In this document: positions 1-64,000 of the stretch, in pieces
How the letters are laid out: each line of letters begins with the position of its first letter
Position numbering within the stretch: position 1 is the stretch's first letter
The notes under the pieces: model-generated
Told to the model about the DNA's origin: nothing
The model's input: the letters and a program-made list of their open reading frames with translations, nothing else
Database searches by the model: none
Assembly: GCA_002011125.2 (NCBI GenBank)
Contig: MTMF02000009.1
Span: forward strand, 64,001-128,000
Reading direction: 5' to 3'
Length of the DNA: 64,000 nucleotides
DNA from: Candidatus Hydrothermarchaeum profundi
Lineage (GTDB): Archaea > Hydrothermarchaeota > Hydrothermarchaeia > Hydrothermarchaeales > Hydrothermarchaeaceae
Position numbers and translations under genes: made by a program

Positions 1-162
1 GCCATCGCTTATTACCTAACTCCTGCGCTTTTAGAATAAATATCCTTTGCTATATCCCGAGGACAAATGTAAGGGTTCCCATCCCCATCCAACAGCCCTG
101 TACAGTTTTCCAATCCTTTGAGTCATCCAAACCTTCCTTTAGAACCGTTAAAGTTCGACAGG

Positions 163-170
163 TTTATAAA
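163..170 (+). promoter_or_regulatory. Archaeal TATA box (TTTATAAA) upstream of the EF-1alpha-like gene
   Basis: TTTATAAA ends 32 nt before ATG 203. Confidence 0.5.
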
Positions 171-202
171 TATTCAGACAGATATGTTGGACGGTAATTG
201 AA

Positions 203-871
203 ATGAAGTTGCCTGATGAACCTCTGAAAAAGCAAGAACCACAGAGCCAATCAGTTGCTTCTCAACTTCCACTAAGGCTAGTAGTACAGTATGTTATCAA
301 CGCCGAGGAGGACGGAACCTTTGTAACCGGAAGAGTGGAAACAGGAACTGTGAAGGTCGGCGACAAAGTGTCTTTCGAACCAGCGGGGGTTAGTGGTGTA
401 GTCACATCCATCTCCATGTATCCTGAAGACATAGAGAAGGCTGGACCCGGCGATGACATCGGCTTCATTGTAAAAGGCGTGAAGAAGGATGACATAGGGA
501 CAGGCGATATCTGCGGTCCTATAAGCAATCCCCCAACTATTGCAAAAGAATTCACAGCCTCGCTACAGGTTATTGACATCCCAGACTTAATCGAAGTTGG
601 GTACACCGCACTGCTGGATATTCACCAAGTACAGGTGACATGCAAGTTCGTGGAGCTTATATCTAAGCTTGATCCAGACACATTCGATGTCATTGAGAAA
701 AACCCTGCCTCCCTCAAGCCACCCGATGTCGGCGTAGTGAGGATCGAGACCACACAGCCCCTGGTGGTCGAGAAATTCAAAGAAGTGCCATACCTCGGTA
801 GATTCACTATAAGGGATATGGAAGCCCCTAACGAATTGGCAGTCACCGCGTTGTCGCCATTGGCTTTATAG
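203..871 (+). CDS. Stand-alone EF-1alpha domain II+III protein (no GTPase domain)
   Basis: LPLRL..GRVETGTVKVGD..AGPGDDIGF..PPT.AKEFTA..GY..LD.H..C.F.EL..KLDP..LGRFTIRDM matches aEF1A beta-barrels II/III; no P-loop; own TATA box. Confidence 0.85.
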   Translation: MKLPDEPLKKQEPQSQSVASQLPLRLVVQYVINAEEDGTFVTGRVETGTVKVGDKVSFEPAGVSGVVTSISMYPEDIEKAGPGDDIGFIVKGVKKDDIGTGDICGPISNPPTIAKEFTASLQVIDIPDLIEVGYTALLDIHQVQVTCKFVELISKLDPDTFDVIEKNPASLKPPDVGVVRIETTQPLVVEKFKEVPYLGRFTIRDMEAPNELAVTALSPLAL

Positions 872-958
872 AAAATTGCTCCCTCTAAAACATTAGTCTA
901 TGGCAGCCTTCGAAATAAAAACTTATACTGGGAACACTCAACTATAAAAGGCGAGATT

Positions 959-1846
959 ATGAAAGAGCAAATTCCCCCAGATAAGCCCGGACATGTCCCG
1001 GAGCAAAAGGTCATAGACCCCCTAACAGGTAAGGACATGACAGGAAAATATGTGTTGGACAAAAGAGAGGGATTCGAGACATGTCTGAGGGAAGTATTCC
1101 TAGAGATCGCCAGAAGAGCCTTCAATAGAGAAGAGAACATCGCCCGGGCGATGATAGAGAAGGCCCTCAAATGCCATAGGGAATACTTCCAGGCAATGAA
1201 AGGAGCCACAAACCTTCACCCAGAGAACATCAAAGATGCCGTCAAAGATGAGGAGAAACGGCAGAAGAGATTCTACGATGCCCTAGATAGACTCGCAGAA
1301 GAGTTCAAAAACTTAGGTGCCCGGTTCGAAGTAATGCCCCCTGACAAAGTGTATAAAGACTCTGGATGGAACACAGGACTTGTTCACGGCTGCAACATCA
1401 AGACTAATGGCACATACCTCTGCGCCTTCCCCCTGGTACCCGCAGTGACCTTCTGTTACCTAGCCCCAGTCCAAGAACCTGTTGCAGCCCAAGTGATCTT
1501 CGCAGACAATGACTGCGTTATACTGGCTCCCCACAGCCAAGACTTTGGAGATGCCTTCACCAAGGCTGCAGAGCGCATCTTCGGCATACCAGAAGATAAG
1601 AGGGATGACTTCCCCAAAGCCCAGAGGGCCTTTATCGGCAACAGCTTTCTCTCCTTGGTTTTAGAGGAATCCCTTTCATCCATCGAGCTGGAAGAATTGA
1701 GAAAGAAATACCGTGTTGTCGCCATCGAAAAAGGAGGCACAGAATTCACGGGGTACATATACACAGGAAAAGAGGATGAACTCCCAGCCCTCCTCAAAAA
1801 GGTATTTTTCCAGTGGCATTTCAACTTGAAGGTATTCGGAAGGTGA
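959..1846 (+). CDS. Hypothetical protein (295 aa)
   Basis: Long ORF with protein-like composition; no family recognised. Confidence 0.7.
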   Translation: MKEQIPPDKPGHVPEQKVIDPLTGKDMTGKYVLDKREGFETCLREVFLEIARRAFNREENIARAMIEKALKCHREYFQAMKGATNLHPENIKDAVKDEEKRQKRFYDALDRLAEEFKNLGARFEVMPPDKVYKDSGWNTGLVHGCNIKTNGTYLCAFPLVPAVTFCYLAPVQEPVAAQVIFADNDCVILAPHSQDFGDAFTKAAERIFGIPEDKRDDFPKAQRAFIGNSFLSLVLEESLSSIELEELRKKYRVVAIEKGGTEFTGYIYTGKEDELPALLKKVFFQWHFNLKVFGR

Positions 1847-1850
1847 TAGA

Positions 1851-2267
1851 ACGGTAGAAGAAAAAAATGTGACATCCCTCCTCCGTGCCCTAGAGGAGGA
1901 GGACACCTTTGTGCGGCAGGAGGCCGCCTAGGCACTTGGAAGGCTGGGAGACGCCCGGGCAGTAGAACCCCTTATTAGGGCCCTAAAGGACAAGAACAGG
2001 GCGGTGAGAGCAGAGGCGGTCCAAGCCCTAGGAATGATAGGGGACGAATCTGCCTTAGAGGCAATAAAAGAGATGCTCAAGGACCCCGAGTCCATGGTCA
2101 GGGAGTACGCCCTCACAGCCCTGCGGCTTCTCGGGACCCGGGAAGCCATCAAGGCCCTGAAGAGCCACAAAGACCTCAGCAGGTGCGTCCGGGAGGAGCA
2201 AAGCTTGATATCTTGGAGAAGGAGAGGAAGGGCGGGTAGACAATTAGGGGGTATCGCCTCCGCTTAG
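1851..2267 (+). pseudogene. PBS-lyase-type HEAT-repeat pseudogene
   Basis: Frame reads [51 protein letters not shown]; in-frame TAG at 1929-1931 where HEAT repeats often have W; ACG (not ATG) at 1851 after SD-like GGAAGGTGA. Confidence 0.75.
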
Positions 2268-2367
2268 ACTAAGGATACGATAAAGAAGAGGGTCTTTGAG
2301 GGTATTATTTACCATTTGGGTCTGATAATCGCAAGAATTATATTTTCTTATCCTGTAGGTTTTTCAC

Positions 2368-2636
2368 ATGAAGTCATTGAGGGAAAACCTAAGGGACTGA
2401 ACTGACTGGGATATAGCCGAATATTACCTGGCCGTGGCTCTGGGGCTCATGCCCACTGAGGATGAAGATGATGAGATATTTAGATTAAAAGCAAAACACG
2501 TCTTCTGGACCAGCAATCCTCTGGGGACATTCCTTGGAGGTGTTTTCATGGATATGGTAGAACTGGGAGTCCTTGAATACGGCAAGGATGAGGAGCGCTC
2601 CGCTGGAACCCCGGCTATCAGGGGAGCTGGGAATAG
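2368..2636 (+). pseudogene. Small hypothetical gene, disrupted (internal stop plus frameshift)
   Basis: MKSLRENLRD*TDWDIAEYYLAVALG..KHVFWTSNPLG; TGA at 2398-2400; a plausible C-terminus (LRWNPGYQGSWE*) lies in another frame. Confidence 0.55.
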
Positions 2637-2878
2637 ATTTCCAGTTTTTATCTACTGCCCAAGAGTTGTAACAATGGGGGGGAAGTATCGCCTGATAAAA
2701 GCCTGTCAAAGCACTTTGCAAAAGATGGAGTTGGTCACCACTGAAACCGAGCCTACAGCATGGCCGAAGCCGGAGTATATAAATCGTGTGAACTATTGAA
2801 CTTAGGAAAATATGGAACTCCTTGAAATTTAATATGATTTATGCTGGGGAAGGGATACCCGCACGGATTTACCAGTAC

Positions 2879-3091
2879 TCATGGGGTGATGGTTACACCT
2901 TTCTTTTTTAATCTCTCAATTATCTCTTCGTATGTTTCTTTGTCTCTGAGTTCACGTAGCTGCTTTACGGTATCTCCTTTTTTGGGCATTATTAAAGCTA
3001 GGAAGCGGGCGTACTCTACGGGGTTAAGCTCCTTTTTTGCTATATCCACCACTTTCTCAAGGACTTTTATGTCTTCAGCCTTAGCAGCCAT
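2879..3091 (-). CDS. Putative antitoxin of PIN toxin
   Basis: 70 aa, coupled to the PIN gene; LNPVEYARFL motif. Confidence 0.65.
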   Translation of the reverse strand: MAAKAEDIKVLEKVVDIAKKELNPVEYARFLALIMPKKGDTVKQLRELRDKETYEEIIERLKKKGVTITP

Positions 3092-3552
3092 TATAACTCC
3101 TCTTCAACAAACTCTATGGGATTAACGACTTTAATACTGTATCGCTTCTCGATTTCCACTTTCTTATTTAATATTCTGTCATCGCAGGTTATAAAATAAT
3201 CTGAATTATTAATGGCAAAAGCAAGATGTATCGCATCCTTATCCTTCAGACCCATGGCTTTAATCTCTCTCTGTAACGACCTTGAAAACCACTTGATTCT
3301 CTCCGAGACAAACAGATCTACGATAGCCTTAACCGATCTTCTTTTCCATTTCTCTTCGATTTGTTCTATCTCGTCATCCAATATCAGCGATCCCACGATT
3401 AAGCATTTATGTCGTTGATACACTGCCTCCAGAATCTTGAAAAAAGCCTCGGCTTCTCTTCGAATTCTAATCTGCGTCTGGTCATCAAAGAGGCGACTCC
3501 ACACATTCGCATCCAGATAAATTCTGAGCACGTCGTGAGGTAAGAGTTGCAA
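3091..3552 (-). CDS. vapC: PIN-domain (VapC-like) ribonuclease toxin
   Basis: IYLDANV..E..DAIHLAFA..FITCD..NPIEF PIN acidic motifs. Confidence 0.9.
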   Translation of the reverse strand: MQLLPHDVLRIYLDANVWSRLFDDQTQIRIRREAEAFFKILEAVYQRHKCLIVGSLILDDEIEQIEEKWKRRSVKAIVDLFVSERIKWFSRSLQREIKAMGLKDKDAIHLAFAINNSDYFITCDDRILNKKVEIEKRYSIKVVNPIEFVEEEL

Positions 3553-3648
3553 CCATATAACTGTTTCTATTTTAAATAGATTAAATTACGTGTAAAATGG
3601 TTAATTACTTCTGATTTAACCCTATTTTATTAAAAAGGGCATAAATGA

Positions 3649-3734
3649 TGCGGGGGAAGGGATTTGAACCCTCGCAAGCACTAAGCTAACGGATCTTAAG
3701 TCCGTCCCCTTTGGCCATACTCGGGCACCCCCGC
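3649..3734 (-). tRNA. tRNA-Leu (anticodon TAA)
   Basis: GCGGGGG acceptor stem, anticodon arm ACGGA-CTTAAGA-TCCGT, long variable arm, GGTTCAAATCC T-loop. Confidence 0.95.
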
Positions 3735-3735
3735 T

Positions 3736-3849
3736 TTATCTAGCTCTTATTTTAGCTTTCCTTCTTCTTTCCCTTAATTTCTTTTTCCTTGTTTTCCATC
3801 TGCATTTTCCACGTTTTTTCCATTTCCTAGATGAATGTTTTCCTGCCAC
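3736..3849 (-). CDS. rpl41e: Ribosomal protein eL41/eS32 (L41e), 37 aa; not in ORF track
   Basis: GTG start after GGAGG; MAGKHSSRKWKKRGKCRWKTRKKKLRERRRKAKIRAR. Confidence 0.8.
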   Translation of the reverse strand: MAGKHSSRKWKKRGKCRWKTRKKKLRERRRKAKIRAR

Positions 3850-3908
3850 TAAATTCCTCCTGAATTTCTTTTTCTTTGTCTCCTTCAATATAAGGATGTC
3901 GGATTAGA

Positions 3909-3983
3909 CGGGCCCGGCGGGATTTGAACCCGCGGTCTGCAGCTTAGAAGGCTGCCGCCTTATCCTAGCTAGGCTACGAGCCC
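3909..3983 (-). tRNA. tRNA-Arg (anticodon TCT)
   Basis: GGGCTCG/CGGGCCC acceptor stem, GCAGC-CTTCTAA-GCTGC anticodon arm, GGTTCAAATCC T-loop. Confidence 0.95.
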
Positions 3984-4631
3984 AATTATATCCTCGCATG
4001 TGGGGAGGCTCTTATATTTTACGCCCAGCTGTCTGGGCAGGTCTAAAACTTCTTTGCACTTCTGAATGATAATATTATCGCTAGTACAGACAACGCCTTC
4101 ACTATTAATTATTTCGAAATCCGCCTTATCTGAGGTTCTTGCAGTTCCTTTTAAACCTGCTTCAGACATCTTCCGTCTGACTAGACTGCACAGTTCTCCG
4201 CTAAAACTAACCTGTGAATCAAAAATGAAATGCGCCTCCTTGGGTGATGCATCAGACAAGGCTTTCACTATCATTTCTATTGCTTGCTCTGTCGTTCTAG
4301 AAAACCGGTATTTCCCGAAAGTAGCTGCCACATCTCTAATAAAACCGTCATCAGAAAGAAAAAGCAATTTCCCTTTTAAAGCACTCTCAACCGTTATTAG
4401 TACATTGTAGCCATCGATTATAGCGGTGCGGCCTTTTAACGCTTTTATGCCAACCCTTCGGCTCTTATGCTCCTCTGCCTCCCTTTTTGAGAAGACTGCC
4501 CTCACTAGTATATTCCTCTGAGATAGCGTTAACCCATATCTATTAGCAACAAGCCTAACAGCAGTAGTCCTTTTATATCCCCTGTTCAGTAGGAACCTCA
4601 AGTCACAAATCGGGTCTTTGAGTTCCAACAT
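3969..4631 (-). CDS. DUF434 / PIN-like protein
   Basis: DLRFLLNRGY..RY.L..R..IDGYNVLIT.E..DG.IRD; stop codon lies inside tRNA-Arg. Confidence 0.8.
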   Translation of the reverse strand: MLELKDPICDLRFLLNRGYKRTTAVRLVANRYGLTLSQRNILVRAVFSKREAEEHKSRRVGIKALKGRTAIIDGYNVLITVESALKGKLLFLSDDGFIRDVAATFGKYRFSRTTEQAIEMIVKALSDASPKEAHFIFDSQVSFSGELCSLVRRKMSEAGLKGTARTSDKADFEIINSEGVVCTSDNIIIQKCKEVLDLPRQLGVKYKSLPTCEDIIGLVA

Positions 4632-7468
4632 TATTCCACGTAGATAGCTGGCTTCATAGGAGAAGCCTGCTTCCTCTTCCCCATAGGATCGTACACCTCT
4701 TCATCCGCAGAATAAACCTCAACCGGACATCCAAACTCCTTCTCAAAGAACTGTCTAGCATCTCTGAGCGCAGCCAACTCATCTATCTCCTCTACCCTTA
4801 CCTTGCTTATATCCTTTATAAGAGAGCTAACATAAGCTGAAACTTCCTTTCCAATAGCCCTTAACTCACCGTCTTCCATCGCCTTTGACATTATCTCCTT
4901 CATGTTCGGCTTGCCTACCTCTTTTATCACTTTATTTACCTTCAGCTTCCATTTAGGGGAAGTATAGATGTAGATTTTCTTAGGCTTGATGTCAGTTACC
5001 TTCAGGATGTTATCAACGTCATCGAGCGTCTTACCAATTAGTTCCTCCGCTAGTTCTGCCTCCTCACTTATCAACCCTTCATCATACTTCGGCCACTCGG
5101 CAAGAGAAACATATCCCTCTTTTCCAAGCTTCTCCCAGACCTCTTCACATATCATAGGGGTAACAGGCGATATAAGCCTCACCCATATATCTACGACCTC
5201 AGCGAAGACTTTTTTATTAGGCTTATCTCTCCGGAGATACCATCTAACATCATTAAAGAAGTCAAAAAATGCTGCCTGAAAAGCGCTTCTAAATCTAAGA
5301 GACTCATACTCCACAGTCGCTTTTCTAACATGCTTCTGAACCCTACTGCGGAGCCATACATCGATCCTTCGCTCCTCCATCTCCTCCATTCCATGAAGCT
5401 GGCTCACCACATCATAGAATGCCTTTAACCTACCTTGGATATCTAAGGCAGACTTGCTTCTCCAATCAGGATCTCTAAGACCCTCCGCAGAATATAGAAG
5501 AGTAGCTCTCGTAGCATCCGCCCCAAACTCTACCAAGGCTTTTTTCAATGTAATAAAGTTCCCGAGAGACTTGCTCATCTTCTCCCCCTCCACGTTAATC
5601 ATGCCATTCACTCCAATCCTTCTCGGCCATTTATCTCTCGGGAATAACGCCACATGATGGAAAATATAGAAGGTCAAATGATTAGGTATCAATTCCTTAG
5701 CAGAATTCCTGAGGTCAACCGGCATCCAATACTCAAACTCTGAACGCATCTCATCTAAGATGTCTTCTTTTATCCCGCTTTTCTCTGCCAGAGCCTTTAC
5801 GTCTCCCTCCCCAAGGAAGATATAATCAAAAACCTCTGGTCTAAGGCTTTCCGCTGGGATATCATACTGCCTAATATGTTTCTGTATAGTGTAAAACGCC
5901 ATATAAACCGTTGAGTCGCTGAGCGTTTCAACTATCCATTCAGGATCCCAAGGTAGCTTAGTACCAAGGCCGCTTTTCCTAGCACAGGCTTTATCTTCGA
6001 GCCAGCCTATAGTATACTCGAAGTTAGCCCTCGCCTCTTCAGGCAATATTTCCATGTCCGCAAGAGCTTCCAGCACTTTTTTCTTCCACTCTTCATCCGA
6101 ATATTTTAAAAACCACTGGTTTTTAAGGATTTTAACTAAACACTTTGTACCACACCTGCAGATGACTTCATCAGCCAACTCAAACATCTTATCGGCGATA
6201 CCATCTTTTTCAAAGTCCGCAACAAGACTTTTCTTTACCTCGCTTACCTTCATCCCCTTATATTTGCCTGTATTTTCTTTCAGCACCCCCTTGTAAAATT
6301 CCTCCTTATAAATGACCTCTGTAGCCTCATCCAACCTTGGGTCATTTTGGTCCTTAATACCCATCTTCTCGCTTATTTCTATGGCAGGATGCTCACCGAA
6401 TTTTTTAATTTTAATAAGAGATATGGGCTTGATGCTCTTGACTTCCTCAGGCGAAATACCATACTTTTCAACCAAGCCAGGATTAACCTGCAGGTCTCGC
6501 AATGCCACCCAATCGTAAGGAGCGTGAGATGGAACGCTCATAACAATTCCTGTAGCATTATCCGGGTCTACAAAAGTTGCAGGGAGATTAAGAACCTTAT
6601 CTTTTGTTACAGGATTTACACAGTATTTCCCTATTAGCTGTGAGCCCTTTATTCCCTCTTCAATGATTCTAACCTTTTTTTGCTCTTTTAATTTTACAGC
6701 TGCCTCCCTGCTTACAATCCATTCCTCTCCTCCAACTCTAATCCTCACGTGCTCTGCCTCAGGATTTATCCACATATTGGTAACGCCAAACACCGTTTCA
6801 GGCCTCAGTGTAGCTGCCGGCAGATAAGCCCCATTAAAAGGGAACTTTAGTACTGTAAACTCCACAGGAGAAACTCCCTCTCCACGAAGACGATCATGAT
6901 CCCCTGTCGGAGACTCGTCATGCGGACACCAAACAACCGGGTGGGTACCCTTTATAACATATCCTTTTTTCCTGAGACTTAGATACTGCCATTCAATGAA
7001 TTTATCAAAATGCGGATTTAGAGAAGTCGTATGAAACTCCCTTCTCCAATCTACAGAGTGCCCTATTCTTTTTACCGCCTCTTTCGACTCCTTAATATAA
7101 TATTTAGCAATATATGCCGGATCACCGAACTTCTTTAGATCCTCTTCAGGCACTCCGTCTATCTCCCTGAAGATACGGATCTGATCTTCATCTCCTCTTT
7201 TTACTCTCTCGGCCGCACCGGTTATAGGTTCTCCTGTAAGATGCCATGCCCAAGGAAACAAAACATTATACCCCTGCATACGCTTAAATCTAGCGTAAAC
7301 ATCGCACCTTGCAGAGGTTAATGCGTGTCCTATGTGTAATGGACCATTCATATAAGGGAAGGGAAAAGTGACAAAGATCTTCTTCTTACCTTCAGTAGGA
7401 TCTGCCTCAAAGATTTTTGATTCTTCCCATCTCTTTACCCATTTCTCTTCGATTTCCTTAACATCCAT
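4631..7468 (-). CDS. leuS: Leucyl-tRNA synthetase (archaeal)
   Basis: FPYMNGPLHIGH (HIGH), KMSKS, TLRPET editing motif; start taken at ATG 7468. Confidence 0.97.
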   Translation of the reverse strand: MDVKEIEEKWVKRWEESKIFEADPTEGKKKIFVTFPFPYMNGPLHIGHALTSARCDVYARFKRMQGYNVLFPWAWHLTGEPITGAAERVKRGDEDQIRIFREIDGVPEEDLKKFGDPAYIAKYYIKESKEAVKRIGHSVDWRREFHTTSLNPHFDKFIEWQYLSLRKKGYVIKGTHPVVWCPHDESPTGDHDRLRGEGVSPVEFTVLKFPFNGAYLPAATLRPETVFGVTNMWINPEAEHVRIRVGGEEWIVSREAAVKLKEQKKVRIIEEGIKGSQLIGKYCVNPVTKDKVLNLPATFVDPDNATGIVMSVPSHAPYDWVALRDLQVNPGLVEKYGISPEEVKSIKPISLIKIKKFGEHPAIEISEKMGIKDQNDPRLDEATEVIYKEEFYKGVLKENTGKYKGMKVSEVKKSLVADFEKDGIADKMFELADEVICRCGTKCLVKILKNQWFLKYSDEEWKKKVLEALADMEILPEEARANFEYTIGWLEDKACARKSGLGTKLPWDPEWIVETLSDSTVYMAFYTIQKHIRQYDIPAESLRPEVFDYIFLGEGDVKALAEKSGIKEDILDEMRSEFEYWMPVDLRNSAKELIPNHLTFYIFHHVALFPRDKWPRRIGVNGMINVEGEKMSKSLGNFITLKKALVEFGADATRATLLYSAEGLRDPDWRSKSALDIQGRLKAFYDVVSQLHGMEEMEERRIDVWLRSRVQKHVRKATVEYESLRFRSAFQAAFFDFFNDVRWYLRRDKPNKKVFAEVVDIWVRLISPVTPMICEEVWEKLGKEGYVSLAEWPKYDEGLISEEAELAEELIGKTLDDVDNILKVTDIKPKKIYIYTSPKWKLKVNKVIKEVGKPNMKEIMSKAMEDGELRAIGKEVSAYVSSLIKDISKVRVEEIDELAALRDARQFFEKEFGCPVEVYSADEEVYDPMGKRKQASPMKPAIYVE

Positions 7469-7537
7469 GGAGTAAGATGATTTAATACAAAGCATTTAAA
7501 TTTTTGGAAGAAAAATAAATTAGACTATGTGAAGGGG

Positions 7538-7687
7538 CTAGTAGCGGCTTTTATCAAGCTCCTCTATTGCCTTATACACAGCTAGTTCGCAAAACTGTGC
7601 CCGAGATTTATACAAGCCTGTTTTAACTGCTCCATCGATTCTTTTTATTACTCCCTCTGCCAGGCGTAAATTAACACTCACACTCAT
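7538..7687 (-). CDS. Ribbon-helix-helix (CopG/Arc-like) regulator
   Basis: MSVSVNLRL..IKRID..V..G.YKSRA.F...A; SD GGAGG before ATG 7687. Confidence 0.75.
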   Translation of the reverse strand: MSVSVNLRLAEGVIKRIDGAVKTGLYKSRAQFCELAVYKAIEELDKSRY

Positions 7688-7738
7688 GTATTTACCTCCC
7701 TTTAGACGCTTTTTAATCACTAAATAGTAACAAAAAAC

Positions 7739-7744
7739 TAATAT
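7739..7744. repeat. Left 6-bp direct repeat TAATAT (target-site duplication / core)
   Basis: Abuts the left TIR; identical to 25359-25364. Confidence 0.75.
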
Positions 7745-7763
7745 CAAAGATTAGGCAGTTGTG
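7745..7763 (+). repeat. Left 19-bp terminal inverted repeat CAAAGATTAGGCAGTTGTG
   Basis: Exact reverse complement of 25340-25358. Confidence 0.9.
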
Positions 7764-7876
7764 TATTCTAATTGCACGACTAAGAAATCGAGTTACTTAG
7801 ATATAAAACCTTTATCTTGGCAAAAACTGTCTCACTTATTTTAATGTTAAATAAAAGATAAAAATTCCTGCTTTCA

Positions 7877-8980
7877 TTATGACAATTTATCAATCAATCT
7901 TCTTGCACGACGTATAAGGTATTCAGCATTTCTTTGAGATTCAGCACCTATATCCAACTTTTGATTAACAATCGATATTAACGCACTAGCTACACTGATT
8001 GCCTCCAGTTTTTGTTCTTGAGAAAAATTCACATTATCTCTAATCATGTCTTCATACCTACCAAGTTCCCCAACTAGAGCATTTTGAGCCGCTATTAACC
8101 TATCTGCGTCAGTTTCAAGAAACCAATGATAAATTAAATCACCCAACGACTCACTTATATTCTCACTTTCTGAAACAGGTATATGGTTAATTAGGAAACC
8201 GACGATAATGCCAATCCCTAATGCAGCTAAGGCTGCAATCCAATTGGCGTAAAGCATTGCAAATACTCCCCCCGCTTCAGTACCACCAGACAATAAAGTC
8301 CAACGTGCAAATATGGGCACAATCCTTTCCATCCATACAATACGAGCGTACCACAAAGACGGAACGCCGAATTTCCACCCATTTTTCAGCCACTCAAACA
8401 ATCTTGTCATAAGTTGCCAGAATCTTTCAAGTTGGCCTGCCTGTAAAGCTGCTTCAATTTCCAAGATCATCTGTTCAACAAATGCTGCATCTGCTGGGTC
8501 ATCCATTACCCTTTGAAGTTCCCTCAGGGCCTCTATTAATTCATTAATTTCTGCAGGACTTGGTTGCCAGCCCGTAGGACTTAGAAAAATTGGTGGAATA
8601 TAATAGAAAGATGATGGCGAGCTGTCAAATAGTAAATTCGAATGAAGGATTTTCCAAGGCATAGATTTTGATTCTTTACCAGGCTTAGGAATGGATTTTA
8701 AAAATTTTGTCATACAGTCGATCATAATTTTAGTTTGATTTTCCAAATTGTCTTCCTTCCAATCGATTTTTTGGGCACGCCGGTTAAATTTAGCTAATTC
8801 TTCAGAGATGTCTTCATTCCTTGATTCATCAGGTATTATCTTTCGAATAGACCTGGAAAGAAGATATCCTTGGCTTATCATACTCAAGACTTGAAATGAA
8901 GATCGTTGAATAATCTCTTCAGGTGTTGGGTTTCTTATTTCCTTCAACGGAAATTTTCTATTAGGTTTTTTTTCAACCAT
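7877..8980 (-). CDS. Hypothetical helical membrane protein (367 aa)
   Basis: Long ORF with SD GGGGGTAA; hydrophobic Gly/Ala segment WIAALAALGIGIIVGFLI. Confidence 0.7.
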   Translation of the reverse strand: MVEKKPNRKFPLKEIRNPTPEEIIQRSSFQVLSMISQGYLLSRSIRKIIPDESRNEDISEELAKFNRRAQKIDWKEDNLENQTKIMIDCMTKFLKSIPKPGKESKSMPWKILHSNLLFDSSPSSFYYIPPIFLSPTGWQPSPAEINELIEALRELQRVMDDPADAAFVEQMILEIEAALQAGQLERFWQLMTRLFEWLKNGWKFGVPSLWYARIVWMERIVPIFARWTLLSGGTEAGGVFAMLYANWIAALAALGIGIIVGFLINHIPVSESENISESLGDLIYHWFLETDADRLIAAQNALVGELGRYEDMIRDNVNFSQEQKLEAISVASALISIVNQKLDIGAESQRNAEYLIRRARRLIDKLS

Positions 8981-9066
8981 TTTTTACCCCCCCTTTCACC
9001 AAGTACCAATTAATTAGATTTCTACTTAAAACTTTCGTCTTTAGAATTTTTTCCAAAAAATAAAAG

Positions 9067-9462
9067 CTATATTAGTGTAGAGTCTTTAGATTTCTCAAGC
9101 ATGCATAACAGATGCCCAAAACACCCGAGGATAAAGTTGCTGGCCAAATGTGTTGCCCTTAAATGCCTAAAAAGAGTGGGGTAAATCCTCTTTCTTATAC
9201 CTGCTCTTTTCGCAAGGGTATGCGCTTTCATTACTTGCAGAAATGTTCTTGATTTGCAGAATAGCAAGACCAACGCTTTTTCCCTTTGTATCTCTGTAAT
9301 TCTTTTTTGAGTTTCCGCATCAATCTGTAATTGCTTTCCCAATTTCTTCGATAAGTTTCTAATTAAATCAAATTCGCTTGAAAGCTTCAATCCCTCATCA
9401 AAAGGAATTATCTCTATATTTTCGTTGATTATTAGCTCTTTATCCAGTTTACAGTATTTCAA
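9067..9462 (-). pseudogene. Tyrosine integrase/recombinase remnant
   Basis: LAKRAGIRKRIYPTLFRHLRATHLAS resembles the H-x-x-R box of archaeal MGE integrases (His replaced by T); rest of enzyme absent. Confidence 0.65.
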
Positions 9463-9502
9463 GATATAAAACAGTCATATTCCTTCATAGGGCCTTACAC
9501 TA

Positions 9503-9676
9503 TTAACCCTTCTTGCTCTTTTTATACTCGCTTACAAAAGCAGCTAACGCTTGGTAACCCACGTCGGACTCGGAGGAGAAGTCCCCGTTTTCTATCATCT
9601 TCCGGATCTCTCTGTACAAGTAGGGTGAGACATAAACTGTGATCCTCTCTTTTCGTTTCAGTTGTTCTTTAGGCAC
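9503..9676 (-). CDS. RHH-like regulator, 57 aa (paralog of 25391-25567); not in ORF track
   Basis: GTG after GGGGTGA; MPKEQLKRKERITVYVSPYLYREIRKMIENGDFSSESDVGYQALAAFVSEYKKSKKG. Confidence 0.8.
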   Translation of the reverse strand: MPKEQLKRKERITVYVSPYLYREIRKMIENGDFSSESDVGYQALAAFVSEYKKSKKG

Positions 9677-9779
9677 TTTATCACCCCTTATTTGTATTCT
9701 ATAGAGAAGATTATAAGGGTTTTGCTATGGCATTTTTGTCTTTTGAAGTAGTCAAAGAGGGAAGGCGCTCCTATTTCTT

Positions 9780-10223
9780 CTACTTTATTTTTTTCTTCAC
9801 TGTTTTACCGTAGGTATCTGTCACAACCAGATAAAGATCATCCTTCCCCACTATCTCTAGTTTTCTTTTCAGAACGAATGTAAGGTGTTTGTTAACTGTT
9901 TTACCAACTGGTAAGTCAAAAATCGGCCTAAACATTCCAATAGGTTCGGAAAAATCATGTACATTTACATTTTCATCAGGCGCAAGACGAATCTTGTATC
10001 TAGGAATATGTAGCTGTACATCTCTAATCGAGGTTGGCTTCTTCGATAAATTCAAAACATCAAAATCGACATTAAAGTAGGTAGCGTCTTCTTCTTCGGT
10101 TACCATAAGCTTGTTGATTATTACATCGAACCTATTCCTTTCATCTAGAATTCTCCAGCATAAGCTTATAGTGCCGGTAATCGCACCAACAACCGCTATA
10201 AAAGTCGTAATACCTTCAGGCAT
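9780..10223 (-). CDS. Membrane-anchored beta-rich hypothetical protein
   Basis: N-terminal TM (ITTFIAVVGAITGTISLCW) followed by an Ig-like V.N.S.KP.SI pattern. Confidence 0.65.
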   Translation of the reverse strand: MPEGITTFIAVVGAITGTISLCWRILDERNRFDVIINKLMVTEEEDATYFNVDFDVLNLSKKPTSIRDVQLHIPRYKIRLAPDENVNVHDFSEPIGMFRPIFDLPVGKTVNKHLTFVLKRKLEIVGKDDLYLVVTDTYGKTVKKKIK

Positions 10224-10390
10224 ACAAGAAATAATAGCTACGAGTCTATATTTTTACGTTTCCATCCGCAGAAAAAAGGCTTAAATGGTATAAATAAATT
10301 GCACAAACCTATGTTTTTTCCTTTGAATTTCTCTTAGTTTTTATTTCCTTTTACAATGATCTTAATTTAACTTATCCCCCCTTAATATGC

Positions 10391-10837
10391 TTATGAGCTA
10401 TAAGAGAATTTTCCGAACTTCGTTATCAGTTGAATGAAAATTTTTCCTTCCGTTCTAGTAATTTCAACCGTTGCTCCTTCCAATACTTTACTAATTTTCT
10501 TGATTACATTGAGTTCTGGTTTAGATATTTTATATTTGCCTTTCTTGTACCCCTCATAAAAAAGATATACAATTGCTCCAAACCCAGCTCCTAGACCTGA
10601 GCCAAGTATGCCTCCTATAGAGCCTAATAGTGCTCCACCAGTTACCGCTTTTAATTGTTTTTTCTCGTCTGGCGACAACTTTTTAATCTCTTCCAAAGCT
10701 TTCGTCCCTGCTGGACCAGCTAATCTTTCACTTAACTCCTCAATAATATCCTTAGAAGCTATTATCTTCCCTCCACTAGGAACTCGTAATTCTTCTTTTT
10801 TTCTTTCTTTTTTCTTTTTCTGTTCTTCCTTCGTCAT
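10391..10837 (-). CDS. Glycine-zipper membrane protein
   Basis: GGALLGSIGGILGSGLGAGFGAIVYLFY; SD GGAGG. Confidence 0.7.
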   Translation of the reverse strand: MTKEEQKKKKERKKEELRVPSGGKIIASKDIIEELSERLAGPAGTKALEEIKKLSPDEKKQLKAVTGGALLGSIGGILGSGLGAGFGAIVYLFYEGYKKGKYKISKPELNVIKKISKVLEGATVEITRTEGKIFIQLITKFGKFSYSS

Positions 10838-10937
10838 AAAACCTAACCTCCTAGTCTTCTATTATGATTCAATACCTATTAAGGTTTTTTCTGGATTTCA
10901 AAAGCCACATATACCTCAATCCTTTGATACTCTGGGT

Positions 10938-11141
10938 ATGGAAAATAGCAGATGCCTGAAACATCCGAAGATAAAGCTCTTACTCAAGCTGCTTGAGAAA
11001 TGCCAAAGTTGCGAGAGGTTCCAAGGATCTGTTCCTATCGATGGCTATGTTCTCATTCATTGTGGTAGTAAACCAGAGAATGGATTGAAAAATGGTTGTC
11101 GGTATGTTGTGATGCAGAACCGTATACCGAGTGCTCTTTGA
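10938..11141 (+). CDS. Small Cys-containing hypothetical protein
   Basis: ATG 10938; CQSC..IHC pattern; coding status uncertain. Confidence 0.35.
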   Translation: MENSRCLKHPKIKLLLKLLEKCQSCERFQGSVPIDGYVLIHCGSKPENGLKNGCRYVVMQNRIPSAL

Positions 11142-11345
11142 GGAGCTTCAGGGTGTTCACAAACGTCCTACAGGCCTCTCTTTCCATCACCTTAATCTAA
11201 TAGCGCTGGTGCATTATCGTTCCCCTTCCCAAAAGTTACTTTCGGAAGTACTGATAATGATAGAAAATTTTAAATATGAGTTACGTATAGTGAGTTATAT
11301 CTACAAGTTATGAATCACAACTTATAGCTTAGATAGTTGATTGAG

Positions 11346-12200
11346 ATGATCTGCATAAAATGCGGTTTAACAAAAAGGGGTGAAGAAGATTTTTTCATTT
11401 GCGAGGATTGTAAAGATTTTTCGAAAATAGTAGATGACATTTATGCTGACATAGATACTAAGATGGAAACGTTGGAAAATATAGACCCCGATACAAACCC
11501 GATATTTCGGTTATTGTCTGATAGTTCATTTGTTACGGCACAAAATCCACAGACAGCGATTTTTTATAAATTATGTGAATTTATAGTCGCACGGGCATTA
11601 AATGGCGTTACCGAAATTACGGAAGATGAGCTTAATAGAGAAATAAGAACGACTAGGGCTTGGAGTGATGCATTTAAAGTTTTTGAAGAGTTAAATCTCG
11701 TTAAAGTAAAAACTGAAAAATATAGGAGAGTCTTAATTTTAACGGATAAAACTAAGAAATTCGCCAACCAATACTTAGACGGTGAACCTCTAAGTGAACA
11801 AATAAGAATTAGATTAGCTCACATATATGCGGGTTATGTTTTGTTATATATACTAAAAAAAATAGCGGAATTAGATAAAGAATATGATATTACAATGTTA
11901 CCTTATAAGCAAAGACCGAGAACATTGTGGACTATATTAATGTTCCTGTGGGCTACCGCATATAACGGGAGAGAGAAATTTACCGAAGAAGATTTAAGAG
12001 CATTCATTTCGAGGAGGAGAATTCCGTCCATAACGAGAGGGAGGATAATTAGGTCGCTTCAAACAATTGATGGAAAGTTCGTGCAAGGATTAATAAAAGA
12101 TATGAGCATCGTAGGTGGAAATATAACTTTTAAATTTGAGGATTATGTTATGGTAGAGATGGAAAGAGTTAGAGAAAGAATTAGAGAAAGGGAGAGATAG
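11346..12200 (+). CDS. N-terminal Zn-finger plus putative winged-helix protein A with (RE)n tail
   Basis: CIKC..CEDC; helix-helix-wing pattern (ITEDELNREI..AFKVFEELNLVKV); ends ERVRERIRERER. Confidence 0.7.
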   Translation: MICIKCGLTKRGEEDFFICEDCKDFSKIVDDIYADIDTKMETLENIDPDTNPIFRLLSDSSFVTAQNPQTAIFYKLCEFIVARALNGVTEITEDELNREIRTTRAWSDAFKVFEELNLVKVKTEKYRRVLILTDKTKKFANQYLDGEPLSEQIRIRLAHIYAGYVLLYILKKIAELDKEYDITMLPYKQRPRTLWTILMFLWATAYNGREKFTEEDLRAFISRRRIPSITRGRIIRSLQTIDGKFVQGLIKDMSIVGGNITFKFEDYVMVEMERVRERIRERER

Positions 12201-12205
12201 TATAA

Positions 12206-12964
12206 ATGGAAATGAAAATCGATGATGAACTAGAAGTTGTCAGTGGAAGGACCTTGCCTGAGGTTGATCTTCTTCCTCAACTTAAAGAAATAGAAGGTAT
12301 AATATCAAGGACTTGCGAATATTTCTTTAAGGGGAATCTCGTGATGAAAAATTCACCGTTTAAAGGTTTTATATTAGAAGGGCCTCCTGGAACTGGTAAA
12401 ACAGAGATAATAAAACAAGTGGCTAGAAAATTAGATAGAAGATTACAAACAGTTTCTTTTTTGTTTGTTGATGGTGCGTCTATAGCAGCACCAAAATGGG
12501 GAGATGCTGAAAAAAAATTAAGAAGCATTTTTAGATGGATAAAGAAACAATCTAAAAATTCAAAATTATTAATTCTGTTTGATGACATTGAAAGTTTGAT
12601 GTTAACTAGGGGGACAGAACTAGCTAAAGAATGGCATTATTCGATTAACTCCATTCTTTTTCACGAAATAGACAAGCTCAATCCATACAAAGTTATTGTA
12701 TGTGCCACCACCAATCGCCCAGATTTAGTTGATGAAGCAATAAGAACAAGATTATACCCAATCCAAGCACCAAATCTACCATTAGATCAACTCATGATCG
12801 CTGTAAATGAAATTTTAGAAGCAAGCAATATGAAAAATGAAGATAAAAAATTCGTCGCTGAGAAAATCAAGGAAAAATTAAAGAAAATGGAAAATCCGAC
12901 AATAAGAGATGCACGACAAATAACTGTGATGGAATGCATTGAAAGGAGGTTGTGGTCGGTATGA
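12206..12964 (+). CDS. Classic-clade AAA+ ATPase (single domain)
   Basis: GPPGTGKT, pore loop PKWG, Walker B LLILFDDIE, SRH ATTNRPDLVDEAIRTRL. Confidence 0.9.
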   Translation: MEMKIDDELEVVSGRTLPEVDLLPQLKEIEGIISRTCEYFFKGNLVMKNSPFKGFILEGPPGTGKTEIIKQVARKLDRRLQTVSFLFVDGASIAAPKWGDAEKKLRSIFRWIKKQSKNSKLLILFDDIESLMLTRGTELAKEWHYSINSILFHEIDKLNPYKVIVCATTNRPDLVDEAIRTRLYPIQAPNLPLDQLMIAVNEILEASNMKNEDKKFVAEKIKEKLKKMENPTIRDARQITVMECIERRLWSV

Positions 12965-13320
12965 TATTATTAGAGGAAGTTCCTAAAACTGGAATACTCA
13001 TTTTAACTGTATATTTTCCGATGGGCAAATACAAAGGATATTTTCAAAATGAGGCCAGAAAAAGATTGAAAGAGAAAATTCCTAGAATTGATGAAAAGGA
13101 AAAATTAGGGTTAGAGTTAGAACCTTTGCAATTCAGTCTTGTGAGAACTATTTCTGGAAATATTAGTAGAGCTGGAGGTGTGCAGTGGCAGTTCGGTTAT
13201 AAAAATATGACGCCCAAAAAATTTAAAATATTATACGAAAATATAAAAAGACTTTCTACTCCTGAGTGGTGGGGTAGTTTCGATGTCCTTATAGCGAGTA
13301 ATGTAGCGGGAGTAGATTAG
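12961..13320 (+). CDS. Hypothetical protein (119 aa) coupled to the AAA ATPase
   Basis: ATGA overlap with AAA stop; SD GGAGG. Confidence 0.75.
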   Translation: MILLEEVPKTGILILTVYFPMGKYKGYFQNEARKRLKEKIPRIDEKEKLGLELEPLQFSLVRTISGNISRAGGVQWQFGYKNMTPKKFKILYENIKRLSTPEWWGSFDVLIASNVAGVD

Positions 13321-13321
13321 T

Positions 13322-13450
13322 ATGGACGAATTTGAAAAAATCATTGATAATTTAGCTCGTGAAAAAGTGAATAAGAAAAAATTTGAAAAATTATTAAATG
13401 AAAGATTAAAAGAGATTAAAACAGATATTATAAAGGAGGCTTCTAGATAA
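13322..13450 (+). CDS. Small helical protein, 42 aa; not in ORF track
   Basis: MDEFEKIIDNLAREKVNKKKFEKLLNERLKEIKTDIIKEASR exactly fills the gap between neighbouring genes. Confidence 0.55.
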   Translation: MDEFEKIIDNLAREKVNKKKFEKLLNERLKEIKTDIIKEASR

Positions 13451-15394
13451 ATGGAAGCCAATTTATATATTAAAGATATTGGAGGATTAAGAGGAGAGAG
13501 GGTTTTTAAATTAAAAAAAGGAAAGTTAAATTTAATTGAAGCTTCAAATAGTGGCGGAAAAACTTCCGTTATAAAGGCATTAACTGCTGTTTTATCAATA
13601 CCTCCAGATGGTTATCTTGATTTATATACCGATAAAGAAGCTAGGAAACTTGGCATTAAAAGCGAAGAGCGTAATCCACAACAGGGATTTGTTAATATAC
13701 ATGCAAAAGAGGGAACTGTCAGATTAGAAATAAATGATAAAACTGAGACATATCGTGTCAAACAAAGTGGTGAACATATAGAGTTGCCACAAGAAGGGGA
13801 TCAAAGATTCCTCTTAGCTGGAATATTATCTAATGATAGTAGGATATTAAGACAACTAAGGGGATTAGATGAAGAATACGAACCCGAAGATTTTAAATGG
13901 GCAGTTACACAACTTTCATTTGCAAAAAATTACGATGAAATAAGGGACTATCTTCTGACTAAAAAAGAGGACCTATTAGAGAAAGAATATGCTGCAGAGA
14001 GAAAAATCGAACAATTAGCAAGTTTGGACATAGAACGGCAAAAATTGCTGAAGAAAAGAGATAAACTTGATAAAGAATTAAAAGAATTGGGAGCCAAATT
14101 TAAAGGTATTAAAGATCCTATTAGAAAAAGAAAAGACTTAACCGACAACATAAATAAATACGAAGAATTTAAAGGAAAAAAAATTGGAGAAATAAAAAAG
14201 AAAAAAGATGAAATAAAAAACTTAGAAAAGAAACTAAGTGTATTAGATAAAAAAATTAAAGAAAAAAACAAAGAATTAAAAAATATACAAATTGAAGCTT
14301 TAGAAAAAGAAAATAAGATAAAAAAGGAAGAAAATGAGGAAAAAATTACTAAACTTAAAGAAAAACGAAGCGGAATAGATGGTCTTCTAAATTTATTTGT
14401 AACTGCTCAATCTAGTTTAAGAGGAACATCCGAGGAGATTATTTGCCCTTTATGCAACGACGGAACTATAAGTTATAAGGAAGTTGAATCGAGATTAAAG
14501 GATTTGCGGGCTCAAAAGGACAAAATAAGTAGTGAAATTAAAAATCTAAATTTGGAAAATATTCGATTATCTCAGGAATTACAAAAACAAGTGGACTACC
14601 GAGATAAGTTAAAAAGGGAACTTCGTGATCTTGAAGGCGAAAAATATCATCTAAACAAAGCATTGAACGAACGGAAAATGGAATTAGGCCAACTACAATA
14701 CGATATAGAACAGCATAATCAAATGATTTCAAAATGGAAAAAACAGTTAGAGATTCTAAGAAGTAAAATTAGTTCAGAAGATGAGGAACTCGATAAACTA
14801 TACACCAAAAAAGAGAGAGAAAGAGCAGAAGTTTCAGTCCGTATAAGTGATATTAACCGAGAGTTAGAAGAATCTTCTATGGAAGTAGACGGAGATATAG
14901 TTGAACCAAAAATTGCTAAACAGATCTATGAGAAGTGGATTGAATATATCGAAAATAAAATAGAATTTACTAAAAAAAGAGCAGATGAGCAAAGACAAGA
15001 AGCTGCTAAGCAATTTAATGCTAATATAAATGAGCTGATGGCTGAATTAGGATTTAAAGAATTTAGAAATATTAAACTAAACAATAATTACCAATTATAT
15101 GTTGAAAGGCTTAAAGAAAAAACTGGAGAGTATGTTCCACAACAAGTTAAGAGCTTGAGTACATCTGAAAAATTGACAATCGCTATGATATTGCAAATCG
15201 CTTTAAAGGAAACATATCTCCCGAATACTAACTTTTTCATTTTAGATGATATAATCTCAGATTTTGATGAAGATAGAAAAAATATAGTATTAAATTACTT
15301 ATTGAACAAAGCTAAAGAAAAAGATTGGTTTATTGTAGCTACAAATCTGATTGAAGAAGATAAACCTGTAGAAATTCGATATTTTGGAGGGTAG
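13451..15394 (+). CDS. SMC/Rad50-like ABC ATPase with zinc hook (archaea-specific SMC-related, Sph/BPS2/ClsN-like)
   Basis: Walker A ASNSGGKTS, long coiled coils, central CPLC, signature LSTSE, Walker B/D-loop FFILDDIISDFD. Confidence 0.9.
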   Translation: MEANLYIKDIGGLRGERVFKLKKGKLNLIEASNSGGKTSVIKALTAVLSIPPDGYLDLYTDKEARKLGIKSEERNPQQGFVNIHAKEGTVRLEINDKTETYRVKQSGEHIELPQEGDQRFLLAGILSNDSRILRQLRGLDEEYEPEDFKWAVTQLSFAKNYDEIRDYLLTKKEDLLEKEYAAERKIEQLASLDIERQKLLKKRDKLDKELKELGAKFKGIKDPIRKRKDLTDNINKYEEFKGKKIGEIKKKKDEIKNLEKKLSVLDKKIKEKNKELKNIQIEALEKENKIKKEENEEKITKLKEKRSGIDGLLNLFVTAQSSLRGTSEEIICPLCNDGTISYKEVESRLKDLRAQKDKISSEIKNLNLENIRLSQELQKQVDYRDKLKRELRDLEGEKYHLNKALNERKMELGQLQYDIEQHNQMISKWKKQLEILRSKISSEDEELDKLYTKKERERAEVSVRISDINRELEESSMEVDGDIVEPKIAKQIYEKWIEYIENKIEFTKKRADEQRQEAAKQFNANINELMAELGFKEFRNIKLNNNYQLYVERLKEKTGEYVPQQVKSLSTSEKLTIAMILQIALKETYLPNTNFFILDDIISDFDEDRKNIVLNYLLNKAKEKDWFIVATNLIEEDKPVEIRYFGG

Positions 15395-15395
15395 G

Positions 15396-16202
15396 ATGAA
15401 TTGTCGAATTTGTGGCATTGAATTAGAAGATTTAACTTCAAAACTATGTAAAAAATGTGATTTAACATTATTTCAAATTTTAGATATCATAGAGATATAT
15501 GTAAAAGAAAAAAATCCTCCAGAGTGGCTAACTAATGCCGTGCAAGAGTTAGCATGGATATATCAGGCATATCCAAGGACTGCCGGATATTTTAACACAG
15601 CAGTTGAAATCCTCGAAATTTTTACTATTTTTGGGGCAAGTGAAATACCATTGAAAGAAATAAAAGAAGTCAATTATACTTCTCTCCCGACTAATAAAGT
15701 ACTCTCATTTCTAGAAGAAGCTCTATTGATCGAAAGAGATAATGAAGTAATACGGCCTGGAAAACTTACTAAAAAACTTCAAGAAATTAGGTGGGAAGGT
15801 TATAAAATGGATTCACCTGAAATGGAAAAAAAAATTTTAGAGATTCATGGAATTCTTACTGTTGCATTGACAAAATCATTGATTCAAACCGGATTTTATA
15901 TACCAAGAGGAGCATTAGCTATTTTTGATATGTTATCACATCATATCCTTACCAGCGGTAAAAAGATTGATCCGATACTTTCAAATTATTCTATAGATTT
16001 AGCAACAATAAAATTACCTATTAGGCAAAGACTTCGTTTGATACGCACTATGTCGGGATTTGTAAATGGTAAAACAAAAATTATTTCGGATAATACTGAA
16101 AAAGGAGAAAAACCACTCAAGCCGGTTATAATTAAGTATCTAGAAAAAGAATTTGAGAGATATAGAGAACGTGAAAGAGAACGTGAAAGAGAATTGCTTT
16201 AA
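15396..16202 (+). CDS. N-terminal Zn-finger plus putative winged-helix protein B with (RE)n tail
   Basis: CRIC..CKKC; IPLKEIKEV..VLSFLEEALLIER..IRPG; ends ERYRERERERELL; same layout as 11346-12200. Confidence 0.7.
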   Translation: MNCRICGIELEDLTSKLCKKCDLTLFQILDIIEIYVKEKNPPEWLTNAVQELAWIYQAYPRTAGYFNTAVEILEIFTIFGASEIPLKEIKEVNYTSLPTNKVLSFLEEALLIERDNEVIRPGKLTKKLQEIRWEGYKMDSPEMEKKILEIHGILTVALTKSLIQTGFYIPRGALAIFDMLSHHILTSGKKIDPILSNYSIDLATIKLPIRQRLRLIRTMSGFVNGKTKIISDNTEKGEKPLKPVIIKYLEKEFERYRERERERERELL

Positions 16203-16219
16203 TATATCTTAATTTGGGT

Positions 16220-16238
16220 AATCCTTGATACAAGGATT
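16220..16238. promoter_or_regulatory. 8-3-8 palindrome AATCCTTG-ATA-CAAGGATT overlapping a TATA-like TTTATAT
   Basis: Perfect inverted repeat in the 68-bp gap before the PAPS-reductase-like gene; operator or terminator. Confidence 0.4.
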
Positions 16239-16270
16239 TATATGCTACTTCTTTTATTATTATTTATTGG

Positions 16271-17557
16271 ATGGAAGAAAAGGAAAGTTCTGCAATAGCG
16301 TGGTTGCTCGAAGTTTCTTCAGTTTCTTCTAATAAATATATGGATATCGAGGCACCACAACTGGGTTGTAAAAAAATTATAGGTTCTAATTCGCCAGATT
16401 TTTTAGAGAAAATCAGAGAAGATTTTCCAGATATACATAAAGTTGCTAAGCGTAATTTTAAAAATTTAGCTGTTAGCTTTTCCGGCGGAAAAGATAGTTT
16501 AGTGGTTCTTGACTTAGCAGAGCGTGTGGGAATAAAAAAAGCTGTATTTTCGAATACAACTATTGAGTTTGACCAAACCGTAGATTACGTAGAGTTTTTG
16601 AACGATTTTTATAGTTTAAATATTGACATCGTAACTCCCCCACGTAATTTCTTTGAGTTAGTTGAAGACTTAGGATTCCCTTCTAGACGTTTTAGGTGGT
16701 GTTGTGAAGTAATTAAATTTGGACCTTTAGCAAAGTATGCTAGAGAGAATAACATAGATGGCTTCATCACTGGATTACGAAAAGAAGAATCCACTAGGAG
16801 GAAAGGTTATCAAAAGATAGACTATAATCCTGTTGTTCCTGTACCTCAGATAAATCCAATCCTAGATTGGTCGGAATCAGATGTGTGGAACTATATTAAA
16901 ACATATAAGTTACCATATAACCCTTTATATGATTATTTTGACAGGATAGGTTGCTGGTGCTGTCCTTATAGGACAAAAAAAGAGTGGGAAAAAATGAAAG
17001 CGATAATACCAGATAAAATTAAAAAACTTGAGGATAGGCTACAGAAATATGCTGAAAAACTAGGTATAGGTGATAAAGAGAAATTTATATATCAGTATGG
17101 TTGGACAGCTTGGACTCCTCCCTTAAAAAAAATAACAAGTGGAGTTTTTTATTCCATTAAAAATTCAAGTTCTGAGAGTATAGAAATTATATTTCTAGGG
17201 GACAGTGAAAGCCAGATAAATAAAATTAAAAATCTACTCTGGATTTTAACAGACGATTATGAAGTAATCGGAGAAGGCTATCATAAAAAAATCAGAATAA
17301 ATCTAGACGGACATCCAAGAAAAAAAATAAAGATTTTAATTGAAAAAGCATTAAATTGTATTAAATGCGGGGCGTGTACTGCGTTATGTGAGAGGAATGC
17401 TTTATATTTAGTAGATAATGGAATAAGCGTTAATCGGAAATTATGTACACATTGTTTAAAATGTTTGAACACTGGTAGTAAGAGTTCAATTAGAGGAGCT
17501 TGTATTGCTAGAAATTATCTCCGTAGTCGAAATACATTAAATCAACTTATAAAATAA
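16271..17557 (+). CDS. PAPS-reductase-family (PP-loop) protein with C-terminal 4Fe-4S domain
   Basis: SFSGGKDS, RWCC..K.GP, G.R..ES..R, NPLY..RIGCWCCP, CIKCGACTALC, CTHCLKC. Confidence 0.9.
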   Translation: MEEKESSAIAWLLEVSSVSSNKYMDIEAPQLGCKKIIGSNSPDFLEKIREDFPDIHKVAKRNFKNLAVSFSGGKDSLVVLDLAERVGIKKAVFSNTTIEFDQTVDYVEFLNDFYSLNIDIVTPPRNFFELVEDLGFPSRRFRWCCEVIKFGPLAKYARENNIDGFITGLRKEESTRRKGYQKIDYNPVVPVPQINPILDWSESDVWNYIKTYKLPYNPLYDYFDRIGCWCCPYRTKKEWEKMKAIIPDKIKKLEDRLQKYAEKLGIGDKEKFIYQYGWTAWTPPLKKITSGVFYSIKNSSSESIEIIFLGDSESQINKIKNLLWILTDDYEVIGEGYHKKIRINLDGHPRKKIKILIEKALNCIKCGACTALCERNALYLVDNGISVNRKLCTHCLKCLNTGSKSSIRGACIARNYLRSRNTLNQLIK

Positions 17558-17875
17558 AGATGGAAAATAGTTGGTTATGCGAAAAGTGTATTTTTATTCT
17601 CCTTTATCATCTATACTCCCTGGGTACTGGCGTATCCTCTAGGGCAGTCTTGAGGATGCTGATAGCTTTCTCCTTTATTTCTCTAAGACGCTAGTGTTAT
17701 GCTTCCTTTGACTCAACGGGATAGAGCAAACCTGTAAAGCTTCTCACTTCCTACCTTTAGAAACCTAGAATATGAAACTTTATCCCAAACTGAACGGTCT
17801 GTATAAGAATTTGTGGAACTCTGCAATCGAAACTCTTAAATATACATAATATATATAAATGTATACTATTTGTAT

Positions 17876-18088
17876 ATGACAAAAGATAATATTGTGCATA
17901 TTCGCTTGGAAGATTCACATAAAAAGTTGCTTGATGAATTCCAGCCTTACTTTGGAAATTCCACTGGTAAGGTAATAGTAAATTTAGCATTAAGATGGAT
18001 TGAAGCTAATTTAACTAACCCAAATATTGTAGAGCTAGCTAAGAAAAAAGCGATTAAGCTACAGGTGGGAGGAAGAGATAGTGAATAA
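17876..18088 (+). CDS. Small RHH-like DNA-binding protein
   Basis: IVHIRL..HKKLLD....G.S.G.VIVNLAL strand-helix-helix pattern. Confidence 0.6.
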   Translation: MTKDNIVHIRLEDSHKKLLDEFQPYFGNSTGKVIVNLALRWIEANLTNPNIVELAKKKAIKLQVGGRDSE

Positions 18089-18392
18089 AAAAATTCCTAC
18101 GATCCAGGTAATAACCAAGAAAATTAATGTCAAGAAATTCATTGAGGACGAGTTCTATTATGACCGTAAGGAGAAGGAGATCAGAAGAGAGGTTAAGAGA
18201 AACGCTGACATCGTGATCGTCAATTTAAAGCCCGACCAGAAGATCAAGGACCTATGGGTGCTGGAGATGTTGTTGCATCTCCAACGTGAGTTCTCCGACA
18301 TAGTGATTATACCAGACTCGGATATGCCTATTGAGGAGCTCGAGGACTGGTTTGGGATATTCAGACCAAAGGAGGTATTGAAAGCCTGTTAG
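18081..18392 (+). CDS. Hypothetical protein (possible TGT-barrel fragment)
   Basis: Overlaps the RHH stop; LEMLLHLQREFSDIVIIPD resembles LEKLLKAQVESNAQVLEIPN of the neighbouring gene. Confidence 0.55.
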   Translation: MNKKIPTIQVITKKINVKKFIEDEFYYDRKEKEIRREVKRNADIVIVNLKPDQKIKDLWVLEMLLHLQREFSDIVIIPDSDMPIEELEDWFGIFRPKEVLKAC

Positions 18393-19480
18393 ACCAGTTT
18401 TGAGAAAAACTCGTAAGCATAATATTTACTTTCTATGTATTGAAGGGCGGATTCTCTGGGATCATTTATCAGCTCTCTAAGTTTTTGGGATTCTCTATTA
18501 TACGCTACAGCCTCATGTGCTCTTGTGAAGTAAGGTTCTTGGCTATAATTCTCTATGATGTCTATCATTGTATACCTTCCGCAAAAAGGACATTCACAGT
18601 AATCAGACAAATACAAATCCCTGCCCTCATTCAATTCTGCCATAAACCCCCATGGATAGGTCCCGTAATCCGTTGGATTATAGTAGCGATGCCGTTCCAT
18701 AGCGGTCTTTTTACTTGGAGCACCTCTGCCGAGTTTCACGGGAAAGCTGATCGTATCGATTCCAAACCTATTAATACCGATGCCAGGGGTTCCATCTCTC
18801 TCAATAAGCTTATAACTTCTTGGAGTTGAAAACGAGTGAACCCAGACCTTCTTTTTTTTGTTTTTCCTTAGCAGATCTCTAACACCGTAAAGGAGTCTTT
18901 TTATTACTCTCTGCTCTCTCAGATTAACGCCTACACAGTCAATCCAGTTCATCTTCTTGTTAATCAAGTCAAAATCACTTTTTTTACATGCAACGGCCAT
19001 TATCGGCCTTCCGCCTCCATATCTCTTAAAATACTTAATACCACTAATAAGGGCTTGTGAATAATTCTGGTTGTTGAAAAAATTGGGGATTTCTAGGACT
19101 TGAGCATTTGATTCAACTTGAGCTTTCAACAATTTTTCCAAAGTCATTTGATTTAGACTAGTAATGCTTCTGGGGAACTCGAAATGGATAATTCTAGTAT
19201 TTACAGACTCATCTAGTATTTTATTGTTTAGAGCTTCCTTGAAATACTCAAACTTACTATCATCCCTAAGTTGTACAGTCAGATCCTTAGTAATCCAATT
19301 AACCTGCACACCTAAGTTCCTTAAAGGACTAAACGCTGTTCTTGTAATAGGATAAAATTTTTTGATAGAAGTTATATCAGTCTGAGTCAAGAAGTTTGTA
19401 GGAGTTTTGATTTCAAAGCCGCCTATATTTAAGATACCGCTACGGCCGCCTTGTTCGGCCGCAACCACATCGAACAACAT
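18389..19480 (-). CDS. tRNA-guanine transglycosylase-like protein, catalytic motifs degenerate
   Basis: TGT N-terminus F.V...GRSG.L....IKTP; VHSFS; GIDT; Zn site CECPFC..H; no DSGG motif. Confidence 0.7.
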   Translation of the reverse strand: MLFDVVAAEQGGRSGILNIGGFEIKTPTNFLTQTDITSIKKFYPITRTAFSPLRNLGVQVNWITKDLTVQLRDDSKFEYFKEALNNKILDESVNTRIIHFEFPRSITSLNQMTLEKLLKAQVESNAQVLEIPNFFNNQNYSQALISGIKYFKRYGGGRPIMAVACKKSDFDLINKKMNWIDCVGVNLREQRVIKRLLYGVRDLLRKNKKKKVWVHSFSTPRSYKLIERDGTPGIGINRFGIDTISFPVKLGRGAPSKKTAMERHRYYNPTDYGTYPWGFMAELNEGRDLYLSDYCECPFCGRYTMIDIIENYSQEPYFTRAHEAVAYNRESQKLRELINDPRESALQYIESKYYAYEFFSKLV

Positions 19481-19534
19481 CCCATCACCCTAATTTTAAA
19501 ATAGGTATATCTATCTAATAAACTTTTATGTGCC

Positions 19535-19675
19535 TTACTTCTTCTTTTTAGGAACATTCCAGTAAGGAGATTTGCATTTGGGACATACCCGGGGTTCTTC
19601 TTCCTTTCGAGGGATCCACTCGTGACCGCATCTCTCGCATTTATAACCTTCTACAGTGAGTTGTATCTTTCCCAT
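19535..19675 (-). CDS. 46-aa zinc-ribbon protein of the kind common in archaeal MGEs; not in ORF track
   Basis: MGKIQLTVEGYKCERCGHEWIPRKEEEPRVCPKCKSPYWNVPKKKK. Confidence 0.85.
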   Translation of the reverse strand: MGKIQLTVEGYKCERCGHEWIPRKEEEPRVCPKCKSPYWNVPKKKK

Positions 19676-19687
19676 GACGGTATAATC

Positions 19688-19779
19688 TATTACTTTATAA
19701 TATATAAGTCTTACTATATGTTTTTAACCGTAAAATTTAAATACTACTTACTCATATAGTAATATACCACAAAGTAATA
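19688..19779. promoter_or_regulatory. Divergent promoter region with nested inverted repeats
   Basis: TATTACTTT(19688)/AAAGTAATA(19771) and TTACTATATG(19711)/CATATAGTAA(19753). Confidence 0.5.
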
Positions 19780-19793
19780 TATTTAGAGTAATT

Positions 19794-19827
19794 AGGGGCG
19801 ATGCTCCGCCAAGACGCAATCGCCCCT
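19794..19827 (+). promoter_or_regulatory. GC-rich leader hairpin AGGGGCGAT..ATCGCCCCT with CCGCCAA in the loop
   Basis: 9-bp perfect stem immediately before ATG 19829. Confidence 0.45.
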
Positions 19828-19828
19828 T

Positions 19829-21217
19829 ATGGAGCCCGAATCCATGAAAGAAACAAGCCCCACAGAGAGAGATATAAGATTTAACGGTGAAAAAGATTTC
19901 TCTAAAGAGCCTGGGAAAAGTTATACCGCTAGTTACAACTTTAAGACCTTCACCTCAAAGATTAGAATTGAGGAGAACAAGAAATCCAGATCTAAACACA
20001 CCGAATATGCTGGCCTTCTTGCTGTAGCAGGGGCTTGGGAAGCTCTAGAGTTAGATCAGCATATACGAGAAGCGGGGATAGTTAAGAAGAGAGGGCATCC
20101 TGCTGAGAGCTTAACTTTTGCCTCTGTAGTAAGACCTTTGATAGAGGCCAAGTCCACGTTGGCGATGAGCGAGAAGCTAAAGAATGACGATTTCCTGACC
20201 AAGTTACGCTTCGGGTCCCCACCTGATCAGCGGACTCATAACAGGTTCATCCAATCCTTAAATCTAGATCAGATAAATTCATTGAATAATTTAGTTGTCC
20301 GAGAATTGCAGAACTTCAAGAAATGGAGGGCCAAGAAAGATGGGTTTTTACTTGTTGATCTCACTGCTATTCACGTTCATGGAAAAAATTATGAGAACGT
20401 AAAGAAGCTCTATGATGCATCATTAGAGAAAGTGGTTACCGGCTATGAACCAATGGTTTTATCATATACGGATGGACATAAATTCTATCCAGTGGCCTTT
20501 CTTACTCAGGAGAAAAAGACAGACTCATTGCCCTCACTCATAAAGAAGTCTTGGAACTTTTTAGGCACTAAGGTAAACAAAATTGTATTTGATGGCGGAT
20601 TCTATAGCATTCCTTTGTTTAACGAGCTGGATGATATGGGCATAATCTTTGTCACCAAGCCTAGGAAAAACTCCCAAGTCTTTTACGGAATCCATATGCT
20701 GACCTTTGAGAAGCTTTCAACCGAGTGGATAAAGAAAGTCAAGTATTCCCGAAAATATGGGTGGCGTTATGCAGAATGGAAGGCATATTTGCCGAGATTT
20801 GGTGAAATCAAAATTGTAAAGCTACTAGATAAAAATCAAGAAGTATTGCTCATTACTAATGACGAAGATATGCCAGCAGAGGAGGTTATAAAGGCCTACA
20901 AGATGCGCTGGCAAACAGAGACAATGTTCAGAGAGTGCAAGCAGAATCTCGGGCTAAACAACCTGCCTACTGGCAAGTTCTCGGGGATTATAGCTCATAT
21001 CTTCTTTGTCTTACTAGGCTACATACTAATATCCCTTTTTAAGAGGGTTGAGAAAGACTTTAACGGTAGAAGCATCTCCACAATTATAAGAATGCTTATC
21101 AGGGTGACCGCAGATATTATAAGGAGTGGAAGGGAGATCGTGGTCTCGATAGTGTGTGGGTTCAAATATTACTATCTCCTCTTCACAGAAAGATTGCGTA
21201 GTCTATTAGAAAAATAA
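19829..21217 (+). CDS. DDE transposase (IS4 superfamily, IS701/ISH3/IS1634-like)
   Basis: LLVDLT, IVFDGGFYS, Y..RWQTETMFRECKQ.LGL (YREK-type motif). Confidence 0.9.
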   Translation: MEPESMKETSPTERDIRFNGEKDFSKEPGKSYTASYNFKTFTSKIRIEENKKSRSKHTEYAGLLAVAGAWEALELDQHIREAGIVKKRGHPAESLTFASVVRPLIEAKSTLAMSEKLKNDDFLTKLRFGSPPDQRTHNRFIQSLNLDQINSLNNLVVRELQNFKKWRAKKDGFLLVDLTAIHVHGKNYENVKKLYDASLEKVVTGYEPMVLSYTDGHKFYPVAFLTQEKKTDSLPSLIKKSWNFLGTKVNKIVFDGGFYSIPLFNELDDMGIIFVTKPRKNSQVFYGIHMLTFEKLSTEWIKKVKYSRKYGWRYAEWKAYLPRFGEIKIVKLLDKNQEVLLITNDEDMPAEEVIKAYKMRWQTETMFRECKQNLGLNNLPTGKFSGIIAHIFFVLLGYILISLFKRVEKDFNGRSISTIIRMLIRVTADIIRSGREIVVSIVCGFKYYYLLFTERLRSLLEK

Positions 21218-21232
21218 GGGAGGTGAAATATC

Positions 21233-22588
21233 ATGGTAAAACTAACGTTTCACGGCGGTGTTGGAGAAATTGGTGGGAATAAGATCCTACTCGAAGACGA
21301 AAACACCAGCATCCTATTAGACTTTGGGAAAAACTTTGAGAAGGAGAGAAGATACTACGACGAGCCCTACATAAAACCGAGAGAAGAGAAACATCTCATA
21401 TATCTCGGCCTGCTTCCAAAGATAGAGGGACTATACAAGAAAGATGAGAGAGAACCCTCCATCGACGCTATATTATTTACCCATCCACATGCAGATCACG
21501 TAGACTATGTGAGATATGTAAAAGACTCCATCCCTCTATACTGCGGTGAAACTGCAAAGACAATGATCCTAGCCAAGGAGATGTCAGCTTCAGGGCATCT
21601 AAAAGAATATAAGATTGCAAGGATGACCAGAGACTCCGTGGATGTGCCTAAGACCTTCAAGACGTTCAGAACCGGTGATAAAAAGAGGCTGGGCTCTATT
21701 GAAATCGAGCCGATACACGTCGATCACTCTACTCCGGGGGCCTACGCATATATACTCCACACATCGGGTGGGACAATAGTATATACTGGCGATTTTCGCC
21801 TGCACGGTCCGAGGGCGGAGATGAGCAGGGAGTTCGTCGAAAAAGCCAAGGAGGCATCTCCCGAGGCGCTTATCATCGAGGGGACGAACATAGTTGACGC
21901 AAAGACGGCCACTGAGAAAGAAGTAAAGGAGAAGATAAGTCGCATAGTCTCGGATGCCCCCCGGCTCGTATTAGCTGGATTCAGCCTAAACGACATTGAT
22001 AGGCTAAAGACGTTCTACGAAGTTGCAAAGAAGAACGGGAGAAAGCTGGCCATGTCGATGAAACAGGCCTACATCGTATATAGGTTGAGAGAAGAGAGCT
22101 TCCCCATATTCAGGTTAAACGATCCAAATATACTCATCTTTCAGAGGGAAAAAAGAACAACCTATAAGTGGGAGAAAGAGGTCATCGACAATTTCAGCGA
22201 TAATGTTGCTACAGGTAGAGATATAAACGCCATGCAGGGGGAAGTGCTCCTCGCAGCGTCCTTCTATGACATGAACGAGATGGTTGAGATCCTGCCTGAA
22301 AGTGGGAGCATATACATCCTCTCGCAGAGTGAGCCCTTTAACGAGGAGATGGAGATAAACCATGAGAAGATGCTAAACTGGCTGGAGAGATGCGGGCTAC
22401 CCCTATACCAAGTCCATGCCTCAGGACATGCAGACCCGCATCAGCTTAAATGGGCGATCTCCGAGATAGGTGCGAAAAAAGTCTTCACCATACACACAGA
22501 AAGACCAAGGCTAATGGCAAGATACATGTCTGACCTAGATACAGAAATAATCTCCCCGACAGAAGGCGAAATGTATGCTGTCGAATAG
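21233..22588 (+). CDS. Metallo-beta-lactamase / RNase J-like nuclease
   Basis: GGVGEIGGNKI, THPHADH, VDHS, YTGDFR, HASGH, HTE. Confidence 0.88.
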   Translation: MVKLTFHGGVGEIGGNKILLEDENTSILLDFGKNFEKERRYYDEPYIKPREEKHLIYLGLLPKIEGLYKKDEREPSIDAILFTHPHADHVDYVRYVKDSIPLYCGETAKTMILAKEMSASGHLKEYKIARMTRDSVDVPKTFKTFRTGDKKRLGSIEIEPIHVDHSTPGAYAYILHTSGGTIVYTGDFRLHGPRAEMSREFVEKAKEASPEALIIEGTNIVDAKTATEKEVKEKISRIVSDAPRLVLAGFSLNDIDRLKTFYEVAKKNGRKLAMSMKQAYIVYRLREESFPIFRLNDPNILIFQREKRTTYKWEKEVIDNFSDNVATGRDINAMQGEVLLAASFYDMNEMVEILPESGSIYILSQSEPFNEEMEINHEKMLNWLERCGLPLYQVHASGHADPHQLKWAISEIGAKKVFTIHTERPRLMARYMSDLDTEIISPTEGEMYAVE

Positions 22589-22766
22589 TTGGGACTTTAA
22601 AAGCTATTTCGCACATTCTTCTCTCTAAATAAAATTCTTATAAGGTTATTTTTTAGTAAAATGTAAATATATTGCTTAAATATAATTTTTTACTATTGAT
22701 TCTGGAGGTAAGGTAACATGGGTGAGATAACTAAAAAGGAATTTAGGCCTTTAAGTTTAATAGACC

Positions 22767-23018
22767 ATGAAGCTTTTATTAATGAAAAAGGGTTTGAAAA
22801 TACCACAGAAAATCAACGGTGCTAGTATACTAATGGTACCTATTTACATTATAGCAGGGTATGTATTCATCCCTTGGAGACTTTCAGACGCAGTTTATTC
22901 AAAGACGAGAAAATTACAAATTCTTGGAGCATTCAAAGACCTATTTCTATATACTGCTACTGCTATGTTGATTGGTCTAGCATGGCCTCTCTACATAATA
23001 GGGAAAATCAAAAAATAA
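22767..23018 (+). CDS. Small two-TM membrane protein (possibly frameshifted; the SD-linked ATG at 22718 is in another frame)
   Basis: Two hydrophobic segments. Confidence 0.4.
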   Translation: MKLLLMKKGLKIPQKINGASILMVPIYIIAGYVFIPWRLSDAVYSKTRKLQILGAFKDLFLYTATAMLIGLAWPLYIIGKIKK

Positions 23019-23208
23019 AAAAGCTCTTCAATGGGAAAGGAGATCCCTCACATAATGGAATTGCCCCAAAAATTCTTCTACTACTTAGGAAATCCTAACC
23101 CAAAAACTAAGAGCTATTTACTTTTACTTCTAACCTACATAGAATTACTCGCCACTACTTTCCCTCTATAATTTGATCTTCGTCCTCTCCCGTCGTATTC
23201 TAACACAG

Positions 23209-23412
23209 CTAAGCCTTTCGAATATTCAAGCTTGAATCATAGGCATAAAAGCCAGGGATTGAAAATCCACTATTTTGGACGAGTATTTTTGCTTGAGATA
23301 TAGAATATTCTGGCACCACTAGATAAAAACGATTCTTCCTTTGGCCAGGATTTATCACCACATGACAATCAGGGTTATTAGACTTTAGCCAAGATTTTAC
23401 TTTTCTAACCAT
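23209..23412 (-). CDS. Small hypothetical protein or fragment
   Basis: ORF only. Confidence 0.3.
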   Translation of the reverse strand: MVRKVKSWLKSNNPDCHVVINPGQRKNRFYLVVPEYSISQAKILVQNSGFSIPGFYAYDSSLNIRKA

Positions 23413-23559
23413 TCTATCATGCAGTTCTTAGTTTCGAGGGCTTCTCTTAACCGCCATATTCACTACCTCTCTAAACTATTAGATCTCTGAAAAGTTAAGT
23501 ATCTTTCAAAATCCGGAGAAAAATATTAATTTATAGAAATTGTTCTTTATCAAGCCCAA

Positions 23560-23904
23560 TCATTTCCATAGTTTTTCCCATCGTTGATCTGAGCGTATTT
23601 CGTCCAAGGTATCTGCTAAACTACTCAAGTGTTCTCCAACGGTCTTAAGATTATCAGTGGCCTCATCTACGTGCCCTACAACATCCTCTAAATTTTGTGT
23701 AGCATCTCTGATATACTCTCCAACTTCTTCTAAGTTCTCAGTAGCATTTTGTAATACATTCACCACCCGCTCTAGTAATTTCAAGGCTTTACCAATCTGT
23801 CTCCCTGTCTGCCAAGTAAGATAAGCATATACCAGAGTAGCGATTGCCAATACACCTGTAAATCCAGCCAACACCCATGTTGCTAATTCCAGTTCTCCGT
23901 CCAT
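23560..23904 (-). CDS. Membrane-anchored coiled-coil protein with three 14-aa repeats
   Basis: TM WVLAGFTGVLAIATLVYAYLTW; ATENLEEVGEYIRD/ATQNLEDVVGHVDE/ATDNLKTVGEHLSS. Confidence 0.7.
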   Translation of the reverse strand: MDGELELATWVLAGFTGVLAIATLVYAYLTWQTGRQIGKALKLLERVVNVLQNATENLEEVGEYIRDATQNLEDVVGHVDEATDNLKTVGEHLSSLADTLDEIRSDQRWEKLWK

Positions 23905-24177
23905 GACAGTAAATATTAATATCCATTATAAAAAATATCCATCATAGTTAGGATGTAAAACAACCATATAAATCTCTCTATTTCTCGATTTTTCAATGTT
24001 TACATTTATAAATTAGATATAAAATCTAAGCAAACATACGTAGGTAGCAAAACAAGCTTGTTAGGAACTTCAGGGGCAACTCTTATATACGTCTAAAGCT
24101 AAATTTTAGGCGTGAAACCATTAAATTAGGTTGTGAAAAAGCCAATTCAATAAAAATCAAAGTTTTGAGTAAATGAT

Positions 24178-24660
24178 ATGGCCAAAATTAATGATGCTCC
24201 TCCAGAGATATTCAAAGCGGATAATTTATTACAAAAAATCTTAAAAGAAGCAGAGCCTGCAAAAGACATGTTATTGGAGAGGCTTCGCACTTTACCACGC
24301 TACGAATCACACTTAGATGCTCCTTCTTTACCGGGTGTCTATGTGATATGGGATGGAAAGAGGGTGGTTTATGCTGGTAGCTCAGGACACGGGGAAAAGA
24401 CTGGTCTTAGGCAAAGGCTCTATAGGGTATTAAAACGCACGGGGCTGAGTCCTTTGAGGAAAGGCATAGCTAGAGACATAGGCCATCCAGAATATCAACC
24501 TAAGTCGAGAGGCCCAAGAAATCCAGAAATCGAGGAGAAAATAGACGATAGAGTTAGCTCATTGGTGTTTTCTTATATTGAAGCTAGTGATAGTAAATCT
24601 GCAAGGAATTTGGAACGCCTCATTATATCGCTTCTGGATCCAAAGTATAATAAGGGATAG
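24178..24660 (+). CDS. GIY-YIG family nuclease
   Basis: PGVYVI..VVYAGSS..LRQRL..LE..I....PKYN. Confidence 0.85.
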   Translation: MAKINDAPPEIFKADNLLQKILKEAEPAKDMLLERLRTLPRYESHLDAPSLPGVYVIWDGKRVVYAGSSGHGEKTGLRQRLYRVLKRTGLSPLRKGIARDIGHPEYQPKSRGPRNPEIEEKIDDRVSSLVFSYIEASDSKSARNLERLIISLLDPKYNKG

Positions 24661-24755
24661 AAATTCCTTAAGATCTAGTTGACGGTTCCATTAAATTTCG
24701 AAAGGAACCATAAAGACGAAGAGGTGATTAAAAGATTTAAAAGGGGCGAAGGGAG

Positions 24756-25295
24756 ATGCCAAAGGAGTCAGAATGGCATAGAGAAGTTCGAGGGAAAATC
24801 GAGCGACATTTAAAGAACAAAAATATTAAATTCAAATCCTCGCATTCCGGGGTCAAAGTCCCCTTATTTATAGACTTTAGTGACACTTCTAGGAGTAACC
24901 AATTGTCAGATGCAGATTTCATAATAATAAAAAACAAAACAATAAAATTCATCATTGAAATTGAGAAAGGGGCACCGACCCCAAAAAAGCTTATGGGTAT
25001 TATAACGGCGGCCAATCTCTCAACCGCTTATAAAAGACAGGAAGAAAAATTCAAGATTCAAAATGCAAAATTGTTCATAGTAACGGGAGATAAGGAGACG
25101 AATAAAATGAATAAACCTAAAAGCAAGAAGCTAGAGCAGTACCACAATATCAAGAAACATCTTAAATTGACCAAGGGTTCTCTGGTAGGGTTTGACATAC
25201 TTACACTTATGGGCAAAAAAGATTTAGAGAAAATATATAGCGAAATAGACAGCATTATAAAAGTACCTCTGAGAAAAGAAGACAAAATGCCCTAA
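24756..25295 (+). CDS. PD-(D/E)xK-fold nuclease-like protein
   Basis: SEWH..SDADFII..IIEIEK pattern. Confidence 0.55.
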   Translation: MPKESEWHREVRGKIERHLKNKNIKFKSSHSGVKVPLFIDFSDTSRSNQLSDADFIIIKNKTIKFIIEIEKGAPTPKKLMGIITAANLSTAYKRQEEKFKIQNAKLFIVTGDKETNKMNKPKSKKLEQYHNIKKHLKLTKGSLVGFDILTLMGKKDLEKIYSEIDSIIKVPLRKEDKMP

Positions 25296-25339
25296 AAAGA
25301 TTACAAAAGATTAGAGAAGTTGTTTGTGACAAATTTTTG

Positions 25340-25358
25340 CACAACTGCCTAATCTTTG
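25340..25358 (-). repeat. Right 19-bp terminal inverted repeat CACAACTGCCTAATCTTTG
   Basis: Exact reverse complement of 7745-7763. Confidence 0.9.
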
Positions 25359-25364
25359 TAATAT
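25359..25364. repeat. Right 6-bp direct repeat TAATAT
   Basis: Abuts the right TIR; identical to 7739-7744. Confidence 0.75.
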
Positions 25365-25390
25365 ATATACTTTTGGTAAGGAATTGAAAA

Positions 25391-25567
25391 ATGGCTAAAA
25401 AGAAAGGTAGAAAAGAAAGGATCACAGTATATGTGTCCCCGTATTTATATAAAGAGATAAAAGAGATGATAAACCGGGGTGATTTCTCTTCAGAATCTGA
25501 TGTGGGTTACCAAGCTTTATCAGCTTTTGTAAGCCAATATAAAAAAGAGAAAAAGAAGTCTAAATGA
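25391..25567 (+). CDS. RHH-like regulator, 58 aa (paralog of 9503-9676); not in ORF track
   Basis: MAKKKGRKERITVYVSPYLYKEIKEMINRGDFSSESDVGYQALSAFVSQYKKEKKKSK. Confidence 0.8.
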   Translation: MAKKKGRKERITVYVSPYLYKEIKEMINRGDFSSESDVGYQALSAFVSQYKKEKKKSK

Positions 25568-28500
25568 GCTTCTCTTTTATGTAACCTCTAACCCACTCCA
25601 CGGCTTCCGATAATTTCTCTTTATCCGATCCAGCCCCCCTACCAAAATCGGGCTTACCCCCACCTCCCCCACCTAATATTGCGCATGCCTTCTTTATAAG
25701 CTCCCCCATATCGATATCTACCTTCTTACCACGTACCCCTAAGACTGATATCCTCTCATTAACCCCGAACAAGACGACTATCCTTTCATCTCCTACTAAC
25801 CTTTGAGCAGCCTTTTGGATCTCCTCCATGCCTCCCTCCATCTCCTCGCATATCAATTCATATTCACCCAATTTTTGGATATGGAGATGTTCAACCTTCT
25901 TCTGTGCAATCTCCTCGGTTAACTTCTCAACTTCCTTTCTCTGCTCCTTCCAAGTCTCAAAGATAAGCTTACATAATTTCTGAAGACTCAACGGCTCTCC
26001 CATTCCTTTTTCTGTGAAAATCTTCAGTTCCTCGATATTTTTTTCCTTGAGATTCAAAGCCCTCCTCATCCTATTAATCTCCCTGTGATCACTAAAGATT
26101 TCATTTAAAAATCGCCTTATGGTGTCCCTAATGCTCCTAGGAGGAACAGAAAAAACATCTGCAGCCTCACCTACCTCATCTATCAAAGCATCCACAAACT
26201 GGAGGTCGGCATCTGAGAGCGAACTTACAGGCTCTCTTTTTAGGACCTTCAATATCCTCTTGCTATTCTCTAATTTTCTCCTAGTCTTCACATCGGTGAG
26301 GCTGGGTACTAACCTTGAGATGACCTCATTACTCATTAAGTCTTCAAGAATAGAGTTATAGGGCTCAAGTATCCTGTCAACAATATATCTCCTAGCAGCG
26401 TCTCCTGCCACGTACTCCAACCTAACTACGCCGTCCTGAATTTTAGTTGAACCTATAATCTTAATATGCTCAGCTTCCCCGGTAAAGTTTAGATGGGTAC
26501 CTCCACATGCCTCTATGTCATACTCATCGATTTTAACAACCCTTATCTCTTTACCAGGCACCGCACCTCCCTGATATAGTCGGAAACCAAATTTGGCTTC
26601 TGCTTCATCCCGCTTATAGATTCTTTTCTCTACCGGGATATTCTGTTTTATAATCTCGTTAGCCCTCTTTTCAATTGCTTTCAATTCCTGCTTTGAAAGA
26701 GCAGAGTAATGAGTGATATCTAATCTAGATTTCTCAGGCGTCTTTTCTGCACCAGCCTGCCATACGTGCTCGCCAAGAAACTCTCTAGCCGCTCCATTAA
26801 TAATATGAGTGGAAGTGTGATGTTGAGCCAGTTGCCTCCTACGAGCCCAGTCTATTTTACCTTTAACCACGTCTCCTTCATTGAACGACATCCTATCAAC
26901 CCTGTGAACAATGACATTCCCCTGCTTAAACACATCGGTAACCCTGCAACCATCAAGATAGCCGGTATCTGTTAACTGTCCCCCGCTGGTTGGATAAAAA
27001 GCAGTCCTATCCAATACGACATATTTATCCTCAAATATCTTTAACACCTTAGCATCGAACTCGATGAGACTATAATCATCGTAATAAAGAATTTCAGTCT
27101 TATCTATACCCGACAAATCAAACTCCTTTAATTTAGTGGCTTTAACTTCACCCTGCGACTGCTCATGGCGCTCTGAGACTCTTATAAAAAAATCTGAGGG
27201 TATTTTAATATCCAGACCCGCTTCCCTTAACATCTCTGGACTAATCCCCTGGGAGTCATAGAGCTCTATAAGTTTCTCTAACGATATATCCTCCCTTTTT
27301 AGCCTAGATACTATCCTCCTAGACTTAGCCTTAGTTTCAGAATACTTTTTCTTCTCGATATCTAAAATCTCTCCAACTTCCTCTAGATTTTCTGTAAGTT
27401 CCGGATACTGCGGCTTAAGATATCTCGCATGAAGATCACATACCTCTGGTAAAGAGACCTCCCAACCATTCTTATATATAAGATCTAAACTCCTCCTTAT
27501 CAAAACCCTAAGATTATAACCCCCTCCCACGTTTGACGGGAGAGCTCCATCACTTAATGCTAGCAAGAGAGAGCGAGAATGGTCCCCTATTGAATAAATA
27601 GCCGCCAGCTTAAGGACTTTTTCCTTTAGCTCTTCTACATCCAGGCCTATTTTACCCGCTATCTCTACCCAAACTCTATCCATATCTGATTCTACAGTAA
27701 GAATACTCGAGTAGGGTATGAAATCTCCAATTACTTCATTTCTCTCGACACCTGTGACATCTAATAAATGCTCAACGACTGTGGGGAATACCGCGTCATA
27801 GCTTGTCGGAGTACCTAACGTAAACCATGCAGGACGCTCTTGACCCATACCCATATCAAGAACCTTAATAGCAAGCTCCTTAGGAACTCCTGACTTTATG
27901 TCATATTGCATATACACTTGATTTCCTATCTCAAGTCCCCTAGAAAAGAATTCCATGCTAGGACCCATGTTTCCTCCCCCTGCCCATGCGTCCTCATGAA
28001 ATTGAATTTCCCCTTTCGGTATTTTCATGCCTTCAACCAACCATGCATATATGTGTCGAAGATACTCGCTGGGCTTGTAGTTCTCAGGCTTTTCAAAAGC
28101 ATGCTGTCCGATCATAACGAAACCGGTATAATGCCTACCGGTAATGCCAACATTGTCAGTATCATTAAAACGTAAACAAAATTGAGGCACTACAAGAGGA
28201 TTAGCCGGAGGATCTACTTCCCCAGAAACACAATATGGTTGAAAATCATATATAGATGCCTGCACAAAATCCGTGTCATCTCTCCAACGAGCCACGACCG
28301 GATATCTCGGTATAGGAGTATACCCGAATCTTTCAAAGAGCTTTGCAAACTTTTTCCAAGTTTCAATATAGTCCATCTTATTCCTTGCTGGTGAATTTCC
28401 AATGAAGTCATATCCCCCAGAACACTCAGGCTCGCCACATACCTCCCTCTCAGAATAAGACCAAAAATAGCTACCGCATTTTACACATCTCTGTCTCTCA

Positions 28501-28598
28501 AATCCTTCTTCTATTAGTACCTCTACAGGATAATATTTAGTCGGATCCTGCTGAGCTTTAATCTTAAACTGCTTTTTTATTTCCTTCTCGGAACGCAT
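25560..28598 (-). CDS. alaS: Alanyl-tRNA synthetase (archaeal) with extended linker
   Basis: RYPVVARWRDD, QFCLRFND.DNVG.TGRH, editing HHTSTH and CGGTH, C-terminal GGGGGK. Confidence 0.97.
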   Translation of the reverse strand: MRSEKEIKKQFKIKAQQDPTKYYPVEVLIEEGFERQRCVKCGSYFWSYSEREVCGEPECSGGYDFIGNSPARNKMDYIETWKKFAKLFERFGYTPIPRYPVVARWRDDTDFVQASIYDFQPYCVSGEVDPPANPLVVPQFCLRFNDTDNVGITGRHYTGFVMIGQHAFEKPENYKPSEYLRHIYAWLVEGMKIPKGEIQFHEDAWAGGGNMGPSMEFFSRGLEIGNQVYMQYDIKSGVPKELAIKVLDMGMGQERPAWFTLGTPTSYDAVFPTVVEHLLDVTGVERNEVIGDFIPYSSILTVESDMDRVWVEIAGKIGLDVEELKEKVLKLAAIYSIGDHSRSLLLALSDGALPSNVGGGYNLRVLIRRSLDLIYKNGWEVSLPEVCDLHARYLKPQYPELTENLEEVGEILDIEKKKYSETKAKSRRIVSRLKREDISLEKLIELYDSQGISPEMLREAGLDIKIPSDFFIRVSERHEQSQGEVKATKLKEFDLSGIDKTEILYYDDYSLIEFDAKVLKIFEDKYVVLDRTAFYPTSGGQLTDTGYLDGCRVTDVFKQGNVIVHRVDRMSFNEGDVVKGKIDWARRRQLAQHHTSTHIINGAAREFLGEHVWQAGAEKTPEKSRLDITHYSALSKQELKAIEKRANEIIKQNIPVEKRIYKRDEAEAKFGFRLYQGGAVPGKEIRVVKIDEYDIEACGGTHLNFTGEAEHIKIIGSTKIQDGVVRLEYVAGDAARRYIVDRILEPYNSILEDLMSNEVISRLVPSLTDVKTRRKLENSKRILKVLKREPVSSLSDADLQFVDALIDEVGEAADVFSVPPRSIRDTIRRFLNEIFSDHREINRMRRALNLKEKNIEELKIFTEKGMGEPLSLQKLCKLIFETWKEQRKEVEKLTEEIAQKKVEHLHIQKLGEYELICEEMEGGMEEIQKAAQRLVGDERIVVLFGVNERISVLGVRGKKVDIDMGELIKKACAILGGGGGGKPDFGRGAGSDKEKLSEAVEWVRGYIKEKLI

Positions 28599-28757
28599 GG
28601 TAACAGAAATTAAATGAAAAACATTTAAATATTTCTAAGGAAGGGAAGTGAAAAAAGAAGCCATTTATGGAGAGGAGAGAGGAGGATATTCACTTCCCTA
28701 GATATATTGAGATATTATTAAATATATATCTAGATTTCCCAAAATTAAGCCCAGATT

Positions 28758-30689
28758 TTACCCAAATTCCTCGGTATAGCATCTAAGTACTTCTGCTACA
28801 CTCCATGCCTGAGATATAGCGCCTTTTGGAGCATAAGGCGGGTCTCCATCGAATATCTCAGAAATACTGCCTAAGCCGGAATCATTAAGATGGGTTACGA
28901 GTTTATTTAAGAATTTTTTAACATGCGCGTTCCCATTAACCCTACGATATGCAGTGATAAAATGCCCCAACAGCCATGGCCACACGGTACCCTGATGATA
29001 AGCCAAGTCTCTAGATTCCTGATTTCCATAATAGGTACCCTTATACTCCGATTCTCTAGGAGAAAGAGTTCTAAGGCCATAAGGAGTAAGAAGGTCTTTT
29101 TCTACAACTGCAACTACCCTTTTTGCTCTGCTTTTGCTAAGCATACTATAGGGTAGACTTACAGCCAATATTTGATTAGATCTAATAGACGGATCATTTT
29201 CACCATCCCTAACCACATCGAAAAGGCAGCCTGCATTAATATTCCAGAATTTTTCGTTAAAGCTACACATAGTTTTTTCAGCAAGAGTTGAGTAACTCGC
29301 AGAGTCGTATCCAAGTTTCCTTGAAATCTTTTCTGCAATCTTAAGTGAGTTATACCACAAAGCATTGATTTCGACCACTTTCCCTTCTCGAGGGGTTACA
29401 GGTTTACCATTAACTTGAGCATCCATCCAAGTATATTGGGAAGGAGACCATATTAGGTGATCAGACTCCATTCTAATACCATTAATCCCTCCCCTGTAAG
29501 CCTCAATGATCCCACACATAGTAGGCCATAAATACCTAATAAAATCGAGATCTTGAGTATATTCTAAATATTTATCCACTGCATAAAAAAACCAGAGCGA
29601 TGCATCTGCAGAATTATATTCCGGATCTCCGTCTTCAGTAAACCTGTTAGGTATTAAACCATGCTTACTAGCCCTGCAAAATGTCTCTAATATCTCTTTG
29701 GAGTCACCAAATCTCTCTGTAGCAAGAGTTAGCCCTGGCAGAGAAATCATAGTATCCCTCCCCCAATCATCAAACCAGTGATAGCCTGCTATTATCGACT
29801 TGCCCCTTCCTCTTTTAACTATAAAAGAATCAGCAGCAAGAGTTAGCTTCCTTAGGGTGCCTTTTTTCCCTTTTACTAAATTTTTCTTTCTTTTTACTTC
29901 AGCTTTAAAAAGACCTTCAAAATGATTAGAGTCCCGAGAAAATATTCTCCTAAAGCTTCCTTCGACTTTTCTGCCTCCGACTGCAAGGATGTTAAACTTT
30001 TCTCTGCCTTCAATTCTTATCCGAAATTCTCCAGGAGAGTAATGATCTTCAGTATCATCGTAACCTCTTTCCCCCTCTACATCGTATACCATATCATGGT
30101 ACCAGCACCCATTTGGAAAAAACTCTGCTAGGTCAGAAGCTATCATTAAAGTAGGGGAGTTAATAAAATCTGGTGTCAATTTTACTATGCCCCTGCTGAT
30201 CTCCTCTATAAAATCCCATCCAAGGTTACGTCTATGTAGATTAGAGTGAAAGCTCCTACAGTTGACTAAGGGCCTTATACGCATTTCTCCCTCCCCTACA
30301 GCCTCATAAGAAACAACTACAGCATTAAAACCGTAGATAGTGTAGATCTTTTTCTTAACCTGAAGCCCATATACATCGTAACTAAATGTAGGGAAAAAGT
30401 CCAGAACAAAGCCTGTCTGATATTCATAGCCCCTAGGATAAATAGTGCCTGGGATATACTTATTTGTAGATATACTAAATGATCCTCCGCCAGTCAACAA
30501 CTCTTCTTCTAACTTAGATAATAAAAGCCAACGATTCACAGGAGGATTAAGGGCTGCTACTAATAAGCCGTGATATTTCCTACTGTTGAGACCTATCACC
30601 GTAGAAGAAGAATATCCGCCAAGGCCGTTTGAAACTAGCCACTCTTTTTTGCATCCTTCTTCTAGAGATAAATGTTCAAGAGAAAACAT
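28758..30689 (-). CDS. Glycogen debranching enzyme (amylo-alpha-1,6-glucosidase)
   Basis: EWLVSNGLGGY, IAGYHWF.DWGRD, TWMD, YHQG.VWPW, QAWS. Confidence 0.92.
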   Translation of the reverse strand: MFSLEHLSLEEGCKKEWLVSNGLGGYSSSTVIGLNSRKYHGLLVAALNPPVNRWLLLSKLEEELLTGGGSFSISTNKYIPGTIYPRGYEYQTGFVLDFFPTFSYDVYGLQVKKKIYTIYGFNAVVVSYEAVGEGEMRIRPLVNCRSFHSNLHRRNLGWDFIEEISRGIVKLTPDFINSPTLMIASDLAEFFPNGCWYHDMVYDVEGERGYDDTEDHYSPGEFRIRIEGREKFNILAVGGRKVEGSFRRIFSRDSNHFEGLFKAEVKRKKNLVKGKKGTLRKLTLAADSFIVKRGRGKSIIAGYHWFDDWGRDTMISLPGLTLATERFGDSKEILETFCRASKHGLIPNRFTEDGDPEYNSADASLWFFYAVDKYLEYTQDLDFIRYLWPTMCGIIEAYRGGINGIRMESDHLIWSPSQYTWMDAQVNGKPVTPREGKVVEINALWYNSLKIAEKISRKLGYDSASYSTLAEKTMCSFNEKFWNINAGCLFDVVRDGENDPSIRSNQILAVSLPYSMLSKSRAKRVVAVVEKDLLTPYGLRTLSPRESEYKGTYYGNQESRDLAYHQGTVWPWLLGHFITAYRRVNGNAHVKKFLNKLVTHLNDSGLGSISEIFDGDPPYAPKGAISQAWSVAEVLRCYTEEFG

Positions 30690-30696
30690 AGAAGGC

Positions 30697-31011
30697 TTAG
30701 CCGAAGAGAGCGCCAAGCCCTTCTATAGCTTCTTCCTCTGAAACCTCTTCTTTCTTTTCTTCTTTTTCTTCCTCTTTCTTCTCTTCTGCTGGAGCTTCCG
30801 GTGCTGCTGGCGCAGCAGGTGCAACAGGTGTTACTGCTGCTTGCTTTATCGCCTCATCTATGTCTACTCCTTCCAGAGCCGCTACTAAAGCCTTCACCCT
30901 AGCTTCATCCGGCTTTATTCCCGGCGCCTTTAATACTTTTTTAATGTTTTCCTCGTTTATCTCTTTTCCAGCAGAGTGTAACAACATAGCAGCGTAAATG
31001 TATTCCATCAC
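30697..31011 (-). CDS. rpl12: 50S ribosomal stalk protein P1 (L12p)
   Basis: [18 protein letters not shown]. Confidence 0.97.
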
Positions 31012-31020
31012 TTCACCTCC

Positions 31021-32031
31021 TTATCCAAATAGTGCTCCAAGCCCTTCTACTGCTTCTTCCTCTGAAACCTCTTCTTTCTCCTCAGTTTTTTCCTCTTCTT
31101 TTTCTTCTTTCTTTTCCGCTCTTTGTGCCGAAGAAGGCCTTGTAGATAATTTTTCTTTAAGATCGTCGTCTATAGCATCAGTTGTAAGATGGGATGCAAT
31201 CGATAACATCTGCAAATATGATTTTGACAAGATATCACCTATAATTTCAGGTTCATAAATCTCCGCCTGAAGTCCTAGTGCTCTGGCTTCAGAATAAGCT
31301 TTCCTAATAGCCATTGGAGCAGTTTCTTTAGTTATATATCCTGAGTAAATAGAGAGATTAACTGCATGAAGGAAAGCGTCTTGAATATCTGATATAACTT
31401 TTTCTTCATCTATAGATAGTATATCCGGCAAAAAGATAGTTCCATTTTCCCAAGCGGCCAATAGATCAAGTCCCACCTCAAGAGGCTCAATCCCTAATCT
31501 TGCTAAAACAGAGGCCAATTCCGGACTAATTCTTTCCCCTTCCTTTACAACTAATTTGTCCTCGCTTATAGCTATTTTACCCCCAGAGATCTTGGTTGGG
31601 ATACCCACCCGCTGAAGCTCACTTAACATAGGTCCTGGAGGGAAGGGGGTCTCGCCTTTTTTAACAACAATATCCTTAGGAGCTATACTATTAGGCTTTG
31701 CTGGAGCAGGAGTTTTGCTTTTGTCAAGTATTTTATAAAGTTTAAAAGGATTCACCTTAGAAAAGATGAAAGCAGGCTGTCCCTTAATATGTTCTTCTAA
31801 TGCTTTAAGGCTCTTCTCTTCTTTTGACGCTTTTTCTAAGGCGTGTTTAATTAACGATTTTTTGGACATCTTTATAAGGACTTCACCACGTAGTAGGTCC
31901 CTCATCTTTTGAAGCTGCCGTGCGGGAATCCCTTCCATATTAACTATTCCAACTACTGGATACTCCTTTAGATATGCTGCCATTTTATCTACTTCTTCCA
32001 GTTTCCACTTGGCAACTTTAGTCATTTTCAA
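31021..32031 (-). CDS. rplP0: 50S ribosomal protein uL10 (P0)
   Basis: WK..V, LQKMR, PAPAKP..AP.DI, C-terminal GLGALFG. Confidence 0.97.
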   Translation of the reverse strand: MKMTKVAKWKLEEVDKMAAYLKEYPVVGIVNMEGIPARQLQKMRDLLRGEVLIKMSKKSLIKHALEKASKEEKSLKALEEHIKGQPAFIFSKVNPFKLYKILDKSKTPAPAKPNSIAPKDIVVKKGETPFPPGPMLSELQRVGIPTKISGGKIAISEDKLVVKEGERISPELASVLARLGIEPLEVGLDLLAAWENGTIFLPDILSIDEEKVISDIQDAFLHAVNLSIYSGYITKETAPMAIRKAYSEARALGLQAEIYEPEIIGDILSKSYLQMLSIASHLTTDAIDDDLKEKLSTRPSSAQRAEKKEEKEEEKTEEKEEVSEEEAVEGLGALFG

Positions 32032-32675
32032 CCACCAACTTTTACACTTGGACCCATAGTCGTGCTTAGGTAAACTGACTTTATATTATTATAGCCCTTT
32101 TCAAGCTTTCTTTCGATAAATCCCAGAACAGCTTCAATATTTTCAACGATCTTTTTGTCTTCCATGTTCTCTGTACCTACCGGTACATGTATCACGGGGT
32201 TTTCCTTAGTTCTAATCCTAACAGTTTTTCTAAGCCTGTCAACGAGAGGTTGCAATGGCGCACCAGGGGGTATAGGCTTAGGCATCTTACCCCTTGGACC
32301 GAGGATTGGACCAAGAGATTTACCTACCAAAGCCATGAGATTGGTAGGTGAAATAAAAAAGTCCATCTCCTCCGCAAGCTTTCTAGCCTCTCTTTTTTTA
32401 CCTGCCAGAGACTCCAGCTCTTCCTTCGTGATTACCTTGTCTGCAATTTTTTTAGCCTGCAAAGCGAGTTCATCTTCTCCAATGACACAAATCTTAACTT
32501 GTTTGCCTCTGCCGTTCGGTAGGACAATTTCCTCGTTTATTCTATTTTCTGGCTTATTCAGATCCATATCTTTCAAATTAATGGCCAATTCAATGCTCTG
32601 AGTGAAATTCCTTTTTTTGGATTTTTCTTTAACTTCTTTAACAGCTCTAGAAATATCTTCAATAGGTATCGCCAT
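32028..32675 (-). CDS. rpl1: 50S ribosomal protein uL1
   Basis: RNFTQSIEL.INLK, LGPRGKMP, TTMGP. Confidence 0.97.
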   Translation of the reverse strand: MAIPIEDISRAVKEVKEKSKKRNFTQSIELAINLKDMDLNKPENRINEEIVLPNGRGKQVKICVIGEDELALQAKKIADKVITKEELESLAGKKREARKLAEEMDFFISPTNLMALVGKSLGPILGPRGKMPKPIPPGAPLQPLVDRLRKTVRIRTKENPVIHVPVGTENMEDKKIVENIEAVLGFIERKLEKGYNNIKSVYLSTTMGPSVKVGG

Positions 32676-32682
32676 AGGACAC

Positions 32683-33165
32683 TTACTCCGCTAACTTATC
32701 GTCATATAAACCTTGTGAAATCTCAGACTGAACTACCTTAGGAGATTTACCATCCACGGTAACTCCCATAGATAAACATGTACCTAAGACTTCCTTTACC
32801 GCTGCTTTTAAATCTACTGCAAGCATGCTATCCTTCTTCATTTTTGCTATTTTTTTTAAGCTTTCAAAGCTTAGATTCCCTATCGGTTCAATAGCATCTC
32901 CTGAACCTTTTTCAGCTCCAAGCTCCTTTAGTATCAAGGCGCTGGTCGGAGGACTACCAACTTCTATCTCAAACTCCTTGGAGGAAGTATCAACTATTAC
33001 CTTCACAGGGACTTTCATCCCTTGATAATCTTTAGTTTTTTCGTTAATAACGTCAACAACTTTACTTATGTTCACACCCAAAGGCCCTAAAGCGGGTCCT
33101 AATGGAGGTCCACTACTGGCCTTGCCACCTTCAACGAGCGCTTCAATCTCCTGCTTCACTTTCAT
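32683..33165 (-). CDS. rpl11: 50S ribosomal protein uL11
   Basis: [16 protein letters not shown]. Confidence 0.97.
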
Positions 33166-33613
33166 GCTCCTCCTTTCTTATAACTTTAATGCTGTCACCT
33201 TGAACGGTGACAGGTATCGGAACAGTAGCTTCAAAAAGTTCTACAGTGATTTCTTCTTTTTTAAGGTCAACCCTCACTACCCTCGCTTTTTCTCCCTTGA
33301 AAGGACCGCTCACGAGTTCTACAATATCCCCTGCATCAACTTTAGTGACCATGGGCTTAGGTTCAAAGAATTTCTCAATCTCGGATAAATCTATTTCTCC
33401 CTCAACCACGCCTCTCGCATGAGACACCCCATGAAGCGATTTTTCAATTTCTGTCTTATTAACAGCCTCAACTAAAATATAGCCTCTTATATCATGCGGC
33501 ACGAGAACTGATTGAATCTCAAAATTTTCCTTCTCAGTTCTAGCGGTAATCATATCTGCTACGCTTCTTTCCCTACCAATGGTAGTTCTTACTGCATAAA
33601 TTTTCGTCTCCAT
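33143..33613 (-). CDS. spt5: Transcription elongation factor Spt5 (NusG family)
   Basis: NGN domain, GYILVE, KOW GDIVEL.SGPFKGE.A. Confidence 0.95.
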
Positions 33614-33634
33614 CTTACTCAACCGGCTATAGTC

Positions 33635-33805
33635 TTACAATATTACCCCAGTTAATTGTATTGCTATACGGATTAGAAATCCTATTGCACCAATAATAAC
33701 TATCCCAAGTCCAGTAATTTTTGCAACCATAATGTACTCCGACTTAGTAGGCTTCCTAGAAAGCTTTATTACTCTATCCCACTCTCTTACCTTTTCCTTA
33801 ATCAT
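33635..33805 (-). CDS. secE: Protein translocase SecE/Sec61-gamma; not in ORF track
   Basis: [45 protein letters not shown]; conserved ftsZ-secE-spt5 order. Confidence 0.93.
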
Positions 33806-33807
33806 TT

Positions 33808-34926
33808 TCATTCTAAGAAATCAATGCCCAACTCGCTCTTGAGATCCCTCTCCCTCTCCCGCCGGATAGGGGTCTCTTCTGCTCCAAGGATCTGTTTAGA
33901 TTTCACTCCAGTAATCACTAACATTACCCTCAGCAATCCTTTTAAATCTTCTTCTATTTGCGCACCCCATATTATGTTGGCCCTGGGATCTAGCCTTTCA
34001 GAAACGACCTGTACTACCTGCTCTGCTTCAGTTAATGTCAAATCTTCTCCACCAACCACGTTTATTAAAGCACCACTGGCTCCAGTTATATCAACGTTAA
34101 GTAATGGACTATTAACTGCTTTCTCTATCGCCTCCACAGCCCTATTCTCAGTATCGCTTTCACCCATACCAATCATCGCCACTCCGCCGCCTTCCATCAC
34201 TGCCCTAATATCAGCAAAATCTAAGTTAATTAAGCCCGGCTTAGTAATGAGTTCAGCAATACCTTTAACCGCCCTTACAAGTATCTCATCAGCTACTTTG
34301 AAGGCAGCTGGCAAAGGAAGATTTGGAGCAATTTCCAATAGCTTATCATTGGGTATAACTATAACTGTGTCAGCCTCTTTCCTAAGCTTCTCTAAACCCA
34401 TTTCCGCATTTCCTCTCCTTCTAAGACCCTCCATAGTGAATGGAAAAGTAACTATTGCAACAGTCAACGCTCCCAATTTCTGAGCGATATCTGCGATTAT
34501 AGGTGCACTTCCTGTTCCAGTACCTCCACCAAGACCACAGGTTATAAAAACTAGGTCTGCGCCTTGAACGACCTCTTTAATTTCTTTTTCACTCTCTTTG
34601 GCTGCTTCCTCTCCTATCTGCGGTACAGAACCCGCACCTAAACCCCCAGTAAGCTCTCTTCCAATCAACACCTTCCTGTGAGCAGAAGTGTACAAAAGAT
34701 CTTGAGCATCAGTGTTGATAGCTATAGTTTCAGCACCCTCAATGCCAACCTCCATTAGCCTGCTTATAGTATTACCCCCCGCTCCACCTGTGCCTATTAC
34801 AACTATCCTTGCTTTAGTGCGGGAGAGTATCTTCTCTAATTCTTCATCTATAGCCCCTCGAGGCCTCGGGGTACCAAATTTATCTTTAGCGGTATTTTTC
34901 AAAGCATCTTCAATAATAGAATCCAA
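33808..34926 (-). CDS. ftsZ: Cell division protein FtsZ
   Basis: GGAGGN, NTDAQ, GGGTGTG, INLDFAD. Confidence 0.98.
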
Positions 34927-34967
34927 TATAATGCCTCCTATGGAGATGAGTTACGATAAGAATTATA

Positions 34968-36209
34968 CTATATGTATTTAAATATTTCTTCATCTTTTAT
35001 TTTAATTCGCTTTTCTTTTACCTTTACGACCATCTCAGGAGTTATTTCCCTACCCTCTAGCTTAACTGAGTTTCCTCGAGCTAATTTCCCAAATAACGGT
35101 CCATCTTTTATCCCAAGCATCCTTGCCTTATCTGGATCAAACTTCATCTCTCTTAGGATAAGATATGTTCCATCTATCTTTATCTGATATTTCTTTTTTA
35201 ATATCTCAAAGCATGCCTTTATAACTCTTGAGCGGATATCTTCTTTTGCCTGGAATTTGTTTTTTAATTTGCCATCCTTATCTCTTATTACTACACCGCC
35301 TTTCTCTAAAATTAAAGACTCGATTTTTTTCCTATCGATCTTTTCTGCTTCCTTGAAAAATTCCTCTTCTATTTCAAATTCTGGAAGTACTGGCTTCTTT
35401 GCTAGATCTTTACCTCTCTTAAGTTCCAAACCTACCTCCTCAGCCAGCTTTTTGGCTCTTACCCTATGCTCTTTTTTCATTCCCTTCCAGTCTAGGAGTC
35501 CAAAAAGTGCTCCTGTTTTCTTTATTGCCTGCTGAAATACTTCTCTACGGATATCTAATACAGAGTAGCTTGGAATGATATGCCCAATAGCTACATCGCT
35601 TTCAAGCATAATTTTAGTATGAATTGGAGCATAGTGAGTCCCTCCAATACCAATAGCCCTCGGAAAATCTTGCCGGTTCCGTGCTGCATTCAATACAGCT
35701 CTAGCTACAGCTCTTATCGCTTTCTTATCCTCCCATTCCTCCACAGTACTCCCTACTTCAACAAACAAAAGAGGCTTTTGCAGGTCTGTAGGACCATGAT
35801 GCGTGGCCTCCATGGAAACCCTATATCCCAGTGCTAAGTCCTTATTCGCTTTATAGAGCTCTCTTAAAGCTACTTTCATAGCGGCAGGCTGGGGTATAGA
35901 TAATTTTTCTGGCCTACCCCCAACTTTAGCTTCCGAAGTTAGGTTTCCAGTTGCATGTACTGTCAGAGTCTTTTCTCCTGACTCACTCTTATGCCTCGAT
36001 GCAAAGACATAAAACTCGGGATCAAAGAATCCATCAAGATGCTCCGCCTGCGTTTGACTTTTTTCTGTAGAAATAAGCCAGATTTCTCCTTTTTCATATA
36101 TAGGCATTCCTTCAAATTCGCCTTTCTCCTTAAATCCGAAATTCTTAGCTAATTCATTATAAATGTTTTTACCAGCTATATCTCTGTGAGATGTTACTAT
36201 CAGCCGCAT
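34968..36209 (-). CDS. dtdA: D-aminoacyl-tRNA deacylase (DTD2) with C-terminal extension
   Basis: SRH.S, LTVH.TGN, EATHHGP, FVEVGS, GGTHY. Confidence 0.9.
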   Translation of the reverse strand: MRLIVTSHRDIAGKNIYNELAKNFGFKEKGEFEGMPIYEKGEIWLISTEKSQTQAEHLDGFFDPEFYVFASRHKSESGEKTLTVHATGNLTSEAKVGGRPEKLSIPQPAAMKVALRELYKANKDLALGYRVSMEATHHGPTDLQKPLLFVEVGSTVEEWEDKKAIRAVARAVLNAARNRQDFPRAIGIGGTHYAPIHTKIMLESDVAIGHIIPSYSVLDIRREVFQQAIKKTGALFGLLDWKGMKKEHRVRAKKLAEEVGLELKRGKDLAKKPVLPEFEIEEEFFKEAEKIDRKKIESLILEKGGVVIRDKDGKLKNKFQAKEDIRSRVIKACFEILKKKYQIKIDGTYLILREMKFDPDKARMLGIKDGPLFGKLARGNSVKLEGREITPEMVVKVKEKRIKIKDEEIFKYI

Positions 36210-36226
36210 TACTCCCGCCTCATACT

Positions 36227-36811
36227 CTAGGCTTCCTTGCTTAATATAAGTGGAATCAATTCATCTATAGAGTCCACATAGAAATCTGCTTCTCCAATTA
36301 CATCCTCAGAAAACCTACTTCTTATTAGTCCAGTTGTAATTCCAACCGCTCTACCCGCATCGAGGTCATATCTATGATCTCCTACAAAGACCGCTTCATC
36401 TTTATTTAATTCTAAGTGATTTAAAACTAGCTCTAATTGTTTACCACTAGGCTTTGGCTCTCCGTCTTCCCTAGTTATAACTACATCAAAGTCAAGCCCA
36501 TGTTTTTTAGAAATAATCTCAACAGCCTTTTTATTATTTCTAGTAACTAGGGCCTTCTTGATACCCCTCTTAGTTAGTAGCTCAAAAAGTTCACTTACCC
36601 CCGGATTAAGCTCCGAATGTAGAGCGGCCTCACATTCATGTTCTATCAGTATTCTTTCAGCTTTTTTCCTTTTTTCTCCTTTTAACCTAGATATAATCTC
36701 CATTAAGCTCATCTCTATGTCCTCGCCAAGGATTTCCCTCTTTATCCCAGAGATGTCGAGATTGAATTTAGTTAAAGTCCCATCTAGATCAAATATAACC
36801 AGCTTAATCAT
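36227..36811 (-). CDS. HAD-family hydrolase
   Basis: FDLDGTL, TRN, KP, VGD...D. Confidence 0.9.
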   Translation of the reverse strand: MIKLVIFDLDGTLTKFNLDISGIKREILGEDIEMSLMEIISRLKGEKRKKAERILIEHECEAALHSELNPGVSELFELLTKRGIKKALVTRNNKKAVEIISKKHGLDFDVVITREDGEPKPSGKQLELVLNHLELNKDEAVFVGDHRYDLDAGRAVGITTGLIRSRFSEDVIGEADFYVDSIDELIPLILSKEA

Positions 36812-36833
36812 CGAGAAAAAAAAAGAAATTTAA

Positions 36834-37742
36834 CTATATAAATTCCTCTATCCTCAACTGTCCTTTTTTTCTAAGAGGCTCTGAGTAAAATCCCCTAGAT
36901 CTGAGTTCTTCCGAGAATTCCTCGCAAAAACCATGAATTGTATAAACTATCTGGGGGTCTACCTCTTCAACATAGTGAATGAGGTCATAAAAGTCCGAAT
37001 GATCACTAAGAGGGAAAGCACCCTCAATTCCCCTACGCGACTCAAAACGGAGAGCCCAACCCGTCACCACTCCTTTTCTGAAATTAGAGTCCATAGCCTT
37101 AGACCTTGGAGGAAGTATGACAACATAGTCATCATCTATTTCTCCATCTAATAAAGAGTATTCTCCAAGATAAACTCCTAACTTTTCATACTTTTTATTG
37201 TTCTTATATATAGTGGGGTGCACTTGTATCAAATAATCCTCTGCGAGATATCTAGTCAACTCTTGAGCTTTTCCAAAAGAATATGCCAGCAGACAAGGAG
37301 TTTTTCCCATAGAGTGCGTATCGTCTATCCAGTCCCTAATCTCTTTAACCACCTCTGCTCTCTCAGGAAACTTAAAGAAAGGACTGCCATATGTAGATTC
37401 AACTATGAGAACATCTGCCTTTACAATCTTTGCTTCTTCTGTCGTAACTCCCCCACGTAAATTGAAATCCCCCGAATAGATAACATTAAACCCATTTTTT
37501 ATGAGAAGTTGTCCTGAACCAAGCATATGGCCTGATTGAATTATTTGAAATCCTATCCCATTTACACAAATTTCTTCCACAAATCCTACGCTACTACAAC
37601 CTAAATTTGAAAGATACTTAGTCTGATGAGAAGTAATAACCATGCCTTCAATAGACCTAGGGATATGGTCTGAATGCGCATGGGAGATAAAAGCTAGGCC
37701 GCTGGCTTTTTTAGGATCAAGACATATCCTCACGTCATCCAT
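36834..37742 (-). CDS. MBL-fold beta-CASP-type exonuclease
   Basis: SHAHSDH, GHMLGS, SGDF, ESTYG, GKAQE, LSDHSD, HG. Confidence 0.85.
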   Translation of the reverse strand: MDDVRICLDPKKASGLAFISHAHSDHIPRSIEGMVITSHQTKYLSNLGCSSVGFVEEICVNGIGFQIIQSGHMLGSGQLLIKNGFNVIYSGDFNLRGGVTTEEAKIVKADVLIVESTYGSPFFKFPERAEVVKEIRDWIDDTHSMGKTPCLLAYSFGKAQELTRYLAEDYLIQVHPTIYKNNKKYEKLGVYLGEYSLLDGEIDDDYVVILPPRSKAMDSNFRKGVVTGWALRFESRRGIEGAFPLSDHSDFYDLIHYVEEVDPQIVYTIHGFCEEFSEELRSRGFYSEPLRKKGQLRIEEFI

Positions 37743-37871
37743 GGATATTTCTATTCCATTTCCCAGGCAGATTATTTCTACTACCTCCTCACCAATTTCA
37801 GTTTTCCCGGAATATAAGGGTTCCGCTCTTTCACATATTTTTTATATTCCTGACTGTCAACAAGTGAAATT

Positions 37872-38489
37872 ATGAACATCTTTGCTATAGTGCCTGTGAA
37901 TAAATTATCGGAAGCAAAAAGTAGACTATCCCACGTGTTAACTCCGGTAGAGAGGAAGGCCCTCGTAATATGTATGCTAAAAGATGTATTAGACGCGTTG
38001 AAAAATCTAAAGATTATAATAATTAGTCCGGAGCCAAGTATAGGAAACCTTAAAGGTTATCGTTATGATTTCCTGCTAGAAAAGGAAAAAAAAGATTTAA
38101 ACGAAGCTGTTAAGGTTGCTACCAAATATGCAATTAAAAAAAAGGCAGAGGCTACCTTATTTGTACCTGCGGACATCCCTCTCATATCGCCATATATTAT
38201 TCAAGAAATACTTTCCCTTGGAAAAATTCATCCACTTATAATATCTCCTGCTAAAAGAAACGGAACAGGTATCCTATTTAGGCGTCCTCCTGATATTATT
38301 GAGGAAAAATTCACTTCAAACAGTTTTTTAGACCACCTAGAGGAAGCAAAATCTAAGAATATTACACCTTATATCTACGAGTCTCCTCGCATTTCCCTTG
38401 ACCTTGATACCCAAGAAGACCTAGAGGAATTCATCCAAATCGGTAGGGGTACAAGGACCTACGACTTTCTAGTAGAGAGGATCATTTAG
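37872..38489 (+). CDS. cofC: 2-phospho-L-lactate/PEP guanylyltransferase (F420 biosynthesis)
   Basis: AIVPV....AKSRL, ML.DV, ADIP, GT, DLDT.ED. Confidence 0.88.
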   Translation: MNIFAIVPVNKLSEAKSRLSHVLTPVERKALVICMLKDVLDALKNLKIIIISPEPSIGNLKGYRYDFLLEKEKKDLNEAVKVATKYAIKKKAEATLFVPADIPLISPYIIQEILSLGKIHPLIISPAKRNGTGILFRRPPDIIEEKFTSNSFLDHLEEAKSKNITPYIYESPRISLDLDTQEDLEEFIQIGRGTRTYDFLVERII

Positions 38490-39624
38490 GCCTTTCTCCT
38501 AAAATCACTTCAGTAGTATATATTTCGCCCTCTCTCCAATATTTTATCTCTATTCTCTCCCCCACTTGCTTTTTAAATAATACTTCTATAAGATCGTCCA
38601 TACTACTTATCTTCTCGCCTGCTATCTCAACTATTACATCGCCCAAAATGAAATCTTCTTCAAACGGAGATGACTCAGTGCCCTTTAGACCCGCCTTATA
38701 TGCAGGGCCCCCAGGTTCAACTTCTATTACTAAAGCACCAGAAGTTATTGGGATACCTAACGTTTCTGAAAGTTCTTCAGTTAAGTCCCTTCCAGTTATG
38801 CCCAGCCATGGGCGTATTACTTTACCCCTCTCTATAAGCTCTTCTGCAACTTGCTTAGCTGTGTTTATTGGTATAGCGAAGCCGATTCCTTGGAATCCCC
38901 CTGAGACTGTGAAAATTGCACTCGTTATACCAATCACTTCACCCTTAGAATTTAAAAGAGGCCCCCCACTGTTACCGGGGTTGATTGCGGCATCCGTTTG
39001 AATGACTCCATAAATCTTATAACCATCATTTGAGAGTGTTCTATTTACTGCACTTATTACTCCCACTGTTATAGTATTTTCTAGCACATAAGGATTACCT
39101 ACTGCAATAGATATCTGACCAGGGACTATATTATCCGAATCTCCTAATATCACCGGCTTTAGATCATATGATGGATCTATCTTAAGAACCGCTGTGTCTG
39201 TTACCAGATCTGCTCCTATAACCTCTGCTTTCCATTCATCTCCGTTTGAAAGAATTACTCTAACTTCATCCGCATCTTCCACCACATGCTGGTTAGTTAG
39301 TATTAAACCAGAGGAGTCAATTATCATGCCTGAACCAGTCCGCTCACTTTTTTCTTTTATACCGAATATGTTTTCAAATTCCCCAACAGACACTATGTGG
39401 ACAACTGAATCTTTAACTTGTTCGAATATAGCTGATACAATAGCTTCCTGGGATAGCGATTCATTTACTAGTATAACTTTTTGCTCTAGGATAGGAGGAG
39501 TTTTTTCATATAACCGGTCACCCCACGTAAAAAAAATCCCGGCAGTGAGTAAGCTGCTCGCTACTCCAATTAGTATACCAAAGACAACTAGTTTCCAAAA
39601 ACCCTCACTTTTACTCATTTTCAA
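38482..39624 (-). CDS. htrA: HtrA/DegP-like serine protease with PDZ domain
   Basis: TM anchor, GSG, LTNQHVV, DAAINPGNSGGPL, PDZ. Confidence 0.93.
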   Translation of the reverse strand: MKMSKSEGFWKLVVFGILIGVASSLLTAGIFFTWGDRLYEKTPPILEQKVILVNESLSQEAIVSAIFEQVKDSVVHIVSVGEFENIFGIKEKSERTGSGMIIDSSGLILTNQHVVEDADEVRVILSNGDEWKAEVIGADLVTDTAVLKIDPSYDLKPVILGDSDNIVPGQISIAVGNPYVLENTITVGVISAVNRTLSNDGYKIYGVIQTDAAINPGNSGGPLLNSKGEVIGITSAIFTVSGGFQGIGFAIPINTAKQVAEELIERGKVIRPWLGITGRDLTEELSETLGIPITSGALVIEVEPGGPAYKAGLKGTESSPFEEDFILGDVIVEIAGEKISSMDDLIEVLFKKQVGERIEIKYWREGEIYTTEVILGERPK

Positions 39625-39701
39625 TGAACCTACTAGTACAAAATATTATATCTTCATAAATCTTTTAGTGAAAGATATCCAAATAAAAAAGGGGGTTTAC
39701 C

Positions 39702-40829
39702 ATGATACGCAGAGAAGAAATTCAAAAAATAGCGGGAGAATATGAGGATATAACAATTGGTATTTTTGGCTCTCACTCTGCTAAAGAGGTGGGAATGGCT
39801 GCAAAAGTGGCGGGCTTAAAAACTGTTATAATAGTTCAAGAAGGAAGAGATTGGTTCTATACCAAATACCATAAGCATCTATATGATGAAGTGATAAAAG
39901 TACCAAAATTTCGGGACATGTTAAATGAGGAAGTCCAGGAGAAACTTAGAGAGCTAAACACTATATTCATCCCAAATCGATCCTTCTCGGTTTATGTAGG
40001 ATATGACGGAATAGAAAACGATTTTATGGTCCCACTTTATGGGAATCGGTTTATTCTCCGGGCAGAGGATAGGGCAGATGAAAGAGGGCAGTATTATCTT
40101 ATGAAAAAAGCAGGTATTAGGGTTCCTAAAGAGTTTAAGAGTCCGGAAGAAATTGATAGACTTTGTATAGTTAAAGTCCAGCAGGCCCAAAATGTTCTAG
40201 AAAGAGCTTTTTTCTATGCTTCCTCGCCTGAGGATTACTATAAACAAGAAAAAGAGCTTCTCGAGAAAGGTGTTATAAGCGAGGAAACCCTGAAAAACAG
40301 ACGCATAGAGGAATATGTACTGGGAGCGAGGTTCAACGCTAATTTCCACGGATATGCGTTGGAAGATATTTTTGGGGACTTTGATCTTGTAGGATTCAGT
40401 GATCGCCGTCAAGTAAACCTTCAGGGATTTCTCAATTTACCTGCGAAAGATCAGCTTAAAATAAATGTGCCTGTGAAAAACGAGGAAATCGGGCACTTCG
40501 GAGTTACTATGCGGGAATCTAAACAGCCGCTAGTCTATGATGCGGCCTATCGTTTCAGACGGATAGTGGAGGAAGAGTATCCGCCAAAAATGATTGGACC
40601 CTTCGCACTACAAGGAGCGATAGGTTATAATCCTGATGGAAAACTTGAGTTCGTAGTTTTCGATGTAAGCCCTCGTGTACCTGGAGATCCTGTGATGGGG
40701 CCTACTTCACCTGAGATGAGGAACTTAACCCTTAAACATGGCAGAAAAATAGAGGACCCTATGGATCTAGTTATGATGGAGATTACTACCGCCAAAAAAG
40801 AAGAAAGGCTAGAAGAGGTCGTAACCTAA
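39702..40829 (+). CDS. PurP-like ATP-grasp protein (paralog)
   Basis: GSHSA, IPNRSF, GPFALQ, FDVSPRVPG. Confidence 0.88.
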   Translation: MIRREEIQKIAGEYEDITIGIFGSHSAKEVGMAAKVAGLKTVIIVQEGRDWFYTKYHKHLYDEVIKVPKFRDMLNEEVQEKLRELNTIFIPNRSFSVYVGYDGIENDFMVPLYGNRFILRAEDRADERGQYYLMKKAGIRVPKEFKSPEEIDRLCIVKVQQAQNVLERAFFYASSPEDYYKQEKELLEKGVISEETLKNRRIEEYVLGARFNANFHGYALEDIFGDFDLVGFSDRRQVNLQGFLNLPAKDQLKINVPVKNEEIGHFGVTMRESKQPLVYDAAYRFRRIVEEEYPPKMIGPFALQGAIGYNPDGKLEFVVFDVSPRVPGDPVMGPTSPEMRNLTLKHGRKIEDPMDLVMMEITTAKKEERLEEVVT

Positions 40830-40890
40830 ATTTGAAACCTTAAATTATATATAAGACACCACAAAATATGAACTTCGCCGAGGATGACGC

Positions 40891-41976
40891 ATGATAGAAC
40901 CTTCAGAGATGCATGAAATATTTGAAGAATATGACAAGGATAATTTAACTATCGCTACCATAGGTAGCCATTCTGCGCTCCAGATACTTAAAGGCGGTAG
41001 AGAACTAGGGTTTAACACATTGGCCATATGCAAAAAGGGGAGAGAAGTAATATATGAAAGATTTGGAGTAGCCGATCACATTATCGTGGTTAAAGACTAT
41101 CTAGAACTTCTAAGAGACGAGATAATCAACGAACTCCGAAAGAGAAATTCAATAATAGTGCCTCATGGCTCTTTGATAGCGTATGTGGGGGTAGATGCTA
41201 TTGAAAACCGTCTTCCTGTCCCCCTATTTGGAAATAGAAAAATCTTAAGGTGGGAGTCTGACAGAAATCTAGAGCGGCAGTGGCTGAGTAAAGCAAATAT
41301 AAAGATGCCAAAAGAAACAAAGGACCCTAGAGAGATATCTTGCCTTTCTATAGTTAAGTTTCCTGGAGCAAAAGGTGGACGAGGCTATTTCCTAGTACAA
41401 AACTACGGAGAGTTTCTTAGGAAGTCTAGAGAGATGCTGAAAAAGAAGAGGATAACCAAAGAGGATTTGGATAACGTAACCATTCAAGAGTATGTAATGG
41501 GAGCAAATATGTATCTTTCATACTTTTATTCCCCTCTCAATGATACGGTAGAGCTTTTCGGTATTGATAGAAGATGGGAAGCAAATATCGATGGTTTAAC
41601 ACGGATCCCAGCGATAGATCAGAGTAACGTTTACATCGAACCTAGCTATGTAGTGGTGGGAAACGCTCCTGTAGTAGCCAGAGAGTCATTGCTCGCTAAG
41701 ATTTTTAGGATGGGAGACGATATAGTGGCCGTATCAAAAGAAATTGCTCCTCCTGGAATGCTTGGGCCTTTCTGCCTAGAAACAATGGTGACTCATCATC
41801 TCGAGTTTTTTGCTTTTGAAATCTCAGCTAGGATTGTTGCAGGTACTAACCCTTTCATGAATGGCTCCCCCTACAGCTATGTGCAGTACGGTTGTAATAT
41901 GAGCATGGGAAAGAGAATCGCCCTAGAGTTGAGGAATGCCCTTAAAGAAAAAAAAGAACATCTTCTTATAACTTAA
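40891..41976 (+). CDS. purP: Formate-phosphoribosylaminoimidazolecarboxamide ligase PurP
   Basis: GSHSALQI, PHGS, GAKGGRGYF, RESLL, GPFCLE, FEISARIVAGTN. Confidence 0.92.
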   Translation: MIEPSEMHEIFEEYDKDNLTIATIGSHSALQILKGGRELGFNTLAICKKGREVIYERFGVADHIIVVKDYLELLRDEIINELRKRNSIIVPHGSLIAYVGVDAIENRLPVPLFGNRKILRWESDRNLERQWLSKANIKMPKETKDPREISCLSIVKFPGAKGGRGYFLVQNYGEFLRKSREMLKKKRITKEDLDNVTIQEYVMGANMYLSYFYSPLNDTVELFGIDRRWEANIDGLTRIPAIDQSNVYIEPSYVVVGNAPVVARESLLAKIFRMGDDIVAVSKEIAPPGMLGPFCLETMVTHHLEFFAFEISARIVAGTNPFMNGSPYSYVQYGCNMSMGKRIALELRNALKEKKEHLLIT

Positions 41977-42261
41977 TCATTCTAAAGCCTTTATAAATTC
42001 CTCAATTGGAGTAGCCGGCAGAGTTTCTATTTTCATGGTACCGGTAGCTCCTATAAGCGCACTAGTCCTCATCGCCGTCTTATCATCCGGAGCCTCAATC
42101 ACACTTACCATATCATATTCCCCCAACGTTGCATATGTTTCCAGTATCCTTACTCCCTCCCTCTCTAAAACAGCGTTTGCCTCTTCATACATTCTTTTCA
42201 AGTTCCTAATGTTCTTAATCCCTTGTTCGGTAAAACTTATTAGTCTTACATAAAGAGGCAT
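41977..42261 (-). CDS. GYD-domain protein
   Basis: FTEQG, TLGEYD. Confidence 0.85.
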   Translation of the reverse strand: MPLYVRLISFTEQGIKNIRNLKRMYEEANAVLEREGVRILETYATLGEYDMVSVIEAPDDKTAMRTSALIGATGTMKIETLPATPIEEFIKALE

Positions 42262-42265
42262 AGAT

Positions 42266-42583
42266 TCACCTCCCTATCTTTACTCTCTTAACCTTATCTT
42301 CCTTCCTCCTTGGCTTGTCTCGTCTATCATCTATTTTTAAGGTAGAGACTACTCTCCTAATGCCTTTATTTACAAGAGCCTGGTGAGCCCTCTCCACTGC
42401 CCTTAGAATATCCGATAAGTTCTCGGATTCTATTATCGTTCCCATGGGAGTGACTTCAATGTCCAGCCCTTCTTTCTCTAAAACCTTTATTGCTTCAGCG
42501 ACATAGTTACCTATACTAGTATCCCCCGTACCCACCGGGATAATTGAGAATTCAGCGATTACTGTGACTTTCTTCACAGACAA
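42266..42583 (-). CDS. MTH1187/thiamine-binding (DUF77) protein
   Basis: FSIIP.G, TPMGT.IE, KIDDRRDK. Confidence 0.88.
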   Translation of the reverse strand: MSVKKVTVIAEFSIIPVGTGDTSIGNYVAEAIKVLEKEGLDIEVTPMGTIIESENLSDILRAVERAHQALVNKGIRRVVSTLKIDDRRDKPRRKEDKVKRVKIGR

Positions 42584-42706
42584 GCCTCCTACTGTATATC
42601 TGCTCTTATCTCTTAATTAATTTTCCAATATACAATAAGGAAGTTGAGCATATCTTCTGCCTTTTAATACTGAAAATTAATTTATCTTTGAAATTAATAT
42701 AAATCT

Positions 42707-43564
42707 ATGGAGATATATCCAATCGCGGCTGATTCCCTTGGAACCAGATCTATGGCCACCTTAATTAAAACCAAGCAGTGTAGTATATTCATAGACCCAG
42801 GAGTAGCTCTTGGACCCAGAAGATATGGACTACCGCCACATCCTCTCGAACTAAAAAGAATGGAAGAGCACTGGGAAATTATACGGAAATTCGCCATGAA
42901 AGTTGATATCATTATTATAACCCATTACCACTACGATCACTACGAACCAGAAGCTCCAGAGTTATACAGAAACAAACGCCTATTTATAAAGCATCCTACA
43001 AAAAAAATCAACTACAGCCAAAAGGAAAGAGCACGATATTTTTTAGAGAAGATCGCAGGTTTGCCGGAGAGTATGGAATATTCAGATGGCAGAGAGTACA
43101 TCTTCAAGGATGTTAGATTGAAATTTAGTGATCCCGTTTTTCATGGTACAAATAAAAGGCTCGGATATGTAACGGAAGTTTCTGTAAATGATGGAGACCT
43201 ATGTTTCCTATTCACTTCAGATGTAGAGGGCCCGAGTATTGAAGACCAGATAAAGTTTATAGAAAACGAAAAGCCTGATATAGTTTATCTAGACGGTCCC
43301 ATGTCATATATGTTAGGATACCGCTATTCTAGGATAAGCCTTGAAGCAACAATCAAAAATATAATAAAATTGTTGAAAGATACAAATATGGGAGAACTAA
43401 TAGTAGACCATCATCTCCTAAGAGATTTACAGTGGAAAGAGAAAATACAGGACGTCCTAGAAGTAGCTAAAAAACTGGATAAGAAGATTGTAACAGCTGC
43501 AGGATACTTAGGGTTGGAGGATGATCCATTAGAAGCTAAAAGAAAAGAGCTATATGGTGGATAA
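42707..43564 (+). CDS. UPF0282 MBL-fold hydrolase
   Basis: [38 protein letters not shown]. Confidence 0.88.
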
Positions 43565-43566
43565 AA

Positions 43567-43893
43567 ATGGGAACATGCTCATATTGTGGCGTTAAAGAAA
43601 CCATGCCTTTCAAATGCAAGTTCTGTGGAGAACAGTTCTGTGGAGAACACCGTCTACCAGAAAACCATGAATGCTATGGATTGCAAAGGTTTAAAGAAGA
43701 AAGAAGCAAAATGCCAGAGAAATGGATCTATGAGCCCTTCCACTCAAAAGAAAAAGCGGAAGTAGGAAGAAAAGTAGAGAAACCCCTAAATAAGAAGATT
43801 TATGAGAATATCCGAGGTATCGACTCTAGGAAGATATTATACGCTATACTAGCGATTATAATAGTGCTAACTGTTTCTCAGGTTTTAATCTGA
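43567..43893 (+). CDS. AN1-type zinc finger protein with C-terminal TM
   Basis: [22 protein letters not shown]. Confidence 0.9.
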
Positions 43894-44717
43894 GCCTTGA
43901 GTTTGCCGAATGTAGTAACTCTCTCACAGTAGGAGTTGCTAGTGAAGAGGGTTCCCTCAGCTATGCATTTAGCAGAAACCCTCATTTCATCAGGCAGATC
44001 AAATTTCTCAACCGCTCTCGCTAAGATCTCCGAAACGACTGCGCTCGTAGACTTTGGAGAAGCGAGAGCCTTCCTCATAGCTGCCTTTTCTTCTTCTTCT
44101 GTTAAATAGCCATAAGATTTAGAACTCATCGATTCTTCTAAAATATTTATTATATCCTGTATCTTGACTATCCATGCCTTTGGAGTCTGAACAACTAAAG
44201 AAGCCCGAGCCTTCTGCGGACTGCCTATCATAGTCTTATCCCAATGAGGATGAAGTAAAATACCCCGTATCTCTGCTCCAACCTCCTTTTCAACACTAAT
44301 ATCCTTATTTCTATAAGCGTTTGCTCTAGCTATTATTTTAACAAACTCTTGTTCTTTCCGGTTAGACGGTGTCTTACCTATCACCATAAGCTCACTTTCC
44401 ATTTCTACCTCGCACTTACTAGCATAATCATGCCTCTTTAGAATTTCAAGCACTATATCTTCACAAAGCCCCTCTAGCTCATATACAGGTTTTTTAGTAA
44501 TCTCCTCAAGCAACTCGTTTATAGCCTCTAAATTTCTCGACATGTGCGTGCCTTTCTGTGAGGGAGGGAGATCCACGAAGCATTTAAGATCAGCAAGTAA
44601 AATAATCGGCCTCCTACCTCTAGTAGGTATTTCCAGCAACTTTCTTACCTTTGTTACCCCCACCCTACTCAAGGATATTCTGTACTCCGGCAGCCTCATT
44701 TGGACATCTGGCAACAT
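43878..44717 (-). CDS. GTP cyclohydrolase MptA/FolE2-like protein, degenerate active site
   Basis: LPDVQ, LSRVGVT, VDLP..KGTHMSR; C-terminal CPC, HxQR and ESIHxH motifs missing. Confidence 0.8.
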
Positions 44718-44813
44718 CTTTGAGTAAAGAAAGGTTACCGAAAGCAAAGAAAATCACATATGTAGGTATAAATAGTATTAATAAAGGTAAAACCAAATGA
44801 TTTATATAGAATA

Positions 44814-45323
44814 ATGAGTAAGCCTTTAAAAGAGGGGGTAAGAATGCCACCACCATTGACGGACGAAGAATTAGAGGAGTTGAGAATAAAGGCAGAAAAG
44901 TGGAGGCAGTATCTTTCTGAAAAGATTACTAGTGGACCCTCTAAAGAATTTCTAGCAGACTATGGCAGAGGGTATAGGTATTCAGATGTCTTGGATTCTC
45001 AATTAGCTGAAACTCATTTTATGGAGTATGGTAGGCTGCGTAGGATACTTAGAGATAGGGGAATAAGCGGAGAAGATGCTACCGAGTTGGATATGATAGC
45101 TAAAATACTCCATTTAGCTAGGAGCGAGATATCAATCGTGAATCTCTTCGTATCTGCTAAAATACATTTGAGACAGCTAAACAGGCTATTAAGTTTTCTG
45201 ACGGATTCTGGACTCTTGATAAAGAAGGATGATAGATATTCTATAACCAAGCGTGGAGCTGATTTCTTATTCCATTGGCAGAGAGCCTTAGTTCTTCTAA
45301 ATGGCGGAAAGGCTTTGCGATAA
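44814..45323 (+). CDS. Winged-helix transcriptional regulator with N-terminal extension
   Basis: C-terminal L..L...GLL....YSITKRG..FL. Confidence 0.75.
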   Translation: MSKPLKEGVRMPPPLTDEELEELRIKAEKWRQYLSEKITSGPSKEFLADYGRGYRYSDVLDSQLAETHFMEYGRLRRILRDRGISGEDATELDMIAKILHLARSEISIVNLFVSAKIHLRQLNRLLSFLTDSGLLIKKDDRYSITKRGADFLFHWQRALVLLNGGKALR

Positions 45324-45347
45324 GGTAACTTATCCGCACCTTTTTTT
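45316..45347 (+). terminator. Hairpin plus T-tract terminator
   Basis: TGCGATAAG-GTAA-CTTATCCGCA followed by T7. Confidence 0.55.
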
Positions 45348-45368
45348 ATATCTGCTATTTGTAGTCCA

Positions 45369-45386
45369 AAACATGTTTAACATGTT
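45369..45386. promoter_or_regulatory. Tandem palindromes (AAACATGTTT, AACATGTT), putative operator
   Basis: Located between the wHTH gene and the oxidoreductase operon. Confidence 0.4.
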
Positions 45387-45440
45387 TACAGTAATTGTTA
45401 TATACCGATTTCAGAAAATTAATAGTTAATTCTTTAAAAC

Positions 45441-46916
45441 TTGGACAATGGGATGAAAATGGGATATGGAAAGCTATCACAGACTGACATTAAAAAGCTA
45501 ATTGATGTGGCGGGGGAGGAGAATGTTTTTACAAATAAGGAGGACTTGGTTCCATACGGTAGAGACAACTGCCCGTACAAATGGTCTGAGAAATTTAGAT
45601 TCATTCCAGACGTTGTTATAACTCCTATCTCCACTAGTCATGTCTCAGAGATCCTTAAGATAGCAAATGAGTTAAAAATCCCTGTTACTCAAAAAGGAGG
45701 AGGAACGGGCATGTCTGGTGGATGCGTGCCTAAATATGGCGGCATTCTTCTAGACATGAAAAAAATGGATAAAATACTAGAAGTAAACAAAGATAATCTC
45801 TATGTCGTAGTCCAGCCTGGAATTACCAATTTACGCTTAATTAAAGAACTGGAAAAACATGGGCTAATGGGTCCCCATGAGCCAGGAAGCTCTCCATCTT
45901 CTACTATTGGAGGCGCTCTTTCAACTTCAGGCGTGAATTATAGACAGGGAGTAATGGGCGCGCTTATCGACGAAATACTAGGATTAGAAGTCGTATTAGC
46001 TGATGGCGAAGTGATTAGAGCGGGTCGGAATTCAGCTATTACGAATCTGTCTAAAAATTCAGTGGGCTATGACCTCTGTCATTTATTTGTAGGAGACTTC
46101 GGCAGCCTTGGAGTAAAAACCGCTGCAACTTTGAAGACAATCCCAATCCCTGAGGTTGAGGAAATCCATGTTGTAACATTTCCAGATTTTGAAAGCACAC
46201 TTAAAGCCATATTAAAAATCCAGAGAGCCATGCTACCAGGGATATTTACGTATACTGCTTTCGACAGGGAATACATGGAAAAAGCAAGTCAAATCTATGG
46301 CTCAGAAGTATACGGCGGAGCGGTCTTAATAGGTTTCATGGGGGATAGAGAAGTAGTAGATTACACTAGAAAGAAAGCGGAGAAATTTTGGGAAGAGTAT
46401 GGCGGACAAGATATGGGGCCTGAGGAGGCTGATGCAGAATGGGAAAACCGCTTCGATGTTTACCCGAGGATGATAGCCACCGGTAAGCCTGCAGCAAGAT
46501 GGCACTATGAAGACCCGACGGTTAAAATGACTGATCTCGCTAAAGCTCTTAAAAAGTATCACCAAATCGTAGCCAAATATGGATTCGATGACTGGGGAGG
46601 GGAGGCATGGATTTACGATCAAACCTCAACGCTTTCCGCTATCATGTACGCTGTTGATGAGACCGACGAAGACAACTGGGATAAGTATATGAAGTGCGCT
46701 AATGAAATCGTTGAGGCCGCGATTAAGATGGGGGGCTCAATATCTAACTGCCTAGGATATGATAAGAGAGGAGTTGGGAGGCATGGGCTTTCTCTACTGA
46801 AGAAGGAATATTCTACTCCAGAGCTCCGTACTATTTATGAGATAAAAAAAGCTCTGGACCCTAATGGCATTTTAAATCCTGGAATTCTTAGTCTAGATGA
46901 AATGGAGGGAGTCTAA
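45441..46916 (+). CDS. FAD-binding oxidoreductase (GlcD/D-lactate dehydrogenase family)
   Basis: GGGTGMSGG, STIGG, GYDL..LFVG..G.LG, K.ALDP.GILNPG. Confidence 0.9.
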   Translation: MDNGMKMGYGKLSQTDIKKLIDVAGEENVFTNKEDLVPYGRDNCPYKWSEKFRFIPDVVITPISTSHVSEILKIANELKIPVTQKGGGTGMSGGCVPKYGGILLDMKKMDKILEVNKDNLYVVVQPGITNLRLIKELEKHGLMGPHEPGSSPSSTIGGALSTSGVNYRQGVMGALIDEILGLEVVLADGEVIRAGRNSAITNLSKNSVGYDLCHLFVGDFGSLGVKTAATLKTIPIPEVEEIHVVTFPDFESTLKAILKIQRAMLPGIFTYTAFDREYMEKASQIYGSEVYGGAVLIGFMGDREVVDYTRKKAEKFWEEYGGQDMGPEEADAEWENRFDVYPRMIATGKPAARWHYEDPTVKMTDLAKALKKYHQIVAKYGFDDWGGEAWIYDQTSTLSAIMYAVDETDEDNWDKYMKCANEIVEAAIKMGGSISNCLGYDKRGVGRHGLSLLKKEYSTPELRTIYEIKKALDPNGILNPGILSLDEMEGV

Positions 46917-48229
46917 TGGCTTTGAATCTTGATTACTTTGATAAAGATCTTCTGATTTGCAATACTTGTAGATGCGGATTTTGTAGAGATGAATGTCCTT
47001 GGTATATGGCGCGGAAGGTTGAAAGTGCTTCACCTAAAGGCGTAATGGAGGTAATACAGGCATATAGAGAAGGAGTGGTGAAACCTTCGCAACAACTTCT
47101 AGACAGGATATCCTGGTGCTTTGGATGCAGATATTGTAAGGAGAGATGTCCTCCAAGCAATCTTCCTGAAAAGTTTAATGCACGGGTAGACCCTGGAGGC
47201 GCAGTAAAAGTGCTCCGATATGAGCTTAGGAAAAAAGGATATACTATGGGGAAATCTGCTGAAACTGTGAATAATAATGTCAAAAAGACGGGTAACCCGT
47301 TCGGTGTTGCTAAAAAAGAAAGGGCAAAGTGGGCTGAAGGACTTGATCTAAAGAAGAAAGGTAAAAGGATTTTCTTTGCTTCGTGTATGAATCCTTTGAT
47401 GGGTTATGGAGAGACTATTCTCAAGATTTCAGATTCTCTAGAAAAGTTTGGGATGACTATGGAACGCCTATCAAAACTTACAGGCATACTCGAGGCAGTA
47501 AAACTCGATAGAGTATCGGCGAAGCTATTAAAAGGCACTTCAAAGAACAACGAAAAATACATTAATTCTTTGAGAAACTCTGCGAAAGTCTTGAAAAAAT
47601 TAGGTATCGAATTTGGATATTTAGGTGAGGATGAACCATGCTGTGGGTCCTCTTTTTATACTTATGGAGACTTCGACTCTTTTGAAAGCAATGCAAGAGA
47701 AGTTTATAAAAATCTAAAAGAAAGAGGAGTTGAAGAGATAATTACCCTTAACCCAATTTGTGGAGGAGTATTCAAAAACTATTATCCAGAGTTTATTCCA
47801 GGCTTCGATATAAAAGTAAAGCATTTCGTGGAAGTAGTAGCAGAAGAAGTTGATAGACAAGGAATAGAACTAAAGCTAGATAACGAAATGGATATCGCAT
47901 GGCATGATCCTTGCTACCTCGCGAGGTATATGGGTGTAACAAAAGAGGTTAGAACGCTCCTTAGAAGCATTAAGGGTCTCAACTTAAGAGAACCCGAAGC
48001 CACAGGTAATCTAACCAGATGCGATGGTGGAGGAGGACCAGAAATCATATGCCCTGATATCGCCAAAGGAGTTGCAGAATATAGAGTAAAAGAACTCATG
48101 GACACCGGAGCATCAGTTATAGCAACCTCATGCCCCGCATGCGTCATGATGCTAGAAATAGGAAAAGCAAAGAACTATCCCGATGTCAGTATTTTTGACA
48201 TTTCAGACATCATAAGCATGGCATTATAA
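46916..48229 (+). CDS. Fe-S oxidoreductase (GlcF/HdrD-like, CCG domains)
   Basis: CNTCRCGFC..CP, CFGCRYC..CP, CCG, HDPCYL, SCPAC. Confidence 0.88.
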   Translation: MALNLDYFDKDLLICNTCRCGFCRDECPWYMARKVESASPKGVMEVIQAYREGVVKPSQQLLDRISWCFGCRYCKERCPPSNLPEKFNARVDPGGAVKVLRYELRKKGYTMGKSAETVNNNVKKTGNPFGVAKKERAKWAEGLDLKKKGKRIFFASCMNPLMGYGETILKISDSLEKFGMTMERLSKLTGILEAVKLDRVSAKLLKGTSKNNEKYINSLRNSAKVLKKLGIEFGYLGEDEPCCGSSFYTYGDFDSFESNAREVYKNLKERGVEEIITLNPICGGVFKNYYPEFIPGFDIKVKHFVEVVAEEVDRQGIELKLDNEMDIAWHDPCYLARYMGVTKEVRTLLRSIKGLNLREPEATGNLTRCDGGGGPEIICPDIAKGVAEYRVKELMDTGASVIATSCPACVMMLEIGKAKNYPDVSIFDISDIISMAL

Positions 48230-48290
48230 ACTCTATAAGAAAAAAACTTCTACCGGGATTTCAATTATTTTCCAGAGAAACTCAGAGACG

Positions 48291-48755
48291 TCAACTTTTC
48301 TTCTTTATTTTGACAATGTCTCCAAGAGTTAACTCCTCTTTAGTCGCTTTCTGAGTTTTTATATCTTCTTCATGAGTTTCTTCAAATAACTTTATATTAA
48401 GGGCTTTTTCAAGCTTCTTAGCTAACTTTACATTTGGCTGCATTTTCTCAGTTTCTAACCTAGCTATAACTGATTCTTTAACACTTATCTTCTCACCTAG
48501 TTTCTCCCGTGTTAGACTCATAGCTTCTCTCGCCTTCCTTATAATCTCCCCATAGTTTTCAACAAACTCGGGTGCTTCTATTGGTTTTGTATAGGGTATC
48601 CAGGAACTCGATGCTCTCCTAGTTTTTCTTATAGAAGCCTTTTTCTCAGATGGAGATCCAAATCTAGCACAATGGCTGCAGACTTTCATTTCAGCCCCTT
48701 CAATTATTACAATATGGGGTTTTCCAATAGGTCGGCCACAAACCTCACATTCCAT
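48291..48755 (-). CDS. mbf1: Multiprotein bridging factor aMBF1
   Basis: CEVCG..C..C..FG, HTH, TLGDIV. Confidence 0.93.
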   Translation of the reverse strand: MECEVCGRPIGKPHIVIIEGAEMKVCSHCARFGSPSEKKASIRKTRRASSSWIPYTKPIEAPEFVENYGEIIRKAREAMSLTREKLGEKISVKESVIARLETEKMQPNVKLAKKLEKALNIKLFEETHEEDIKTQKATKEELTLGDIVKIKKKS

Positions 48756-48819
48756 ATTATTTTAAATGGTAAGAAAGCTATATATAGCTAAGGGAAACGA
48801 GGGGTGATTAGAGATAGAA

Positions 48820-50061
48820 ATGGCTGAAGACAAAAATAGCGAAATGTCAAAGTATCTTCTTAATAGAGTCAGAGAGTTAGAAAAAGAATGCGTTCAATTA
48901 TCTAACGAGAATAATAGACTTAGAACGAGTTATGCGCAGAGAATAAAATGGCTTGAAGAAAAGAAACGCCAGCTAGAAAATGAGAAGATACAGATGGAGA
49001 GGGAAATCAGGCGGTTAAGAAGCGAGATAGAACGGATGCGGACAACTCCACTAATTATTGGAAATATCGTGGATATCCTTGAGAATGGAAAAGTTGTAGT
49101 TAAGAGTTCATCTGGGCCTCATTTCGTCGTAAATACCTCTCAGTTCATAGATAGGGAAAACCTTGTTGCAGGCGCAAGAGTCGCTCTTAACCAACAATCC
49201 TTAGCCGTAGTAGATATTCTCCCTGTAGAAAAAGACCCCGCGGTACTCGCTATGGAAATTGAGAAGAAGCCAAATGTAACCTATAATGATATAGGAGGAC
49301 TGCATGCCCAGATCGAAGAGATAAAAGAAACTGTTGAACTCCCACTGCTAAGACCCGACGCTTTCAAAAAAGTGGGGATAGAACCGCCTAAAGGTGTGTT
49401 ACTTTACGGTCCTCCAGGTACTGGAAAGACCCTTCTTGCTAAAGCTGTTGCTAGCGAGACCAACTCTGTTTTCATTAAACTCATAGGCTCAGAACTGGTG
49501 AGGAAGTATATAGGGGAAGGTGCAAGACTAGTTAGGGAACTATTTAAAATGGCACGTGAGCAGGCTCCGAGTATTATCTTTGTTGATGAGCTGGACGCTA
49601 TAGGAGCCAAGCGTTTGGACTCCGCTACCAGCGGAGATCGGGAAGTACAGCGCACTTTAATGCAGTTCCTAGCAGAAATGGATGGTTTTGATCCTAGAGG
49701 TGACGTGAAGATAATAGGTGCAACGAACAGGCCGGATATACTCGACCCAGCCATACTGAGACCGGGGAGATTTGACAGATTAATTGAGATACCCCTCCCA
49801 GACAAAGAAAGTAGAAAAGAGATATTCAAGATCCATACTCGAGCAATGAATCTTACAGACGATATCGACATAGATGCTTTAGCGGTGCGGACCGAAGGGT
49901 CTTCAGGAGCTGATATAAAGGCAATTTGCACCGAAGCGGGTATGTTCGCTATAAGAGAAGGAAGGGAGGAAGTATCCTTCTTTGATTTTGAGAGAGCTGT
50001 AATGAAAGTTCTGAGCAAATACGAAGAGGGTAAGAGAGAAGCCGGTGTAATGTATACCTGA
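48820..50061 (+). CDS. pan: Proteasome-activating nucleotidase
   Basis: Coiled coil, OB domain, [21 protein letters not shown], HbYX tail MYT. Confidence 0.96.
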
Positions 50062-50063
50062 AA

Positions 50064-51158
50064 CTATTTTCTAGAGATTATAGATATTATATCTCCATCC
50101 TCGACTACATGATCCAGTCCCACTCTCTGTCCACTAAATCTACTCGAGTTTCCCCAGACTTTTGCATACCTAAAATTCTTCTTTAGATTCTTATGGATTC
50201 TTTCACATATATCACCGACTGTTGCCCCTCGAACTACTATCATAGGCTCTTCCAGATCTGCTTTTCTTCCCTGCGGTTTCATATAAACTCTTATAAAGTT
50301 GAGCTTTTCGTATATGCATCGCTTTAACCTCTCAATGTTTGTGCCATTCTTTGCAGATATTGGAATATACTCCCGCATTAGCTCTTTCTCGATTTCTCTA
50401 AGATATTCCTCTCTTACAAGATCAATCTTATTTAGTACTAATATTGAAGGCAGATAGACCCTATTGCCCGCTAACGCATCTATAAATCTCTCTAATGTTA
50501 AGTCTTCTCTTATCACAACATCAGCGTTGTGGATTTTGAATTCCATCAAGGCCCCCTTAATTTCTCTTTCACTTATTTTTGTGAGTTTAACTGTTGAACT
50601 GATGGTGATCCCACCCCTATCTTTTTTGATAAGCTTAATAAGGGGCGGTTTTTCATCTAATCTTACACCCGCCTCCCATAGCTCCTTCTTTATTATTTTA
50701 TACTGATGAAGATTAAATACATCGATTAGTATCATAAGAAGGTCTGCGTTTCTAACAATAGAGAGTATCTCTTTACCTCTCCCTCTTCCCAAAGATGCAC
50801 CTTGAATTATTCCAGGAAGATCCAAAATCTGTATTTTTGCTCCATTATAAACCATCAGGCCAGGGATAACTTCAAGGGTCGTGAAATCATACACCCCTAC
50901 CTCGGAATGCACATTTGTAAGCTTATTAATCAGGGTAGATTTACCCACTGATGGGAACCCGACTAAAACAACTGTAGCGTCTCCTGTTTTCTTTATAGAG
51001 AACCCGCTTCCACCTTTTTTTTCGCTCCTTTTTGAAGCTTCCTCTTTAAGCCTCGCTAACTTAGCCTTTAGCTTGCCGATATGATGTTGAGTCGCTTTAT
51101 TATAGGGAGTCTTCCTTATCTCTTCTTCAATCTCCTTTATCCTTTCCTCTATGTCCAT
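50064..51158 (-). CDS. DRG/Rbg family GTPase with TGS domain
   Basis: NKATQHH, GFPSVGKS, FTT, DLPG, NKID. Confidence 0.95.
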   Translation of the reverse strand: MDIEERIKEIEEEIRKTPYNKATQHHIGKLKAKLARLKEEASKRSEKKGGSGFSIKKTGDATVVLVGFPSVGKSTLINKLTNVHSEVGVYDFTTLEVIPGLMVYNGAKIQILDLPGIIQGASLGRGRGKEILSIVRNADLLMILIDVFNLHQYKIIKKELWEAGVRLDEKPPLIKLIKKDRGGITISSTVKLTKISEREIKGALMEFKIHNADVVIREDLTLERFIDALAGNRVYLPSILVLNKIDLVREEYLREIEKELMREYIPISAKNGTNIERLKRCIYEKLNFIRVYMKPQGRKADLEEPMIVVRGATVGDICERIHKNLKKNFRYAKVWGNSSRFSGQRVGLDHVVEDGDIISIISRK

Positions 51159-51730
51159 AGATTTGAAGAAGGGTTTCTAACGTTTATAAAATCGACTTCC
51201 TCCTTTGTGATACCGGCTTTTCTAATCTCTTTTTCAAAATCGGCTTCAGAATTTGACTTCCTCCTGATCTGCCTAATAGTCTCATAAACTTCCCAAGGGA
51301 ATATCACCCATTTTTTCGTTTCTTCAACATAAAAATCAGGCTGAAACTGCGAGTGAGGCTTTTTAACTAGAGTTACTACATACAACTTCCCAGATCCTCT
51401 TTCTTTAAGATGTCGTATGACTACTTCTAGGCTCCTACCAGTATCTGCTATATCGTCAACGAGCAATATTTTTTTCCCGGACACATTAAACTGCGTAGGG
51501 TGCAAGATGAGAGGCTTATCATCTGTCTCCCCGATCGACTTGTAAAACTTAACTCTGACTGTATATATCTCATCATTATCCAATAAGTCTGATAGTATCC
51601 TTGCGGGAACCCATCCTCCACGAGCGATCCCCACTATTATATCAAAATCTATATTTTTTTCCTTAATATGCCGGGCGATCTTCTTACAATCTTCAACAAT
51701 GTCATCCCATGAGAGTCTAACGTATTCCAT
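51149..51730 (-). CDS. Purine phosphoribosyltransferase family protein
   Basis: GIARGG, LLVDDIADTG, W..FPWE. Confidence 0.9.
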   Translation of the reverse strand: MEYVRLSWDDIVEDCKKIARHIKEKNIDFDIIVGIARGGWVPARILSDLLDNDEIYTVRVKFYKSIGETDDKPLILHPTQFNVSGKKILLVDDIADTGRSLEVVIRHLKERGSGKLYVVTLVKKPHSQFQPDFYVEETKKWVIFPWEVYETIRQIRRKSNSEADFEKEIRKAGITKEEVDFINVRNPSSNLWT

Positions 51731-51776
51731 CCTATCAGCTTATTGCAAAAATAATCGATAAACATATATTAAAATT

Positions 51777-53072
51777 GTGCCGAAAAGTTTCTCCATGCAA
51801 CCAATGGTAGTGGCCTCAACCCGGCCAGAAGTGATAAAGCTTTCTCCGGTTATAAGAGCTCTTGAGAGTTATGGAATAGAGTATTCCTTTGTTACTACCG
51901 GCCAACATTATGACTGGAACCTATTCAACGTGTTTATAAAAGAATTAGATCTGAAAGAGCCTGACTATAACATAAAAGTTGGCTCAGGAACTCAAGCATA
52001 CCAGACCTCACACGCAATGATAGAGTTAGAGAATTTGATGTTAAAAACGAGGCCAGACGTGGTTATTGTAGAGGGCGATACAAATTCCGTATTAAGCGCT
52101 TCTATCGCCGCCGTTAAAATACATATACCGGTAGCTCATGTGGAAGCTGGATTGAGAAGCTTTGATAGGACTATGCCTGAAGAAATAAATAGAATTCTAG
52201 CTGATCACTGCTCCGAAATATTATTTGCTCCCACAGAGAAGTCTGGACTGAACCTTCTTAACGAGGGGATACCTCCTAATAAAATACATATAGTGGGTAA
52301 CACGATTGTGGATGCAACACTTCAGAATCTCGAACTCGCCAAAAGAAAAAAATCGTCTCAGAAAAAAAGTGACAAAGAATATTTAGTCTTAACTCTACAT
52401 CGAGCTGAAAATGTTGACCAATATCGAAGGTTAAAGGGAATAATAGAAGCCCTAGAAAAAATAGAGCTACCTATAATATTCCCTGTACATCCTAGAACTA
52501 AAAAAAAGCTGAAAGAGTTCAAACTAAAGCTTGAAAATATCCGGATGATTGAACCTTTAGGATACCTAAATTTCCTTCTGCTTATGAACGGAGCTAAGCT
52601 CATATTGACCGATAGTGGAGGAATACAAGAGGAAGCAATAACCTTACATATCCCTTGTATTACCCTACGGACTACAACTGAGAGACCAGAAACAGTAGCG
52701 GCTGGTGGGAATATCCTCGCGGGAGTTACTCCTGAAAGGATAATTGATAAAATTAACTCAGTGCTTAAAAATAAGGAATTATATTCTAAGATGAAAAAAA
52801 CAAAGAACCCTTTCGGTGATGGCACTACAGGCGAAAAGATAGTATCAATCCTGTCAGATATCTATGAAAGAGGAGAACTTAAAGTAAGTTCCCAAGATTT
52901 TACACAGGGATTTTGGGAAAGAAAACTTATAGCTGTTGACTCTACATTAGCTGGGAAAAAAATAGAGGAGTTGGACTTCGCTGTTATTAAAGTAATCGAA
53001 AAAGGAAAAGAAAAATTTCCATACCCGGATCTTGAATTAAAGGAAGGGCAAATGATTGAAACATTACATTAA
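51777..53072 (+). CDS. wecB: UDP-N-acetylglucosamine 2-epimerase with C-terminal TrkA-C-like extension
   Basis: TRPE.IK, TGQH, HVEAGLRS, PEE.NR, HR.EN, DSGG.QEEA. Confidence 0.93.
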   Translation: MPKSFSMQPMVVASTRPEVIKLSPVIRALESYGIEYSFVTTGQHYDWNLFNVFIKELDLKEPDYNIKVGSGTQAYQTSHAMIELENLMLKTRPDVVIVEGDTNSVLSASIAAVKIHIPVAHVEAGLRSFDRTMPEEINRILADHCSEILFAPTEKSGLNLLNEGIPPNKIHIVGNTIVDATLQNLELAKRKKSSQKKSDKEYLVLTLHRAENVDQYRRLKGIIEALEKIELPIIFPVHPRTKKKLKEFKLKLENIRMIEPLGYLNFLLLMNGAKLILTDSGGIQEEAITLHIPCITLRTTTERPETVAAGGNILAGVTPERIIDKINSVLKNKELYSKMKKTKNPFGDGTTGEKIVSILSDIYERGELKVSSQDFTQGFWERKLIAVDSTLAGKKIEELDFAVIKVIEKGKEKFPYPDLELKEGQMIETLH

Positions 53073-54263
53073 GCTCTCTACATCTAAAAATCTTTGAATA
53101 ACTTCAACTACTCTATCTTTTTTTAATATCTCAGCTACAAATTCTGAGGGCCTATCTGTATCCCTATACTTTACCATAAGGTCGCTTATTTTCTCTTCTA
53201 TCGCTACCTCAAAGAGTACATCTAAATCGTCATCACTCATAGAGTCAAAAAGTTTCCTCAGGGAAGCATGAACTTTTAACTCATGCCCAATCTCATCCTT
53301 CCACTTGCGCTCATATTCCCTGCGTAGAAAATTCTCGGAATAGTTTTCATTTTCAAGTGCCTTTACACATGCATTACCCGCTATTTTAGCAGCTATCCCC
53401 CCAGTAATCACTCCCCCCCCAGTAGTAGCTTTTGTATGCCCTGCCGCATCGCCCACTAGTAATACCCTGTCCCTAACTGTTTGAACTGGATAATCAACAG
53501 GTATAGCGCCCAAGTTAACCTCTAATATGCTGCTACTCTGAATCTTATTTTTTGCTATCGGATGGTTTTTTATGAAATTATTCAGATATTCTATAGGCCC
53601 TCTACCATCAGCTCTCCCTACACCCACTCCTACTTCATAAACATCCCCCTTAGGTAATATCCACCCGTAGAACTCTGGAGCATATGCCCTACCAAAATAA
53701 ACCTCAGCGATATCATTCTCAATATCAACATCATCTACTTCAATCTGCGCTGCAGCAACAATCTTCGATGGAGTTTTTATACCGTTCCATCTTGCGACAT
53801 TTGACTTCACCCCATCAGCACCTACCAGAAGTGAAGCCCTAAGGTCGGCTTCTCCTTCAACGCCTTTTACCCTTATATTAACGCCATCCCTAATACTCAT
53901 TCCCTTTGCCCTGGTTTTAAGTTTTATCTCAGCGCCTTTTCTCGCCGCTTCCCTAGCTAAGAACTTGTCAAACAATTTTCTTTCCACTACTCTAGCCCTT
54001 TCTACGTCAGAATAGGCTGTAATCTCTTTACCCGAGGGAGAATAGAATCTGCCTCCTCTAATCGTAGCGGATATTAAATGCGGCTCCAAGTTGAGACCGA
54101 GATATTCTAGTCCAGATACACTGAATAAACCAGAACACTTTGTAGGATACCCTATCTCTTGATGCTCCTCAATAACACATACTTCATATCCCGCACTAGC
54201 TACTTCTTTAGCTGTTATTAGCCCTGCAGGACCTCCGCCAACTATTATTACATCATAGTTCAT
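53064..54263 (-). CDS. Geranylgeranyl reductase family (DGGGPL reductase-like)
   Basis: GGGPAG, GADG, Y.WI.P, GDAAG...TGGG. Confidence 0.88.
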   Translation of the reverse strand: MNYDVIIVGGGPAGLITAKEVASAGYEVCVIEEHQEIGYPTKCSGLFSVSGLEYLGLNLEPHLISATIRGGRFYSPSGKEITAYSDVERARVVERKLFDKFLAREAARKGAEIKLKTRAKGMSIRDGVNIRVKGVEGEADLRASLLVGADGVKSNVARWNGIKTPSKIVAAAQIEVDDVDIENDIAEVYFGRAYAPEFYGWILPKGDVYEVGVGVGRADGRGPIEYLNNFIKNHPIAKNKIQSSSILEVNLGAIPVDYPVQTVRDRVLLVGDAAGHTKATTGGGVITGGIAAKIAGNACVKALENENYSENFLRREYERKWKDEIGHELKVHASLRKLFDSMSDDDLDVLFEVAIEEKISDLMVKYRDTDRPSEFVAEILKKDRVVEVIQRFLDVESLM

Positions 54264-54304
54264 AATGTGCCACCCAATGAGTTTTTAACAATAGTATATA
54301 AAAT

Positions 54305-55102
54305 TTACAGCATAAGTGAAGCTAATGTTAGAAATCCAAGGCCTATGCAAAAGCTTGAGAAATTTATTTTTTCAGCCACCTTCATAAAAGTATGTATTGT
54401 AAAATAGCCAAATGTAAAAGAAGCTACCATCGCCACAAGCATGCTAATATCTACCACTGTCTTTTTCAATATTAATAACGCCGCTTCTGCCATGAGTACT
54501 GCCGGTATACTCATTAAAAAGCTAAGCCTAAGAGCGGTTTTAGCATTAAATCCCCTAAGTAATAAGGCTGATATAGTTAATCCTGATCTGCTTAAGCCGG
54601 GAAATATCGCCAAAGCCTGTAGACTTCCAGCAAGTATCCCATCGCCAATAGTTGCATTAATCCTATGGCCCAGAAAATCTCTTGAGAATTTTTGAATAAG
54701 TCCTGTTATTATCAATAATACTCCTATTAGAGCTGTAGCATAATTTGAGGAAAACTCTACTTTTTCAATCCCAAAAATGAATATCGGCAACCCTAAAATG
54801 CCTGTAAAAAAAGTAGAAACAATAAGAAAGCTTATCAGCCTACTTTCTTCGGTAGGTGCTCCTCGTATATCATTCAAGTAATTTCCAGCACTACTTATAA
54901 GCCTTATAAGGTCACTCTTGAAGTATAGTGTAGCAGCTAAAAGCGTGCCCGTATGCAACCAAAGAGAAAATGTAACTGCCTCTGAAAACGGTTTTGAGAA
55001 AAAATTTATGAGAACTAATGATATCACTCCCTCACTACTAATAGGCAACCACTCGGTTATCCCTTGTATGACTCCCACTATAAGCGCTTCTAATAACTCC
55101 AT
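54305..55102 (-). CDS. uppP: Undecaprenyl-diphosphatase (BacA family)
   Basis: QGITEWLPISS, PGLSRSG.T, SFL.SIPA. Confidence 0.88.
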   Translation of the reverse strand: MELLEALIVGVIQGITEWLPISSEGVISLVLINFFSKPFSEAVTFSLWLHTGTLLAATLYFKSDLIRLISSAGNYLNDIRGAPTEESRLISFLIVSTFFTGILGLPIFIFGIEKVEFSSNYATALIGVLLIITGLIQKFSRDFLGHRINATIGDGILAGSLQALAIFPGLSRSGLTISALLLRGFNAKTALRLSFLMSIPAVLMAEAALLILKKTVVDISMLVAMVASFTFGYFTIHTFMKVAEKINFSSFCIGLGFLTLASLML

Positions 55103-55184
55103 GGGCTCCTTATAAATCCTGAGAATTAAAAAAACTATTGTAGGAAGTTAAATTATAAAAAGCAAGAACCTATAAGGCATACGT

Positions 55185-55781
55185 ATGGAGCTACTATATC
55201 TTCTTAGAATTCTCTTAGGCTTCTTTTTTGTCATGTTTATACCCGGATTTGTGCTAACTCTTGCATTATGGCCTATTACCAGGCGGGAGGTGTATGAAGA
55301 GATCCTGAAGATATTAGAAGAAAAAAACCCATCAGAAGTCTGTTTTATTGGAAGTCAAGAGGAATATGAGGACCTACTGGATATTGTAAAAAGTAAATAC
55401 AAATTGAAGATATATGACACAAGAAGTGAAAAAATTGAAACCTCGGTAGATGAAGTAGAGAGTGCTGACACACTAATTGTAACTGAAAAGTCATCAGAAG
55501 TTAAAATCACTCCTGATAAAACAATTATTGATTTAACTGGAGGCATCTCTAATGCGATATCAATAGAAGACTCTATAGATACCCTTGAAAGAATAACCTT
55601 AAGCTTTGGATTAAGTATTGCTCTAGTGCCTCTCATAGGGCTTATACTTAACTATACGCCCTTTGGCATACGTTTCAAAAGTGTTTTAGTATCTCTTATA
55701 TTAGTTATAGGTATCCTACTTGGAGTATACTATTATAGGAGGAAAGGATGGAGTACAAGCAAGTTATCGCAGTCAGACTAG
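55185..55781 (+). CDS. DUF1616-like membrane protein with soluble insertion
   Basis: F.PGF.L..AL.P ... ERI.LSFGLSIA..PL.G..LN. Confidence 0.75.
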   Translation: MELLYLLRILLGFFFVMFIPGFVLTLALWPITRREVYEEILKILEEKNPSEVCFIGSQEEYEDLLDIVKSKYKLKIYDTRSEKIETSVDEVESADTLIVTEKSSEVKITPDKTIIDLTGGISNAISIEDSIDTLERITLSFGLSIALVPLIGLILNYTPFGIRFKSVLVSLILVIGILLGVYYYRRKGWSTSKLSQSD

Positions 55782-56104
55782 ATCTAAAAATGAGCAGGGG
55801 TAAAACTTGCTCTCAAGTAGCACATGCTTCTCTTGGAAGCGCAGAAATTGCGATGGAAAGAAAACAAGAGTGGTATAAAGCCTGGAAGAGAGAAGGCCAA
55901 AAGAAAGTTGTAGTAGAAGTTAAAGGGGAGAAGGAACTCTTTCAACTGTTGGAATCTTCGAGGGGATTAGATCTCCCCTGTTATTTAGTGGAAGATGCTG
56001 GATTAACAGAGCTTGAACCTGGCACAACTACTTCAATTGGGATAGGACCTGCCCCAAATGATCTTATCGATAAAGTAACAGGCCATCTAAGATTACTAAA
56101 ATGA
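55748..56104 (+). CDS. pth2: Peptidyl-tRNA hydrolase Pth2
   Basis: KQVI.VR.DL.M..GK...Q.AHA, DAG.T, GIGP. Confidence 0.95.
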   Translation: MEYKQVIAVRLDLKMSRGKTCSQVAHASLGSAEIAMERKQEWYKAWKREGQKKVVVEVKGEKELFQLLESSRGLDLPCYLVEDAGLTELEPGTTTSIGIGPAPNDLIDKVTGHLRLLK

Positions 56105-57291
56105 AAAGTCCTTTCGTCCTTGATCAAGAAGTTGGTTTAGAATTTTTCATAACAGATACAAAAGGAATTGGAGGAAAATTAAGAACTATAGTTGAAGATT
56201 TCTGCGTAGAGGAAATTCCCAAAAAAATTGAAGAAGACACAAATGGAGAGTATACCTATTTTATTCTAGAGAAAAAAAACTGGGAAACCCATAGGGCAAT
56301 AAAAGCTATCTCTCGCGCTTTACGCGTTTCATATAAGCGCTTTGGTTTTGCCGGAACAAAAGATAAAAGAGCATTAAGTAGGCAGTGGGTGTCCGCATGG
56401 CGCATTGATATTAAGAAGCTAGAGGAAATCAACATCAAAGATATAAAACTATATAATTTTAAAAAAGCAAGAGGAAGAATAACTCTAGGAAATGCCTTTG
56501 GAAATCGTTTTATGATAACTATAAGAGATATAAATTTAAGTGGAGAAGAAGTTGATAAGAGACTGCGCGAAACCTCTGCCGAACTAACTGAGAAAGGTAT
56601 ACCAAATTACTTTGGCTATCAAAGATTTGGAATAATAAGACCAAATACCCATTTGGTCGGTAGAGAGATAGTTAAAGGAAATCTTAAAGAAGCTGTTATT
56701 AATTATCTTGGAAAACCATGCGAGGGGGAGAGGGAGGACGCATATCGCGCGAGACAATTTCTTGAAGATACCCTAGACTTTAAGAAGGCTCTTAAGCTAT
56801 TTCCAAAGCGGCTGGATTACGAAAGATCAATGTTAGATGCCCTTTTAAAGAATCCTAATGACTATGCAGGCGCACTAAGGAGACTTCCAAAAAAACTTAG
56901 ATGGATGCTCGTTCATGCCTATCAAAGCTATCTTTTTAACAAGATTTTAAGCAAAATAATAGAGAGAGGATTAAACATAAAAGAGCGAAAGATACCTCTC
57001 TTCGGGTATGAAAGCTCCTTTAGTGATGGAGAACAAGGAGAAATAGAAAAATCTGTGCTTAAAGAAGAAGATGTTAAACCAGGTGATTTTCTAATTAAAT
57101 CTCTTCCAGAACTTAGTTCTAAAGGAAGCTTAAGAGATGCTTGCATTAGTACTTCATCAAAGTTCTATGTAGGCGATGATGAAATAAATAAACAAAGACT
57201 TAAAGCAACCTTAGAATTCATGCTACCCCCTGGGTGTTATGCGACAGTAGTTTTAAGAGAATTCATGAAGATTGACCCAATAAATTACTGA
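56101..57291 (+). CDS. truD: tRNA pseudouridine(13) synthase TruD
   Basis: EDF.VEE, AGTKDKRA, GNRF, NYFGYQRFG, F.LP.G.YAT. Confidence 0.95.
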   Translation: MKSPFVLDQEVGLEFFITDTKGIGGKLRTIVEDFCVEEIPKKIEEDTNGEYTYFILEKKNWETHRAIKAISRALRVSYKRFGFAGTKDKRALSRQWVSAWRIDIKKLEEINIKDIKLYNFKKARGRITLGNAFGNRFMITIRDINLSGEEVDKRLRETSAELTEKGIPNYFGYQRFGIIRPNTHLVGREIVKGNLKEAVINYLGKPCEGEREDAYRARQFLEDTLDFKKALKLFPKRLDYERSMLDALLKNPNDYAGALRRLPKKLRWMLVHAYQSYLFNKILSKIIERGLNIKERKIPLFGYESSFSDGEQGEIEKSVLKEEDVKPGDFLIKSLPELSSKGSLRDACISTSSKFYVGDDEINKQRLKATLEFMLPPGCYATVVLREFMKIDPINY

Positions 57292-58255
57292 TCTCCCTTT
57301 CTATTATCTCAAATGGGTCTTGAAGAGTATTAATAATAGAAGTTGCCTTATTTCTTATTTCATTTTTAGAATCCCAGAGGGATTCCACTAAACTCGCTAT
57401 TTCCTTTATTTCAGTAGAATGATAGAGGAGTCCCTTTTCAATCAAAAATCTATCAACACCAAGCAGATCCTGTGGATAGAAGGAAATCGTAGGCGTTCCC
57501 AACAAAGCCGATTCTCTGTTCATAGTACCTCCCCCACTTAGGACAACCCTCGAATAATAAATAAGGCTCAAAGTATCTATATTTCTAAGATTAAGTACTC
57601 CTTTATATTCAATGTCCCGGGGAATAACAACGACTTGCAAGCTTTTCTCTTGTAGAGTCTCTATAAGCTTCTCGGTAATCTTTCTACCGTAGAAATAGGA
57701 GGCTAAATAAGGCTCAGGCCTGATAAGCACATAATCATCAACTCCATACTTCTCAAGAATTTTTTCATCTGGCTTAAAATTCCTGATATGAGCCAGCTCA
57801 CAAAGCCCATTAAACTCTACAATATTCTCCGGGATAGCCCCCTGAGATATTAGCTTTTTTTTATCTACAGCAAATGGTACGACTATTTTATCGCACAAAG
57901 ACAAAGAAAGTCTGTTCTGCTTCTCCGCGTACTCATTGTCTACAACATGAATTGCAGGTACTCCTAAACCAAAGGCGACTCTAGGTAACTCTACGCTTTG
58001 CTTTGAAATCGCTGCTTTTATATTTTCCTTGGACACTATTTCAGCAAGTCCTGAGATTCTCTTAGCGCTCTCTATCAGTTTCTTCTTAGGATCATTCCCC
58101 CCATGAAACCCGATACATATATACTCGATGCCATGTGAATCAAGAAGATCTGTTAATGACCCAAATTCACGAGTAGTGACTAATACTTCATGCCTTTTAA
58201 TAAAATCCTTAAAGAAAAGAATATGCGGCTGATTTGTAATATCCACCCAAATCAT
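57263..58255 (-). CDS. DUF354 glycosyltransferase-like protein
   Basis: IWVDI.N.PH..FF, GGTM.RE.ALLG.P. Confidence 0.88.
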   Translation of the reverse strand: MIWVDITNQPHILFFKDFIKRHEVLVTTREFGSLTDLLDSHGIEYICIGFHGGNDPKKKLIESAKRISGLAEIVSKENIKAAISKQSVELPRVAFGLGVPAIHVVDNEYAEKQNRLSLSLCDKIVVPFAVDKKKLISQGAIPENIVEFNGLCELAHIRNFKPDEKILEKYGVDDYVLIRPEPYLASYFYGRKITEKLIETLQEKSLQVVVIPRDIEYKGVLNLRNIDTLSLIYYSRVVLSGGGTMNRESALLGTPTISFYPQDLLGVDRFLIEKGLLYHSTEIKEIASLVESLWDSKNEIRNKATSIINTLQDPFEIIEREISNLLGQSS

Positions 58256-58309
58256 ATAACGCGAGTTGGTTCAGTATTAGATATAAATTTTCTCTCTTTA
58301 TGCTTTATT

Positions 58310-59557
58310 CTAAAAAATACCTTTTCTAGCAATATTTAGCATTTCAAAAGAAAAAATTAGCGCAGAAAGAAAGAAGACTAACGCAGAGGCTTTCATAATT
58401 GGTACAGAGATTAATGAGCCTAAAAAAAGTCCTACGATACCAATATTAGCTAGTATAAATATAACCCACGAAAGCCTCTCACTGTAAAGTTCTTTAAAGT
58501 TAGAAGGAAGAGACTTAACTTTCTTCTCGGCCATATTGGCCCAAGTCAACATCGGTATAAGGTGATACATTCCACCGAATATCGTCAAACTTACCCAGCC
58601 AAGCATCGCTAGATGAACATGTCCAAAGGATAGCTCTCTTAAAATATCTCGATTGAGAAGCATTACAAGACCTACTATTACGACTGCAAGGAAGTATAAT
58701 ATCGCCGCTTCAAGGAACTTCGCCTCTGTGGATGTAACCTTCATTTTCATTTTTGATTCTCCAGAGGCTGTTTTGTACATGAGATAGGTAAAAAGAAGCG
58801 TTCCTATTATTACTATAATGGCAAAGATAATTGTAGTTACTCCAAACCCTGTTGCTATAAGACTTAAAAAGAAACCTACTACTCCAGCGTTGAAGACCCA
58901 GAAGACCTGCCTTACTAGACGTTCACTATAAATATCCTTCATAACCACCATAGGAAGCATCCAAGACATAGCCCCAATAATGATAACTGATATCCAGCCG
59001 AGTGCACCAATATGAGCATGAGAAGCTATTAGCTTAGAACTTGAAGGTAATATTCTCCAAAGCTCAAGGATTTCCATCCTCATTAGCACTATTATTAACC
59101 CTAACGTGCTACCGAGAACTAAGTATACTACCGACATAACGTAAAACCAGAGAGTGAACGTCCATGCTCTCTTGTTTTTTACTGTGAGAAAAATATTAGC
59201 AGCAAAAGCGTAAACCGCTATAAGTAAAAAAAGAGAAAAAAGTAGGGTAAAAGGCTCAAACCCGTATGTTGTAATCCCAACTACAAAGCCTATTAGCCCC
59301 AGATTTAACATCCAGAAAGATATTTCTCCAAGAATCTTACTATAAAGATCAGCGCTCGTAAACGTCGGTACCTGCTGATACATTGTGCCGATTATAGTCG
59401 CTGAAACGAATCCAAGTAAGGCAATATGTGCATGAGATACAATAACATCTCTGGTAATAGGGAATACTTGAAAAAGCATCCCTATACCTAGCGTACACGC
59501 CGCTAAGAAATAGACTACAGCTGTAATTAGAAATCTGAGGCTAAGCTTTCTAGTCAT
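58310..59557 (-). CDS. Polytopic membrane protein with repeated HxH..LG motifs (NnrS/heme-copper subunit I-like)
   Basis: Three repeats H(A/V)H..LG(F/W)..G.M; about 12 TM helices; in the nor cluster. Confidence 0.7.
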   Translation of the reverse strand: MTRKLSLRFLITAVVYFLAACTLGIGMLFQVFPITRDVIVSHAHIALLGFVSATIIGTMYQQVPTFTSADLYSKILGEISFWMLNLGLIGFVVGITTYGFEPFTLLFSLFLLIAVYAFAANIFLTVKNKRAWTFTLWFYVMSVVYLVLGSTLGLIIVLMRMEILELWRILPSSSKLIASHAHIGALGWISVIIIGAMSWMLPMVVMKDIYSERLVRQVFWVFNAGVVGFFLSLIATGFGVTTIIFAIIVIIGTLLFTYLMYKTASGESKMKMKVTSTEAKFLEAAILYFLAVVIVGLVMLLNRDILRELSFGHVHLAMLGWVSLTIFGGMYHLIPMLTWANMAEKKVKSLPSNFKELYSERLSWVIFILANIGIVGLFLGSLISVPIMKASALVFFLSALIFSFEMLNIARKGIF

Positions 59558-59570
59558 ATTTTACTCCTAT

Positions 59571-59687
59571 TCACCCATGTATGAACATTGGCAAACATCG
59601 GACACAAACATAGTCTTCTTTACCCTTATAGTAGAATTTAAGGATTTTTACTTCATCATCCGTTCTCTTACAGTTTGAACATTCCAT
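59571..59687 (-). CDS. 38-aa CxxC..CxxC protein; not in ORF track
   Basis: MECSNCKRTDDEVKILKFYYKGKEDYVCVRCLPMFIHG; SD AGGAGG. Confidence 0.75.
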   Translation of the reverse strand: MECSNCKRTDDEVKILKFYYKGKEDYVCVRCLPMFIHG

Positions 59688-59706
59688 TTCATATCCTCCT
59701 TTTTGT

Positions 59707-60021
59707 TTATATTGGTGGAGCAATACCCACCAGTACCTTCATCCTCGTTTTAGCTCTAATACCGTGTGGTTCACTTACAGGGGATACAAGAAGAGAGCCC
59801 CTCTTGGCGGGTATATCCTTTTCCCCACCAATAAAAGAGCCTTCGCCTTCTAGTACGCAGAGAAATACTTCTGAATCCACATCGTGAGAGTGCACCGGAA
59901 GCTCTTGCCCTGGCTCGAAACAAAATAGGATAAGTCTCATATTGTAGGAGTCATGGACAAAGTCCAGCCAATACTTATCCTTTTTGAATTTTGCTACTTC
60001 TTCGAGTTCTATTTTTTTCAT
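59707..60021 (-). CDS. Cupin-domain protein
   Basis: PGQELPVHSH..E..VLEGEG..PHG. Confidence 0.9.
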   Translation of the reverse strand: MKKIELEEVAKFKKDKYWLDFVHDSYNMRLILFCFEPGQELPVHSHDVDSEVFLCVLEGEGSFIGGEKDIPAKRGSLLVSPVSEPHGIRAKTRMKVLVGIAPPI

Positions 60022-60034
60022 TAAATCACCTGCA

Positions 60035-61390
60035 TTACATCTTGGGTCTTAACGTCAGTAGGTCTGTCACAGTTCTCAAGACTCCTATAAAGAACACTAT
60101 CCCTATGCCTATGACGGCCTTGAACCAGAACTGCATCTGAGCTTGTGCTGTCATATATCCAAGTCCTAGCACTCTTTCAAGGTAAGTCTGTAAAATGCCC
60201 GCTCCACTGAAAGCTAGTCCTATTCCAGTCATGCTGAATATCATTATCCAAAAGCCTAGTTTACCTCTACTATCATCGTAGATTCTGTATCCTTTAATCT
60301 CCGGTATAGCGAAGTAGAAGAACATCAAATTAAACAAAGCATATGCCCCAAAGAAAGCCAAGTGCCCATGTGCTACCGTAACTTGGCTACCGTGAGTATA
60401 GTAGTTAATCTGAGGTAAAGTATGCATGAAACCCCAAATACCTGCTCCAATGAAGTGGTATAAAGCTCCACCTCCCATGTAGGTCCAAGCTAGAGGGTTG
60501 ACAAGCTCCATCTTCCTCTCTCTAGTCCACTTAAATACATCGATCACCATAAGCAGAATTGGCAAAGGCTCCAATGCGCTGAAGACTCCTCCAACATATA
60601 GCCAGTACCGAGGGGCTCCAAGCCAATAGTAGTGATGACCCGTTCCTGCAATACCTGTAAATAAGAATAAACCGATCTCTATGTAGAGCCATTTTTCAAC
60701 AACCTCTTTGTTAACTCCAGTCAACTTTATAAGCGCAAATGCCGTGAGTGATGCCACCACAAGCTCCCAAGCGCCTTCAACCCATAGATGGATTACCCAC
60801 CACCAGTAGTACCAGTCTATGGTTTCATTTTCATAAACAGGTATCCCGAAGAGATACAGTAAGGAAAGGGTAATCAGTCCGGTTAATAGCATTGCCTGGG
60901 TAACGGTCCAATGTTCGCCTTTTAAAATAGTCATCCCCACATTGAATAAGAAAATTAGTGCACCTACTACCACAAGTAAGTCTAGCCATCTAGGTATCTC
61001 AAGAAGAGGTCTACCCTGATTGAAATTGAACCAGGGATTATCAATGGTTATTCCCATGCCATTTATGAATATAGTTACTAATGCAGTTACGCCGACTAAT
61101 ACTAACGCTGCGAGTTGTATATACGCAAGCTTCTTACTATAGAGTTCTCTTTTCGATTCCTCTGGGATCATGTAGTATGTAGCACCCATAAAACCCAGAA
61201 GAGACCAGAGCACCAATAGATTAGTATGAAATGCTCTTGCGGTTGAGAATGGAAATACGTTCACTAGCCATTGAGGCAGAGTAAAGGCATAGTTTGTCGC
61301 TAGCCATAACCCCATTACCACTTGTAGAACGAACAATAATAAAGCGACAACAAAATAAGGATAGGCGATCTTTTGGCTTTCGTATTTCAT
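60035..61390 (-). CDS. norB: Cytochrome c-dependent nitric oxide reductase subunit B
   Basis: R..HTN, WWVIHLWVEG.WE, GTGHHYYW, SALEP, HGHLAFFG. Confidence 0.93.
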   Translation of the reverse strand: MKYESQKIAYPYFVVALLLFVLQVVMGLWLATNYAFTLPQWLVNVFPFSTARAFHTNLLVLWSLLGFMGATYYMIPEESKRELYSKKLAYIQLAALVLVGVTALVTIFINGMGITIDNPWFNFNQGRPLLEIPRWLDLLVVVGALIFLFNVGMTILKGEHWTVTQAMLLTGLITLSLLYLFGIPVYENETIDWYYWWWVIHLWVEGAWELVVASLTAFALIKLTGVNKEVVEKWLYIEIGLFLFTGIAGTGHHYYWLGAPRYWLYVGGVFSALEPLPILLMVIDVFKWTRERKMELVNPLAWTYMGGGALYHFIGAGIWGFMHTLPQINYYTHGSQVTVAHGHLAFFGAYALFNLMFFYFAIPEIKGYRIYDDSRGKLGFWIMIFSMTGIGLAFSGAGILQTYLERVLGLGYMTAQAQMQFWFKAVIGIGIVFFIGVLRTVTDLLTLRPKM

Positions 61391-62103
61391 TTCCTACCCT
61401 CCTTTAAATTTGCAATATATTCAGCTATGGCTTCTGCCTCTTCTTCCGAGACTCTTTGTGCTGGCATAGTTGCATCGGGATTAATCGATCTTGGGTCAAG
61501 TATATAGTTCTTAATGTAATCTTTATCTCGCTTCACTTGCTCAAACTCTGGTCCCTGTAGTCCTCCTACACCTCCTAGAGAATGGCATGCTAAGCATCCA
61601 GCTTCCTTTATAAGAGCTGCTCCTTTGCTCATTCCTACTCCGGCTACAAGAATATTTACCCCTGGCTTATATTTTTGGTCTTGGGGTGGCCAATTATTGT
61701 TTTCAATCTCGCTTACCCATTTCAAAAAGGCTATTAGATTCTTCACCTCTTCCTCTGTTAGGTCATATTTCGGCATTTTTCTCATCGAGTTAGCAAAGAC
61801 CTTATCAGGACCTAAGACTCTAACTTTTATGCCCTCCGCTCCTAGTCTCCAATATGCTTTTGTCATGTCTGGAGCGTAATATCCTCCGAAACCAAGTATA
61901 GTATGGCAATCATTGCAGTTATACTTCTCCCATACAGCTTTTCCAGCAATGACTTGAGGAGTTAATTGGTCTGCGTGGGTTAATGCTGTAACTTGTCTAT
62001 GGGTATCTATAGTAAGACCTAAGAGTATCATTGCTGAAATCGAAGTTCCTATTATAAATATCCATTTAGCTGCTTTGAATTCCATAATATCCCTCCTTCT
62101 CAT
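61387..62103 (-). CDS. norC: Nitric oxide reductase subunit C, diheme
   Basis: N-terminal TM, CNDCHTILG.G.YYAP, second CLACH domain. Confidence 0.9.
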   Translation of the reverse strand: MRRRDIMEFKAAKWIFIIGTSISAMILLGLTIDTHRQVTALTHADQLTPQVIAGKAVWEKYNCNDCHTILGFGGYYAPDMTKAYWRLGAEGIKVRVLGPDKVFANSMRKMPKYDLTEEEVKNLIAFLKWVSEIENNNWPPQDQKYKPGVNILVAGVGMSKGAALIKEAGCLACHSLGGVGGLQGPEFEQVKRDKDYIKNYILDPRSINPDATMPAQRVSEEEAEAIAEYIANLKEGRK

Positions 62104-62235
62104 TCATATGTAATTTCCTGAAATTTATGACTAAAATACATCTCTAATATAAAAAAATTACTACTATATATTAAATATTAATTATAATAAAAAGCTTTAT
62201 TTTATAGATATTTACTAAATATTCTTAAAGTTAAT

Positions 62236-63291
62236 CTACCAGTGAAAGCGGACATTAGATCTAACATTTCTTACCCCTCCCATCAAACCATCAACATGTT
62301 TAATTGTAGATGGCAATCCAGTCTTTTCAAAGAACTTTTCCCATCCAATTCTAGCAATCCAATCCCCAATTCTTTCGTCTCTACGAGCATCTTCCACCCA
62401 CGTATCGATTATATTCTTAACCGCAGTTACTACCTCAGGCCACTGCGGAGGATTATTTGGGATATATGGTATGACCATTTTTGCCCATGCAGGACCTGCA
62501 CCCGTATTTCCAGCCTTTCCGCCCACGACGATTGCTACTCCCGCAGTTTCAGGCCTCATAGTTAGTGCCTCGCAAGTCATGGTACAGTATGCACAGTATA
62601 TACATCTTTCAGGATTAATTTCTATGCTGTATTTGCCTTTTGGTCTAATTGCAGCCGTAGGACAAACTCTTATAGTGGTGGGTCTTTCACAAGCTTTGAC
62701 CTTTTCTTCATTTATAACAGGCGGCTCTCTATACACTCCAACAACACCTATGTTTGAAGTAGAACCCTCGCCACATTGGTTAATGCAACCTGAAACCGAG
62801 ATTTTGAGCTTAGCAGGATACACTTCATCGTCTGCAACAAATTCTCCATAAAGAGCATCGGAAATAGCCTTAGCGATACTTGGAGAATCAGCGGCTGCCA
62901 ATTGACAATGTAACCATCCAGTACAACAAGTGGTCTGATGAAATCTTCTTCCAGTACCACCTACTGGCAAACCTAATTCGTTGAGTTTAGTTATTAATTC
63001 GCTAATTTTTTCTTTTTCTACGCCCACGAACTCCACATGATTTCTAGTGGTAACCCTGAAATAACCCTCTGAATATTCATCCGCAAGATCGCATATTTTA
63101 TAAAGAGTAGAAGTACTCACTCTAGCATTTGTTGGCATTCCTACTCTAACAGTATAACACTCTTCTCCACCCTTAGATACATGCTTATACACTCCCGCCT
63201 TAACAAATTCATGACCAACCCACTTTCCATAGTTACGCATTATAATAGGGGGTAATACTTCCTCAAATGGAGGTATCCCTACACCGGGCAT
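62236..63291 (-). CDS. dsrB: Dissimilatory-type sulfite reductase beta subunit
   Basis: PP....NYGKW..H, R.T.R...EF, CTGWLHC, GC.N.C, ferredoxin domain, ERIGDWI.RIGWE.FF. Confidence 0.92.
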   Translation of the reverse strand: MPGVGIPPFEEVLPPIIMRNYGKWVGHEFVKAGVYKHVSKGGEECYTVRVGMPTNARVSTSTLYKICDLADEYSEGYFRVTTRNHVEFVGVEKEKISELITKLNELGLPVGGTGRRFHQTTCCTGWLHCQLAAADSPSIAKAISDALYGEFVADDEVYPAKLKISVSGCINQCGEGSTSNIGVVGVYREPPVINEEKVKACERPTTIRVCPTAAIRPKGKYSIEINPERCIYCAYCTMTCEALTMRPETAGVAIVVGGKAGNTGAGPAWAKMVIPYIPNNPPQWPEVVTAVKNIIDTWVEDARRDERIGDWIARIGWEKFFEKTGLPSTIKHVDGLMGGVRNVRSNVRFHW

Positions 63292-63292
63292 A

Positions 63293-64000
63293 CTACATCA
63301 GCTCCTCTATCTTCCAATGATAAAAGAGGTTTTCTCTCGGAATAGTGAGTTCCCGTATATCAACTTCTACTCCAACCAATTTTATGAACTTGTCAAATCC
63401 AAATCTATGGAGAAACTCTCCCATACGTTCTTTAGGCATAGCATTCTCATCATAGACTTCTACAACTCTCTCTATAACATCCAAAATTTCCTTGAATTTA
63501 GGAGGAGAAGACTTAATGAACGGAACAAGGACCTTAGCCAATGTAGGGCCATATTTACTCCTGAACTTACCTCCAACCAGGATGGATGCCCCTCGATCTT
63601 CTCCAGGACTAATCGCAGGACACTGATTTATGCAATACATGCAATGAACACAGGCTTCTGAATCTATTGTAAGCTCATTTCCATCCCAACTCATAGCCCA
63701 GGTGGGGCACTTAGAGCAAATATAGTTAATGTCCCCGCCATTTTCAACCCAGCTCACTAATTTTTCCTGATCTACTAATGGCGCATCTCTAAAAGTTCCA
63801 CACACAAAGATCTCGCTTTTGTGGATTCCAAGCACACAATCATTTGGACAGCCCGCTGCTTTGGTTTTTATCTTATGAGGAAACCTAGGATACTGCATAT
63901 CATCTAACAAGTGCTTTGTGAATGCATTTCTAAATCCAATGGTATCGAACAACGCTACGTCACATCTCGCAGGACCAATACAAGCTTTAACCGTTCGAAG
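63293..64000 (-). CDS. dsrA: Dissimilatory-type sulfite reductase alpha subunit (5' part beyond window)
   Basis: Frame open to the edge: LRTVKACIGPARC, FPHK.K.K.AGCPNDC, CVHCMYCINQCP, ER.GE. Confidence 0.9.
   Translation of the reverse strand, partial: LRTVKACIGPARCDVALFDTIGFRNAFTKHLLDDMQYPRFPHKIKTKAAGCPNDCVLGIHKSEIFVCGTFRDAPLVDQEKLVSWVENGGDINYICSKCPTWAMSWDGNELTIDSEACVHCMYCINQCPAISPGEDRGASILVGGKFRSKYGPTLAKVLVPFIKSSPPKFKEILDVIERVVEVYDENAMPKERMGEFLHRFGFDKFIKLVGVEVDIRELTIPRENLFYHWKIEELM

What the first reader, a model, noticed from the sequence alone, without database searches (positions are those of the whole stretch)
7739..25364. 17.6-kb element with perfect 19-bp TIRs and a 6-bp flanking direct repeat
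Seen: TAATAT|CAAAGATTAGGCAGTTGTG (7739-7763) and CACAACTGCCTAATCTTTG|TAATAT (25340-25364) bracket almost all accessory genes between leuS and alaS. Excision would give a 19-6-19 palindromic junction and restore an 83-bp divergent intergenic region between two RHH genes, where the insertion point overlaps a TATA-like TAATATATATA. Imperfect inverted partial copies lie just inside each end (about 7772-7781 and 25304-25323). Inference: either a large DDE cargo transposon with a 6-bp TSD or a tyrosine-recombinase element with a 6-bp core. No Cas1 or PolB is present, so it is not a casposon.
Basis: partly seen in the sequence, partly recalled or inferred. Interest (0 to 1): 0.85.

Follow-up and report, generated by a model that had tools for sequence, protein, structure and literature searches.

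The report
Archaeal 17.6-kb cargo transposon candidate
A 17.6-kb block of foreign genes, probably a DNA-modification or defence set, sits between two housekeeping genes of an archaeon and has the end structure of a cut-and-paste transposon, a kind of gene-carrying element hardly described in archaea.

Summary
A perfect 19-bp inverted repeat (7745-7763 / 25340-25358) is flanked by a direct TAATAT and occurs only twice in the 2.19-Mb genome. Of 92 perfect inverted-repeat pairs of 16 bp or more in that genome, this is the only one with a flanking direct repeat longer than 3 bp.

In 5 relatives alaS and leuS lie side by side, so the DNA between them is an insertion. A 97%-identical strain in another metagenome has a contig whose match stops exactly at 7744, the outer edge of the repeat.

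Two metagenome contigs from other organisms carry the same 19-mer followed by N8-TTGCAC. Similarity starts at the first base of the 19-mer and the flanking hexamers differ.

The only recombinase found is an intact IS4-superfamily DDE transposase (DDE and YREK residues present). It has no inverted repeats of its own and is single-copy. Six-bp AT-rich duplications and C-----YT ends fit the IS1634-type pattern.

Best reading: a non-composite cargo ("unit") transposon carrying an SMC-like / PAPS-reductase / TGT-like module. Not shown: an empty site, a second copy, or a link between this transposase and these ends. Interest is moderate to high; it is a new variant of a known kind.

The parts
4631..7495 (-). 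leuS (flank, not part of the element)
   Evidence: Pfam tRNA-synt_1, Anticodon_1 and the LeuRS editing domain
7538..7687 (-). 49-aa RHH-like gene on the left flank. It predates the insertion.
   Evidence: Translation. A paralogue with 73% aa identity lies at C9:1663636-1663767. The related strain in run X3 covers this gene (record 19). No Pfam hit.
7739..7744 (.). Left copy of the 6-bp target-site duplication TAATAT
7745..7763 (+). Left terminal inverted repeat (19 bp)
   Evidence: invariant in 4 of 4 aligned ends
7757..7781 (+). Subterminal stem-loop at the left end: the repeat's 3' part, a 7-nt loop, then TGCACGACT. The TTGCAC box is at 7772-7777.
   Evidence: Fold with a 9-bp stem. The CAC of the box and a T three bases before it are invariant in alignment A2; the exact TTGCAC occurs in 3 of the 4 ends.
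7877..8980 (-). 367-aa protein of unknown function, hydrophobic in its middle part (read by eye)
   Evidence: No hit in Pfam, NCBIfam, PADLOC, PHROGs or PDB. The Atlas gives nothing above 0.79.
9067..9462 (-). 131-aa ORF of unknown function. A tyrosine-recombinase fragment was suspected by eye but not supported.
9503..9676 (-). 57-aa RHH-like paralogue of the chromosomal gene at 25391-25567
   Evidence: 77% nt identity over 136 nt; 84% aa identity over 44 aa
9780..10837 (-). Two ORFs of unknown function (147 and 148 aa)
11337..12200 (+). 287-aa protein with an N-terminal Cys-rich motif; function unknown
12206..12964 (+). AAA ATPase (IetA/TRIP13-like)
   Evidence: Pfam AAA 4.9e-23; PADLOC IetA 8e-15
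12952..13320 (+). 122-aa ORF of unknown function
13451..15394 (+). SMC-related ATPase (ASRP-like, LmuB-like)
   Evidence: NCBIfam NF045487 275 bits, below the cut-off of 300. PADLOC LmuB 2.9e-14. Not found in 37 other genomes of the phylum.
15384..16202 (+). 272-aa protein with an N-terminal Cys-rich motif; function unknown
   Evidence: no significant similarity to the 287-aa protein
16271..17557 (+). PAPS-reductase (PP-loop) domain with a 4Fe-4S dicluster; BrxP/SspD/DndC-like
   Evidence: Pfam PAPS_reduct 1.3e-39; PADLOC BrxP 1.1e-53
18389..19480 (-). 363-aa TGT-like TIM-barrel protein (possibly a DNA/RNA transglycosylase)
   Evidence: Atlas structure search: TM 0.72 to archaeal tRNA-guanine(15) transglycosylase. 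No Pfam or PDB sequence hit.
19829..21217 (+). 462-aa DDE transposase of the IS4 superfamily. Candidate enzyme of the element.
   Evidence: Pfam DDE_Tnp_1 9.4e-16 and DDE_Tnp_1_4 7.2e-14. D172, D250, E359 and Y352-R355-E359-K366 are invariant in alignment A1. Single copy. No inverted repeats of its own.
21233..22588 (+). RNase J-like beta-CASP metallo-hydrolase; a second, divergent copy
   Evidence: Pfam Lactamase_B_2 and RMMBL. NCBIfam RNase J family 4.3e-27. 38% identical to C9:1298182-1299459. It starts 16 bp after the transposase stop.
23560..23904 (-). 114-aa protein with sub-threshold coiled-coil-type Pfam matches
24178..24660 (+). 160-aa protein with a GIY-YIG-like motif (read by eye, not tested)
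   Evidence: Sequence; no Pfam, PADLOC or PHROGs hit
24756..25295 (+). 179-aa protein with a possible PD-(D/E)xK motif (read by eye, not tested)
   Evidence: Sequence; no significant family hit
25304..25328 (+). Imperfect inward-facing copy of the terminal repeat. With 25340-25358 it forms a hairpin or palindrome. AAGATTA occurs 3 times in 25297-25356.
25340..25358 (-). Right terminal inverted repeat (19 bp)
25359..25364 (.). Right copy of TAATAT. It is part of the TATA-like run TAATATATATA of the 58-aa gene's promoter.
   Evidence: The same AT run followed by TTTTGGTAAG stands before the orthologue in relative G006.
25391..25567 (+). 58-aa RHH-like gene on the right flank; ancestral neighbour of alaS
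   Evidence: Orthologue between alaS and leuS in G006 and upstream of leuS in G014; Pfam RHH_1 E = 0.099
25560..28598 (-). alaS (flank, not part of the element)
   Evidence: Pfam tRNA-synt_2c 8.8e-80

Best explanation
Window 7745-25358 (17,614 bp) is a single non-composite cargo transposon. It inserted by DDE cut-and-paste transposition into the AT-rich TATA-box region between two divergent small RHH-like genes, inside an otherwise conserved alaS-leuS neighbourhood.

Proposed steps:
1. The element's own 462-aa IS4-superfamily transposase binds the 19-bp terminal repeats. It may also use the subterminal TTGCAC box and the inward partial repeats.
2. It cuts the ends.
3. It joins them to staggered target cuts 6 bp apart.
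4. Repair of the stagger produces the TAATAT duplication.

The passengers are a probable DNA-modification or defence module (SMC-like ATPase, AAA ATPase, PP-loop/4Fe-4S PAPS-reductase-like enzyme, TGT-like protein), an RNase J-like paralogue and small nuclease-like genes.

Shown: the repeat-plus-duplication anatomy, the insertion relative to other genomes, a sharp left breakpoint in a related strain, the same terminus in other organisms, and intact catalytic residues in the transposase.

Inferred: that this transposase acts on these ends, and that the element has moved as one piece.
For: 1. Anatomy. The ends are a 19/19 inverted repeat plus a 6/6 direct repeat. This is the only one of 92 genomic inverted-repeat pairs with a flanking repeat longer than 3 bp.

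2. Insertion. alaS and leuS are adjacent in G001 (same family), G008, G016 and G010, and separated only by the 58-aa gene in G006. The transposase and the SMC-like gene were each found in 0 of 37 other genomes of the phylum at E <= 1e-10. The element's GC is 36.0% against 39.1% for the genome, falling to 29-33% at 13-18 kb.

3. Left boundary. Contig record 19 of run X3 (255 nt) fits 7520-7744 with 6 differences. It stops exactly at 7744, although 30 more letters of the record remain unlaid.

4. Right boundary. The TATA-like run plus TTTTGGTAAG before the 58-aa gene is shared with G006. So the sequence from 25359 rightwards is ancestral.

5. Family. Of 6 metagenome contigs with the exact 19-mer (4 distinct sequences), 2 (L025, L028) also have TTGCAC after 8 variable bases, as at the window's left end. 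By my estimate a fixed 6-mer there has a chance of 2.4e-4 per contig. In the 4-end alignment all 19 repeat columns are invariant, and outside the repeat only 1 of 16 columns is. The neighbouring gene on L025 is only 67% nt / 69% aa identical to its counterpart in this genome, so the terminus is far better conserved than the host DNA.

6. Variable flanks. The hexamers next to the terminus are TAATAT, ATACAT and GTAAAT. Variable, AT-rich flanks are expected of target duplications, not of a fixed core.

7. Enzyme. The only recombinase detected among the 28 scanned ORFs is a DDE transposase with the complete D-D-E and Y-(2)-R-(3)-E-(6)-K residues. It has no inverted repeats of its own, and the next gene starts 16 bp after its stop. 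It is single-copy in the genome.

8. Family pattern. Table 1 of PMC2266710 (passages read) gives IS1634 elements 5-6 bp AT-rich duplications and ends of the form C-----YT. CAAAGATT fits that, and the repeat also starts with the 5'-CA of IS4-family ends.
Against: - No empty site, circular junction or second full copy was seen. The 30 unlaid letters of the X3 contig are unknown; they may be the right flank or a different insertion.
- The transposase is an orphan. Besides itself, only 3 proteins in 5.8 billion match at E <= 1e-10, at 28-30% identity. So no close relative was found in the metagenomes that hold the same 19-mer, although identical ends would predict a similar enzyme.
- It scores below every curated NCBIfam cut-off: IS4_4 121.7 against 250, IS1380 90.6 against 180, IS1634 81.2 against 100.
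- In PMC2266710, transposases with a full YREK motif go with 7-13 bp duplications, and 5-6 bp duplications go with an incomplete YREK. This element mixes the two.
- It is about ten times longer than the elements of those families.
- L025 and L028 show only one end each and share no genes with this element.
- The element's GC is uneven (29-45% per kb), so it could be a mosaic built in several steps.
- A 19-bp perfect inverted repeat alone is not rare in this genome (8 pairs of 19 bp or more).
Confidence: 0.55

Rival explanations
1. The block is a true transposon with inverted-repeat ends, but a different enzyme moves or moved it: an unrecognised protein of the element, or a transposase supplied in trans or since lost. 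The 462-aa DDE gene would be a passenger or a domesticated gene, co-transcribed with the RNase J-like gene.
For: No close homologue of the 462-aa transposase exists in 5.8 billion proteins, although the identical 19-mer occurs in two other metagenomes. The transposase lies 5.5 kb from the nearest end and is followed after 16 bp by another gene. About half of the element's proteins have no family assignment. The 3.4 kb inside the L028 end holds a truncated rve/IS240-type fragment and no IS4-type gene.
Against: No other recombinase-like domain was found in any of the scanned ORFs of the element. The DDE gene is intact and lacks ends of its own. The duplication length and end pattern fit its superfamily. 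No other copy of the 19-mer, and so no autonomous partner, exists in this genome.
Confidence: 0.2
2. The block is an integrative element moved by a tyrosine (or other site-specific) recombinase. Its circular form carries a 19-6-19 palindromic attachment site, TAATAT is the crossover core shared with the chromosome, and the recombinase gene has decayed or been lost.
For: Joining the two ends would give perfect 19-bp arms around a 6-bp spacer, the layout of recombinase core sites (the comparison itself is recalled). The element carries an RHH-like gene (9503-9676), and the neighbouring 131-aa ORF has, by eye, a box-II-like H-x-x-R stretch.
Against: No Phage_integrase or other recombinase family hit for any ORF. 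The 131-aa ORF has no Pfam hit even at E <= 10, no PDB relative, and only a low-confidence fold (pLDDT 52.8). The chromosomal sequences beside TAATAT do not resemble the 19-bp arms. At L025 and L028 the hexamer beside the identical arm is ATACAT or GTAAAT, not TAATAT. A fixed core should be constant.
Confidence: 0.12
3. The block is not one mobile unit. The 19-mer with its hairpin would be a conserved cis-element, such as a protein-binding site, terminator-like hairpin or short palindromic repeat. By chance it stands at both edges of a defence island that grew by successive insertions at an alaS-leuS hot spot. The TAATAT match would come from TATA-box-like sequence on both sides.
For: Each end can form a stem-loop just after the last inside gene. 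The three ends with the exact TTGCAC box keep a GTGYR-N7-TGCAC stem through changes that only G-U pairs tolerate. L025 has two more TTGCAC copies outside the 19-mer. The island's GC is heterogeneous. Perfect 19-bp inverted repeats are not rare here. AT-only hexamers are common in intergenic DNA.
Against: The 6-bp direct repeat is unique among the 92 control pairs, and its chance is about 1e-3. The related strain's contig breaks exactly at the outer edge of the 19-mer. Conservation in four ends begins exactly at base 1 of the 19-mer. One arm is invariant while the partner arm is degenerate, which is odd for a structure under selection. There is no Rfam match at E <= 1. In L025 the neighbouring gene points towards the 19-mer, and no RHH-like gene lies beside the 19-mer in L025 or L028, so it is not an RHH operator.
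Confidence: 0.1

Closest known systems
IS1634 family and the IS4 family proper (DDE_Tnp_1 superfamily; De Palmenaer et al. 2008, PMC2266710, passages and Table 1 read)
   Same: DDE transposase with N2/N3/C1 residues. Short terminal inverted repeats that start with C (IS1634: C-----YT; IS4 groups: CA). AT-rich 5-6 bp duplications, as stated for IS1634. The paper says IS1634 and ISH8 are frequent in Euryarchaeota.
   Different: 17.6 kb with about 20 passenger genes, against 1.2-5.4 kb. A full YREK motif (IS4-like) combined with a 6-bp duplication (IS1634-like). Below all curated NCBIfam cut-offs. Nearest relatives are only 28-30% identical.
Bacterial unit (non-composite) cargo transposons, for example Tn3-family and Tn7-like elements with defence cargo (PMC8649781 and PMC7157771: search listing and start of abstract only)
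   Same: One transposase module, terminal inverted repeats, a short target duplication, and many passenger genes including defence-type genes.
   Different: No TnsB/TnsC, Tn3-type transposase or resolvase here. The host is archaeal. The discussion of PMC6563490 (passage read) says passenger-carrying DNA transposons had not been detected in archaea.
Casposons (PMC4046053 and PMC4150552: listing and start of abstract only)
   Same: The only well-described large archaeal transposons with inverted-repeat ends, target duplications and multiple genes.
   Different: No Cas1 and no PolB. A DDE transposase is present instead.
Archaeal integrative elements using tyrosine recombinases (PMC8371274: listing only; PMC6563490: passages)
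   Same: Multigene islands of similar size (median 16.8 kb in PMC6563490) flanked by short direct repeats.
   Different: Those have direct attachment-site repeats, mostly in tRNA genes, and an integrase gene. This one has inverted ends, an intergenic TATA-box target and no integrase.

Membership tests
IS4 family proper (PMC2266710) | DDE catalytic triad in N2, N3 and C1 regions | tested here: met
   D172, D250 and E359 are invariant in alignment A1 with 3 distant homologues; Pfam DDE_Tnp_1 9.4e-16
IS4 family proper (PMC2266710) | Complete Y-(2)-R-(3)-E-(6)-K motif | tested here: met
   Y352, R355, E359 and K366 are invariant in A1
IS4 family proper (PMC2266710) | Target duplication of 7-13 bp | tested here: not met
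   6 bp
IS4 family proper (PMC2266710) | Curated NCBIfam score for an IS4 model | tested here: not met
   NF049925 121.7 bits against 250; NF033592 78.4 against 115
IS1634 family (PMC2266710) | 5-6 bp AT-rich target duplication | tested here: met
   TAATAT
IS1634 family (PMC2266710) | Ends of the form C-----YT | tested here: met
   CAAAGATT: C at position 1 and TT at positions 7-8 (Table 1 read). The consensus is loose, so this is a weak test.
IS1634 family (PMC2266710) | Incomplete YREK motif (arginine usually missing) and curated NCBIfam score | tested here: not met
   YREK is complete; NF033559 81.2 bits against 100
Unit (non-composite) cargo transposon | Terminal inverted repeats plus target duplication around one transposase gene and passenger genes | tested here: met
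Unit (non-composite) cargo transposon | Evidence of movement as a unit: an empty site, or a second copy with another duplication | tested here: inconclusive
   A related strain's contig breaks at 7744, but what follows is unseen. The same terminus is found in 2 other contigs, one end each.
Unit (non-composite) cargo transposon | The transposase recognises these ends | not testable with these tools
   The distant homologues' loci were cut or circularly permuted and gave no end information
Composite transposon | Two flanking IS copies | tested here: not met
   The transposase gene is single-copy, and only 19 bp are repeated at the ends
Casposon | Cas1 integrase, usually with PolB | tested here: not met
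   No Cas_Cas1 or DNA_pol_B hit in the 28 scanned ORFs
Tyrosine-recombinase integrative element | Integrase gene | tested here: not met
   No Phage_integrase hit. For the suspect 131-aa ORF there was no Pfam hit at E <= 10, no PDB match and only a low-confidence model.
Tyrosine-recombinase integrative element | Constant core sequence next to the recombinase-binding arm | tested here: not met
   The hexamers TAATAT, ATACAT and GTAAAT stand beside the identical 19-mer. Only 3 loci, so this is a weak test.

The most novel reading that the evidence does not exclude
This is the first recognised member of a family of archaeal cargo-carrying DDE transposons. An unclassified IS4-superfamily transposase (full YREK motif but 6-bp duplications) would move 17.6 kb that includes a complete, so far undescribed DNA-modification or defence module (SMC-like ATPase, AAA ATPase, PP-loop/4Fe-4S enzyme, TGT-like protein). 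The family would move between archaeal lineages of subsurface and vent habitats and target TATA-box-like sequences.
Probability: 0.4. Interest if true: 0.72.

Novelty: new variant of a known kind. Interest (0 to 1): 0.6.

Why it matters
Large transposons that carry passenger genes are a main route of gene spread in bacteria. For archaea a 2019 survey stated that such elements had not been detected (PMC6563490, passage read), and my three topical paper searches and one search for the repeat sequence listed no later description.

An element with clean ends, an intact transposase and a full cargo would show that archaea also move defence-type modules by DDE transposition. It would also give a transposase/end pair small enough to test in vitro.

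The cargo is of interest in itself. It links an SMC-related ATPase, described so far as a chromosome protein family, with a BrxP/DndC-like PP-loop enzyme and a TGT-like protein.

Tried and rejected
- **Operator of the RHH genes.** Rejected. The paralogues of both small genes have no 19-mer. No RHH-like gene lies beside the 19-mer in L025 or L028, and in L025 the neighbouring gene points towards it.

- **Known RNA.** No Rfam match at E <= 1 in 4 loci.

- **Tyrosine-recombinase fragment in the 131-aa ORF.** Suspected by eye only. No Pfam hit at E <= 10, no PDB relative and a low-confidence model with pLDDT 52.8. No fold search was run on that model.

- **The transposase as a compact IS with its own ends.** No convincing inverted repeat lies around 19400-21400.

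- **Ends of homologous transposases.** Only 3 distant loci were found. One is cut by the contig end, one is circularly permuted and one is a fragment, so they gave no end information.

- **More copies of the terminus.**
  - 0 of 37 other genomes of the phylum, with up to 2 mismatches.
  - 0 exact matches in genome contigs and viral contigs.
  - 0 for a relaxed pattern in viral contigs.
  - 0 of 329 genomes of another archaeal phylum, with up to 3 mismatches.
  - A 4-mismatch match in L006 lies inside a thioredoxin-reductase-like gene and is taken as chance.
  - L024/L027 and L026/L029 have the 19-mer but not the TTGCAC box. I take them as chance hits, because a few are expected in a collection of that size (my estimate).

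- **Empty site for L025.** The intergenic DNA cannot be aligned with this genome, and there is no remnant of the neighbouring hisH-like gene.

- **Read laying, contigs only.**
  - No joint across the element and no circular junction was listed in X1 or X2. Contigs drop rare variants, so this says nothing.
  - X3 and X4 gave little or no cover of the element's interior. That is a part without cover and is not used as evidence.
  - The X3 contig runs exactly 30 letters past 7744. That equals k-1 of a 31-mer assembly (the k value is recalled) and may mean the next sequence is repeated in that sample. I could not read those letters.

- **Bacterial promoter/terminator scan.** Uninformative for an archaeon.

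- **PHROGs.** One weak hit of unknown function among 10 proteins, so there is no viral signature.

- **Tools and files not available.** Supplementary files of PMC2266710 (alignments of IS1634 and IS4 ends) were not seen and could sharpen or weaken the end comparison.

Full report
**The observation**

The window reads TAATAT|CAAAGATTAGGCAGTTGTG at 7739-7763 and CACAACTGCCTAATCTTTG|TAATAT at 25340-25364. The 19-mer has exactly two matches in the window even with 3 mismatches allowed. Shuffles give a mean of 0.02 matches. The 2.19-Mb genome holds exactly these two copies (up to 4 mismatches).

As a control I listed every perfect inverted-repeat pair of 16 bp or more, spaced 0.2-40 kb, in the genome. 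There are 92, of which 8 are 19 bp or longer, so the inverted repeat alone is not remarkable. The flanking direct repeat is what stands out. The 92 pairs have flanking repeats of 0 bp (56), 1 (24), 2 (10), 3 (1) and 6 (1, this pair). From the local base composition, a chance 6-base match has a probability of about 1e-3.

- The restored intergenic region would be 83 bp.
- The right end has an inward-facing imperfect copy of the repeat that folds with it (z = -5.5 or -4.0). The one at the left end is weak.
- No Cas1 or PolB was found among the 28 scanned ORFs.

**It is an insertion**

The host is an archaeon of a small phylum: 38 species genomes are held, and it is the only one of its genus. I examined loci of 13 relatives.
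- In 5, alaS lies directly upstream of leuS. These are G001 (same family, about 45 bp apart), G008, G016 and G010, plus G006, where only the orthologue of the 58-aa gene lies between them.
- In G014, that orthologue and a thioredoxin-reductase-like gene lie upstream of leuS.
- In 6 (G004, G005, G013, G021, G034, G036), no alaS lies within the fetched 1.2-1.5 kb.
- One (G015) is cut by a contig end.

So everything between leuS and the 58-aa gene is extra in this genome.

The transposase and the SMC-like gene were each found in 0 of the 37 other genomes of the phylum at E <= 1e-10. The RNase J-like and PAPS-reductase genes are second, divergent copies, 38% and 32% identical to copies elsewhere in the genome. 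The element's GC is 36.0% against 39.1% for the genome, and it is uneven: 29-33% at 13-18 kb and 40-45% at 20-23 kb.

**The boundaries**

Left side. Run X3, a vent metagenome from a study other than the probable source runs X1 and X2, holds a related strain that is 91-97% identical on the flanks. Its 255-nt contig (record 19) fits 7520-7744 with 6 differences. The fit stops exactly at 7744, the last base of TAATAT, although 30 letters of the record remain. If that strain had the same end, the 19 identical bases would have been laid. So a strain that has the 49-aa gene and its upstream region lacks this end at this point. I could not read the 30 letters, so an exact empty site is not shown.

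Right side. The AT run TAATATATATA followed by TTTTGGTAAG before the 58-aa gene matches the promoter region of the G006 orthologue (GATATATATAA-TTTTTGGTAAG). The sequence from 25359 rightwards is therefore ancestral, and the insertion sits at the upstream edge of a TATA-like box.

**The terminus occurs elsewhere**

The exact 19-mer was absent from 185,579 species genomes and from the viral contigs. It was found on 6 metagenome contigs, which are 4 distinct sequences. By my estimate a few chance hits are expected in a collection of that size.

Two of the contigs, L025 and L028, also carry TTGCAC after 8 variable bases, exactly as at the window's left end. The right end has TTGTCAC there. In the alignment of the four ends, all 19 repeat columns are invariant, as are the CAC of the box and a T three bases before it. 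Of the 16 columns outside the repeat only one is invariant. Conservation thus starts at base 1 of the repeat, as at a transposon terminus.

The gene next to the L025 end is only 67% nt / 69% aa identical to its counterpart in this genome. The terminus is therefore much better conserved than the hosts. The 3.4 kb inside the L028 end shares no gene with this element.

The hexamers beside the terminus differ: TAATAT, ATACAT and GTAAAT.

**The enzyme**

Family searches of the element's ORFs found one recombinase: a 462-aa DDE transposase at 19829-21217, with Pfam DDE_Tnp_1 and DDE_Tnp_1_4. In an alignment with its only detectable relatives (3 proteins, 28-30% identical), D172, D250 and E359 and the motif Y352-R355-E359-K366 are invariant.

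It has no inverted repeats of its own, the next gene starts 16 bp after its stop, and it is single-copy.

It scores below all curated NCBIfam cut-offs, with IS4_4, IS1380 and IS1634 as the best models.

Table 1 and the text of PMC2266710 (passages read) tie a full YREK motif to 7-13 bp duplications and 5'-CA ends. They tie IS1634 to an incomplete YREK, 5-6 bp AT-rich duplications and C-----YT ends. This element combines a full YREK and a CA start with a 6-bp AT-rich duplication and a C-----TT end. It belongs to the superfamily but fits none of its defined families.

**Mechanism and odds**

I read the block as a non-composite cargo transposon moved by its own DDE transposase (0.55). The anatomy, the insertion, the left breakpoint, the conserved terminus and the intact catalytic residues are shown. 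That this enzyme acts on these ends, and that the block moved as one unit, are inferred.

The main weakness is that the transposase is an orphan while the ends are identical in three organisms. A different or trans-acting transposase therefore gets 0.2.

A tyrosine-recombinase element with a 19-6-19 site gets 0.12. No recombinase was found, the chromosomal arms are unlike the element's arms, and the "core" varies between loci.

A non-mobile cis-element at both edges of an island that grew stepwise gets 0.1. The unique 6-bp repeat, the exact X3 breakpoint and the sharp onset of conservation argue against it.

One feature stays unexplained. The three ends with the exact TTGCAC box keep a GTGYR-N7-TGCAC stem through U-G and G-U compatible changes. 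With so few sequences this is only a hint.

**Comparison and novelty**

The nearest known kinds are IS1634/IS4-type insertion sequences (same enzyme superfamily and end logic, one tenth the size, no cargo) and bacterial unit transposons with cargo (same architecture, other transposases, bacterial hosts). Casposons share only the inverted-repeat-plus-duplication layout and the archaeal host.

PMC6563490 (passage read) states that passenger-carrying DNA transposons had not been detected in archaea. My paper searches listed no later description, and none for the repeat sequence itself.

I rate it a new variant of a known kind, with interest 0.6.

**Limits**

Contigs, not reads, were laid. Supplementary files of the IS4 paper were not seen.

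Noticed in passing
window 11337-19480: The cargo looks like one functional module. It holds two Cys-rich proteins of unknown function, an AAA ATPase (IetA/TRIP13-like), an SMC-related ATPase (ASRP-like, LmuB-like), a PP-loop PAPS-reductase/4Fe-4S protein (best PADLOC hit BrxP at 1e-53, also SspD and DndC), and a TGT-like TIM-barrel protein on the other strand. This may be an undescribed DNA-modification or defence system. The ASRP paper has no passage on gene neighbours (0 hits for my terms).
   Followed up: partly
window 9503-9676 and 25391-25567: The element carries its own copy of the small RHH-like gene that also sits next to its insertion site (84% aa and 77% nt identity). In G036 the orthologue lies away from alaS and leuS. 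It is unclear whether this reflects targeting, a hot spot, or chance.
   Followed up: partly
window 4631-28598; loci L004, L005, L017, L018, L019: alaS directly followed by leuS is a conserved arrangement in several families of the order. The short spacer has taken up different inserts: the 58-aa gene in G006, that gene plus a thioredoxin-reductase-like gene in G014, and 18 kb here. This looks like an insertion hot spot.
   Followed up: partly
window 19829-22588: The transposase gene is followed after 16 bp, with a GGAGG-like site, by an RNase J-like beta-CASP gene that is only 38% identical to the genome's other RNase J-like gene. They look like one transcription unit.
   Followed up: no
window 12474-13884 and 18085-18196 (run X4): Run X4 has short contigs 84-90% identical to cargo genes (AAA, SMC-like, the 103-aa ORF), while its contigs on the leuS flank are 95-97% identical. 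A diverged copy of the cargo may exist in that community, in the same organism or another one.
   Followed up: no
window 7757-7781; L025 99-123 (- strand); L028 371-395: A small stem, GTGYR-N7-TGCAC, overlaps the inner end of the 19-mer. The three sequences keep it through U-G and G-U compatible changes. It could be a DNA palindrome for a dimeric protein or an RNA or single-strand hairpin.
   Followed up: partly
L032 (whole contig, 1554 nt): The contig carrying a distant homologue of the transposase starts and ends with nearly the same sequence of about 50 nt, differing at one base. It was probably assembled as a circle or tandem, which is typical of a multi-copy insertion sequence or an excised circle.
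   Followed up: no
window 19520-19675 (- strand): A small ORF with two CxxC pairs (zinc-ribbon-like, read by eye) lies between the TGT-like gene and the transposase promoter region. It was not analysed.
   Followed up: no
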